From Dicyema japonicum (lineage: Eukaryota > Animalia > Dicyemida): a DNA stretch of 64,000 nucleotides. Below the pieces are notes generated by a model. It was not told where the DNA came from, made no database searches, and saw only the letters and a list, made by a program, of their open reading frames with translations. This document shows positions 1 through 64,000 of this stretch, piece after piece; position 1 is the first letter of the stretch, and each line of letters opens with the position of its first letter. The stretch spans positions 584,126 to 648,125 of the forward strand of contig RDEW01000034.1 of NCBI GenBank assembly GCA_011109175.1. Direction: 5' to 3'. The translations under genes and the position numbers were made by a program.

Positions 1-627
1 AAATGAGTGATTAGTTTTACTTCCTTAATTATAGTAATAGCCCTTTCGTAGAGGCGTATTATTGTTTCCACTACTAAACTTTCATTTGGGGAGGACACAC
101 ACTTTATTTAAAAACGAAAGAGAAGTTAGGCTAATTAATCGTAAATGGGGGTCAAAACATTACTGATGTTCTTAACTTTTTTTCTTTTGATTTCCTTAGA
201 CAACCCAGTTGCAGTGAGGTACTAATGGCTGAGTCACTCGTCAAGTCGGAAGCATCGTAAATACATCAAATCTTTAGCCAAATGGACAGCAGCGAGATTC
301 TACAAAGTAATCATTTGAATCCTGTCGGTCACTCATAACACTACGCCGTAATCATTAAATTTGTTAAAAGGATTTGAATTTGAATAATCGATTGAATTTC
401 GGTAATTATTAGAACATTAACTCAACCTTGTCAAAAGTAAATTAAATATTTCAAAGCACTGATCGATAAGTTCAGATTCGTCAATAACATCCTCAATTCT
501 AAGAAGACGGTTGTCTTAATAAACCAACATAAAGTATGACAATTGGTTAAGTGAACCGTAACTGTAGTTATGCTAAAATTAATAAATAATGAATTTAATA
601 TAAAATATAAATTAAAAGTAAAGTGCA

Positions 628-2427
628 ATGAATAATCCCAGAGATTACAATCAAATAAGGTAAATAAGTACACACAACAGATCCGATGACCAACACAAAC
701 ATATAATAGAAAAACTCACCAATAATTCCATCGAACTTAAAAACTCATTCGAAGACCATGAAAATAAATTTTATGAATTTTCAGCAAATAAAAACAAAGA
801 AACCAAAAAAATAATGAACGCTGTCACGAAAAACGTGCGTATTAGATTTTTATTAAAGAACCACAAAATTGAGAACATTAGCGAGAATTTGCAAAATATT
901 GACAACAATAATGCTATAAATATTGATAAATAAAAAAAATGTACATTCATTGAGTAATCCGCAGGAACACACAAATTTGGAGTGCAATGAAGACTTTGAG
1001 AGAAGCCATTCAAGTTCACGACAACGAACTGGGTAACATAATATCGCTTATAAGGGAAAAGTTTTATTTTCACGTAAAATTAGAGAAAATGAGAATTTAA
1101 ATTTGCTTAAAGAACTCAAGAGCAATCAACAAAACAGTCAATTGAAGATAGAAAATCTAAAAAAGTTCCAGAAAGAGCATTCAAGGGATCTACTTAATAT
1201 TCTCGACAACCAAGTCGAGGACCTCAAAAAACAACTAGACCAAAATGAAACTAATTTAAATAAAAAATTAAATTCATTTGAGGAAAAAATAAAAAAAGTT
1301 TTATTTAATTTTATTTTACGACAATTAATTTTCAAATTGAAGAAGTAAAATCCGAGTTTAATCCAGATTCACACTTGTTCGATGTGATACATGCACTTAT
1401 AAAGTCAGAGATCTATAATGTTATACAGAGAATTGATGAAAAAATAGAAGTATGAGTTTTAATAAATTTAAGATATCAGAAAGGGAGATGGTGGGCTCAA
1501 TTATAAATAAGGAAAATGCAGCAATAAGATCTGAGATCAGATCTCTCAGAAAGTCACTACAGGAAATTGAGAGTTCAAAGTTTATAACCTGTAAATAATT
1601 GTTAGAGCACGTGATAAAGCTAAAACTAAAATCGCTTTAAATACGCTTTCTGAAATAATATGCAAAAAAGATGAACTTTTAAGGAAGAAAATCAAAAACA
1701 TTGACACACGTGCAGACGCATCAATCGAAACGGTATTATAAACAATTTAATATTATTTAAATTAAAAAATAATTTATAGAATAATGAAAAAATGATTGAA
1801 ATCATTAAAACCGAAATTGAAAATAATAGCACTAAAATTAAAGATGAATTGAAAAAAGATCAAAAAAGCTTAGTAAATGATGTCAAGAAGATTAAGGAAA
1901 CAATGGAATCCCAAAATTTCCAAGTATCTAACACTTTGTTAATTTCAAAGGATATATTCAACAAATATATATTGAAAATAAATGAACTGATTACAACAAC
2001 TACAAAAAATGAAAAAAACATTGAAAGACTAAAAACTCATTTGAATTCAATGGAAGATAAGGTTGTTTTGAGTTGTGAGTCAAGCTCTCTGTGTTGATTT
2101 CTAAAAGCAACAAGAAAAGTAAAAAAGTACATTATTCTCCTACGGAATATGAAAGTAAGCAAAATGTATATGGTGCCTTTGATGATGTCTTTGGAAAAGA
2201 CAATAAAAAAAGTAAAGAGGATGTAGGTCATTCTCCTCCTGAAGATGAAAGTAAGCATAATGTATATGGTGCCTTTGATGATGTTTTTGTAAGTAAAAAT
2301 AATATATATGGTATCTCAATGATGATTTGTAGACACTGATGATTACACTTATGTGTACTCTAATGCATCGACAATTCCATATATTAAAGAGAAACCTAAT
2401 AAATTTAGTAATAAAAGGAATAAATAA
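628..2427 (+). CDS. Multi-exon gene (possibly disrupted) for an uncharacterised Lys/Glu/Asn-rich coiled-coil-like protein with a C-terminal ~31-aa duplicated motif
   Basis: ATG at 628. GT-AG micro-introns at 660-680 (21 nt), 835-858 (24 nt) and 2062-2084 (23 nt) join exons in frame; the last joins ORFs 1792..2097 and 2091..2339. A probable last intron (gtatctcaatgatgatttgtag) leads to a terminal exon ending TAA at 2425-2427. An in-frame TAA at 931-933 and an unresolved middle region mean the full model is not secure. Confidence 0.55.
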
Positions 2428-2459
2428 TTATTATAACTATTTGGGTTTTTCTAATCATA

Positions 2460-3000
2460 CATTTTGTCTCCAATCCTCTTTAATTTGTTTCTGAATGATC
2501 TCCCCGTTCCTATGAACAATAATGACATGTACTTTCCTATGCTGATGACATAATTTGTAGGGACGTAAATGTCATGCTAAAGAAAGACTACAAGGAACAC
2601 TAAATAACATATATGGATGGTCGTGCGAAAATAGATTAAATGCATGTTACGGAAATTCAGCAGTCACTCTATTCACTAAGAATAGAAAGATGGGAACACA
2701 AACAATTGATGTCACGTTAAATGGAGTGCCTATACCACAAAAGAAAGAAGATACTGGGAGTAACTTTTGATACTTTCCTCTGCTTCTCAGCCCATGTGGA
2801 ATCCATCATATCAACCTGTCCAAAGAAGATCAATTTTGTAAAAGCCTTCCTTTGGAACTGTGGAGGAATTTATCCGCCAGGTGTCGGGACCCTCTACAAG
2901 CAGTATATCGAGCCAACAATAGGCTATGCATGTGCTGCGTGGGGATCTAACCTGGCGGCAACGAACCTAATAAAAATTCAAGAGATCCAGTCATAAGCAT
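2460..3000 (+). mobile_element. Degenerate Jockey/I-type LINE reverse transcriptase C-terminal fragment
   Basis: Frameshifted motifs LSPILFNLFLNDLP, YADD-like, KILGVTFD..F..HV and LYKQYIEPTIGYACAAW (ORF 2721..2996). Confidence 0.75.
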
Positions 3001-3049
3001 TAAAGTTACTGGGAAAATATACAGATAAAGAAATTACCCCAGAACACTC

Positions 3050-4056
3050 GAGTCTATCATAGAGGGAACTGGAGGCAATTTCAGAAGAGGAGGGAATAGT
3101 ACGTATAGAAAAATCCAAATAATCTGTTATTAATTGCTTGAGTGAAAATATATTTAAAAAATATTGTCATAGTAACATGAAAGAAGTAAAACTAGGATGT
3201 ATTGATAATAAATCATTATATGAGTATACAAAAAAGTGGGCTAAAATAACAGAAAATGTAATTGGTAAGTGTAATATAGGGTTATGGAGTAAACAGAGTG
3301 CTGTACATTGCTGAATGTGTGAGTAAAGAAGATAGTGAATATTTGAAAAGTATTTAACTTTATTAGTACAAGTTAAGTATTCACACTTTTTCGAACAGAC
3401 ATGTCATAAATATGGAGTCTCCAGTCCTTCTGGGATGCTCATTAAATATGCCAAAAGATATATTCACTACGTTGAGGTTTGTATTATGATAATCACAGAT
3501 TACAGACCCAGTTATGTTTGATCTCTTCAAATGGCACACAGAGACCACTTGGGGATACCACTGAGGAAGAACATTGTACAAACATAAAAATAATAAATAT
3601 CTCCTATAATGCTAATATTTTGCTTATTTGTAGATTAATAAGAGAATATTCACAAATCCAATATTTATTAACATGAATATTCAACAGACAAATTCCACAA
3701 ATCAAGAAAGGTCCCCCCAAGAGGTCTCCAAAATATTTATAGAACAGTTATTAAACTCAAAATGTTTATTTACAATCTCTCTCCTGTATTTTGCCTTATT
3801 TCAGTTTTAGATAATCACTAAAAGGAATGATTCCATATTGAATGCTATACTTAAATCAGCATCAGAGTATCTCCCACAATCTGGTTACCAATGTAACTGT
3901 TTATCCTTAGGAGTCCTCGACTACTTCTTTTATGAGGAATGTCCCCACTGTAGGGAATTGGATGAAATAATAGCAATTAAAGGCAGATCTCTTGATGAAC
4001 CATTTTCTTCCGAATTGGAGTTTAGTAATCAAAAATCATTTTCCATAACAGACTAA
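3050..4056 (+). pseudogene. Possible disrupted intron-containing gene of unknown family
   Basis: Protein-like stretches (e.g. ORF 3838..4056 with CNC and CPHC motifs) and a plausible 22-nt GT-AG intron (gtttgtattatgataatcacag near 3477-3498). In-frame stops are present and no family was recognised. Confidence 0.25.
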
Positions 4057-4699
4057 TATATTATTTTACAAATATTTTTAATCAAAATATTAACCAATAG
4101 CTATCCCACTAGATCACTGAGATTCTTTTTAAAAGACTATGATGCACTATCATCTCTTTAGAAAACCTGAAAACTATTTTTTCTTCTCCCAATATACATT
4201 TCTTAGGACAAAGTTCTGTTCCCCTCTTCGAACCAACTTTGTTTGTCCTTTTGGTGAATTTACGAAAGTGTCCTATCCGTTAGTTACGTCACTAAGAGGT
4301 TGATAATTATCAAATTAAAGCAGTTAAGTTTTGATTTAATGGGTTATGTACAAATGAGTATGCAGAAAAGGTAAATGAAGGTAAATTCAGAGAATTCTCA
4401 TTCATCAAGTAAAGTGTTTGTTTTCGACATGAAACGTTATTTATTACAAATCAAAAATATTTTGCGTCGAATTAAGACTAAACATATAGATTCCTTATTC
4501 TTTATCAGATCATTGATTGATGGATTCTTTTTGAACTATGTTATCACTTTCTTCTGGTCCTTGCAATATTTCTTAACTGCTGTTCCTATTGGGTGATAAA
4601 GTTGAATCCAATCATAATTTTGTCAATTTACAGTGAGATTGGGCATGTCTTCTAACTATTGTGAATACAGACTATCCTTTACTGACGAAGTTTTTCAAG

Positions 4700-5300
4700 T
4701 TAAGACATGTCATCGAACAAATTACGATCAAGTTAGTTTTTTTGGATAACTCTGGCTAACATATACATCCTTCCACAAGGATCATACCCCATATCCTATG
4801 AGCTTAACTCATTGCTTTCTATTGGGGACCTCAATGCAAGACACCAACTTTGGCTAATCTCACAGTCCTTTTACAACCGGGAATAGACAATTGCAAATAG
4901 TCTCGGTGATGCTGTTTTCCTGAATGATCCTAAAGTCCACACGAGAACCATATTAAGAAGATGTAGTTTGGACATTTCCAGATCATATTCTTTCCTTCAA
5001 GAACTACCGAAAAGTAACCAATTCTGTTTACAAAACTATTTTATTCTCATTACACTCAATAGATAAAGCACACCTTAACCTACTTATGAGAAACACAACG
5101 CAGTTTAAAGGTCTTTTCGAGAGACCTTGATATAAAAGTGAATTACACCGATGAGAGGGCCATATCAGGAAGTATTTTCAGACAAATAAATTCCAGGAGT
5201 CATCGATGAATTGAAGAACTCACTGATTCGGAGTCTAGACAAGATTTCTTCAATTTACATGAAACATTTAAGCCACCATACAATCTCGCACGGATCTTTG
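4700..5300 (+). mobile_element. Highly decayed APE-endonuclease LINE fragment
   Basis: IGDLNARHQLW-like motif near 4820-4855; the rest is heavily degraded. Confidence 0.35.
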
Positions 5301-6249
5301 ATTGGTCTGTTAACTTATTTTGATAAACAAAGTTTAATGAATCAACGGTCCACATAATTGACGTTGTTGTCTGTAAACGAAAACATCACGAAAATTTGAA
5401 AGAACACACTTATCTCTCAAATACTAAAGTTTTAAAAGCAGAAGGGAAATCCTGCTTCATACTATCCCACCATATTACTCATGGTGATTACCCCTCTTCT
5501 TCCCCATTACAACACGTTGCTCGTTCTAGAAGATCGACAACACTAACGATTTATTGTTGACGCCTTTAATGTATTTCAGATCAAGATCACGTTTACCACC
5601 AAACTGAGTTCTCAACGGCTCCCCACTATCTTCATCTCTATTCAACCTGTTTTACAATACAATGTCCTTATTGCAGACCAAATACTGTTTCGCGTCAATC
5701 GTAGCCTTCAAGTCTCCAATGTACCTGGATAGTGCATACAATTATCCGAGTACAAGCAACAAATTCCCTCACAATTTTACGACAATGTGATGAAATACAC
5801 GAACCAAGCAATGAAAACCTCAAAAAGGCTTTCAGAAACTAAATATTTTACTGAAAATAGTCAAGAGAACTTTTTCAATCCAGAAAAATCCTACCAAAAA
5901 ACACCAGTTGGATTTGCTCCCACAGCATGGAGATTCGTGCTGACGAAGCCAATCTCCACCTAATAAATTCACTACACCAGTCAACTATTCAGAACAATAC
6001 AAATCTACCTTTACTTATAGAAGTTATGACCTTTAACTTAGTGACAACCTTTCTATATTTTTCTTTTGATGTTGAGTCTTTGAACATGACAAAAACCCGC
6101 TTCACCTATCTTCATCCGGGCGAAGGAAAGTAGGTCCTGAAGTTCTCCTCCTTAGTCCATTTTCTGTGCAATCACGAACAGAAGCGCACCCGGGCATCAG
6201 AGATGAAATGGAAAACCAATAAATACGATGGGACTGCTAATCATGGTAA

Positions 6250-8690
6250 CTAGTGTAATAAAGCATTTCTCGATATTCTCGTAGGCCAAATGATTCCTGT
6301 TATTTTTCTTAGTTGACCTCTGTGGAACGAGTCTAGTTTTTCCATATCCGCTGATGAGGTCGCCCAAGTTCCAGCTTTATATAAAAGTACGGGTTTTATG
6401 AATGAGTCGTATAATAGGATTCTCATTTTCGTGTTGATGCCTTTTTGATTGAGCCATTGATTCTTAAGTTTATATACCGCAGCATTGGCTAGAGTTTTCC
6501 TAAGTAAAATATCTTCGCTATCTCCCAAAAGTGAACCGAATTTCTTTACTTGTCACCATTTCTCTTCTAGGACGTTACTCATCCATCTTATCTCTGTGAG
6601 TTCTGTTTTCTCTGTTCACAGTAAGAAACCATTCCCCTAATACATCTGGTGCTTTTTCTAATAGGTTTTCCAGGACCTCTTTGTCTTCAGAAATTAGGTC
6701 TACATTGTCCGCGTAGATCACTTCTTCCATCTTTCCTTGGTATACGGTCTAAGTTCCCTCATAGCGGCTTCCAAATAAATTGTGAATAGTAGAGGAGAAA
6801 GAGAGTCTCCTTGTGGAGTGCCCGTGTTTGTTTCAAATTTTCTTGAATAGGTCTTTCCGACTCTCACAAGGAGCTCAGTGTTGGAAAGTAGAATTCGGTC
6901 ATCCTTAGACTCGACTCATCAAGAAATCCGCTCAGTACCCCCATTAATTTGTTCCTGTTAACCGTATCAAAAGCTTTTGATAGGTCAATTCCCAGAATAT
7001 TGGTGGCGTTACGGTATCTTTGATATGTTGCACACCTCCATCTGTGACTCCAGACCGCATCAGCTGTGGATCTCCCTTCTCGAAAACCACTTTGACTATC
7101 TGGTAGGTATTTGTAAGCAGATCCTTTTATTCGTTCAAGCACAATGTTTGCCAAGACTTTGCGTAATGAATTTAGTAGTATGATGGGTCGCAAATTTTCG
7201 AGCGGTCCTCTGTTTTTGTTTTTTTTTATGGGGATTAGTAGTCCCGTACCCAGAGGTAGAGTTGAGTTAGTTGAAAACATTTCATTTAGTAGTGTAGCGA
7301 TTTTTTCAAAAAGGAGGTCAGGGCCGTATTTCAGTAATTCTGGGTTTATCGCATCTGGTCCGGGGCTTCTGTTATTCTTGAGTTTTCGGCAGGCCGTTTT
7401 GATTTCCTCGGCCGTGATTGGTATCTCAAGGGGTCTTGGCCTTCCATCAAATGAGTGGATTTCTATGGTTTTGATGTTGAAAAGCTTCTCAAAGTGAGCC
7501 GCGATGGCTTCAGTTTGTTCTTTGGTGTTCAGTATCAGCTTACCGTTCTCGTCTTTTATGGTTAGTCGACTTCTGTTTGTTCGCCGCAGCAAACGGGCAG
7601 CGACGTACACCTGTGCGTTGTCTTTCACTTTGTTTACTTCTTCTATACAGGAAGCTATTTCTTCTATGAAAAGCTTCTTGTTCAGACCCTTTATTTTTCT
7701 TCTGACACGTTGCTTTCGCCTTGAAGGGCTTTTATCGTATTAGTGTCAGTGGCAATTGATTTTTTCATATTTATTTCTTTTAGACTTTTCGCAAGCTCAG
7801 GAACATCTGGATGAATAGCCTACAGGTGCATTTTACTATTCTCCCCTTTGCCAAGACATGCCTCAGCAGCTTCGTTGATTGTGTCCTTTTGCGTTTCCAG
7901 GCGTCTTCTAACGAGGTATCCATCAATACGTCCTGCATATGAGTCTGAATGTATTGTTGATATCTCTCAGTAGTCTCCGGTTGGAAATCAGCCTTTTCGC
8001 GTAGTCTCTTCTGATTTTCTCAAATTCGTGATTTTTGGCATTCTGTATTTGATGGCATGTTTTTTCAAAGTGAAGGTCGCGATGACCATCTTGTGGTCGC
8101 TGACAGTCGTCGATCCTTCATATGAACGTGCGTTTACTAGAAGGTGTTTGTCTTTAGCCCGGCATATGACATACAATGAGTATCAGTGATGACGACTCAT
8201 ATTCGTTGTACGTCCGTAAGTGCTGAATAGAAGTCGTCTAGTTCTGTCGGATCTTTCGCTACTCTACCGCAGTGTGGCGCATAAACATTTACAATTGTCA
8301 GAAAGCTCTTCGAAGGAGGCAATTCGTTTAGACGGATTTGCATAACACAAATCTGTCATTCACACTCCATATACGGTGGACTGCACTTGTCAACTTTGAG
8401 TGGATAACAAATCCAAGTCCATAATATTTTGAAGTCGCTCAGTTGACATATAATTCGATATTCGCCATATTTCTCATCAAGGCTACAAGTAACTCTCGTC
8501 TCTTGTAGGCACCCAATAAATACACCGTATCTCTCCAGTTCGCCACAGGGAATCTTCCTAGACCAGGTCGTAGATAAGCCTCTAGCATTGAACGTAAGGA
8601 CCTTTAGACGAGATGCATCCCTTTGTATCCTTTGCCTTTTAGACATTTTTCTCAATTGCGATCCAATTAAAAAATGAAGCACGTCACCAC
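6250..8690 (-). mobile_element. RTE-clade LINE (APE endonuclease plus RT), near full-length coding region, frameshifted
   Basis: APE N-terminus LKVLTFNARGL...CLQETRV (8356..8682), SDHKMV (7988..8176), RT with KNNRSPGPD, YRPI-like LRPIILL, QSGFREGRST and DLSKAFDTV (6864..7628), PQGDSLSPLLF and YADNVD, and C-terminus ORF 6250..6528. Confidence 0.92.
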
Positions 8691-8778
8691 CTCACCAAAA
8701 AAATTAATTGTATAATTTAAAGTAATAAATAACATTAAAATATATTTAAAATATAAATTTAAATTTTTTTGTGTGGTG

Positions 8779-9211
8779 ATGAAACTCGTGAGGTTATATA
8801 AATTTATATAATTCATAGTTTTCTTATGAAATTAAGTCATGAGACAGTGACAATCGAATTAAAAAACTGTAGTCAAGTCCATGGAACGATAACAGGCATA
8901 ACTATATTTAAATTTATAAGGTGTTGATAACAGCATGAATACTCACCTAAAGAACGTAAAAATGACCACGAAAGGTGGGGACACGGTGCAATTAGACACT
9001 CTCTCAATCCGTGGAAACAACATCCGCTATTTCATTCTTCCGGATAATCTGGCCTTGGACTCAATGCTGATTGATGATGGACCAAAAATAAAGAAGAGGT
9101 CTGAAGGTTAACTCATTTATATATTTCCAAGAAAGACAGGCTCAAATGAAAGTGGCTGGTAGGACTCGTATTGGAAGAGGCAGAGGAAGGGGTCGTTCAA
9201 GGGGACGATAA
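8779..9211 (+). CDS. SNRPD1: Small nuclear ribonucleoprotein Sm D1
   Basis: Exons 8779-8792, 8819-8895, 8921-9106 and 9132-9211 splice to a 118-aa protein [119 protein letters not shown]. It has Sm1/Sm2 motifs and an RG tail. Introns are 26 nt (GT-AG), 25 nt (GC-AG) and 25 nt (GT-AG). Confidence 0.96.
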
Positions 9212-9539
9212 TTATTGTTACTTTCGTTTTTTAATCTTGTTGTTAAATATGGTTTATTGAGAATTATTTGCTTATATTTGTTATAGGGGGAAGATTGGGG
9301 ATTTGAATAGGTGGTTACTAAGATCATAAGAACAATAATGAGGTATTATTTGGGGACCTTAATGGTGGAAAAGAAACGGCAACAACCAATGTACATTGGG
9401 GATACCCCCATTCGATATTTAATAAAGAGAAAATTGTCGGAATAACATACACTAATGATCTACTCAAAAAATTCTACCATTTTAAGACTAAGAAATTAGA
9501 ATCTTGGAATTAATTTATTATTATCTAACTCCGAAAAAT

Positions 9540-11620
9540 ATAACACCGAAAAGAGGTAGTTAAACTATCTAATTAAGTGATCCAGGTAGATTTTAATAGG
9601 ATAGAGAGCTTTTTGATGTGCTCCTCCATTGTACCCACAGCCTTTCTGAATCTACGACGTTCTTCTTTCATGAGAATTTTGAAAAGTGTGGGCTTTTTCA
9701 CAATATATGAGTAGCGGAGGCTTCTATCACTGATTGGTAGAAGCGATCGGACTCGGAGCCGTAGAGTGATCAAGTCGGAACCATTATTCCGGATAATCGT
9801 GTTGTCAAGTAATGGGAGAAATAATTGAACAGAGAAATGGGTTTTTGCTGTTAGGGAATTTATCTTGCAGAAGTTTGAAATTGAAATTCCGTAAGCCTAG
9901 GAGGCACAAGCATACTCCACCTTCGGGTTCAAGAACTGATGGTACAAGATGGCATCATATTCCTGTGACGGTTGGGTCTGGAAGTTATAAATGTTTTTTA
10001 TAACGTTGAGTTTTCTGAGGCACCTCAACAGAACGTCCTTCACTCGCTGGAAGAAAGAGAGTTAGGGTTCTAGGGTCACTCCCAGTATTCTTGGATATGT
10101 TTTTATTGGAATAATATCTCCATAAAGGTCGATTTCAAACGTATCTTTTTGTCTCCTGTCGCTGGTAATAATTGCATAGGAAGATTGTTAGTGGACACAG
10201 AAAGTCGGTTTTAACGTTTAGGTATGAATGAAGTTCTGATTTTGTCAACGTATTTGTTTCTGCTCGCAATAATTATTAGATCATAAACATGTTTGAAGTA
10301 TTTAGTCCGGACCTCCAGTACAAGGTAAGTCGTTTTAAGTTAAAAAAACGCCAGAGAAAGGGGCGATCCCTGAGGGACACCATACGGGAGGAGACAAGAG
10401 CTCGACTTTGAATATCCTATACACACACGTCCCCTTCGTCCGGTAAGAAAATTGGCTATCCGTCGCTTTAAAGTTGGATGAATGGAGTTAGTAGGATTCT
10501 CGGGACTAAATAAAAATTTCCTTTGGATGTCTAACGAGACTAGTACTATCTGTAGATGCCTTTTGGGTTCTTTAAAGCTTTCTGAGATAAATAGTTTCAA
10601 GGAAGTTAAGTGTGTTGTTGTAGAAGTTCTGACCTGAATCCGTGTTGGTAGTAACAAAAGGGAAAATGAGGTTTAATTTTCCAAAGTACGTGTTTTTCCA
10701 TAGACGCGATAGCACACGGATTAGGGATATCGGACAGTAAGATGAAGGTGAGACTTTCGGTTTCCTGTTTTTAAGACAGTTATGATATGTGAGTTCTTCC
10801 ATTTACTGGAGATAGAGTTCGTGTCTGAGGACAAATTAAAAATTGTAGTAACCGATCTGATTGCAATCTCTCCAAGAAACTTTAGCAGAATTCCAGGAAT
10901 ACAATCTGGACCAGACGTATATGACTTATGGATCTTGATGCCTGTGTAACCTCGGCATGGGTAGAAAGTTATATCCATGAATATAGTTTAGGTACCAAAT
11001 TACGTAGGGGACAGGAGTGACTCTTCGAGAAGTCATTGTGACTTTTTTGCCCAGCCTGATTTCTTATAGTTCTTGAAGGTGGCTTTGTTCTTATGTGGGG
11101 ATTTGAATGGCACAACTTTAGTATAATTGGATTATGATCACTATGGAACTCATAGGAAACGTTCAATGAAATTAGAGGGGCACAAAAGAGGAAGAAATTG
11201 ACAGATAAGGTGAAGTTGGGTTATCATTTTATGGTGTCTTTGTGTGGATGTTTGGGTGGTTTAGAATTACCATTTTTCGAAAGAGTCAACAATTAGAGTA
11301 CCTCTCTTGTCGGTCGATTAGTAAGTTAGCCATTGGGAGTATAATGCGATATGCGATATAGTCCACCGCCATTTCCAAGTCGGTCTATTCTGATGACGGT
11401 AAATCCAGAAAATAATGTGATTACAATCCTTGTAGAAAGTTTAGATTCTTGGATAAAGCAAATGTAGATTTTGTGTTTCGTCAAAAGACTGCGTAGCTCT
11501 ATGATCTTTGATTTTATACCGTTAGCATTAAGCTGCATAATAATGAGGATTTGTGGTGACTTCAATACGAACCACTCATTGTGATTGATAGTAAAAACCC
11601 ATGACAAAAAGGGGGAAGAT
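9540..11620 (-). mobile_element. Degenerate Jockey/I-type LINE (APE plus RT plus 3' end)
   Basis: APE start IIMQLNANGIKSK...CFIQESKL (11326..11607), SDHNPI (10969..11166), RT motifs SGPDCIP, WKNSHII..LK, YCPISL and GVPQGSPLS (10340..10978), and a terminal ORF 9573..9773 homologous to 61099..61290. Confidence 0.85.
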
Positions 11621-11849
11621 GATAATTGAGGACCTTCAAGGTTTCTGCATACTCAACGATCCGGCTTTCCATACAAACACACACACTCGACGAAACAATA
11701 AACCCTCTTCTATAGAAATCTCATGGCTCTTCTTATTGACTGGTCTGTGAAATATGACACCAGGAGTGACCAAAATATTTTTGGAAATCAAAACGAGGTG
11801 ATAATTAATTACAGCCTTGCGAACTGGTCTCTGAACTAGTGACATGGGC

Positions 11850-12590
11850 AACTTAAGAATGCTGGATGCTTCTATGTGTGGGATTCCTAAAGAACTCTAC
11901 GAAACAACTTCACTGGGACAAACTTTTATGCTCAAAGACTATTGATGAGATATAACTTGGCACGTCTGTTTCTACATGGACGAACCGAAGTGTTGCAGGA
12001 CTCACATCATTCTCATGCAACTCATTTGGGACACTTGATGACGAAGCCACAAGAATTGTGGTTTGCTTCCGCCTCGAAATAGATGTTTGTGTGATCAATA
12101 GCTGTAGATGTGGAAGAATGTCGACGATAAAAGTATTCACTCTCTCTTTTGCAGGAAGAGTCGTTAGAGGATTCCGAGAAGCAGTTAAATCATCTGAGTT
12201 ATTGGTGGACAGGACGATTTTGTGTCAAGTTGGAGCCTATCGGATTTCCTTCAGCCAACAAAAAGTATGAAGAAACAAATTTCTTCCCATAAGAAAGTGG
12301 TAGATACGCCACTTGTTTGGATTCTCGGATATCCTATTTGGACATCTAACACAGACTCAGCCTCGGAAAAGACAGATACCATAAAGATGAAGAATTTCGA
12401 ATGTAACAATGGAAAGTTCATTTTTGAACCATTCACCATGGAAACGGCAGGAATCATAAGAAGCATGTCTCTGACCCTGATAAACAGATCAAGAAAAAGA
12501 AAAAGGATAGAAGAGAAAAAAGCTGACCCATTGAGAACGCAATTCCATGCACATCATCGGACCTATTCAATGATTGTAAACCTTTAGTTT
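11850..12590 (+). mobile_element. CRE-like retrotransposon 3' fragment (zinc knuckle plus REL region)
   Basis: GTLDDEATRIVVCFRLEIDVCVINSCRCG and FIFEPFTMETAG match the corresponding motifs of the better copy at 16006..16440 and of 53165..53677. It ends tail-to-tail with the surface-protein gene. Confidence 0.75.
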
Positions 12591-12647
12591 TAGTCAAAAA
12601 TTATTTTAATAAATATTTTATTTAGAGAACCCAATCCAATCAAATTA

Positions 12648-13483
12648 TTAATAATCTAATTGAATGATAACTCCAATAATAATTAGAGCATTCAGGAAAT
12701 GAATAATATTGAATGCTGAATATATTATAATTATACAATTTATTCCAATATTACTGCGATCTTTGGTGGTTAATTTTTCAGAATATTCATTGATCTCTTC
12801 TAGCTCATCTGTGTCCATGTCATCATCAGGAGGTATAGGAGTAATGGTTGTACTGGTGGTCGTAACAGTAGGTTGTTCTAATATTAAAAATTTATTAACC
12901 TCCAATTCTATTCAAAAAATTTGCTTTGTTTATCTCTTGAAGGAATAAAACTTGATCATCGGATAATATTCTTGCACTAAAATAATATTACATTATTAAC
13001 CATCCACTTTCGTCCTGTAGTATATCAAAATCTCGGGATTGAGGGTCTATTACTTCTTTTCCTCGCAAAATATTTTTTAACAGACATTTTAATATTTTCC
13101 AGTCAAGATCTATTAATATAAATTATCTATACTTCAGCATCTTGTAGCACTGTTACCGTTAAAATACTATCTCTGTAATCACAATTTTCTTGACCACGAC
13201 TAAAAGAATTAATTGTTGTATTACCTTATTGTTATGCTAAGTTCAGGATTAATATTCTCTTCGGTTATAGTCATAACTTCTCCTAATGCCTAAGCATTAA
13301 TGACACATTTTGACCGGTATGACAAAATCTATCTCGTCTTCCTAATTGTTAATAAAGTAAATTACTGGGAAATTATCAAATTTCACTCTCACAGGGTATG
13401 GTGTGTATTGTTGTAGTGCTATTATTATAAAATGTAATACAAATCTCTATTATTCCTAACACAATTAATAAAAACCAGAACAT
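12648..13483 (-). CDS. Solo inverted copy of the array surface-protein gene (8 exons, 7 micro-introns); one 1-nt frameshift
   Basis: ATG (CAT on + strand) at 13481-13483 and stop at 12648. Same seven GT-AG introns as the array copies. The spliced product reads MFWFLLIVLGIIEISLQQYTPYPVRVKFDNFPEDEIDFVIPALGEV...IIIGVIIQLDY*, except that an A is missing from a run near 13095 (GGAAAATATT versus GGAAAAATATT in array copies). Confidence 0.85.
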
Positions 13484-13639
13484 TTGAGTTTTACTGAAAT
13501 TGGGTATTTATATAATTTATTGGTTTCTTGGAATTTTTTACTGCGAACAAGCATTTCTTGGAATTTTTATTAATGGCTTCCCTAATAAATTTACATAAAT
13601 CTGCAATGCCTTCAATTCACTGAGAAGGGATCAAATTTT

Positions 13640-14500
13640 CGAAACTACAAGCAAGTGAGCCCGGAACTTATTCAACTTGTCTACATCGCTTACGGAACCA
13701 ATTCTTCACTGGTTTTCGGAGACAGTATTATCTGTTCGGAGACTGGAGTCCAACAAGGGGACCCACTTGGTCCACTTTTCTTTACTCTGGCCATCGATGA
13801 AATTGTCAGCCTATCAACACACAACTAAACCTCTGGTATCTTGATGATGCTACGATTGGAGGGCCGTGGAGAAAAGTTCATGACGTTCTGTCACAGGCCG
13901 TGCCAGCACTACGAAACCTCAAACTTGAGATAAACATAAAGAAATCGGAAATAATAAGCATCACATACTCGGAGAGTGATTTTATCAACGTGGTCGAGTC
14001 TTTCAACTTGGTACTACCTGGAATTACTGTCGTACCCAGGGAGCGGACATACTTTCTTGGGTGCCCACTTCACGAAAAAGAACTGCGGAGCCATCTACTA
14101 ACAAAAGAAGATGAACTCTCTAGAGTTACGGAGAAACTCTCCTTACTCGATGCTCATACAGCGTTTTTCCTTTTGAAAAACAGCATCGGCTTGCCCAAAC
14201 TCATATACGCTCTCCGATGTTCTCTCTGCTTCAAACATCGTGACATCCTCCTGTCACTGGATTGGACATTGAGAAAATCAGCTGAATTGCTACTAAACAT
14301 CAACTTTGACGTGCCGAGTTGGAATCAATGCAAGCTTCTTAAACGCCTCGGATGTCTTAGGTCGGGGCTGGATATCGCCTTTCCAGCATATGTGTCATCG
14401 CTTTCAAGCGGAAGCCTTTTGGTCCAAGATTTCCTTCGGTCACAACATATTGGACTGAAATAGAGTTTTCGCTAACCAACGCTTCAGCGTTTGACTATAG
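13640..14500 (+). mobile_element. CRE-like retrotransposon RT fragment
   Basis: TGVQQGDPLGPL and LWYLDDATIGG motifs in shifted frames, plus ORF 13900..14463 (LLDAHTAFFLLKNSIGLPKLIYALR). Confidence 0.85.
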
Positions 14501-14639
14501 CCTTCCACTTGTCCTTGTTATTGAGGGTGTCTTGGTCTTCCATGAATATCTTTTTCCCCCAATCACATAATAATCTTGAAACTTCAGAGTTACAGAACTC
14601 TGCATTATCCGTATGTAAGGTTTCAGATGGCCCAACTGA

Positions 14640-14960
14640 TTAAGTCATGTATTCAATAGCATTTTTTATATTTTGTGAAGTTTTGCTCATTAGTAGGAAT
14701 GAATATGCAAATTTTGAGTAACGAGCTATTACATTAATAATCCATTTATATTTTTTATTATAATATCTACGAAGATCTATACAATGCGCAAGAAATCTTT
14801 CGAAATTTTGTAAACGGTAACATTTGAATATCCTCACCTTTTCTATTTTCAACGCTTTTCACGCTTAATCGATTTATTGACTCAAAATAAAATTTTTTGT
14901 TTATAATGAAAAAAAGGACCGATGCCTTGTAGCAAAACTTAAAGATTGTTAATGTTTTCA
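14640..14960 (-). mobile_element. Fragment of a Ginger/GIN-type (rve) integrase
   Basis: ERFLAHCIDLRRY...YKWIINVIARYSKFAYSFLLMSK (ORF 14640..14852), similar to the integrase at 24990-25076. Confidence 0.7.
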
Positions 14961-15099
14961 AGTGATAAATTTGTCTTACAACCCGGACAGTATCAACAGC
15001 CTGGACGCTATGACATACGACATTTATTAACCCAAGAACACCAATAGTTAATTTAATTACTTAAATTAATTAAGTGATCTCGACAGAGTGACAAAAAAT

Positions 15100-16440
15100 C
15101 AAGTCCAAGACTGGAGTCTAACAAGGAGACCCACTTGGCCCTCTACTCTTTGCTTTGGGAATCGGCTGTGCATCATCTGCGATCAAAACTCCCTTGAACT
15201 TATGGTACCTTGATGACGTGACCATTGGGGGGAGTTGGGAAATTGTTGTGGAAGAGGTTAAACGCGTCATCCCTGTCCTCGCGGCATCGGACTGGAGCCG
15301 AATCCATCGAAGTGCGAAGTTATTAACGTGACCTGTGGAGAGGACACCTTTGAACGCGCAATAACGACCATTTCTACTTGCCTTCCAGGACATCAAAGTC
15401 ACCCGACTAGAAAAGGCGATCTTCCTCGAATCTCCTCTGTATGACATGTCAACTGTCATGGAGGAGAAGAGTGAATCCGTACAGCTGCTCACGCACAATC
15501 TAAAGGTTTTGGACTCCCACATTTCTCTCTTCATCCTCAAGAATTTTCACCTTACACCACGACTCCTTTTTTTTCTACGGACATCCCCATGTTTAACAGA
15601 CATGGATTTCTTGAGAGTTATCGATGAGAAGCTGAGGATCTCTGTTGAAGAAACACTTAACATCTCTCTGGATAAAGCAGGGGTGGACCCAATGCAAGTT
15701 ACCACTTCGTTATGGAGGAATTGAGATACGCTCGCCACTTGAACTCGCCCTCCCAGCCTTTCTGTCTTCAACATATGCTTCCCGTGGTCTAGTTCACCAG
15801 ATCCTACGCTACATTAACGGATCGGACACTGAACCAATTGCATGCATGGCTCACGATGTTTGGATTGGACTTAATTTGGGACTCCCGAAGAACTTCAACA
15901 AACAACGAGACTGGAACGAACTTGTATGTTCGGACTCCACGCACTTTCCTGCCGAAAGAGCGCTGGAAGGAGCCTGAGACATAGTGCAATCAACAAGGTT
16001 ATTGCGTGGGGACTAGAAGCTGCCGGATTCCCCGTCCAGCCCTAGGGCTTGCCACGGCAAACAGAAGGCCGGATGGAGCGACTCTGTTCCCGTGGGATGC
16101 TGGGAAGTACCTGGCCTGGGATGCCACCTGCGTAGATAGCTTCTCCCCTTCCAATATTACAATGAGTGCGACAAATCCAGGCTCAGCTGCAGAGAAAGCA
16201 GAAATACTAAAAGCAAAGAAGTACACATGCCTCGGCGAGCAGTACACATTTGAACCAGTCGCAGTCGAAACTTCGGGAGTCATAGGAAGCAGGTCGTTTG
16301 CCCTGCTCAACAAAATTGGATCGTTAGTCACTAAAAGGAAGAGGGATGTCAGAGAGAAGGGCTGGCTCATTGAGCGCATCTCCTTACAGATCGTAAGGGG
16401 AAATGCGCTCTCAATCCTGAAAGCAGCCAGTAGCCTTTAA
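15100..16440 (+). mobile_element. CRE-like non-LTR retrotransposon, 5'-truncated (RT plus REL endonuclease)
   Basis: QGDPLGPLLFAL and WYLDDVTIGG, followed by RRPDG..LFPW..GK.LAWDATCVD...FEPVAVETSG...ERISLQIVRGNA (16006..16440) and an A-rich 3' end. Confidence 0.92.
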
Positions 16441-16699
16441 CTATTTGGTTTTATTCTTCAATAAATTGTTATTGATTTTAAAAAAAATTAAAGTAATCGT
16501 TTAGTGTTTTTTTGCATGATCGATTTCTATATTTTTTTGAATTTTTATTAAATTTTCAAGCATATTTAAATCAAAATTTTCATTATGCGAAAATTATTCT
16601 TTGAGTTCCAAAACACTTTTTATCGCTTCTTTAAAAAATTAATCTTTCTTTTCACAATCTTCACTAATTGTTATGTCTAAATTGTTTAGCCGAAATATC

Positions 16700-18183
16700 A
16701 CCATTTTCATTGTTTTGAAGAAGAAATTCAAAAAGTTCGTATTTCGAAGTACGTAAACTCTACAATTTCCTCTTCTTGAATTGGATCCGAGATCATTACT
16801 TTATCAATAATTTGTTCAAAATTCTTTTTTGGTCTCCCTTGGAAGTTCTTCAATGCTTTTTTTTCATTTGGCGTCATGAAAACATTTTGATATTGTACCC
16901 ACTGACACATTTCTCCAGGCAAGATGAGAAAATGACTCCATCCTTTAGCGTTATTTTTATAACATTCAATATTTTCCTAACCAAAATTCATTTTTTCCAT
17001 TATATTTTTAAATTTAAATTTGTTAAAATAAGATTTGAATGATCTAATAATCCCTTGATCCATTGGTTAAGCACAGTCGTCGTGTTTTTGGTAAATATAA
17101 AACTTCCATCATACTTAATTCGATTGTTATTTTATGAAAGGACAATGGTCTACAACCAAAAGTATCCTTTGTTTTTGTTTGAGATTCATGTCCCATTTAT
17201 ACAACCATTCGTTGAAAATTTGCTTGTTCATCAAGCCTTTGAAGAATTGTGGTATTGTAAATATTCATCAACGTTCATGTTTTTAAAACACTTTGGTTTC
17301 TTATACTTTCCTATCATCAATGGGGTTATTTTATCAGATCCAGTCATATTTGCGCAAAGCATTAATGAAAGTATGAAGATTAGCTAAAAATTTTTAAAAA
17401 GATCTTTAAGTAATTTTTGTCCTGATCTGCGTCTCCTGCATACACTTTTTGAAGGAATAGTTTTGTAAAAACACCGGTTTCGTCAGCATTATAAACATTT
17501 TCGGCACCATATTCATTTATTTTTGAGAGATAATTTTTTTTAATTCTTCAATTTCTATTTTAAACTCATCCGCAGTATATCCCAATTCACCATGAAAAAT
17601 TAGTAATTTTACATTGTGCCTTTTTTAAAACTTTTGCAGCCATCCTTTACTTGATTTGAATTCAGAGAGTCCATTTAATGCAGCAAATTTAGTTGCTTTC
17701 GATAAAATTATCTCATCATTGATTCCATGTAATCCATCCAGGTAATGAATTCAGTATCAATTGATGAATATCTGAGTTTCGAAAAACGAGAACTTTCCCA
17801 TAAATTGGATTAATTTCAAGAATCTTCTCTTTATTCAATTTAAGATCGTTCGTTTATTGCACGTCTCGAAATTGATTTTTTGAAACGCGTTGAAAAAATT
17901 TCTGAGACACGCCCTAAACTTAGAGAAGAGTTTTCAATAAGATAATTTATGACTTCTTTTTTTTGATCATAAGATAATCTAGAACACTTCCTCATGTTAC
18001 GAAAAAAGACACGCGGCATAAATATTTGAAAAATTAATTTTTTTAATAATAAATTTTAATTTTTTAATACTAAAACGTGGCGAGTAAGAGAATTTGGCGA
18101 GCAATGGAATTTCCTTAATAAAATTGGAATTTTTCCAATAAAATGGCGAGTTATAGAAATGGCGAGCAACAGAGGGTAAACTG
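16700..18183 (-). mobile_element. Decayed pogo/Tigger DNA transposon
   Basis: YNADETG motif at ~17475-17500 on the minus strand. One terminus (CAGTTTACCCTC on the minus strand) ends at 18183 and is flanked by TA. The other TIR was not found. Confidence 0.7.
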
Positions 18184-18399
18184 TATGGTAATTTCATTGT
18201 GATCGACAAAACGTGTGATTCTACCCACACCTAAATAAAATTATGAACAGAAACTAAAAAAGTAACGTGATGTGTTGTTGTATTTTCTGCTTAATCATAT
18301 TATTGAAGATTTTCTGCCTACATAAGTTTATTAACGACGTTTGTCATGTCGAAAGTTTCTGTTTATTGAACTTATCATGTAAACAAAAAGTTTTCTCTT

Positions 18400-19990
18400 C
18401 GTAATAGAACTTTCGTCATTCTTAACTTTTGAGGCAGGACCTCACCTTGTATCATCGTTAACTAAACTCGTAAACACGTCTGCATCCAGGAACATACCTC
18501 CCATCCTCCGTGAACTTTTTTTCTTATTGTTTCCCTTCTCGAAGCCTGTTCACGGAGTCAAGCCTATTGCCGTTGGAAGCCTATTCTAAGACCTGCTTCA
18601 AAACTTTCGTTCGGGCGTGTCATCGATGATCTGTCTTCCGAACTATAACCTGTATAACTCGGAGTGGGCGGCGAGTGAGTCCAACGCCTTCAAGAAGGTT
18701 TTGCTTTGGCAGTTGATTAGGTGCCCGTTCATATTTTAAGGTTTTCAGTTGTTGGTATATAGAAGATGCTACGATCGGTTGTTAAACCAAGTCGGTTATG
18801 AAAATTCTAGAAAAACTTCTTCCCATTCTTAGCAGTATGGACTCGAGATTAATGCCCATAAATTTGACATTTGTAATCTGGGACTCTTGCAAGATGAATT
18901 CTTTAAATAACGATGCTGGATTATGTCTTTTCTCCCCAATGTCGCTACTACCGATGTGGGACATATTATGATATCAGGTTCACTCATCTCCACCTGGGAT
19001 TATCCCTCATATTTTTAGTAAGAAACTATAGGAGATTATTGGAGCCACCGTTAAACTACACGAGTTTGATCCACAAGCTGCGTTTTTTCTCTTAAAAAAT
19101 TATATTTTTTTTCAATATTAATGTTTTTGGGAGGTTCCTCTTTTGCTACATCTTTCCGGAAACCCTGAGAATTTCAACATTCTTATCTCCAAGTCTATTG
19201 AAGAAAATGTGTTACAATGGTAAGCCTGGGGTTAATAATAATACATGCATTCTTACACGTCAGATTTCGGGCATCAGCATAACTTGTGTTGTAGACGTTT
19301 CCTTGCCATTCTTCCTTTCCTCTTTATCAAGCAACATATTTCTTATCGGACTATTCTTCCAGATTCTTGCAAATTCACTTTAGACAAAAATACTGATGGG
19401 TTTAATTGCACCGTCAGGCTTGCATTCTGTCAGTCTTTTTCTCCCACAGCGGTCCTTGGCTGAACGCGTTTCCATCATCTTAGAAAGGTTCCTTTCTGGA
19501 ATAGAACGCCCTCCTAAATATCCATCAGTTTCGTGATCGACTTATGCCAACCTACTTCATACGTTGTGGATCTGTTGTGGAATGCAAAGGGCTTCACCCT
19601 CTCTTGCCGTCTCAGAAGTTTCCAGTTCCCGATCATGTAGCCATCAACAGGCTCGATTTCCATCATATATGAAACTGGTGGGCCTGGACATATCCCGGAC
19701 GGGGTAACTCTTCTTCTCCAGGGGAAATACTTGATTTGGGATACCTTCTCCCAGTCGAGACTAATGGTTCTGCGTTGAAAGTTGGGGAGGAAGCTCGGAC
19801 TTTCGAGAATTTCAGGATAAAAAATACACCAGATTCCATGTACAACTCGTTGTCGTCGAGACGAGCGGAGTTTTTGGGCCCAAGACTATCTTTTTTCTAA
19901 GATTACTTGGGTCAGTGATATATAAAGTGAGTAATGAGCGATTGTCAGGGGAAATAGCCATTCTATCCTATCAGCTGGATTAATTTAATA
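18400..19990 (+). mobile_element. Highly degenerate CRE-like retrotransposon
   Basis: Residual VRPIAVG (~18560) and a C-terminal FHVQLVVVETSGVFGPK motif (~19835-19885). Confidence 0.65.
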
Positions 19991-22765
19991 AATTGTTTTT
20001 GTTAAAAAAATTATACTGTTATGTAATTCAAATCATTTGAGATACTTAACCAATATTGATTGTCTTACTAAACTTAATAATGAGTATAAAGTAACATTCC
20101 TAGTCTAACCAATCATACGCTATATTTACTAAAGTAAATTATTATAAATAATCACAGGTTAACACTCCCATCACACATTATTCTTTGTACAATTCGTAGT
20201 AATGTTGCAATTTGATCATCGTACAATATTCGCATAATGGATAGGTAACCTTTATTAAAGGTGCCCATTCTTGGTGTGATTTGTCAGTCTCCAATGAATC
20301 ATCTTTTTTTACATTATTCTTGCAAGTACACCTATCACTCATTTAAAATAACGCCAAATCTATTCATTAATGATGGAATGATCGCCGTAAAATCAATGAG
20401 GAAGTTAAAATACAATCAGGAAGTTGTGTTCTCAATTATATTTAAAATGAATGAATACACTTTTTTGCTTACTAATATATTTTATTGAACTTGTTGTATT
20501 CATATTTTGTTTTATAAATTATATATAGTTGAGTGCATGATGTAGACTAGGAAGTATTCAAATTAAACTACTATTTTTAGATTTTATGCTAATAATTTCA
20601 CAATTTGATGGAATTTTAATTTTTAGAGTTTGGACGGACAAATCCGGACCTGCACATCTGACACATGCTTTTTTAGAACTTGTGGTTTATAACTGGCATG
20701 TCAAACACACACAAAAGATTTTTATACTGTCGACGACATTGGGGCTGACCATGTCTGAGACCACCAGAGAAAAGCAGTGGATATCTGTTAATTGCGTTAA
20801 ATTGGCAGGCTGTGGTTAAGAGCGTTCTACCTGGTCAGAAGACGTTCATAAGCTTAGACTATACACTCGCCTTTATATACGAACGTTCACATAACAACGA
20901 TACTCTTGAGTGCTTCCACTTGTTTGTTGGAGCACTGGGCGCTTACGTCCATAACATGAAACTGAAATTGTTTCCCGACATTTGAAATTTAAACAAATTT
21001 TAAAACAATAATAAATTGTATCTTGTAGAATCGTGCCGGTTATTATATTGTCTTTATAAAGCACTTGACTGACCCCATTTAGAATGACATCTTCAAATAA
21101 GAAGAAAAGGAAACTTAAAGAAAGACAGTTATTTCAAGAAAAATGTGAACTACAGTACTTTTGAACAATGGTTAATGCAAAGATATTGTTTAGATTGCAA
21201 TAACAGCATCGCCACAACATAAGAGTACAACTTAAAAATACCTTATTTCCCAATACTTCGTCCAGAAGTTCCCAATACTAAACTTTGAATGGCATTGATC
21301 CAGACACCACTTTCAGGACATGCTCCGGTCAACATTTTGTTTGAGGACTCAACATCTTTTCGAAAGATTTCCGTGAAACAAAATCATCCTGAAATTGAGA
21401 TAGTACAAACCCAGATCTTCCGTAGGTAGGTGACGTTAACGTCAGAGATAGATGGTAGAATAGTTCTCAGCAAGGACTGGGAGAACTACTAAATTTAACA
21501 GGTGTTGTAGCCCATTCCCGAGAAGCACAAGGAAAAGTCAATTCTTTATCTAATTAACTGTGTAATTAACTGAGATAAAATAATAATTTTACTTAATTAT
21601 GAATCACACAATAGAGAAGTCTCAATATGTACAAAACTTTATGATATTTCAGATTTTAAAAGTCAGAGAATTCGAATTTAACAAAAACTTATTTTTAAAT
21701 TCGAACATTGAACGAGAAACATCAATCTTTTCTTAGGTTATGAGCGTGCGATCAATTACCGATTGCAAACTCCGTACACTAATAGACCACTTGGGAATCC
21801 TGTATTCTTCAGATTGAAGATCGCCTGTGTATATGAAACCTACAATTCCTCAACGACTTATTAATTCATCCAGCAATGACCTAATCGCAACAGGAATCTA
21901 AGATATATTGTTTCTACTGTTTTCAAAAGGGCAAATATTCCGCTAATCAATAAATTATTCAATTATTCGTGGAGATTTGGACATATTCCTTTGGAAGATC
22001 CCAAAGAAAGGAAAGTCTATATCAAATGTAGAAAATTATAGATTAATTAGTCTTATCTGCAATATGTCATAGAATATGAAAAGAATAGTCTTTAATAAAT
22101 TATTTTGAAGATATTCAATTTCTTTCGGATCACCAATTTCGTCAAAATAGAGGAACTGGAAATTGAGATCCTAATGAGCGCTGCTGGCTATTTCAGTAAA
22201 TTTGGCTCACCATCCTGATGGGAAATAGCCACGAAGTAAGGGTTCCCGCTGTATGACCTTTCTGTATAGTTTAGTTATATTATTTTGATGTTATGTAGTA
22301 GTTTTTACATAAATTTCTACTCTCCCATTCAAGTCTTTCTAAGGACTTTTTAAACCGCATTTCATATTTAGGACAATTTCTTATGGCGACTAAAATCTCA
22401 AAAATGGCATTTCATGGCATCTAAAAATGGAAATTTACATACGGACAGAATAAATTTATTATTATAAAACATAATTAAATAAATTTTAACATAATATTTT
22501 AGAAAATTTCCTTCTCGAGAATTTTTTCAGCGTTTCAATAGCTCACTCAATACTGCACGAAGTTGCGGTATATTTTGTCACATGGGCAACCTGTTTTTTA
22601 CGGGTTTCCATGGAAACCAGAATATACTACATAATATGACTTTCTTGTAACTTTTATAAGAACAACATTTAACTAATTCATTAATTCTAAATAAAAAATT
22701 AATTCAAACTGTATTTATTAAATGGCTAACCTGATTTCTTTTAATTTTAACAGCATGGCTTTAGT

Positions 22766-24512
22766 CAGGAGACTGAACAAGACACTTCGCCAAGAAGAAC
22801 TTCTTCGCGAAATCAATGAAGTATCCAAACTAAAGATAATTCACAAATGTATATGGCCGCTCGTTTACTACGCCACACAAACCGGAAGGAACGAATAATC
22901 ATCAAAGACAAAAATGGCAAGACATTACTGAATACTGAAGAGCAAGCGGAGGTAATTGCAACATATTTTGAGAAACTTTTTAATGTGACTACAGCAATCC
23001 CCCATTCAAAGGAAAGCCTAGACCCTTAAAAGAACCAATTTCAATTTTGGAAGTAAAAACAGCATGTCAAAAACTAAAAAATAACAGAAGCCCTGGACCA
23101 GATACGATAAACCCAGAATTACTGAAATACGGGCCTGACCCCCTTTTTGAAAAAATCGCAACACTACTAAATGATATGTTTTCAACTAACTCAACCTTGC
23201 CCTGGGAACGGAATTACTAATACCTATACAAAAACCCAATAAACCCAAAGGACCGGTTGAAAACTTACGACCTATTATATTATCAAATTCGCTACGGAAA
23301 GTCTTAACTAACATTGTATTGGAACGAATACACGGACCCGCCTATGAATACCTACCAGAAAGTCAAAGTGAGTTCAGAGAAGGAAGATCAACAGCTGATG
23401 CAGTCTGGAGTCACAGATAGAGATGAGCAACACATCAAAGATATTTCAATGCTATCCACATTCTGGGAATAGATCTATCAAAAGCCTTTGACTCGGTTAA
23501 CAGGAAAAAATTGATGACAGTGCTGGAAGGGTTTTTGACGAATCGAGTCTAAGAATGATTCAAATCCTTCTATCTAACACAGAGCTCCTTGTGAGAGTTG
23601 GAAAAACCTACTCAAGAAAAATTGAAAAAACACAGGCACTCCTCAAGGAGACTCCCTTTACAATATACTTGGAGGCCGCTATGAGGGAACTGAGACCATT
23701 ATATCAAGGAAAAATAGAAGAAGTGATTTATGCTGATGATGTCGACCTAATTTCTGAAGACAAAGAACTCCTGGAGCATGTAGTAGAAAAAGCACCAGAT
23801 ATACTTGAGAAATGGTTTCTCATCGTGAACAGGGAAAAACAGAACGGACAGAAATAAGAAGAATGAACAACTCACTCGAAGAAAAATGGAGACACAAAGA
23901 AACTTGGCTCACTACTAGGAGATAGCGAAGACATCATACGGAGAAAAACATTGGCAAATGCGGCATTACAAAGGCTTAAAAATCTTTGGCTAAAACGGAA
24001 AGGATATAACATAAAACAAAGGATTATGTTATACGACACTTTCATCAAACCAATTCTACTATACAACTCTGGGACCTGGGCCACCTCTAAAGAGGAATTG
24101 GAGAGGCTAGACTCATTTCACAGGAATCATCTAAGAAACATAACTGGAATGTCCTGGCCATCCAAGATCTCGCGGAATGGACTGTACAATAAGTGTGACT
24201 GTATACCATTAAGCCACGAGATCATTAGCTCTCGTTGGAGACTTTTTGGACACGTCCTGAGGTTGGACCCGATATCCCCTCCGAACATCGCAATGGAAGA
24301 TTACTACTCCAATGTAAAACGCTTTCGTGGAAGACCGTTCTACAAAACGATCTGAAAGCCGTGAAGAAAACATTGGCATCTGGTGACGATCTGGACTCAC
24401 TGAGGGACCTAGCAAAGAACAGAAGAGCTTGGAGCAACCTAACTAATTCTCTTATATTTTTTGCTGCACATGCGGGGCTATAAATATTATGGCTCTCGTG
24501 AAAGTGATAATA
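22766..24512 (+). mobile_element. 5'-truncated RTE-clade LINE inserted in the Ginger element
   Basis: RT homologous to 6250-7700 (ORFs 22847..23029, 23555..23857, 23951..24355). An 11-bp TSD ATGGCTTTAGT is at 22755-22765 and 24513-24523, and the 3' tail is retained. Confidence 0.92.
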
Positions 24513-25103
24513 ATGGCTTTAGTGATTTTGTATGTATCAATTTAGGGGTTATATCAGAGATCTTATCTAATGTGACAAAAAAACAGATATTGTGTCGAAT
24601 CGATCTTGAAGATGTAAGTACTCAAATGAAACGGAGAATACGAGAAAAGGCCTCACATTTTTCGCCTAGAAACGATAAGTTTAATTCTAATTTAATTTAG
24701 ATTTTTCTTGAAAGGAAACTCAGAAAAATTGGTTATTCCTCTGGAATGTGAGTCGAGATGGAAACCCATGCCAGATCCCTCCATCTGATCTCACACGGAG
24801 CGATCAATAAAATCGAATTTCTTTGCCGTCGGAACTATTTTATAGTAAAGAGTTCCGTAATAAGAAAAGTTAAAAATGATTGTGAGGTTTGTAAGTTTTC
24901 GCTTCCTCTTAAGGTTATCTTTTTCAAATAACTGCTTAGATTGTTGACGAGAACAATCATGTTTTTACGTCTGCATCAAAATGAGCGTTTTCAGATTAAT
25001 CTAATCGATCTGAAAAAATTAAAGGTGTCAACAAAGGATATAAATGGATCCTATGCGTAATTGATGTATATAGTCGGTAATAAAATTATCTATTACCACG
25101 TCA

Positions 25104-26963
25104 CAGTGGTGACACGTTTATATGGGACAAAAAAGGGTATTTTTAAAAAATCGTCCCATATAATTATTTGTCCCATATAATATTTTAATTTTTTTAATCA
25201 ACAAATTTATTTCAAATATAATCTATCATCACTTTTTCTTTTATTAATTGAAACTTTATTTAATTTGGATTCAAACCTCATCAAATGAACACATAGATCA
25301 CTATCGTATTCATGCACCAAATTTTTAAAAGATCCAAGTCTAATTCTTATTTCTTTTAAATCTTCATATGAAAACGGTTCATCATTTTGGTCAATTCTTT
25401 CTTCAAAGTTATTTCGGGATTGAAAATTATTGATTCATTCACATTTTCAGATTCATTTTCCAAAGGTTCATTGAATTCAATATCTTCTAACACCATATTG
25501 TCAGGATTTACTTCTTTATAGTACAAACCAGCTTTTTTCAACAATTAATAACAGTGTTTTTAGAAATTAACTTTACGGCTTCTTTAATCCAAAATATACT
25601 ATCAATTTTTAGATTTAAATTTAATTTCTTCACATTCCCAAATATTAATTAAATTCTGTTGATTGAGCTTTGTATTTACTTTTAATTACTTTAATAATTC
25701 CATATCTAAAGGTTGAATTACTGAACTGGTATTTGGAGGAATAAAATTAAATTTGATATTACTTGGCTCTTCAGTATTATAACCGCTAAAATTGTCCATT
25801 AACAAAAGAATGTGTCGATGTTCTTTAATAAAATTATTATTCAGTTCATTAATATATAAAAATGTCTTTCGTTAACCAAGCTATTTGCAACATAATATTG
25901 TTTGATTTAAGATCATATTGCTTAAAGCACCGAGGATTTTTACTTTTACAAATAAATAATGGATTGCAAATTTCTTCATTCATTGAACAACAAAACAATG
26001 CTGTAATTTTTTCACTGTCTTTTTTTTATTGAATTTGATGACATACGAATAGCTGTGTTGCCCTCTCAAATAAATGCATGTTTTATCACAGTTATAAATA
26101 TTTTCTAAAGAATAACCACGAATTAGACAAAATGATTCTGCAAATATGAATGCAGATTCATGATCAGCACTTGCAGCTTCTCCAGATAACCGTTTATATT
26201 TCATGTTATAATGACATTTGAAGGATGAAAACCACTGTTTTCCACGTTTGAATGAATTATCATTATGTTCTTGCGCATATTTAAGTGCGAGTACTTTAAT
26301 AGAATTGAGAGTCATATTCTGCGATCTTAATTTTGAAATGGCCCCAATCAAATACTCGTTCAAAGAACCAAATCTTGGAATATATTTTGTCCGGATTACG
26401 TGCCTGTTATCGAAATTTGTATATTTGTCTAAATTCTTAGCTATTCTTCCCACGACTGTTTTGTTAGTTCCATATCGTTGGGCAATTACTCTATAAGAAC
26501 TTTTTTGTTCTATGATTTCCTCAGCAATCTTGTTTTTGGTATTAAAATCAAGTTCATTTCTCTTGTTTGACGTCATAAGGTTAATAACAAAAAATATTGA
26601 TTTAATTCTTTTTTTAAACAAATAATTTTTTTACAATTAACAAATGTCAGTTGAGGAAGCCTGCTGCGTGGATTGCGAACGAGTTCCCTCGGAGTATGGC
26701 TATTCTAATCTTTTTTGTCTTAGCCATTAACCCTTTCTCGTTGATCCCTTTTCTTCTGGCAAGCAATCCTCCGAGTTCTTGCAATTCTTTAAAAATTGTC
26801 CCATATATATTAGCAATATATTTAAAATTGTTAAATAATTTATATAAATTTACTACAAAAATGCAAATATTGACAATTGTTAATAAATTGGTTAAATTGT
26901 CCCATTTATACATTTTGTCCCGTCCCATATAATTTTTTGTCTTATATAAATGTGTCACCACTG
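25104..26963 (-). mobile_element. pogo/Tigger DNA transposon inserted in an intron of the Ginger integrase
   Basis: TIRs CAGTGGTGACACGTTTATATGGGACAAAAAA and its near-complement ending at 26963. TA follows on the right and CA on the left. Transposase ORF 25980..26621 has HTH and NIYNCDKT motifs, followed by LLMDNF and IPPNTSSVIQPLDMGII in broken frames. Confidence 0.9.
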
Positions 26964-27989
26964 TAGTTTCGCTTTTGAAAGGCCGTTGTTAAACAAGTCG
27001 GCAAGTGAAGTATGCCAGAATTTGGAGTCCCTTTTTTACTTATATGGACCTTGTCAAATTCTACAGTCGGACAACGGGACTGAATTTAAAAATGCCAACA
27101 TTCGAGTTTTATGTGAGAAATTCAGAATACGTCACCATGGAAGACCAAACAATCCTAGATCCCAAGTTTGTATACAAAATAATTTTTAGGGAATAGTAGA
27201 ACGTTTCAATCAGACGTTGACAATATCAATATCTAAACTTATTGATGGGAATCAAAATGAATGTGTGTCTATTTTAGAATATGCAGTTTATTGCTATACA
27301 ATACGACAATGCACTCTTTTTCAAATACGACGCCATTCAAACGGTATCGCGGAATTTTTGGAACAAATTCCTTACAAAAGATAGAATGCGAAGAAGGTGC
27401 TACATTTAAATTTTGTAATTTTAGAATCTGTGATAATAGTTAATGACGTTTCAACTATTTGCGAATCGGCTCATCAAATTAATGGCGGTTTTTAATTTAT
27501 AAATTACAATTTTGTATAATCCTCTAATTTCGAGATAACACCAATTGTGGGCGACGACCAATACTATCGACGGATGAATAGACGAATGGGTGTACATTTT
27601 AGTAAGTACAATTATGCAATTGGAGATCAAGTTAAAATTTTGGTGTATTTAATTAATGTACGAATCACGAAAAATCATGGAACTAACCCAGCATTGATGC
27701 TTGAAAAGTTTGAATCCAAAAATTCTGAACTTGCGAAATAGTCTCTATCTTATCTGATTCACGTGTAGAAGTATTTTCGAACGTATTTATTGGTTGAATT
27801 TTCTGATGGAAGAATAAGATCGGTCTTAATTTCAAGACTTAAAAAATAATTTTTTACTATATTAAATAAATTCTTTGTTAAATTTAGCAATTGCTAGCTT
27901 GTTACTATGGAAACACGTAAAAAAAGAGGTTGCCCATAGGCATCAAGCCACCCATGTGACATATTTAGTTAAACTTTAATAAAGATAAA

Positions 27990-28250
27990 TTTTATTTTTA
28001 ACTACACAAACACTTAACAACTACAAAACTTTCCTTTCAGTCAAACTGGCCTCTCTGGAATTGAAAACCGATTTACTATGACGATTTGTAAAGAAATTCG
28101 CTCAATAAGCCGACTCATTTCTCCAATATCTTTCTAATTCCTTGCAATAAGCGATCCGATACGGTCAGCAGGGTAAATGATCTGCCTCTAAGATAAACAA
28201 ACATATTATTCAAAAAGTGGATCCAGCACGAAAAAGTTAATCAGACACCT
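27990..28250 (-). mobile_element. CRE-like 3' end fragment
   Basis: The minus strand encodes LIERISLQIV, matching the C-terminus at 16370-16400. Confidence 0.6.
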
Positions 28251-28360
28251 TCATGACATTAAGCACACATGTGTCAAACGTAATCATTGCTTCGGCACGA
28301 AAACTTAACTTCGTAAATGTGCTCGTCTCAAAATATAAAAAATCTTCAAATCGATTCTAC

Positions 28361-28460
28361 ATTTATGTAAATTTATTAGGGAAGTAATAAATGCTTGTTC
28401 GCAGAAAAAATTCCAAGAAATTAATAAATCATATAAATACTCAATTTCAGTAAAACTCAA
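28361..28460 (+). promoter_or_regulatory. Putative promoter/5' leader shared by all eight surface-gene copies
   Basis: A ~100 bp block (ATTTATGTAAATTTATT...GCTTGTTCGCAG...AAATTCCAAGAAA...TATAAATAC...TCAATTTCAGTAAAACTCAA-ATG) precedes every copy, including the inverted one (~13484-13600), although sequences further upstream differ. Its function is inferred from position only. Confidence 0.5.
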
Positions 28461-29284
28461 ATGTTCTGGTTTTTAGTAATTGTGTTAGGAATAATAGAGA
28501 TTTGTATTACATTTTATAAAAATAGCATTACAACAATACACACCATACTCTATGGAAGTGAAATTTGATAATTTCCCAGTAATTTACTTTATTAACAATT
28601 AGGAAGACGAGATAAATTTTGTCAAATCGGTCAATATGTGTCATTAATGTTCAGGCTTTAAGAGAAGTTATGACTATAACCGAAGAGAATATTAATCCTG
28701 AACTTAGCATAACAATAAGGTAATACAACAATTAATTCTTTTAGTCGTGGTCAAGAAAATTGTGATTACAGAGATAGTATTTTAACGGTAACAGTGCTAC
28801 AGATGCTGAAGTATAGATAATTTATATTAATAGATCTTGACTGGAAAAATATTAAAATGTCTGTTAAAAAATATTTTGCGAGGAAAAGAAGTAATAGACC
28901 CTCAATCCCGAGATTTTGATATACTACAGGACGAAAGTGGATGGTTAATAATGTAATATTATTTTAGTGCAAGAATATTATCCGATGAACAAGTTATATT
29001 CCTTCAAGGGATAAACAAAGCAGATTTTTGAATAGAATTGTAGGTTAATAAATTATTAATATTAGAACAACCTCTGTTACGACCACCAGTACAACCACTA
29101 CTCCTATACCTCCTGATGATGATGACATGGACACAGATGAGCAAAAGATATCCATGAAGATTCTGAAAAATTAACCACCAAAGATCGCAGTAATATTGGA
29201 ATAAATTGTATTATTATAATATATTCAGCATTCAATATTATTCATTTCCTGAATGCTCTAATTATTATTGGAGTTATCATTTAA
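28461..29284 (+). CDS. Array surface-protein gene, unit 1 (frameshifted in this assembly)
   Basis: ATG 28461, TAA 29282-29284, all seven GT-AG introns present. 1-nt deletions at ~28800 (CTACAGATG), ~29070 and ~29145. Confidence 0.8.
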
Positions 29285-30289
29285 TTAGATTATTAATAAT
29301 TTGATTGGATTGGGTTCTCTAAATAAAAATTTATTAAAATAATTTTGACTAAAACTAACAGTTAACAATATTGGATGCTCTGGTAATTGAGAACGCATTT
29401 CCTCAATATTTGCATGGTAATGTGCTCAATGGGTCAGCTTTTTTCTCTTCAAAAATTTTTCTTTCAGATCTAATTTGTTTGGGTTTTCGAAGTCACGTGG
29501 AGAATTTCCGAGGCCAAATTCTGATTTTTGAGATCAATTACCTGTTTTTCATTTACTGACACGACCTTATCCCTCAGAAAACTCTGATTAGATACAGCGA
29601 GAAACCGGGCTTGTCGCTATGGAAGAAATTCTGTTCGTCGATTCCATGGCCGAATGTTAGCCCAAATTGGTTTGATCCTCTCAGAAGGAGACCGAGACTT
29701 GCTGCTTCGTAGAAGACCAGTCGATCGATAATGTTGATTTTTTTAAAAATTATTTAGAGTTAAAAAAACATTGAGCCAGTTTTGGGACTCAATCTACCTT
29801 AGATAGAAATACTCTGGAATCCCACCATTTGAAGGATATTTCACCGCAACAATTAGGGAAACCTTGAGCAGGCACAAACGGGAGTTTATATAGACTGAAA
29901 ATGATAATATTGAGTGCCTGTCGGCCTCCTCACTGGGATTATCACTCAAAGGGAGAATAATTTACAATTTTCTTATTATTATCCAAATTTTCAAGTTAGG
30001 TCATCCTTGCAGTCGATCTTTAGTGGACTACAATATTTGGAGAATTATCAACATTTTGGCTTCTCGTTCCATTTAGAGTTCCCATCACTACTGAATCGCT
30101 TGCTGTACTGAATCTTTTCCTGCCGACTCCGAAAACAAAAGAAAAGTTCTCACACATTTAATGTTGTCATAAATTTGCAACCTTCTTTTCGTTTTTCTTT
30201 GATTGTATAAGACTTTTTGTCATTCAAGAGTTTGTAACTTAGAGGTTTGTTCATATGTTCATGTTAAATTAATTAAATTATTCCAAAGA

Positions 30290-31170
30290 CCAAGGATAAG
30301 CAAACTAACTAACTCCTTGATCCTGCCTCATTCCACCGTTCCAGAACTTGTTTCCAGGTAACGACACAGAAGAGGAGTCGTTGACCTGAACACATCCGTT
30401 TCTTCCTCATCAAAGTTACTGGAGCGTCACTGAACTGATTTAGTGATTAATTGCTGTAACCAAATCTTCCTTCCTCGATAGTGCACATTTCATATTTATA
30501 CTCTACCGACATGCTCTCCAGCGTCCTCTTAAGGACAACGGATTGAATGTATGTAGTTTGAGCTCTCTAGCAAATAAATCGTACTTATTCAATTTTTTTA
30601 CTTCAGTGTGCTTCAATAATCCTTGAGAAGTAAAACTCTCCTTGAACACAACTAAACTTAAATAGTCCTCTTAAACACTTATCTATCTTATTCATCATCC
30701 TCACCATTCTCAGAAAATATTTTTAGATTATAAATAATAGTAAGTGATTGGCTGTATACGTCATCAATGATGACTTACTTTGGGATTTAAACAATTTTGG
30801 AAATTTAAATTTTAGAATTTTGCTTAAAGGATCCATTACTAACACACAAAGCCGGAAAGACAGACGAATCTCCTTGCAATATACCACGATTTAATTTAAC
30901 GAACCCAATCTTTCCCTGTTGAAATATCGAATAACTTTCTAATGGCTTATCAGACTTTTCACAAACGTTCCGATCCACATTGGGAAACAGAAAACTCTGA
31001 ACATGGCAGAGAAAGCAATGGTCCACAAAGTTGTACGCCTTCTTTAAATCAATCCACGAAGCGAATATTTTGTTTCCATAATGACTGTTTATGCACTGAT
31101 TTATTACAGCTCGCTCCTTTGCCCCTTGACATATCCTCCTTGCCCATGCTTTTGCAAAACTGACATACAA
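30290..31170 (-). mobile_element. Internally deleted R4/Dong-like retrotransposon fragment, present in units 1-6
   Basis: WIDLKKAY..VDH, VKLNRGILQGDSLS and ..VLKRTLESM.VEY motifs (unit 6 ORF 49691..50098; also 37957..38226). It belongs to the same group as 56660-58340, whose end reads QSTVLKRTLESL. Confidence 0.8.
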
Positions 31171-31329
31171 GGTCTCACGTGAAATTCGTATTATTATAAT
31201 ATATTTATTCCTGATTGTTTTTAATAGTTAAATGTTTATTTAATGATCTTGGTTGTTTTACTGTGGTCTTGAGATTTAATTAAATAAAATTTTATTTTTC
31301 ATGTGAAAACAATTTATTACGTAACAAGA

Positions 31330-31540
31330 CAATCAAAATAATCCACTTGATTGATGAAATGGATGTTTCTTTGACAACTGCCAGAGAAATCCTTTGGAAC
31401 AACATTCGATTTCCCGACTCTCATTCTTCACTTTCGAAATCATTGACCCAAGCGATTTTAGAAAAGAGACGTCTTGGCTCCACTCGTCTAGACAACAACG
31501 GGTTGTACATGGAATCTGAATGAGAGGCTATCTTATTTTT
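31330..31540 (-). mobile_element. CRE-like 3' end fragment, present in units 1-6
   Basis: The minus strand encodes RFHVQPVVV.TSG and QRISLAVV, similar to 19835-19950. Confidence 0.65.
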
Positions 31541-32107
31541 TTATATTGAGAGTATTGAAGGTAAGAGCAGCCTCCCCAAATGAAAATTTATTATGAAATT
31601 ATTAATTAAAAGACAGTTGTTATTAATTAAAGTTAATTAACTTAAAGTCATGAAAAAATTACTTTTATGATCTACAGGTATTAAGCACGGTCTTTTTATG
31701 ATATTCACACAAAATGGAAAACCGCCAGAAGAACGGTGTTTTCGAAAATTTGTTGGTTCCCGAGAGACACTGGGAAAAGATGAGAATATTGCTGAGAAGC
31801 CAGGATCAGCTGATGGCGTTTGTATTTTAATTATTGTTTACCTTGTGATTTATGACTTAATAATAATAGATTGGAATACTATTTAAAAAACGATAGTGGA
31901 ATGACCACTCAGATTATAATGGTATCAGCATCCAAGTATTTTAAAAAGCGTTCTCAAAAGACATACCACCATCGGGATTGTAAAAATGATATTAATTCAG
32001 ATTCTAAATTTATGTAAATTTATTAAGGAAGTAATAAATGCTTGTTCGCAGAAAAAATTCCAAGAAATTAATAAATCATATAAATACTCAATTTCAGTAA
32101 AACTCAA

Positions 32108-32932
32108 ATGTTCTGGTTTTTAGTAATTGTGTTAGGAATAATAGAAATTTGTATTACATTTTATAATAATAGCATTACAACAATACACACCATACCCTAT
32201 GAGAGTGAAATTTGATAATTTCCCAGTAATTTACTTTATTAACAATTAGGAGACGAGAGAAATTTTGTCATACGGTCAAAATGTGTCATTAATGTTAGGC
32301 ATTAGGAGAAGTTATGACTATAACCGAAGAGAATATTAATCCTGAACTTACCATAACAATAAGGTAATACAACAATTAATTCTTTTAGTCGTGGTCATGA
32401 AAATTGTGATTACAGAGATAGTATTTTAACGGTAACAGTGCTACCAGATGCTGAAGTATAGATAATTTATATTAATAGATCTTGACTGGAAAAATATTAA
32501 AATGTCTGTTAAAAAATATTTTGCGAGGAAAAGAAGTAGGAGACGATAAATCCCGAGATTTTGATATACTACATGACGAAAGTGGATGGTTAATAATGTA
32601 ATATTATTTTAGCGCAAGAATATTATCCGATGAACAAGTTTTATTCCTTCAAGAGATAAACAAAGCAGATTTTTTGAAAAGAATTGGAGGTTAACAAATT
32701 ATTAATATTAGAACAACCTACTGTTACGACCACCAGTACAACCACTACTCCTATACCTCCTGATGATAATGATATGGACACAGATGAGCAAAAAGATATC
32801 CATGAAGATTCTGAAAAATTAACCACCAAAGATCGCAGTAATATTGGAATAAATTGTATTATTATAATATATTCAGCATTCAATATTATTCATTTCCTGA
32901 ATGCTCTAATTATTATTGGAGTTATCATTTAA
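32108..32932 (+). CDS. Array surface-protein gene, unit 2 (frameshifted)
   Basis: ATG 32108. The last exon corresponds to ORF 32684..32932. Exon 3 is 25 nt instead of 27. Confidence 0.8.
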
Positions 32933-35753
32933 TTAGATTATTAATAATTTGATTGGATTGGGTTCTCTAAATAAAAGGATTTATTAAAATAATTTTGACT
33001 AAAACTAACAGTTAACAATTATTGGATGCTCTGGTAATTGAGAACGCATTTCCTCGATGATTTGCATCGTAATGTGCTCAATGGGTCAGCTTTTTTCTCT
33101 TCAAAAATTTTTCTTTCAGATCTAATTTGTTTGGGTTTTATCGAAGTCACGTGGAGAATTTCCGAGGCCAAATTCTGATTTTTGAGATCAATTATCTGTT
33201 TTTAATTTACTGACACGACCTTATCCCTCAGAAAACTCTGATTAGATACAGCGAGAAACCGGGCTTGTCGCTATGGAAGAAATTCTGTTCGTCGATTCCA
33301 TGGCCGAATGTTAGCCCAAATTGTTGATCCTCTCAGAGGAGACCGAGACTATGCTGCTCTTCGTAGAAGACCAGTCGATCGATAATGTTGATTTTTTTAA
33401 AAATTATTTAGAGTTAAAAAGAACATTGAGCCAGTTTTGGGACTCAATCTACCTTAGATAGAAATACTCTGGAATCCCACCATTTGAAGGATATTTCACC
33501 GCAACAATTAGGGAAACCTTGAGCAGGCACAAACGGGAGTTTATATAGACTGAAAATGATAATATTGAGTGCCTGTCGGCCTCCTCACTGGGATTATCAC
33601 TCAAAGGGAGAATAATTTACAAGTTTCTTATTATTATCCAGAATTTTCAAGGTTAGGTCATCCTTGCAGTCGATCTTAAGTGGACTACATTATTTGGAGA
33701 ATTAATCAACATTTTGGCTTCTTCGTTCCATTTAGGTTCCCATCACTTGCTGAATCGCTTGCTGTACTGAATCTTTTCTTGCCGACTCTAAAAACTCAAG
33801 AAAAGTTTCTAACACATTTAATATTGTCATAAATTTGCAACCTTCTTTTCGTTTTTCTTTGATAGTTTAAGACTTTTTGCCATTCAACAGTTTGTAACTT
33901 AGAGGTTTGTTCACATGTTCATGTTAAATTAATTAAATTATTCCAAAGACCAAGGATAAACAAACTAACTAACTCCTTGATCCTGTCTCGTTCCACCGTT
34001 CCAGAACTTGTTTCCAGGCAACGACACTGAAGAGGAGTCGTTGACCTGTAACCCATCCGTTTCTTCCTCATCAAAGTTACCTGGAGCGTCACTGAACTGA
34101 TTTATTGATTAATTGCTGTAACCAAATCTTCCTTCCTCGATAGTGCACATTTCATATTTATACTCTACCAACATGCTCTCCAGCGTCCTCTTGAGGACAA
34201 CGGATTGAATGTATGTAGTTTGAGCTCTCTAGCAAATAAATCGTACTTATTCAACTTTTTTACTTCAGTGTGCTTCAATAATCCTTGAGAAGTATAACTC
34301 TCCTTAAACACAACTAAACTGAAATAATCATCTATCTCATTCATCATCCTCACCATTCTCAGCAAATATTTTTAGATTATCAATAATAGTAAGTGATTGG
34401 CTGTATACGTCATCAATGATTAATTACTTTGGGATATAGACAATTTTGGAAATTTAAATTTTAGAATTTTGCTTAAAGGATCCATTACTAACACACAAAG
34501 CCGGAAAGACAACGAATCTCCTTGCAATATACCACGATTTAATTTAACGAAAACAATCTTTCCTGTTGAAATTCGAATAACTTTCTAATGGCTTATCAGA
34601 CTTTTCACAAACCTTCCGATCCACATTGGGAAACAGAAAACTCAGAACATGGCAGAGAAAGCAATAGTCCACAAAGTTGTACGCCTTCTTTAAATCAATC
34701 CACGAAGCAAATAGTTTGTTTCCATAATGACTGTTTATGCACTGATTTATTACAGCTCGCTCCTTTGCCCCTTGACATATCCTCCTTGCCCCATTTTTGC
34801 GGAACTGACATACAAGGTCTCACGTGAAATTCGTATTATTATAATATATTTATTCCTGATTGTTTTTAATGGTTAAATGTTTATTTAATGATCATGGTTG
34901 TTTTACTGTGGTCTTGAGATTTAATTAAATAAAATTTTATTTTTCATGTGAAAACAATTTATTACGTAACAAGACAATCAAAATAATCCACTTGATTGAT
35001 GAAATGGATGTTTCTTTTGACAACTGCCAGAAGAAATCCTTTGGAACAACTATTCGATTTCCCGACTCTCATTCTTCACTTTGGAAATCATTGACCCAAG
35101 CGATTTTAGAAAAGAGGCGTCTTGGCTCCACTCGTCTAGACAACAACGGGTTGTACATGGAATCTGAATGAGAGGCTATCTTATTTTTTATCTTGAAATT
35201 ATTAAAAGTAAGAGCAGCCTCCCCAAATGAAAATTTATTATGAAATTATTAATTAAAAGACAGTTGTTATTAATTAAAGTTAATTAATTTAAAGTCATGA
35301 AAAAATCACTTTTATGATCTACAAGTATTAAGCACGGTCTTTTTATGATATTCACACAAAATGAAAACCGCCAGAAGAACGGTGTTTTCGAAAATGTGTT
35401 GGTTCCCGAGAGACACTGGGAAAAGATGAGAATATTGCTGAGAAGCCAGGATCAGCTGATGGCGTTTGTATTTTAATTATTGTTTACCTTGTGATTTATG
35501 ACTTAATAATAATAGATTGGAATACTATTTAAAAAACGATAGTGGAATGACCACTCAGATTATAATGGTATCAGCATCCAAGTATTTTAAAAAGCGTTCT
35601 CAAAAGACATACCACCATCGGGATTGTAAAAATGATATTAATTCAGATTCTAAATTTATGTAAATTTTTAAGGAAGTAATAAATGCTTGTTCGCAGAAAA
35701 AATTCCAAGAAATTAATAAATCATATAAATACTCAATTTCAGTAAAACTCAAT

Positions 35754-36085
35754 GCCGGTGGCTTAGTGGTTAGGTGTCGGGCTTAAGTGGCTTAGGCTAC
35801 GGGTTCGAATCTCGCTTGCTGTTCACCTTGGTGGAAGGTTCACGCATCTACGATGCAGAAATGGTTTGACGAGTGACGCCGTCATCAGTGAATACTCACT
35901 GCGGAACTGAATTTGTCTAGAAAGGACACTCACACAAGAAAAAGAAAAAAAGAAGTGAAGATCATTCCTTGGTTCTACGATTAGTTAAAATTAACTGTTC
36001 TTTACTTAAATAAAGTGTGTGTCCTGCTATGCGGAGCTATAAAATACTATGGCTCTCGTGAAAAGGCTTTATTATTATTATTATT
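35754..36085 (+). mobile_element. tRNA-derived SINE with RTE-like 3' tail, inserted at the start codon of the unit 3 gene
   Basis: A box TGGCTTAGTGG (35759-35769), B box GGTTCGAATC (35802-35811), (TTA)n tail, and ~13-15 bp TSD AGTAAAACTCAAT / AGTAAAAACTCAAAT. Units 1, 2, 4, 6 and 7 show the empty site. Confidence 0.9.
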
Positions 36086-36098
36086 AGTAAAAACTCAA

Positions 36099-36923
36099 AT
36101 GTTCTGGTTTTTAGTAAATTGTGTTAGGAATAATAGAATTTGTATTACATTTATAATAATAGCATTACAACAATACACACCATACTCTATGGAAGTGAAA
36201 TTTGATAATTTCCCAGTAATTTACTTTACTAACAATTAGGGAGACGAGAGAAATTTTGTCATACCGGTCAAAATGTGTCATTAATGTTTAGGCATTAGGA
36301 GAAGTTATGACTATAACCGAAGAGAATAATAATCCTGAACTTAGCATAACAATAAGGTAATACAACAATTAATTCTTTTAGTCGTGGTCAAGAAAATTGT
36401 GATTACAGAGATAGTATTTTAACGGTAACAGTGCTACAGATGCTGAAGTATAGATAATTTATATTAATAGATCTTGACTGGAAAAATATTAAAATGTCTG
36501 TTAAAAAATATTTTGCGAGGAAAAGAAGTAATAGACCCTCAATCCCGAAAATTTTGATATACTACAGGACGAAAGTGGATGGTTAATAATGTAATATCAT
36601 TTTAGCGCAAGAATATTATCCGATGATCAAGTTTATTCTTCAAGGGATAAACAAAGCAGACTTTTTGAATAGAATTGGAGGTTAATAAATTATTAATATT
36701 AGAACAACCTCCTGTTACGACCACCAGTACAACCACTACTCCTATACCTCCTGATGATGATGACATGGACACAGATGAGCAAAAAGATATCCATGAAGAT
36801 TCTGAAAAATTAACCACCAAAGATCGCAGTAATATTGGAATAAATTGTATTATTATAATATATTCAGCATTCAATATTATTCATTTCCTGAATGCTCTAA
36901 TTATTATTGGAGTTATCATTTAA
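36099..36923 (+). CDS. Array surface-protein gene, unit 3 (frameshifted, SINE upstream)
   Basis: ATG 36099. The last exon corresponds to ORF 36675..36923. Compensating +1/-1 indels in exon 1 and a 1-nt deletion at ~36437. Confidence 0.8.
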
Positions 36924-39745
36924 TTAGATTATTAATAATTTGATTGATTGGGTTCTCTAAATAAAAGGATTTATTAAAATAATTTTTGACTGAAACTAAC
37001 AGTTAACAATAATTGATGCTCTGGTAATTGAGAACGCATTTCCTAATAATTTGCATGGTAATGTGCTCAATGGTCAGCTTTTTTCTCTTCAAAAAATTTT
37101 TCTTTCAGATCTAATTTGTTTGGGTTTTGTCGAAGTCACGTGGAGAATTTCCGAGGCCAAATTCTGATTTTTGAGATCAATTACCTGTTTTTCATTTACT
37201 GACACGACCTTATCCTCAAAACTCTGATTAGATACAGCGAGAAACCGGGCTTGTCGCTATGGAAGAAATTCTGTTCGTCGATTCCATGCCGAATGTTAGC
37301 CCAAATTGTTGATCCTCTCAGAGGAGACCGAGACCATGCTGCTCTTCGTAGAAGACCAGTCGATCGATAATGTTGATTTTTTTAAAAATTATTTAGAGTT
37401 TAATAAAAAAAACATTGAGCCAGTTTTGGGACTCAGTCTACCTTAGATAGAAATACTCTGGAATCCCATTTGAAGGATATTTCACCGCAACAATTTGGGA
37501 AACCTCGAGCAGGCACAAACGGGAGTTTATATAGACTGAAAATGATAATATTGAGTGCATGTTGGCCTCCTCACTGGGATTATCACTCAAAGGGAGAATA
37601 ATCTTACAATTTTCTTATTATTATCCAGAATTTTCAAGGTTAGGTCATCCTTGCAGTCGATCTTAAGTGGACTACATTATTTGGAGAATTAATCAACATT
37701 TTGGCTTCTTCGTTCCATTTAGGGTTCCCATCACTTGCTGAATCGCTTGCTGTACTGAATCTTTTCCTGCCGACTCCAAAAACTCAAGAAAAGTTTCTCA
37801 CACATTTAATATTGTCATAAATTTGCAACCTTCTTTTCGTTTTTCTTTGATTGTTTAAGACTTCCTTTTTGCCATTCAACAGTTTGTAAATTAGAGGTTT
37901 GTTCACATGTTCATGTTAAATTAATTAAATTATTCCAAAGACCAAGGATAAGCAAACTAACTAACTCCTTGATCCTGACTCGTTCCACCGTTCCAGAACT
38001 TGTTTCCAGGCAACGACACAGAAGAGGAGTCGTTGACCTGAAACCCATCCGTTTCTTCCTCATCAAAGTTACCTGGAACGTCACTGAACTGATTTATTGA
38101 TTGATTGCTGTAACCAAATCTTCCTTCCTCGATAGTGCTCATTTCATATTTATACTTTACCAACATGCACTCCAGCGTCCTCTTGAGACAACGGATTGAA
38201 TGTATGTAGTTTGAGCTCTCTAGCAAATAAATCGTACTTATTCAACTTTTTTACTTCAGTGTGCTTCAATAATCCTTGAGAAGTAAAACTCCTTTTAAAC
38301 ACAACTAAACTGAAATAATCATCTATCTCATTCATCATCCTCACCATTCTCAGCAAATATTTTTAGATTATCAATAATAGTAAGTGATTGGTTGTATACG
38401 TCATCAATGATTAATGACTTTGGGATATAGACAATTTTGGAAATTTATTATTTAGAATTATGCTTAAAGGATCCGTGACAAACACAAATAGCCGGAAAGA
38501 CAACGAATCTCCTTGCAATATACCACAATTTAATTTAACTATTCCATTCCTTGTTGAAATTTAGAATAACTTTCCACTGGCTTATCAGATTTTTCACAAA
38601 CCTTCCAATCCACATTGGGAAGCAGAAAACTCAGAACATGGAGAGAAAGCATTGGTCCACAGAGTCGTACGCCTTCTTTAAATAAATCCACGAAGCGAAT
38701 AGTTTGTTTCCATAATCATTGTTTATGCATTGATTTATTAAAGCTCGTTCTTTCGCCCCTTGACACATCCTCCTTGCTCCATGCTTTTGCAAAACTGACA
38801 TACAAGGACTCACGTGAAATTCGTATTATTATAATATATTTATTCCTGATTGTTTTTAATTAGTTAAATGTTTATTTAATGATCTTGGTTGTTTTACTGT
38901 GGTCTTGAGATTTAATTAAATAAAATTTTATTTTTCATGTGAAAACAATTTATTACGTAACAAGACAATCAAAATAATCCACTTGATTGATGAAATGGAT
39001 GTTTCTTTTGACAACTGCCAGAGAAATCCTTTGGAACAACTATTCGATTTCCCGACTCTCATTCTTCACTTTGGAAATCATTGACCCAAGCGATTTTAGA
39101 AAAGAGGCGTCTTGGCTCCACTCGTCTAGACAACAACGGGTTGTACATGGAATCTGAATGAGAGGCTATCTTATTTTTTTATCTTGAAATTATTAAAAGT
39201 ACAAGCAGCCTCCCCAAATGAAAATTTATTATGAAATTATTAATTAAAAGACAGTTGTTATTAATTAAAGTTAATTAATTTAAAGTCATGAAAAAATCAC
39301 TTTTATGATCTACAAGTATTAAGCACGGTCTTTTTATGATATTCACACAAAATGGAAAACCGCCAGAAGAACGGTGTTTTCGAAAATTTGTTGGTTCCCG
39401 AGAGACACTGGGAAAAGATGAGAATATTGCTGAGAAGCCAGGATCAGCTGATGGCGTTTGTATTTTAATTATTGTTTACCTTGTGATTTATGACTTAATA
39501 ATAATAGATTGGAATACTATTTAAAAAACGATAGTGGAATGACCACTCAGATTATAATGGTATCAGCATCCAAGTATTTTAAAAAGCGTTCTCAAAAGAC
39601 ATACCACCATCGGGATTGTAAAAATGATATTAATTCAGATTCTAAATTTATGTAAATTTATTAAGGAAGTAATAAATGCTTGTTCGCAGAAAAAATTCCA
39701 AGAAATTAATAAATCATATAAATACTCAATTTCAGTAAAACTCAA

Positions 39746-40583
39746 ATGTTCTGGTTTTTAGTAATTGTGTTAGGAATAATAGAAATTTGTATTACATTTT
39801 ATAATAATAGCATTACAACAATACACACCATACCCTATGAAGTGAAATTTGATAATTTCCCAGTAATTTACTTTATTAACAATTAGGAGACGAGATAGAA
39901 ATTTTGTCATACGGTCAAATGTGTCATTAATGTTCAGGCATTAGGAGAAGTTATGACTATAACCGAAGAGAATATTAATCCTGAACTTACCATAACAATA
40001 AGGTAATACAACAATTAATTCTTTTAGTCGTGGTCAAGAAAATTGTGATTACAGAGATAGTATTTTAACGGTAACAGTGCTACCAGATGCTGAAGTATAG
40101 ATAATTTATATTAATAGATCTTGACTGGAAAAATATTAAAATGTCTGTTAAAAAATATTTTGCGAGGAAAAGAAGTAATAGACCCTCAACCCCGAGATTT
40201 TGATATACTACAGGACGAAAGTGGATGGTTAATAATGTAATATCATTTTAGCGCAAGAATATTATCCGATGAACAAGTTATATTCCTTCAAGAGATAAAC
40301 AAAGCAAATTTTTTGAATAGAATTGTAGGTTAATAAATTTTTAATATTAGAACAACCTACTGTTACGACCACCAGTACAACCACTACTCCTATTCCTCCT
40401 GATGATGATGACATGGACACAGATGAGCAAAAAGATATCCATGAAGATTCTGAAAACTTAACCACCAAAGATCGCAGTAATATTGGAATAAATTGTATAA
40501 TTATAATATATTTAGCATTCAATATTATTCATTTCCTGAATGCTTTAATTATTATTGGAGTTATCATTCAATTAGATTATTAA
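39746..40583 (+). CDS. Array surface-protein gene, unit 4 (frameshifted; QLDY C-terminal variant)
   Basis: ATG 39746, TAA 40581-40583. A 1-nt deletion in exon 2 (~39841) gives an early TGA. Confidence 0.8.
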
Positions 40584-43367
40584 TAATTTGATTGGATTGG
40601 GTTCTCTAAATAAAAAGATTTATTAAAATTAATTTTGACTAAAACTAACAGTTAACAATCATTGGATGCTCTGGTAATTGAGAACGCATTTCCTTGATGA
40701 TTTGCATCGTAATGTGCTCAATGGTCAGCTTTTTTCTCTTCAAAAATTTTTCTTTCAGATCTAATTTGTTTGGGTTTTCGAAGTCACGTGGAGAATTTCC
40801 GAGGCCAAATTCTGATTTTTGAGATCAATTACCTGTTTTTCATTTACTGACACGACCTTATCCCTCAGAAAACTCTGATTGGACACAGCGAGAAACCGGG
40901 CTTGTCGCTATGGAAGATATTTTGTTCGTCGATTCCATGGCCGAATGTTTGCCCAAATTGTTTAAATTCTCAGAGAAGACCGAAACCGTGCTGTTCTTCG
41001 TAGAAAACCAGTCGATCGATAATTTTGAGTTTTTTTAAAAATTATTTAGAGTTAAAAAAGCATTGAGCCAGTTTTGGGACTCAATCCACCTGAGATAGAA
41101 ATACTCTGGAAACCCAGTATTTAAAGGATATTTCACCACAACAATTAGAAACACCCTGAACAGCACAAACGGGAGTTTATTTAGACTGAAAATGAAAATA
41201 TTGAGTGCCTGTTGTTTTCCTCACTGGGATTATCACTCAAAGGGAGAATAATCTTCAATTTTCTTATTATTATCCAAATTTTTCAAAGTTAGGTCATTCT
41301 TGCAGTCGATCTTTAGTGGACTACGTTATTTGGAGAATTTATCAACATTTTGGCTTCTTCTTTCCATTTAGAGTTCCCATCACTACTGAATCGCTTGCTG
41401 TACTGAATCTTTTCCTGCCGACTCCGAAAACAAAAGAAAAGTTCTCACACATTTAATGTTGTCATAAATTTGCAACCTTCTTTTCGTTTTTCTTTGATTG
41501 TATAAGACTTTTTTGCCATTCAACAGTTTGTAACTTAGAGGTTTGTTCATATGTTCATGTTAAATTAATTAAATTATTCCAAAGACCAAGGATAAGCAAA
41601 CTAACTAACTCCTTGATCCTGCCTCGTTCCACCGTTCCAGAACTTGTTTCCAGGTAACGACACAGAAGAGGAGTCGTTGACCTGAGACACATCCGTTTCT
41701 TCCTCATCAAAGTTATTTGGAACGTCACTGAACTGATTTATTGATTGATTGCTGTAACCAAATCTTCCTTCCTCGATAGTGCACATTTCATATTTATACT
41801 CTACCAACATGCTCTCCAGCGTCCTCTTGAGGACAACGGATTGAATGTATGTAGTTTGAGCTCTCTAGCAAATAAATCGTACTTATTCAATTTTTTACTT
41901 CAGTGTGCTTCAATAATCCTTGAGAAGTAAAACTCCTCTTAAACACAACTAAACTAATAGTCATCTATCTTATTCATCATCCTCACCATTCTCAGAAATA
42001 TTTTTAGATTATCAATAATAGTAAGTGATTGGCTGTATACGTCATCAATGATGAATTACTTTGGGATTTAGACAATTTTGGAAATTTAAATTTTAGAATT
42101 TTGCTTAAAGGATCCATTACTAACACACAAAGAATCTCCTTGCAATATACCACGATTTAATTTAACGAACCCAATCTTTCCTGTTGAAATATCGAATAAC
42201 TTTCTAATGGCTTATCAGACTTTCACAAACCTTCCGATCCACATTGGGAAACAGAAAACTCAGAACATGGCAGAGAAAGCAATAGTCCACAAAGTTGTAC
42301 GCCTTCTTTAAATCAAATCCACGAAGCAAATAGTTTGTTTCCATAATGACTGTTTATGCACTGATTTATTACAGCTCGCTCCTTTGCCCCTTGACATATC
42401 CTCCTTGCTCCCATGTTTTGCGAACTGACATACAAGGTCTCACGTGAAATATATATTATATTTATTCCTGATTGTTTTTAAGGGTTAAATGTTTATTTAA
42501 TGATCATGGTTGTTTTACTTTGGTCTTGAGATATTAATTAAATAAAATTTTATTTTTCATGTGAAAACAATTTATTACGTAACAAGACAATCAAAATAAT
42601 CCACTTGATTGATGAAATGGATGTTTCTTTTGACAACTGCCAGAAAAATCCTTTGGAACAACCATTCGATTTCCCGACTCTCATTCTTCACTTTGGAAAT
42701 CATTGACCCAAGCGATTTTAGAAAAGAGGCGTCTTGGCTCCACTCGTCTAGACAACAACGGGTTGTACATGGAATCTGAATGAGAGGCTATCTTATTTTT
42801 TTATCTTGAAATTATTAAAAGTAAGAGCAGCCTCCCCAAATGAAAATTTATTATGAAATTATTAATTAAAAGACAGTTGTTATTAATTAAAGTTAATTAA
42901 TTTAAAGTCATGAAAAAATCACTTTTATGATCTACAAGTATTAAGCACGGTCTTTTTATGATATTCACACAAAATGAAAAACCGCCAGAAGAACGGTGTT
43001 TTCGAAAATGTGTTGGTTCCCGAGAGACACTGGGAAAAGATGAGAATATTGCTGAGAAGCCAGGATCAGCTGATGGCGTTTGTATTTTAATTATTGTTTA
43101 CCTTGTGATTTATGACTTAATAATAATAGATTGGAATACTATTTAAAAAACGATAGTGGAATGACCACTCAGATTATAATGGTATCAGCATCCAAGTATT
43201 TTAAAAAGCGTTCTCAAAAGACATACCACCATCGGGATTGTAAAAATGATATTAATTCAGATTCTAAATTTATGTAAATTTATTAAGGAAGTAATAAATG
43301 CTTGTTCGCAGAAAAAATTCCAAGAAATTAATAAATCATATAAATACTCAATTTCAGTAAACTCAAT

Positions 43368-43698
43368 GGCGGTGGCTTAGTGGTTAGGTGTCGGGCTTAA
43401 GTGGCTTAGGCTACGGGTTCGAATCTCGCTTGCTGTTCACCTTGGTGGAAGGTTCACGCATCTACGATGCAGAAATGGTTTGACGAGTGACGCCGTCATC
43501 AGTGAATACTCACTGCGGAACTGATTTGTCTAGAAAGGACACTCACACAAGAAAAAGAAAAAAAGAAGTGAAGATCATTCCTTGGTTCTACGATTAGTTA
43601 AAATTAACTGTTCTTTACTTAAATAAAGTGTGTGTCCTGCTATGCGGAGCTATAAAATACTATGGCTCTCGTGAAAAGGCTTTATTATTATTATTATT
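43368..43698 (+). mobile_element. Second copy of the tRNA-derived SINE at the identical site in unit 5
   Basis: Near-identical to 35754-36085, with the same TSD and the same tail length. Confidence 0.9.
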
Positions 43699-43711
43699 AG
43701 TAAAAACTCAA

Positions 43712-44539
43712 ATGTTCTGGTTTTTAGTAATTGTGTTAGGAATAATAGAAATTTGTATTACATTTTATAATAATAGCATTACAACAATACACACCATACC
43801 CTATGACAGTGAAATTTGATAATTTCCCAGTAATTTACTTTATTAACAATTAGGAGACGAGAAGAAATTTTGTCATACCGGTCAAAATGTGTCATTAATG
43901 TTTAGGCTTAGGAGAAGTTATGACTATAACCGAAGAGAATATTAATCCTGAACTTACCATAACAATAAGGTAATACAACAATTAATTCTTTTAGTCGTGG
44001 TCAAGAAAATTGTGATTACAGAGATAGTATTTTAACGGTAACAGTGCTACCAGAAGCTGAAGGTATAGATAATTTATATTAATAGATCTTGACTGGAAAA
44101 ATATTAAAATGTCTGTTAAAAAAATTTTTGCGAGGAAAAGAAGTAATAGACCCTCAATCCCGAAAATTTGATATACTACAGGACGAAAGTGGATGGTTAA
44201 TAATGTAATATCATTTTAGCGCAAGAATATTATCCGATGATCAAGTTTTATTCCTTCAAGGGATAAACAAATCAGATTTTTTGAATAGAATTGTAGGTTA
44301 ATAAATTTTTAATATTAGAACAACCTACTGTTACGACCACCAGTACAACCACTACTCCTATACCTCCTGATGATGATGACATGGACAAAGATGAGCAAGA
44401 AGATATCAATGAAGATTCTGAAAAATTAACCACCAAAGATCGCAGTAATATTGGAATAAATTGTATAATTATAATATATTCAGCATTCAATATTATTCAT
44501 TTCCTGAATGCTCTAATTATTATTGGAGTTATCATTTAA
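43712..44539 (+). CDS. Array surface-protein gene, unit 5 (frameshifted, SINE upstream)
   Basis: ATG 43712, TAA 44537-44539. A 1-nt deletion at the start of exon 4 (GCTTAGGA) creates a TAG. Confidence 0.8.
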
Positions 44540-47366
44540 TTAGATTATTAATAATTTGATTGGATTGGGTTTTCTAAATAAAAGGATTTATTAAAATAAT
44601 TTTGACTAAAACTAACAGTTAACAATTATTGATGCTCTGGTAATTGAGAACGCATTTCCTTCAATAATTTGCATGGTAATGTGCTCAATGAGTCAGCTTT
44701 TTTCTCTTCAAAAATTTTTCTTTCAGATCTAATTTGTTTGGTTTTTGTCGAAGTCACGTGGAGAATTTCCGAGGCCAAATTCTGATTTTTGAGATCAAAT
44801 ACCTGTTTTTCATTTACTGAGACGACCTTATCCCTCAGAAAACTCTGATTAGACACAGCGAGAAACCGGGCTTGTCGCTATGGAAGAAATTCTGTTCGTC
44901 GATTCCATGGTCGAATGTTTGCCCAAATTGTTTATCCTCTCAGAGGAGACCGAGACCATGCTGCTCTTCGTAGAAGACCAGTCGATCGATAATGTTGATT
45001 TTTTTAAAAATTATTTAGAGTTAAAAAAACATTGAGCCAGTTTTGGGACTCAATCTACCTTAGATAGAAATACTCTGGAATCCCACCATTTGAAGGATAT
45101 TTCACCGCAACAATTAGGGAAACCCTGAGCAGGCACAAACGGGAGTTTATATAGACTGAAAATGATAATATTGAGTGTCTGTCGGCCTCCTCACTGGGAT
45201 TATCACTCAAAAAGAGAATAATTTTACAATTTTCTTATTATTATCCAGAATTTTCAAGGTTAGGTCATCCTTGCAGTCGATCTTAAGTGGACTACATTAT
45301 TTGGAGAATTAATCAACATTTTGGCTTCTTCGTTCCATTTAAGGTTCCCATCACTTGCTGAATCGCTTGCTGTACTGAATCTTTTCCTGGCGACTCCAAA
45401 AACTCAAGAAAAGTTTCTCACACATTTAATATCGTCATAAATTTGCAACCTTCTTTTCGTTTTCTTTGATAGTTTAAGACTTCCTTTTGCCATTCAACAG
45501 TTTGTAACTTAGAGGTTTGTTCACATGTTCATGTTAAATTAATTAAATAATTCCAAAGACCAAGGATAAGCAAACTAACTAACTCCTTATCCTGTCTCGT
45601 TCCACCGTTCCAGAACTTGTTTCCAGGCAACGACACAGAAGAGGAGTCGTTGACCTGAAACCCATCCGTTTCTTCCTCATCAAAGTTACCTGGAACGCCA
45701 CTGAACTGATTTATTGATTAATTGCTGTAACCAAATTTTCCTTCTTCGATAGTGCTCATTTCATATTTATACTCTACCAACATGCACTACAGCATCCTCT
45801 TGAGACAACGGATTGAATGTATGTAGTTTGAGCTCTCTAACAAATAAATCGTACTTATTCAACTTTTTTACTTAGTGTGAATCAATAATCCTTGAGAAGT
45901 AAAACTCCTCTTAAACACAACTAAACTGAAATAATCATCTATCTCATTCATCATCCTCACCATTCTCAGCAAATATTTTTAGATTATAAATAATAGTAAG
46001 TGATTGGCTGTATACGTCATCAACGATTAATTACTTTGGGATATAGACAATTTTGGAAATTTAAATTTTAGAATTTTGCTTAAAGGATCCATTACTAACA
46101 CACAAAGCCGGAAAGACAGCGAATCTCCTTGCAATATACCACGATTTAATTTAACGAACCCAATCTTTCCCTGTTGAAATATCAGATAACTTTCCAATTG
46201 CATATCAGACTCTTCACGAACCTTCCAATCCAAATTGGGAAACAGAAAACTCTGAACATGGCAGTGAAAGCAATAGTCTACAAAGTTGTACGCCTTCTTT
46301 AAATAAATCCACGAAGCGAATATTTTGTTTCCTTAATCACTGTTTTTGCACTGATTTATTACAGCTCGCTCCTTCGCCCCTTGACATATCCTCCTTGCCC
46401 ATGCTTTTGCAAAACTGACATACAAGGTTTCACGTAAAATTCGTATTATTATAATATATTTATTCCTGATTGTTTTTATTGGATTAAATGTTTATTTAAT
46501 GATCTTGGTTGTTTTACTGTGGTCTTGAGATGTTAAATAAATAAAATTTTATTTTTCATTTGAAAACAATTTATTACATAACAAGACAATCAAAATAATC
46601 CACTTGATTGATGAAATAGATGTTTCTCTTGACAACTGCCAGAGAAATCCTTTGGAACAACCATTCGATTTCCCGACTCTCATTCTTCACTTTCGAAATC
46701 ATTGACCCAAGCGATTTTAGAAAAGAGACGTCTTGGCTCCACTCGTCTAGACAACAACGGGTTGTACATGGAATCTGAATGAGAGGCTATCTTATTTTTT
46801 TATATTGAGAGTATTGAAGGTAGAGCAGCCTCCCCAAATGAAAATTTATTATGAAATTATTAATTAAAAGACAGTTGTTATTAATTAAAGTTAATTAACT
46901 TAAAGTCATGAAAAAATCACTTTTATGATCTACAGGTATTAAGCACGGTCTTTTTATGATATTCACACAAAATGGAAAACCGCCAGAAGAACGGTGTTTT
47001 CGAAAATTTGTTGGTTCCCGAGAGACACTGGGAAAAGATGAGAATATTGCTGAGAAGCCAGGATCAGCTGATGGCGTTTGAATTTTAATTATTGTTTACC
47101 TTGTGATTTATGACTTAATAATAATAGATTGCAATACTATTTAAAAAATCGATAGTGGAATGACCACTCAGATTATAATGGTATCAGCATCCAAGTATTT
47201 TAAAAAGCGTTCTCAAAAGACATACCACCATCGGGATTGTAAAAATGATATTAATTCAGATTCTAAATTTATGTAAATTTATTAAGGAAGTAATAAATGC
47301 TTGTTCGCAGAAAAAATTCCAAGAAATTAATAAATCATATAAATACTCAATTTCAGTAAAACTCAA

Positions 47367-48193
47367 ATGTTCTGGTTTTTAGTAATTGTGTTAGGAATAA
47401 TAGAAATTTGTATTACATTTTATAATAATAGCACTACAACAATACACACCATACCCTATGAGAGTGAAATTTGATAATTTCCCAGTAATTTACTTTATTA
47501 ACAATTAGGGAGACGAGAGAAATTTTGTCATACCGGTCAATATGTGTCATTAATGCTTAGGCATTAGGAGAAGTTATGACTATAACCGAAGAGAATATTA
47601 ATCCTGAACTTAGCATAACAATAAGGTAATACAACAATTAATTCTTTTAGTCGTGGTCAAGAAAATTGTGATTACAGAGATAGTATTTTAACGGTAACAG
47701 TGCTACCAGATGCAGAAGTATAGATAATTTATATTAATAGATCTTGACTGGAAAAATATTAAAATGTCTGTTAAAAAATATTTTGCGAGGAAAAGAAGTA
47801 ATAGACCCTCAATCCCGAAATTTTGATATACTGCAGGACGAAAGTGGATGGTTAATAATGTAATATCATTTTAGTGCAAGAATATTATCCGATGATCAAG
47901 TTTTATTCCTTCAAGGGATAAACAAAGCAGATTTTTTGAAAAGAATTGGAGGTTAACAAATTATTAATATTAGAACAACCTCCTGTTACGACCACCAGTA
48001 CAACCACTACTCCTATACCTCCTGATGATGATGACATGGACACAGATGAGCAAAAGATATCCATGAAGATTCTGAAAAATTAACCACCAAAGATCGCAGT
48101 AATATTGGAATAAATTGTATTATTATAATATATTCAGCATTCAATATTATTCATCTCCTGAATGCTCTAATTATTATTGGAGTTATCATTTAA
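47367..48193 (+). CDS. Array surface-protein gene, unit 6 (best-preserved copy; one 1-nt deletion in the last exon)
   Basis: Exons 47367-47409, 47432-47484, 47509-47535, 47561-47625, 47651-47717, 47741-47850, 47875-47951 and 47974-48193. Introns are 22, 24, 25, 25, 23, 24 and 22 nt, all GT-AG, and frame is kept at every junction. Only one A is missing, from the run at ~48052. Confidence 0.9.
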
Positions 48194-51031
48194 TTAGATT
48201 ATTAATAATTTGATTGGATTGGGTTCTCTAAATAAAAGGATTTATTAAAATAATTTTGACTAAAACTGACAGTTAACAATAATTGATGCTCTGGTAATTG
48301 AGAACGCATTTCCTCCAATAATTTGCATGGAAATGTGCTCAATGGGTCAGCTTTTTTCTCTTCAAAACTTTTTCTTTCTGATCTAATTCGTTTGGGCTTT
48401 ATCGAAGTCACGTGGAGAATTTCCGAGGCCAAATTCTGATTTTTGAGATCACATACCTGTTTTTCATTTACTGACACGACCTTATCCCTCAGAAAACTCT
48501 GATTAGACACAGCGAGAAACCGGGCTTGTCGCTATGGAAGAAATTCTGTTCGTCGATTCCATGGCCGAATGTTTGCCCAAATTGTTGATCCTCTCAGAGG
48601 AGACCGAGACCATGCTGCTCTTCGTAGAAAACCGTCGATCGATAATGTTGATTTTTTTAAAAATTATTTAGAGTATTAATTTAAAAAAAAAACATTGAGC
48701 CAGTTTTGGGACTCAATCTACCTTAGATAGAAATACTCTGGAATCCAACCATTTGAAGGATATTTCACCGCAACAATTTGGGAAACCCCGAGCAGGCACA
48801 AACGGGAGTTTATATAGACTGAAAATGATAATATTGAGTGTCTGTCGGCCTCCTCACTGGGATTATCACTCAAAAAGAGAATAATTTACAATTTTCTTAT
48901 TATTATCCAGAATTTTCAAGGTTAGGTCATCCTTGCAGTCGATCTTAAGTGGACTACATTATTTGGAGAATTAATCAACATTTTGGCTTCTTCGTTCCAT
49001 TTAGGGTTCCCATCACTTGCTGAATCGCTTGCTGTACTGAATCTTTTCCTGGCGACTCCAAAAACTCAAGAAAAGTTTCTCACACATTTAATATTGTCAT
49101 AAATTTGCAACCTTCTTTTCGTTTTCTTTGATTGTTTAAGACTTCCTTTTTGCCATTCAACAGTTTGTAACTTAGAGGTTTGTTCACATGTTCATGTTAA
49201 ATTAATTAAATTATTCCAAAGACCAAGGATAAGCAAACTAACTAACTCCTTATCCTGTCTCGTTCCACCGTTCCAGAACTTGTTTCCAGGCAACGACACA
49301 GAAGAGGAGTCGTTGACCTGAAACCCATCCGTTTCTTCCTCATCAAAGTTACCTGGAACGCCACTGAACTGATTTATTGATTAATTGCTGTAACCAAATC
49401 TTCCTTCCTCGATAGTGCACATTTCATATTTATACTCTACCAACATGCTCTCCAGCATCCTCTTGAGGACAACGGATTGAATGTATGTAGTTTGAGCTCT
49501 CTAACAAATAAATCGTACTTATTCAACTTTTTTACTTAGTGTGAATCAATAATCCTTGAGAAGTAAAACTCCTCTTAAACACAACTAAACTGAAATAATC
49601 ATCTATCTCATTCATCATCCTCACCATTCTCAGCAAATATTTTTAGATTATCAATAATAGTAAGTGATTGGCTGTATACGTCATCAATGATTAATTACTT
49701 TGGGATATAGACAATTTTGGAAATTTAAATTTTAGAATTTTGCTTAAAGGATCCATTACTAACACACAAAGCCGGAAAGACAACGAATCTCCTTGCAATA
49801 TACCACGATTTAATTTAACGAACCCAATCTTTCCTTGTTGAAATTTCGAATAACTTTCCAATGGCTTATGAGACTCTTCACAAACCTTCCAATCCACATT
49901 GGGAAACAGAAAACTCAGAACATGGCAGAGAAAGCAATGGTCCACAAAGTTGTACGCCTTCTTTAAATAAATCCACGAAGCGAATATTTTGTTTCCATAA
50001 TGACTGTTTATGCACTGATTTATTACAGCTCGCTCCTTCGCCCCTTGACATATCCTCCTTGCTCCATGCTTTTGCGAAATTGACATACAAGGACTCACGT
50101 GAAATTCGTATTATTATAATATATTTATTCCTGATTGTTTTTAATTAGTTAAATGTTTATTTAATGATCTTGGTTGTTTTACTGTGGTCTTGAGATGTTA
50201 ATTAAATAAAATTTTATTTTTCATGTGAAAACAATTTATTACGTAACAAGACAATCAAAATAATCCACTTGATTGATGAAATGGATGTTTCTTTTGACAA
50301 CTGCCAGAAAAATCCTTTGGAACAACCATTCGATTTCCCGACTCTCATTCTTCACTTTGGAAATCATTGACCCAAGCGATTTTAGAAAAGAGGCGTCTTG
50401 GCTCCACTCGTCTAGACAACAACGGGTTGTACATGGAATCTGAATGAGAGGCTATCTTATTTTTTTATCTTGAAATTATTAAAAGTACGAGCAGCCTCCC
50501 CAAATGAAAATTTATTATGAAATTATTAATTAAAAGACAGTTGTTATTAATTAAAGTTAATTAATTTAAAGTCATGAAAAAATCACTTTTATGATCTACA
50601 AGTATTAAGCACGGTCTTTTTATGATATTCACACAAAATGGAAAACCGCCAGAAGAACGGTGTTTTCGAAAATTTGTTGGTTCCCGAGAGACACTGGGAA
50701 AAGATGAGAATATTGCTGAGAAGCCAGGATCAGCTGATGGCGTTTGTATTTTAATTATTGTTTACCTTGTGATTTATGACTTAATAATAATAGATTGGAA
50801 TACTATTTAAAAAACGATAGTGGAATGACCACTCAGATTATAATGGTATCAGCATCCAAGTATTTTAAAAAGCGATCTCAAAAGACATACCACCATCGGG
50901 ATTGTAAAAATGATATTAATTCAGATTCTAAATTTATGTAAATTTATTAAGGAAGTAATAAATGCTTGTTCGCAGAAAAAATTCCAAGAAATTAATAAAT
51001 CATATAAATACTCAATTTCAGTAAAACTCAA

Positions 51032-51868
51032 ATGTTCTGGTTTTTAGTAATTGTGTTAGGAATAATAGAGATTTGTATTACATTTTATAAAATAGCACTA
51101 CAACAATACACACCATACTCTATGGAAGTGAAATTTGATAATTTCCCAGTAATTTACTTTATTAAAAATTAGGGAGACGAGATAGATTTTGTCATCGGTC
51201 AATATGTGTCATTAATGTTCAGGCTCTAAGAGAAGTTATGACTATAACCGAAGAGAATATTAATCCTGAACTTACCATAACAATAAGGTAATACAACAAT
51301 TAATTCTTTTAGTCGTGGTCAAGAAAATTGTGATTACAGAGATAGTATTTTAACGGTAACAGTGCTACAAGATGCTGAAGTATAGATAATTTATATTAAT
51401 AGATCTTGACTGGAAAAATATTAAAATGTCTGTTAAAAAATATTTTGCGAGGAAAAGAAGTAATAGACCCTCAACCCCGAGAATTTGATATACTACAGGA
51501 CGAAAGTGGATGGTTAATAATGTAATATCATTTTAGCGCAAGAATATTATCCGATGAACAAGTTTTATTCCTTCAAGGGATAAACAAATCAGACTTTTTG
51601 AATAGAATTGTAGGTTAATAAATTTTTAATATTAGAACAACCTACTGTTACGACCACCAGTACAACCACTACTCCTATACCTCCTGATGATGATGACATG
51701 GACACAGATGAGCAAAAAGATATCCATGAAGATTCTGAAAAATTAACCACCAAAGATCGCAGTAATATTGGAATAAATTGTATTATTATAATATATTCAG
51801 CATTCAATATTATTCATTTCCTGAATGCTCTAATTATTATTGGAGTTATCATTCAATTAGATTATTAA
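51032..51868 (+). CDS. Array surface-protein gene, unit 7 (frameshifted; QLDY variant)
   Basis: ATG 51032, TAA 51866-51868. Exon 3 is 25 nt instead of 27. Confidence 0.8.
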
Positions 51869-51929
51869 TAATTTGATTGGATTGGGTTCTCTAAATAAAA
51901 AGATTTATTAAAATAATTTTTGACTAAAA

Positions 51930-52760
51930 AACTAACAGTTAACAATTATTGGATGCTCTGGTAATTGAGAACGCATTTCCTCGATGATTTGCATCGTAAT
52001 GTGCTCAATGGGTCAGCTTTTTTCTCTTCATTCCTTTTTTTTTGATATGTTTATCAGGGTCAGAGACCTGTTTCTTATGATTCCTACCATCTCACGGTGA
52101 CTGGTTAAAAAATGAATTGTCTATCGATACATTCGAAATTCTCATCTTTAGGGAATCTGTCTTTTCCGAGGCTGAGTCTGTATTAGATGTTCAAATATGA
52201 TATCCGAGATATTCAAACAAGTGGCGTCCCAGCCGAGGTATGAGTCTGTATTAGATGTTCAAATATGATATCTGAGATATTCAAACAAGTGGCGTCCCAT
52301 TTTCCCATGTAAAGAGATTTGTTTCTTCAGACTTTTTGTTGGTTTAGGGAAGTCCGATAGGCTCAACTTGACACGAAAACCGACCGCTTATACTCCTCCA
52401 CCAATAACTCAGATGATTTAACTGATTCTCGGATTCCTTTAACGACTCTTCCTCAAAAGAGAAAGTTAATACATTTAGCGTCGACCATTCTTCCACATCT
52501 ACAGCTATTGATCACACAAACATCTATTTCGAGGCGGAAGCAAACCACAATTCTTGTGGCTTCGTCATCAAGTGTCCCAAATGAGTTGCATGAGAATGAT
52601 GTGAGTCCTGCAACACTTCGGTTTGTCGATGTAGAAACAATCGTGCCAAGTTATATCTCATCAATAGTCTGAGCATAAAAGTTTGTCCCAGTCTCGTTGT
52701 TTATTAGAGTTCTTTAGGAATCTCACACATAGACGCATCCAGCATTCCTAAGCTGCCCAT
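51930..52760 (-). mobile_element. CRE-like 3' fragment, inverted paralog of 11850-12590
   Basis: Collinear reverse-complement similarity to 11850-12600 (e.g. TCAGGGTCAGAGAC, TCTGTCTTTTCCGAGGCTGAGTCTG, GAGAATGATGTGAGTCCTGCAACACTTCGG). Confidence 0.8.
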
Positions 52761-53164
52761 GTCACTGGTCAGAGACCAGTTCGCAAGGCTGTAATTAATT
52801 ATCACCTCGATTGATTTCCAAAAATATTTTGGTCACTCCTGGTATCAAATTTCACAGACCAGTCAATAAGAGTTGAGATTTCTATTATGATGCCTCATTT
52901 TTCCGAAATATTGTTAACATTTCCAAATTGGCATTTTTCGTGGATATAACTTCGCCTCTAAATGACCTATATTTGAAACTGCATGCATGTAATCAATTTA
53001 TACACTAAATATATGCACAAATCACTGCTTTTGAAAAGAAATTGATGTTGTGGGTATTACAGTTACAAAAAGGAAATATGACGCATTTTTTGAATTTTCT
53101 TTCTACGAATGAATATGCAAACAGTTATGGAAATTAAAATTTATTAAATAGGACAAAACATCAG

Positions 53165-53870
53165 TTAGCTTCCGCCCTCACTCCCCACGTCCCAAACAAG
53201 TGGTTTCCCGGCCTCGAAGGGAAATATAATCATCCCGTCCGGTCGTTTCCCGTCACTTCTGCATAACCTGACCGGTTCAAGAATGGCCGAGTATCCAGCA
53301 GCATCCATAGCCCGCTTGACAATCTCATTCAGAGCCTTGTGCCTTGGGAATCTACCAGCGCTCCTCTTGCAGGCGAGAGGGTCTAGGACATAACAGTCTA
53401 TCAGGATGCCACATCGGCACGGGTGAGGTACACATACTTTCAGTCCCAGCCGCATAGAGATAGTACTTCTAACGCATCCATTATCCAGAAAGGTGCCCAG
53501 AGCTCCATTTGGGATGGCGTTTAGCCAAGCTTCGCTCTCAGGGGAAGCCCCCGAAAGCAAACAAACGCGTCGGTGCTGATTGGCTGATTCCAGTAAGAGT
53601 CCAATTGATTCCAGCACATAAATTGTCCAGGTTTCGCTGGTAGTCTTGTGAAGGAAGCAGAGGGAGGTTGGTGGCATTCCAGGGTTCTCGTGCCTGGGTT
53701 ATGTCTTGGTCAATTGAGAATTCGGGTAGGGAGTGTAGAATCCTTTTGACATGGAAGCTACAGCCTACTAGTGATTATAGGTATGAAGGGAGTGAAAGGT
53801 CCACAGGGTTCCGAATTCCAAATCCTCCGAGTCTCACTGGCAGCGTAGCTTGCTTCCATGAGTAATCCTC
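53165..53870 (-). mobile_element. CRE-like retrotransposon fragment (zinc knuckle plus start of REL)
   Basis: ORF 53165..53677: AWLNAIP...CRCG...[17 protein letters not shown]...[12 protein letters not shown]...PFEAGKPLVWD. Confidence 0.9.
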
Positions 53871-53879
53871 GAACCAAAC

Positions 53880-54281
53880 GTTGAAAATACGTTCCGCGGT
53901 CGTTTTGGATTGAGATTAGAATTTTCATCATGTTTCATGGATTTTAGAGTTTTGATATTGAAACAGAGACAGAACCAGATTGTTATTAAATGGAATTACT
54001 TGAAATTCAATGCGACAATACACTTAAAATATTTTATTTTTGGAAACACATTTTACGTGAACAGTTATTCTCCAAAATGAATAATGTAAAAAATTTTCAA
54101 AACAAGGATGACTGATATTAACGATATATTACTTTTAGCTACCAGTGAGATTAACGTAGACATTATTACTTTATTAAAAAATAAATTCACTTCTTTGAAA
54201 TTTTAATTTTTTTTTGTTTGGCCCGCATCTCATAAAAAATAAAATTTTGGCCCGCGATGCCAAAAAGCCTGTCGACCCCCG
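53880..54281 (+). mobile_element. hAT transposon 3' remnant (GTF2IRD2/SPIN-like dimerisation region plus terminus)
   Basis: MELLEIQCDNTLK and EQLFSKMNNVK..RMTD motifs, GGCCCGC subterminal repeats, and a hAT-like terminus near 54281. Confidence 0.65.
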
Positions 54282-54676
54282 ATCTAAACTGTATTTTCTT
54301 TAGTATCATTGTTGCTAAGTTTTCCACTTTTTAATATCTTCCCATTATCCAAGTATGGATCCTAACTTACTCACACTTCTCCATGTTTCTTCAACTGACT
54401 GGGCTTTCATTTTACTGTTTTTATGTCCCTCTTTTGGATATTCATTTCAATGACCATTTGTCGAATATTTCGAGTTCTCAGTTTAGGATTTTTTATATCG
54501 CCCATCTTGCATATTGTGGGAAGAAAAAGCCAAATCCTCAAATCTCTGTGCGTAATATTCGACAATAAATCAATTTTGCTATTTTAAAATAAGTTTAAAT
54601 TAAAATATTAATTATTTAATATTTGATAAAATTTATATTTTATTTAAAACTTTTTAAAAATTGGCGGTTGGTGTTG

Positions 54677-55202
54677 ATGCAAAAATTGGAAACAAATTTA
54701 ACTTATAAAGACATGGATGAGCTATTAGCTGCTGTGGAACAATTTGGGAATGAAACAAATTCGACATACCAACTTTCTGAGAGTCGGCCAATTTCAGATT
54801 GTCCCTTTGTGATCCCTAATAACAATCTTAATTTTTACTCAGTCCGTTTCTGCTGCAGTCGAACCACATGCCATCAGAAATATTCTGCCGAGTTGATAAA
54901 AACACTAAGTCCTTAAAAGTTCTTAAATTGATCCGCGGACACAACCACAAGACCGAATCAAAATCTCCTCAGAAATTTACTCCAAGGACCAAGAAACCCT
55001 TGTGGAACCGCGATGAGCGCTTTGTAGTAGCCAAGCAATTGACTGATAGATTGGCAGCGTTAGCCTCATATTCAGATGATCGTGTAGAGACGATAAGAAG
55101 ATTACTAGAAGAGTGGGAGAATAATGGTTGTAAGTGTAGTTAATTATAGTGAATGAGGATGATATGTTTGTTGGACCTAAAAAACGAAGGAGGATTTGTT
55201 GA
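54677..55202 (+). CDS. FAR1/ZSWIM3-N (WRKY-GCM1-like, MULE-derived) DNA-binding domain protein; one 1-nt frameshift
   Basis: ORFs 54623..54916 and 54868..55143 join with one added C (CPSEIFCRV), giving FYSVRFCC...C...C...HNH. A 20-nt GT-AG intron at 55130-55149 adds a last exon ending PKKRRRIC*. Confidence 0.6.
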
Positions 55203-55799
55203 CTTGTTTTTTAATATATTTAATTACCTCCAATGAATTGATATCATTCTCACAATCAATGGACGTATCTATTTCCCACGTGGGTAGGTTAAATGATGAA
55301 TAGAGTTCAACTTGAGTCGAGTCAGAACTAAGTTTTAAATGAGTAGTTGAACTAGAGGGGATAGATGAAAGCATGTAATTTACACATATTCGATTTAAAT
55401 GATAGTTTTATGTGGGCAATTAATATAATGTACATGTCCTTTATAGAACTATGTATATAATAGCTATGAACTTTTGTGTCGATTACGACAAAGGATTTAT
55501 GTTCTGCTCATTATCTTCTTCATTTCCTATAAGGCGTCAGTTGATCCACCTATCTCAGAGACGCTTACTTCCTGCCCAAAAAGGATCCCTCTTTACTTTA
55601 CTGTAAGGTTCACAATGTAAAATATGGATGGACGTGATGATCGGACAGGATTACTCGATCAATGGATTAGTCATTATGTGTTAAATAAATAATATATAGT
55701 CGTATGTAAAGGAAAGTTATTAACATGTTGTGAGAACATTAATAAATTTATTTGAATTAATAATATCTGTTAAATTGTTATATAAACATGCAACGCGCT

Positions 55800-56670
55800 T
55801 TCTATTCGGTGGCGTTAAAACTCTCTCGAGTTGGCAAAAATGTTGAAAGGGAAAGGGTCACTAGCGCTACCTGATGGTATGAATGTAATTCTTGCCATAT
55901 CCGAGAGCGTTGTGGCAGATGACCCAAAAGAATGGGCGAGGCAGGTAGTCCTTCAGATACGTAGCAGGCTATCTCGAATGCCCTGAAATGGTTGGCCATA
56001 TTTGGCGGAGCTCTGCAGTGGCAGATTCAGTACTGCTATATATATGAGTGAACTCAAGAAAATGGCTGTAGGCAAAGAGAGTACTGGTCTAAAGGGGCGG
56101 GGACCAGGTGACCACAACTGTCAAAGAGAACACGAGCACCAGAGCTGTGATACGTTGCAGCTCAAGCATGTTTATGAGGTCTTCGCGCGGAATCTCACTG
56201 CAGTGGCAGATGTCCCACTTGAGGACCGTAGATTTACCCGCAAGATCCCTTATTGTAAGGTTAACGGAGTAGTGTTAACCTGCATCAATAAGGCTGTGGC
56301 TTATGCGGTGGAGGCTAAGCCAGTAGGGTCACCGGGTGACATCTCCCTAGTGCTGTATGCAGGAATTGACGGACAAGCCCAGAACACCCAGTAAATGGAG
56401 GGGGCAGATCTGTGCCAAGATTGCTCGGAGACAGATAGAGCTGGAAGCACTGGAGGGGCACTTAAGTAGTGTGGCGAGATGGGTTAAAGGAAAAGCAACG
56501 CTATAGTAAAGGGGCTAATTAGTAAACTCCGTGTTCCCAAATGGGACCTCATAGAGTTGAGGAGGGCAAAGGTGGAGTTAGAGGGGCAATAATGGTGTAT
56601 AAGAGGAAACTCCATACACATGAAAGTCGGTGTAAGAGAAGGAGAGAAAATAATCTGTTTGAGTTTAATC
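55800..56670 (-). mobile_element. Possible decayed LINE endonuclease region
   Basis: GC-richer block with a weak GDV...W-like motif on the minus strand and many stops. Confidence 0.25.
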
Positions 56671-58340
56671 GCAGATGTTTTACCGTCGCCTACACGAAAA
56701 TAGCATAATGTGTTTCCAGGTTACATATAAAAATCTTTTGAAAGTATGGATTCAAAGGCTTAATGGCTCCCATCACTTGTATAAAGCTCTCGTAAAACCA
56801 TTCCATTCTTACATATCTGTAACATGGAGAATCTCAAAAACTTACGGACAAAGACTCACTTTTTTTCATAGAACAAACTTCTGTTTTTTTTGTATCATAG
56901 TATTTGGGTGTTACCGAAACTACACAGTTTTTTAAAAATTACTGAAGGCATCCGTAAAAGAGCAGCGTTATTGTGTAAGACGTTCTAAATGCAAGGAATT
57001 TGTTCCTAGCATTAAATGATTATGCTGTCTAGCTGCTAAACTACTACATAGGTGTTGTGGAGTTTGAGCCCAAAGAGTATGATGAGATGGATGTTATGAT
57101 CCGTGGAGTACTCAGAGAGAACCATGTCCATGTGCTGGCAGCCAATAAGGAGAGACTATATTTACCCGTGATAAATTCGGCCGTGGACTGTGTGGAGTAG
57201 TCCAACTAAGTGAGCGTATCCTAATGCGAATGCACGACACCCTGATAGCTGGGTCAAGTGTGTCTGCTAGGAAGCACGCCATAATAACGACCGAGAAAAC
57301 ACGGGCAACCCACCTAGGCACTATCAGACCTTTTTGTCTGCTAAGTATGGTGTTGATGATGGTGGACTAGTAAATGTGAAGGCGTTGATCGAATTACAAT
57401 ATAATAATTTGATGGAAAAGATCAACTTAAAAAGCTTTCATAAGGTCCTCTTCAGAGCATTGGACAACCCACATGTCGACCTTAAATTGTCGACAATATG
57501 GCTAAAACACGGTGACAACTCGCGCTGTACACGTATATGCAAGACCGCAATATTTTTTGGGGTCGATCAACAAATACATGTCCCCACTTTAAGTCAAGGA
57601 GCATGTCGGTTGATCATTTAGCCACTCGATGTGGATCCATGCTCTGCCACGACTATGTGTGGAGGCACAACGAGGTAGTAAGGAGTCTTCATCTTCTACT
57701 ATGCAATAAGTATGGTATTCGCCACATCAGAAAGTTGCGGACTCATAAGGTGCAATCTGTAGTAGAGAACACTAGGGTTCAGATTAATATAGATAGTGTT
57801 GTCCGTACCTCGGTGCTAGTCAAGCACAATAAACCGGACATTGTGGTACACGATATGGAGTCTGGGCAAGTCTTTTTCATAGAGGCTGGCATTACGTCTC
57901 AAGATTTTTGGCAGACTGTGGAAGTGGAGAAAAAAAGAAAGTATGACTTGCTTGCAATTGAGATGGGGCAGATGCTTGGTTGCAAAGTCCTCTTATTCCA
58001 ATAGTAATGACGTGGGAATGAATTGCAACAAAGTACCACAAGGGTTATCTGAAGCAGTTGGGGGTAGATAGGATGCTCCAGGCCTATCTACAGTCCACTG
58101 TATTAAAGCGGACCCTAGAGAGCCTGACACTGGAGTATAGGAAGCAGAGCCCTGAGATGCCATATGGACAGAGGGTTCAATTGGACAAGGCGCTCTCGGA
58201 GTTGTTTCAGCAACCAGAATCGAACCTGCCTGAGGAGGCTGGCGAACCAGGAAGGTTGTTGATTATTAAATATATTAACTTTTTATTGTTGGTTAAATAA
58301 AGTCCTGTTAAATTGTTTATTAAATTTAACTAAATAAATG
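56660..58340 (+). mobile_element. R4/Dong-like non-LTR retrotransposon 3' part (CCHC finger plus REL endonuclease)
   Basis: ORF 57537..58004: C..C-like...SVDHLATRC...YVWRHNEVV...HNKPDIVVHD...IEAGIT...KKRKYD. ORF 58058..58300: QAYLQSTVLKRTLESL. An AATAAA-rich 3' end follows. Confidence 0.85.
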
Positions 58341-58497
58341 ATAACCAATTAAGGATAGAGTGATTGTTGTTTCTGACAAACTTGTAAAAATGGTGGACTA
58401 AATCTGTTAATGTTAAGCTTCAGTCTTTAAGAAGATCGAAAAGGCTTATGGAGAGTAATGTGAAATATCACCAGCTTTTTCCTTGTATTTTATTAAT

Positions 58498-58590
58498 GTG
58501 AAGACCATTCATTGGTTCACCCTCAACGATTCCTCTACGATTAGTTATAATAACTGTTCTTTACTTAAATAAAGTGTGTGTTCTGCACGA
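58498..58590 (+). mobile_element. Fragment related to the SINE internal region
   Basis: CTACGATTAGTTA.AA.TAACTGTTCTTTACTTAAATAAAGTGTGTGT.CTGC matches 35974-36027, but the downstream tail differs. Confidence 0.7.
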
Positions 58591-58869
58591 GTGAAACCTT
58601 AGGTATTTTACGTGCTTATGGCAACGCGGGAGTTCTTACTTAACTTATTAATGTAAAAACTTTACTTATCCTTATTTTAGTTGTGCAAATAAGAAATTAA
58701 AAACAAATTTTGTCTCCCTTTAAAAAGTAGCTTACGACTAGATTAATGATCCTGCAGGAGATTCTCAAAATAATTGAGTACTCGCGAGACTCTCATATTC
58801 TGGAAATATGAATATTTTTTTTGGATTTGTAAATTCATAAAAATTTAAGAAAAAGTGAGAAAATGGTAA

Positions 58870-59070
58870 TATAGCGGCTGCTCTGACTGCGTGGCTATTC
58901 CCTCTCAGGATGGAGAGCGAGAGTCGCTCAAATAACCACAGCGCTCATGGGGATCTCCTGGTCGTGCAGAAATCCGATTCCCTAGACGACTCAAGAATTC
59001 CAGCGTCGCATGTGCAATGAACCGTCTCAACGGCGAGTAAAACGAAAAGAAAGTCATTGGGTAGGACCGC
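58870..59070 (-). mobile_element. CRE-like 3' end fragment
   Basis: The minus strand encodes LAVET...WLFERLSLSILRGNSHAVRAA. Confidence 0.75.
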
Positions 59071-59121
59071 GTACTATTAATTAATTCAAAAATTATTAAT
59101 AAAAAATCTAAATTTCAGATA

Positions 59122-60955
59122 CAGTCAAACCTCTAAAACGACTCCTCGTATACCGGAATTCCTTAAGTCCGGACCTATTCACCTCATAGGCCATCACTGC
59201 TATTTCATCTTCGATATACCGGATCTCTTCTATTCCGAATACCGGCCGATTTTGTGGTCCCAACTTGAATTTTCTTTTATCATAAACCGGCTTTCTGACA
59301 TCAATCTTTGATCTAATCCTATTAATCGTCTTTAACCTTGAATTGTGAACAACGATAGAGATATATATTGCGAACAACTCGACTACGTTGCGAATTGTCT
59401 TTAAAGAAGAAAATTCAAATAATAAATGAATCGAACCAAACACCTAAGCCGACACAAAAATTTCTCAGTAAAAAGTATGGAGTTGGATGCAGCACTGTAT
59501 CAGACATACTTAAAAAGGCTGATATTTATTTGGAATCATTAAGTAACAACGCAAATTCTGCTAAAAAACGTTTTGACAACCACTGCAAATTTGAAAATTT
59601 GAATAAAATCACTTGGGAGTGGTTCCAGATAGCTCGTTCCAAAAACTTTTGTTTGTCAGGACCAATTATTATCGCAAAAGCTACAGAGTTTGCTAAAACA
59701 CTGGGCGAAAATGATTTAAATCTTCCACTGGCTGGTATGCAGGTGGAAGTCACGTTACTCAATCCAGTCGTACTGTATCAGTGGTGAAGATGCAAATGTT
59801 GACAGTGATGTTGTTTCTGACTGGATGGAACGTGTACCTTTTCTAATTTAGGGATATCGACCAGAGGATATATTTAACTGCGACGAAACCGGAAAATTCT
59901 ATCGTGCCCTACCTGATCATCACAGTGGATCAAACAAGTCGAAGGAACGTCTGTAATGGTTGCATGCAGTTCGACAGGAGAAAAGCTAAAGCCAATTGTA
60001 ATCGGCAAGTCTCGAAAACCCCGATGTTTAAAGAATATTAATCTGAATAAGTTACCTGTTATTTACTGCTCCAACGTTACAGACTGGATGACATCGAAAT
60101 TGTTTTCAAAATGGTTGCAAGATGTGAACATGCAGATGATGCGCCAGAAACGAAAAAATATTATGTTTTTGGATAATGCAGCATCACATTCACCAAACGT
60201 AAAATATTCCAACGTGGAACTCAAATTTCTTCCAGCTAACACAACGAGTGTCATAGATCAAGGAATTATTCGGTCATTTAAAGAAAGATACAGAAGACTT
60301 CTAATGACTCAACTTCTTGCCAAAATGGACACATAAACCAATGCGACACCACTCGCAAAAAATTTCTTTCTTGGATGCTATCCGGTGGATTAGCACAGCT
60401 TGGATGGACGTGAAATCAAACACAATCTCCCTCTGCTTTAATAATGTGGCATTCCAGTCAAAATATATAAACGACAATTCTGAAAACAATTTACTGTTCA
60501 TACCCCTCATGAATAGACTAGTCGATAATCCAATGACAGAAGAAGAATTTGTCAACTTAGACTTGGAACTACCCACTGAAAATCCTAAGAATACCAAACA
60601 GTCTCAGCTTCTGAAGATAATGACAGTCACTCAGATTCTGATAAGCAAACAGAGCCAAAACATATAGAGAAATTAACACGCACAAATGTTCAACAAATGT
60701 TAGACCAAATCTGCCACTTTGCTTGCACTCAAGACCCTGCATTACTCGATCCCGTCGACAGACTATCTGAACAATAAAGCGATTGCTGAATGAAAGCTAA
60801 ATACGAGGCAATCCTCATTGACAGATTTTTATTAATTTTACTGTTTCACTTTTTCGTTATAAGTAAACTCAATGAGTTGTTCAATATACCGGCCTCCCTC
60901 TATACCGGACAATTCTGTCGGTCCCGAGAGGAATCGGTTTAGAGGAGTTTGACTG
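59122..60955 (+). mobile_element. Complete pogo/Tigger DNA transposon, frameshifted transposase
   Basis: TIRs CAGTCAAACCTCTAAAACGA.TCCTC at 59122 and its complement ending at 60955, with TA on both sides. Motifs: HTH (ORF 59368..59787), IFNCDETG, MFLDNAASH and FLPANTTSVIDQGIIRSFK (59956..60336). Confidence 0.93.
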
Positions 60956-60999
60956 TACTTCTTAATTCCTCATAAATCGATATTAAGATACAATTTTGA

Positions 61000-61330
61000 A
61001 TCTGTTAGCTGCGTCTTCTAACGAATCTACCCCCGATCTTTCCCCCCAATGCTTGACCATGCCGCCATCAAAAATAATGGCTCCGGCTTCATCGGTCTGT
61101 GTGGCCAAGAAACAAGTCGTTTCTTCCATTCAAGGCTAGAGGCCTCAAATACATGAAATTTGGGAAAAAACCCACCCCTCTTCAAACTCTAGTGAAAGAT
61201 GATCGTCGTCTATTCAGGAAAGCCGTGGGTACTCTGGAGGAACATAGGAAAAACCTCTCGATCCTGTTGAGGCGTACCGGGATCACTTAATTAGTTGGTT
61301 TACCCTTTTTTTCATGGTGTTCCCTTTTTG
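61000..61330 (+). mobile_element. 3' end of the LINE family at 9540-11620
   Basis: ORF 61099..61290 aligns with 9573..9773 (KKPT....L.K..RR.FRKAVGT.EEH.K.LSILL..T.IT*). Confidence 0.75.
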
Positions 61331-61399
61331 GGGTTATTAAATAAATAATACAGTGAAATAAGTTTCTTCCCAAGGGAAATCATATTCTAGTAGGCATAG

Positions 61400-61950
61400 T
61401 GATCTTATTGATCCTAGAGTCGGTAGATGAATGAGATAATCAGATATTTTACAGTGGCACCTGTGAAATAGTGATACAATGATAGACCTGCTAGTTTGAA
61501 ATGTCTTTTTGGCAATTTTTCACATTGGATGAATGTGACACCTTTGTCATAAGTGAGTCGAAAGATGGTCTTTACGACTCTTGATTTTGTAGAATTAATT
61601 TTCTCAACGTTTGATTGGGTAGGTTGATCCCCAAACAACATAACCATAACTCAATGTATTGGGTATACAAGGGACGTTATGTTTAATGATCTTTTGATTT
61701 TAAAAAGTAGTATTTTACAAAGTTTAACTTTCATGAAGACTCACTGATTGCATTCAAACATGTTGCTGAAAGTCATCAGTGTGTCAAAGGTTACTCTAAG
61801 AATCTTGACTGAGTTCATGTATGAGAGTTGTTTTCCCTTCAATAACAGTTGAGGGGAATAATTGTCATTCTTCTATTTGATGTAAACAGAGAAGTCGAGG
61901 ATTTCTCCGTAGACATTGATTTATATTCTAACCATACGTCTGGGGATCTC
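61400..61950 (-). mobile_element. Jockey/I-type RT C-terminal fragment
   Basis: The minus strand encodes SVKILRVTFDTLMTFS, similar to KILGVTFDTFLCFS at ~2750. Confidence 0.55.
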
Positions 61951-62119
61951 GAATACTGGATTTTGCTGCGAAGGCTAAAGAAAAGAAATACGATCGACTT
62001 CTCGACCGATCCACCTGTGGAATTGTAGAAAGTTACCGTCCTGTCCCGAGAGACCAGAACCTCTTCTTACATTCACAATCATGCTAACTAATTAACCAGA
62101 CTTCTGATTACTTTTAAAT

Positions 62120-63990
62120 TGATGCAAGAGATTTGTCTCTGAAGAGAGATTCTCTCTTTCTTTTCGTCCGTCCAAGCAGCAGTGGAGGACTAGATGGGCT
62201 CAGTCCGGGTCACCTCAAAGATCTCATTGTTCATAACACGGGCAACTCTGGGGTCCGGCTCGTGTTGACCATCACCAAACTAATGAACAGGATGCTATCA
62301 GGGACACTACCAGAAACAACTCGACACGTAATGTTCTCCGAAAAGTTAATCGCATTCGACAAGAAGGAAAGTGGAATACGCCCTATTGCTGTCGGCTTGG
62401 TCTTCGTCGGTTGGCCTCAAAGCTTGTATGCAGAGCAATCCTGCCTACGCTGATAACACAGCTACAACCGATCCAAATAGGGGTCGGCACACCAGGGGGT
62501 TGTGAAGCGCAGTTCATGTTATCCGAACATTTACCGAAACGAAAGAGAACATTCCGAATGTAATCGTCAAAATTGACATTAAAAATGTCTTCAATTCGAT
62601 ACGACGTGAAACACTTCTAAAAAATTGCTTCACATACTACCCATCAGTGTACAGCTATATTCATAGCTCGTACGGTCAACAATCCAGTCTGGTACATGGT
62701 CAATACTACATCCCATCGTCTTCTGGAGTCCAACAAGGAGACCCACTGGGGCCGCCTTGTTCAGCCTGGGAATTGTTCGTATCACAGGATATTGTTCCAC
62801 TCCTCTAAGAGTATGGTATCTGGATGATTGCACTATGGGCGGCCATCCGAAGGATGTACTAGATTGTTTGAAAAGTCTGGTAGTCCAATGGAATCCCTAT
62901 GCCTAACTCTAAACTCAAATAAGTGTGAAGTTATCAATTTTGGATTTCCGCAGCTTGAATGGGACTTGATCCTTTATATGTTCAGAGAGATCATTCCGAA
63001 AGCCACAGAAACCAAATCAGAACAACTGGAAATACTAGGATGCCCTCTTACTGATGCTGGAATCAGTAACACTCTAAGAACAAAAGAACACCAACTAAAA
63101 ACAACATTCAGACGTCTGGAGATGCTGGACGCACATACTTTCCTATTCCTCTGAGAAACGCCTTATCAGCAGAAACTGAACTACGTTCATCGGGGGGCAC
63201 CCTGCTACCTGAAAATGCAACAGCTCGATGCTATCAATTCCTTCTTCCGGGCCATTATTGAGCGTATCACAAATGTGAAATTTGAGAACCAAGGGTGGGA
63301 CCAAGCGACCCTACCCGTTAGCCTGGGCGGACTGGGAATCCCTTCACCGAAAGATCTGGCTTGCCCCGCGTATCTGTCCTCTTTGGGCTCCAGCCGACTG
63401 CTGATCAGGATGATTCTCCAACTCCAAACAGAATCATCTGAAATCACAGATATGGAGCAATTGAAAGGGATGATGCGTGAGCAGAAAGACCGTTACAGGA
63501 CCATCTGCGAGGATAAATATGAGAGGCTTCTCAACCAATCAAACCAACACAGACGTGCCTGACGCTTGGATCAATGCACTCCCCGTTGGTAGTGTCGGGG
63601 CCTACTTTGACGACGATACTGTCCGCATCGGCTTCTCCACCAGACTTGGACTGGAAATTTGCCGGACTCACAAATGCCGGTGTGGCGCTACCGTTGATTG
63701 TTATGGACACCATGACCTCTCGTGTCGAAGAAGTGCAGGACGATTCCCAAGACACAAGGCGATCAACGGAATTGTCAAGCGAGCCCTGGACTCTGGGATA
63801 CCATGTCATAGTTGAACCTGTTGGTCTTGACAGAAGAGACGGAAAACGTCCCGACGGGATCACAATTTTCCCATTCGAAGAGGAGAAACCTTTGATCTGG
63901 GACGCTACTTGTGTCGACCCACTATGCCCGTCCAACATTGTCGGGAGCGCGGTAGACACAATGTATCACGGAAAAAACGATAAAGGCAAA
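62120..63990 (+). mobile_element. CRE-like retrotransposon (RT, zinc knuckle, REL start), frameshifted
   Basis: [79 protein letters not shown] and GKRPDG motifs. Confidence 0.92.
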
Positions 63991-64000
63991 GGAGAAAAAA

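Follow-up and report, generated by a model that had tools for sequence, protein, structure and literature searches.

A tandem array of mostly frameshifted micro-intron genes for a putative surface protein in the dicyemid Dicyema japonicum

Small mucin-type surface glycoproteins held by a GPI anchor include the mucins of Trypanosoma cruzi and, in mammals, the CD52/CD24/Thy-1 class. The locus studied here lies in a 64,000-nucleotide stretch of the Dicyema japonicum genome, referred to below as the window (GenBank assembly GCA_011109175.1, contig RDEW01000034.1, positions 584,126 to 648,125). Its predicted product resembles these proteins in its signal-like N-terminus, its short Thr/Pro stalk and the small residues that precede a tail-less hydrophobic end, and the cassette that carries the gene is multi-copy in a parasite. 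The likeness is one of layout alone: the predicted product has a 130-aa acidic three-Cys domain, there is no N-glycosylation sequon in the consensus product, and its tail, at 24 residues, is longer than is typical of a GPI signal; anchoring is putative. Schistosome micro-exon genes (MEGs) are comparable in that the cassette would also specify a small secretory parasite protein from many short exons, one of which (exon 3; 27 nt, phase 0/0) is a symmetric, hypervariable micro-exon whose skipping leaves the frame intact. The cassette differs from the MEGs in that exon 3 is the sole symmetric exon of its eight, and the miniature parts are the introns, not the exons. With the pseudogene-rich tandem and subtelomeric arrays of the Trypanosoma brucei VSG archive the array shares many broken copies, mosaic conversion and an omega near 1, but it has no expression site and no known intact, expressed copy, eight copies in the window and a dead LINE spacer. 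Neutral decay explains the array data without an antigen-switching role.

The published annotation of D. japonicum contains 5,012 genes, and repeats seen more than 30 times were masked (PMC6736024). In such an annotation, genes that lie in tandem repeats and are readable only once introns of 22–25 nt have been removed are easily missed. The cassette represents one more lineage-specific putative surface-protein family in this parasite.

Self-BLAST and a repeat finder, together with alignment of the units, located a forward-strand array at 28353–52043 of the window, confirming the tandem array noticed in a preliminary description of this DNA. A 1.12-kb cassette (A), which carries the gene, and a 2.55-kb spacer (B), which is a dead LINE fragment, make up one repeat unit; the array has six such units in full and a seventh in part, in the order (A+B) six times, followed by a terminal A. 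The units start at 28353, 32000, 35646, 39638, 43260, 47259 and 50924, are 3622–3999 bp in length and have pairwise identities of 95–98%. Upstream of the gene, cassette A has ~108 nt; the gene itself has eight exons and seven micro-introns, and an AATAAA signal lies 38 nt past the stop codon. An isolated, inverted cassette (u0) brings the number of copies in the window to eight, as had been proposed, and the peptides quoted in the preliminary description were found in this copy and in all seven copies of the array (Table 1).

Table 1. Positions in the window of the cassettes, gene copies, spacer, SINEs and right flank.
Feature	Position	Strand	Description
u0 (eighth cassette)	12496..13600	-	Isolated, inverted, ~91% identical to array copies
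u0 gene	ATG 13483 to ~12648	-	1-nt deletion in exon 6; dead
U1 gene copy	28461..29284	+	Four 1-nt deletions (exons 5, 7, 8, 8); dead
U2 gene copy	32108..32932	+	Lesions confined to exon 3
SINE in U3	35753..36086	+	334 nt, tRNA-like head, (ATT)n tail, abuts ATG
U3 gene copy	36099..36923	+	Five indels (exons 1, 1, 5, 6, 7); SINE abuts ATG; dead
U4 gene copy	39746..40583	+	Indels in exons 2, 3; stop TAA -> TCA (+4 codons); dead
SINE in U5	43367..43699	+	Same insertion as in U3; 332/334 positions identical to U3 copy
U5 gene copy	43712..44539	+	-1 in exon 4, +1 in exon 5; SINE before ATG
U6 gene copy	47367..48193	+	1-nt deletion at ~48051
U6 exons 1-4	47367-47409, 47432-47484, 47509-47535, 47561-47625	+	
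U6 exons 5-8	47651-47717, 47741-47850, 47875-47951, 47974-48193	+	
Unit 6 spacer B (typical of the six)	48378..50923	-	Decayed LINE-type retroelement fragment, strand opposite to gene
U7 gene copy	51032..51868	+	Single lesion: 2-nt deletion in exon 3; stop TAA -> TCA (+4 codons)
Flank C	52044..52885	+	Right of last cassette; 88-90% to 11712-12495; unrelated to B

Cassette A conceals a real multi-exon micro-intron gene in what appears to be repeat junk, as the ORF of its spliced consensus lies far beyond the level reached by chance. The gene model has seven GT-AG introns of 22, 24, 25, 25, 23, 24 and 22 nt, in agreement with the 22–25 nt originally proposed, and the GT and AG were kept in all 56 introns (seven in each of eight copies). 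The AT content of the introns was 82.7% vs. 67.6% for the exons. The introns of an SmD1 gene near the array measure 26 and 25 nt, indicating that the introns of the array are host-style. Splicing of the eight-copy majority consensus produced an uninterrupted ORF of 663 nt (220 codons) with phases kept across the seven introns. In the chance control, in which GT..AG introns of 20–27 nt could be chosen freely, spliced ORFs from 30 shuffles of the cassette had a mean length of 184 nt and a maximum of 306 nt, while 159 nt was obtained from the antisense strand and no more than 414 nt from chunks of B. The spliced ORFs of the real copies were 552–696 nt, far above these controls. The preliminary claim of a frame-keeping product of ~220 aa was upheld for the consensus, but not for unit 6, the example on which it had been illustrated, owing to the 1-nt deletion in exon 8 of that copy. 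A 22-nt version of intron 3 was rejected because its removal leaves a TGA in frame and because U1 and U7 lack its AG; the version adopted is the 25-nt GTCAAT..(T/C)AG intron. Use of a ciliate genetic code was also rejected, since the consensus ORF contains no in-frame TAA or TAG, stops at TAA and has Gln encoded by CAA/CAG.

Reading and hydropathy analysis of the consensus supported the architecture suggested earlier for the putative surface protein, i.e., an N-terminal segment, three Cys, a stalk, a linker and a tail. The 220-aa consensus product (pI ~4.3) has a hydrophobic N-terminus (residues 2–12; Kyte-Doolittle maximum of 2.5 in a 15-residue window) followed by E-I-S, with no basic n-region. 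The Cys residues of the acidic ectodomain (~130 aa) are at positions 69, 94 and 122, and beyond this domain are a Thr-rich stalk (residues 151–161), an acidic linker, the small residues D188/S190/N191/G193 and, finally, 24 hydrophobic residues (197–220). No residues follow the hydrophobic end in the consensus, U2 or U5, and QLDY is added in U4, U7 and u0. Judged in this way, the layout is putatively that of a classic GPI-anchored protein, and a tail-less transmembrane helix fits the putative C-terminal anchor as well. Pfam searches with in-frame exon pieces of 21–72 aa identified no family. Exon 8 (72 aa) had no matches among 1.84 billion representative proteins, a result that carries no information on paralogues or transcripts, since in that collection the SmD1 exon of the same window likewise matched nothing above 80% identity. 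Metagenome contigs scanned for exact matches to an invariant 34-mer contained none.

None of the eight copies is intact under canonical splicing, each having at least one frameshift, and the several intact paralogues expected of a variant antigen system were not observed. For U1, U3, U4 and u0, no nearby splice choice restored the frame. Skipping of exon 3 leaves both U2 and U7 open, as does the use of an alternative acceptor in U2 or of an upstream donor in U7; the resulting products have 211–217 aa (U2) and 215–221 aa (U7). In U5 there are stops within the stretch between the exon 4 and exon 5 lesions, and exons 6–8 are intact. The deletion in U6 is in an A-run of exon 8 and places SNIG and the hydrophobic tail out of frame, with a stop after ~183 residues and loss of the anchor. 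At most two to three copies are readable with non-canonical splicing, and five of the eight are not rescuable; with most array copies dead, DNA copy number overstates the working repertoire. Lesions cluster in exon 3, where bypass is possible, which suggests that the frame has been, or still is, maintained in some copies. In simulation, however, every 1-nt deletion placed in exon 3 could be rescued, so that little weight attaches to the rescue of U2, U5 and U7.

The exon variants comprised 16 synonymous and 54 non-synonymous changes, compared with the 15.9 and 50.4 expected from the mutation spectrum of spacer B, giving an omega of 1.07. Omega estimates were 0.90–1.07, with an approximate 95% range of 0.5–1.7 (from the 16/70 counts). 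Variability in the exons was comparable to that in B at both AT sites (6.1 vs. 6.5%) and GC sites (11.7 vs. 11.9%), and indel columns accounted for 3.1% of the exons and 2.4% of the introns. An omega of ~1 and exon variability equal to that of a LINE relic gave no indication of diversifying selection. The retention of introns, the frameshifts and the neutral pattern are those of an array of unprocessed pseudogenes, with the caveat that there were no nonsense substitutions among the 70 exon variants vs. 3.6 expected (P = 0.024). In addition, none of the 28 splice-dinucleotide columns was variable (P ~0.05, estimated from the exon rate of 10.3%). Both observations are weak signals against plain decay.

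The units are gene-conversion mosaics: 54% of informative site pairs failed the four-gamete test, a proportion that increased with distance. Diversity along the unit varied from 0.4 to 6.8%, and the block of low diversity covered the end of B and the first 150 nt of A. As this block spans both the end of B and the start of A, recent homogenization is a likelier cause than constraint, and its extension from B into A weakened the idea that the introns are more conserved than the exons.

The LINE-type assignment of spacer B is based on reverse transcriptase (RT) motifs read from its translation, which are LINE-type, not LTR-type, and on a weak Pfam RVT_1 match at 49694–50110 (E 0.005, below the cut-off). 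No other Pfam family was identified in B, the RT fragment had no protein matches, and the ORFs of the flanks produced nothing above threshold. All six B spacers have one truncation point in common, which indicates that the array grew by DNA duplication and not by repeated insertion. In U3 and U5 the SINE lies between the ATG and the upstream region, and that of U3 is flanked by a duplication of ~11 nt (GTAAAACTCAA / GTAAAAACTCAA). Searches with Rfam and for tRNAs, which covered the window, the SINE (with ARAGORN) and flank C, made no calls. The homologue of flank C at 11712–12495 adjoins the isolated cassette. The left end of A is the same to within ~8 bp in three contexts, i.e., against the left flank X at 28353, against B within the array and against the sequence Y beside u0 at ~13600–13608, and simple unequal crossing-over does not account for this identity. 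The right end of A is at unit offset 1211, both against B and against C. The possibility that flank X is a diverged B was rejected (local alignment score of 31 vs. a shuffle maximum of 36).

Based on these findings, we think it fairly probable that the locus represents an orphan putative surface-protein family whose array consists mostly of unprocessed pseudogenes, amplified together with a dead LINE fragment and undergoing gene conversion. We consider it mainly a decaying array, rather than a working antigen system, because nearly every copy is frameshifted and drifting. Cassette A would then be a complete, compact, lineage-specific gene with host-type micro-introns. Its ancestral product of ~220 aa would enter the secretory pathway via the N-terminal hydrophobic signal, bear the acidic three-Cys domain of ~130 aa on a short, Thr-rich and probably O-glycosylated stalk, and be retained at the cell surface through a GPI-type signal at its C-terminus or else by a tail-less transmembrane helix. 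Unequal crossing-over would have amplified the gene and the adjoining dead LINE fragment into the 6.5-unit array, with one extra copy inverted ~15 kb to the left of it. Patches would continue to be swapped among the units by gene conversion, and most copies would by now be unprocessed pseudogenes. At best, U2 and U7 may yield protein via exon 3 skipping or re-splicing, and U6 an anchorless secreted form.

The preliminary description had proposed an amplified, polymorphic surface protein as a candidate host-interaction or variant-antigen system, and these data do not sustain an active system of that kind: all copies are frameshifted under canonical splicing, omega is ~0.9–1.07, exon variability equals that of the dead LINE spacer, indel columns are about as common in exons as in introns, and two units have a SINE just before the ATG. 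It is distinctly unlikely that the array is an active and diversifying family of surface antigens in which several units are expressed, change is host-driven and broken units act as donors. Such a family would be consistent with an omega of ~1 in the absence of nonsense substitutions, the retention of every splice site, a symmetric, skippable and hypervariable exon 3, the patchwork conversion between units, and the fact that U2 and U7 can be read through. However, every copy requires non-canonical splicing and five of eight are beyond rescue, the exons vary as much as the neutral spacer and not more, exons and introns have similar frequencies of indels, SINEs have come between the upstream region and the ATG in two units, and chance alone predicts the rescue of exon 3 lesions. 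We consider it highly improbable that the array is a working diversity generator, in which U2, U7 or a distant master is fed by its frameshifted neighbors through patchwise conversion, and the skippable, hypervariable exon 3 and a slippage-prone A-run that toggles the anchor vary the exposed protein; if true, a dicyemid-like parasitic animal would have a system for varying its surface. It is very unlikely that the copies are really intact and the frameshifts are assembly errors in a tandem repeat that is hard to polish. The published Dicyema assembly, the likely source of this sequence, merged PacBio RS II (Falcon) contigs with Illumina contigs (PMC6736024), and given the PacBio RS II contigs some private indels could be errors of this type. 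The ratio of indel events to substitutions is high (89:275), 68 of the 89 events are of 1 bp and mostly deletions, with 25% in runs of at least 4 nt vs. a background of 10.6%, all of which would fit assembly error. Against this, a third of the 1-bp indels are outside any homopolymer, the private:shared ratio of the indels (61:28) matches that of the substitutions (187:88), and shared indels track local haplotype blocks of nearby substitutions (identical partitions, 15.5% within 200 bp vs. 3.8% at distance). Based on the last two observations, the indels appear to be real mutations.

It is possible, if rather unlikely, that cassette A is a mobile or mobilized module, carried for example antisense at the 3′ end of a LINE, and that the eight copies are decaying insertions, or derivatives, of an intact master elsewhere. 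Antisense carriage would account for the introns having been kept, and the RT relic in B is indeed on the strand opposite to the gene. The constant left end in three unrelated contexts, with no homology between X and the end of B, and the identical right end against B and C are also in keeping with a module, and repeat families usually have, as here, a consensus that is intact and copies that decay neutrally. The cassette junctions, however, had no poly-A or microsatellite tail and no clear target-site duplication, and when the cassette ends were read for signs of LTRs (TG..CA, PBS, PPT), Helitrons (TC..CTRR) and terminal inverted repeats, none was convincing. Moreover, the single truncation point of B points to growth by DNA duplication, B and C have no common sequence past the junction, and the copy count is that of one window. 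The occurrence of the same 1.1-kb cassette ends in three contexts presents a small puzzle as to how such genes spread.

Analyses of the array layout identified six full repeat units (3647, 3646, 3992, 3622, 3999 and 3665 bp, in order) and a final partial unit of 1120 bp, with 95-98% identity among them. Each unit consisted of a 1.12-kb part, cassette A, which contains the small gene (+ strand), and a 2.55-kb spacer, B. As A was present at both ends of the array, the layout was X-(A-B)x6-A-C, where X and C are the left and right flanks. The gene copies of units 1-7 are referred to as U1-U7, and the isolated, inverted eighth copy as u0.

The eight copies together gave a majority consensus with an uninterrupted 220-codon ORF after removal of seven introns (22, 24, 25, 25, 23, 24 and 22 nt, in order) from between exons of 43, 53, 27, 65, 67, 110, 77 and 221 nt (sum 663 nt). 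The GT..AG ends were kept in 56 of 56 introns, which started with GTA, GTT or GTC, ended with TAG or CAG, and were richer in AT than the exons (82.7% vs 67.6%). Intron 3 was the 25-nt GTCAAT..(T/C)AG version; a 22-nt form, which introduced a TGA and whose acceptor AG was missing in U1 and U7, was rejected. To calibrate these findings against chance we used a dynamic program that freely removed any 20-27-nt GT..AG segment and scored the longest spliced ORF. This ORF averaged 184 nt (maximum 306 nt) in 30 cassette shuffles, was 159 nt on the antisense strand of A and reached at most 414 nt in chunks of B, as against 552-696 nt in the real gene copies, indicating that the gene structure is real. 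The seven GT-AG introns of 22-25 nt in the preliminary description were confirmed, and the peptides it quoted were all found in the array. Its spliced protein of ~220 aa held for the consensus but not for U6, the copy it had used as its example, in which the frame is broken in exon 8.

Features of the array, its gene copies and the control gene (array limits and unit starts from repeat finding and self-BLAST)
Feature	Position	Strand	Remarks
Tandem array	28353-52043		
U1	unit start 28353	+	four 1-nt deletions (exons 5, 7, 8, 8); dead
U2	unit start 32000	+	lesions confined to exon 3; open if exon 3 skipped or re-spliced
U3	unit start 35646	+	five indels and SINE before ATG; dead
U4	unit start 39638	+	indels in exons 2 and 3; dead
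U5	unit start 43260	+	-1 in exon 4, +1 in exon 5, stops between; SINE before ATG; open only with contrived splice choices
U6	unit start 47259	+	1-nt deletion in exon 8 A-run; ~183 aa without anchor
U7	unit start 50924	+	2-nt deletion in exon 3; open if exon 3 skipped or re-spliced
u0 (eighth cassette A)	12496-13600	inverted	~91% identity to array copies; deletions of 1 nt (exon 6) and 3 nt (exon 8); dead
U6 ATG	47367	+	canonical stop ends at 48193
U6 introns	47410-47431, 47485-47508, 47536-47560, 47626-47650, 47718-47740, 47851-47874, 47952-47973	+	
SINE directly before U3 ATG	35753-36086	+	334 nt
SINE directly before U5 ATG	43367-43699	+	
Least diverged block	50259-50923 and 47259-47408		equivalents in other units; spans B/A junction and gene upstream region
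SmD1 (Sm D1 snRNP) gene	8779-9111	+	intact, three exons; product matches Sm D1 proteins
SmD1 intron 1	8793-8818	+	26 nt, GT-AG
SmD1 intron 2	8896-8920	+	25 nt, start apparently GC (GC-AG)

The SmD1 gene served as a host-gene control for micro-intron size. Its top public matches had only 72-80% identity, indicating that the proteome of the source organism is absent from the protein library; a protein search with exon 8, which returned no matches from this library, is thus uninformative on paralogues or transcripts. Myxobolid myxozoans and Dicyema japonicum are the only animals known to have micro-introns of such size (PMC13644364). The window, with ~35% GC and dense LINE, SINE and DNA-transposon content, fits the D. 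japonicum genome (36.7% GC, 49% repeats, LINE-rich; PMC6736024) and is a poorer fit to the TE-poor myxozoans.

The consensus product has hydrophobic residues at 2-12, an acidic domain of ~130 aa (pI ~4.3; Cys 69, 94 and 122), a segment rich in Thr (151-161) and an acidic linker (164-181), followed by the small residues D188, S190, N191 and G193 and then 24 hydrophobic residues up to the C-terminus. Judged by reading and hydropathy, this layout, which had been proposed as GPI- or tail-anchored, is present in the consensus and would fit either a GPI-anchored protein or a type I membrane protein that lacks a tail. The consensus product had no N-glycosylation sequon, and Pfam searches with the exon pieces gave no match. 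The gene family is real, specific to its lineage and had so far been hidden; its product is a putative anchored surface glycoprotein.

None of the eight copies was intact under the canonical seven-intron splicing pattern. Among the six full units, 187 of 275 substitution columns were private and 88 shared, and the 89 indel events divided in the same proportions (61 private, 28 shared). Shared short indels and shared substitutions had identical partitions in 15.5% of pairs lying within 200 bp vs 3.8% of those beyond 1.2 kb, indicating that indels were inherited with haplotype blocks, and a third of the 1-bp indels were outside any homopolymer. These several observations indicate that the indels are real mutations, although some private ones may be errors, as the likely source assembly included PacBio RS II contigs (PMC6736024).

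The exon 8 deletion of U6 was also present in U1, and the TAA stop was changed to TCA in U4 (40568), U7 (51853) and u0 (~12663), extending the frame by four codons (QLDY). A rescue search that allowed, within 14 nt, alternative GT/GC donors and AG acceptors, with introns of 18-42 nt, reached the canonical C-terminus in U2, U5 and U7, and found no route to it in U1, U3, U4 or u0. Exon 3 is symmetric (27 nt) and flanked by two phase-0 introns, and with it skipped U2 (211 aa) and U7 (215 aa) were open. These rescues are weak evidence because simulated 1-nt deletions were rescuable likewise, without exception in exon 3 and in 66% of cases in exon 4. Most of the gene copies are unprocessed pseudogenes.

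The exons contained 16 synonymous and 54 non-synonymous variants (pN/pS 0.90) and no nonsense variants, compared to 15.9, 50.4 and 3.6 expected under the mutation spectrum measured in B, giving an omega of 1.07 and a probability of 0.024 for zero nonsense variants. Variable columns were as frequent in exons as in B (6.1 vs 6.5% at AT sites, 11.7 vs 11.9% at GC sites), introns and A flanks were about half as variable, and exon 3 was a hot spot in which 45% of columns varied and five of eight copies carried indels. The amino-acid sequence is unconstrained overall. None of the 28 splice-dinucleotide columns varied (P ~0.05, our own estimate from the 10.3% exon rate), and two marginal hints point to open frames and splicing having been maintained until recently. 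The proposal that the family represents a variant-antigen system is unsupported, given the lack of intact copies, the omega value and the equal variability of exons and B, yet may still hold for two or three copies, those with the least damage.

Diversity along the unit ranged from 0.4 to 6.8% and was lowest in the last 650 nt of B and the first 150 nt of A (pi 0.4-2% vs 3-7% elsewhere), a block that resembles recent homogenisation more than constraint, yet either could be the cause. The four-gamete test was failed by 54% of informative site pairs (34% within 300 bp, 61% beyond 1.5 kb), and single-partition runs were long (e.g., U1+U4, U1+U5, U5+U6); the units are mosaics formed by gene conversion or unequal exchange. 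On its minus strand B had a weak reverse-transcriptase match (RVT_1, E 0.005, 49694-50110) and LINE-type motifs recognised by reading, with no further family or protein matches.

The main reason for still entertaining A as a mobilised cassette, which we consider unlikely, is the constancy of its ends in differing contexts. The left end is constant within ~8 bp beside three unrelated sequences, X (28353), the end of B, and Y, which adjoins the u0 cassette (~13600); the right end has the identical position against B and against C (52044-52885), a homologue of which (11712-12495) adjoins the u0 cassette. A tail, a target duplication, an inverted repeat and LTR-type or Helitron-type ends were looked for at the ends of A, and none was found. 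Our reading is that the recombining tandem array arose by amplification of the gene along with a dead LINE fragment.

The SINEs of U3 and U5 matched at 332 of 334 positions and were closer than their surrounding units. They had a tRNA-like head with box A/B-like TGGCTTAGTGG and GGTTCGAATC, an (ATT)n tail and a flanking ~11-nt duplication (GTAAAACTCAA / GTAAAAACTCAA); ARAGORN and Rfam made no call on them. A 54-nt SINE piece had a 94% match at 58534-58586.

Flank C had no family match. Its two copies shared a perfectly identical run of ~138 nt (~52486-52623 vs ~11970-12110, minus strand), the remainder being ~88% identical; the run is overlapped by an open frame of ~103 codons on the strand of the gene, with no match in Pfam or Rfam. 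A 68-bp unit was in tandem duplicate in the array copy of C (52166-52299) and single in the other. In open frames at 53168-53698 (-) and 15649-16776 (+), a Cys-rich motif precedes RPDG...WD(V/A); judged by reading, these frames are similar to the restriction-like endonuclease region at the C-terminus of some LINEs, and a Pfam search with the former was negative. LINE remains at 9327-11652 (-), which share the strand of the u0 gene, begin ~60 nt past the end of flank C; they open with an endonuclease-like part (weak Exo_endo_phos, E 0.11), followed by RT-like pieces, and their RT region had 73% identity to 61117-61344.
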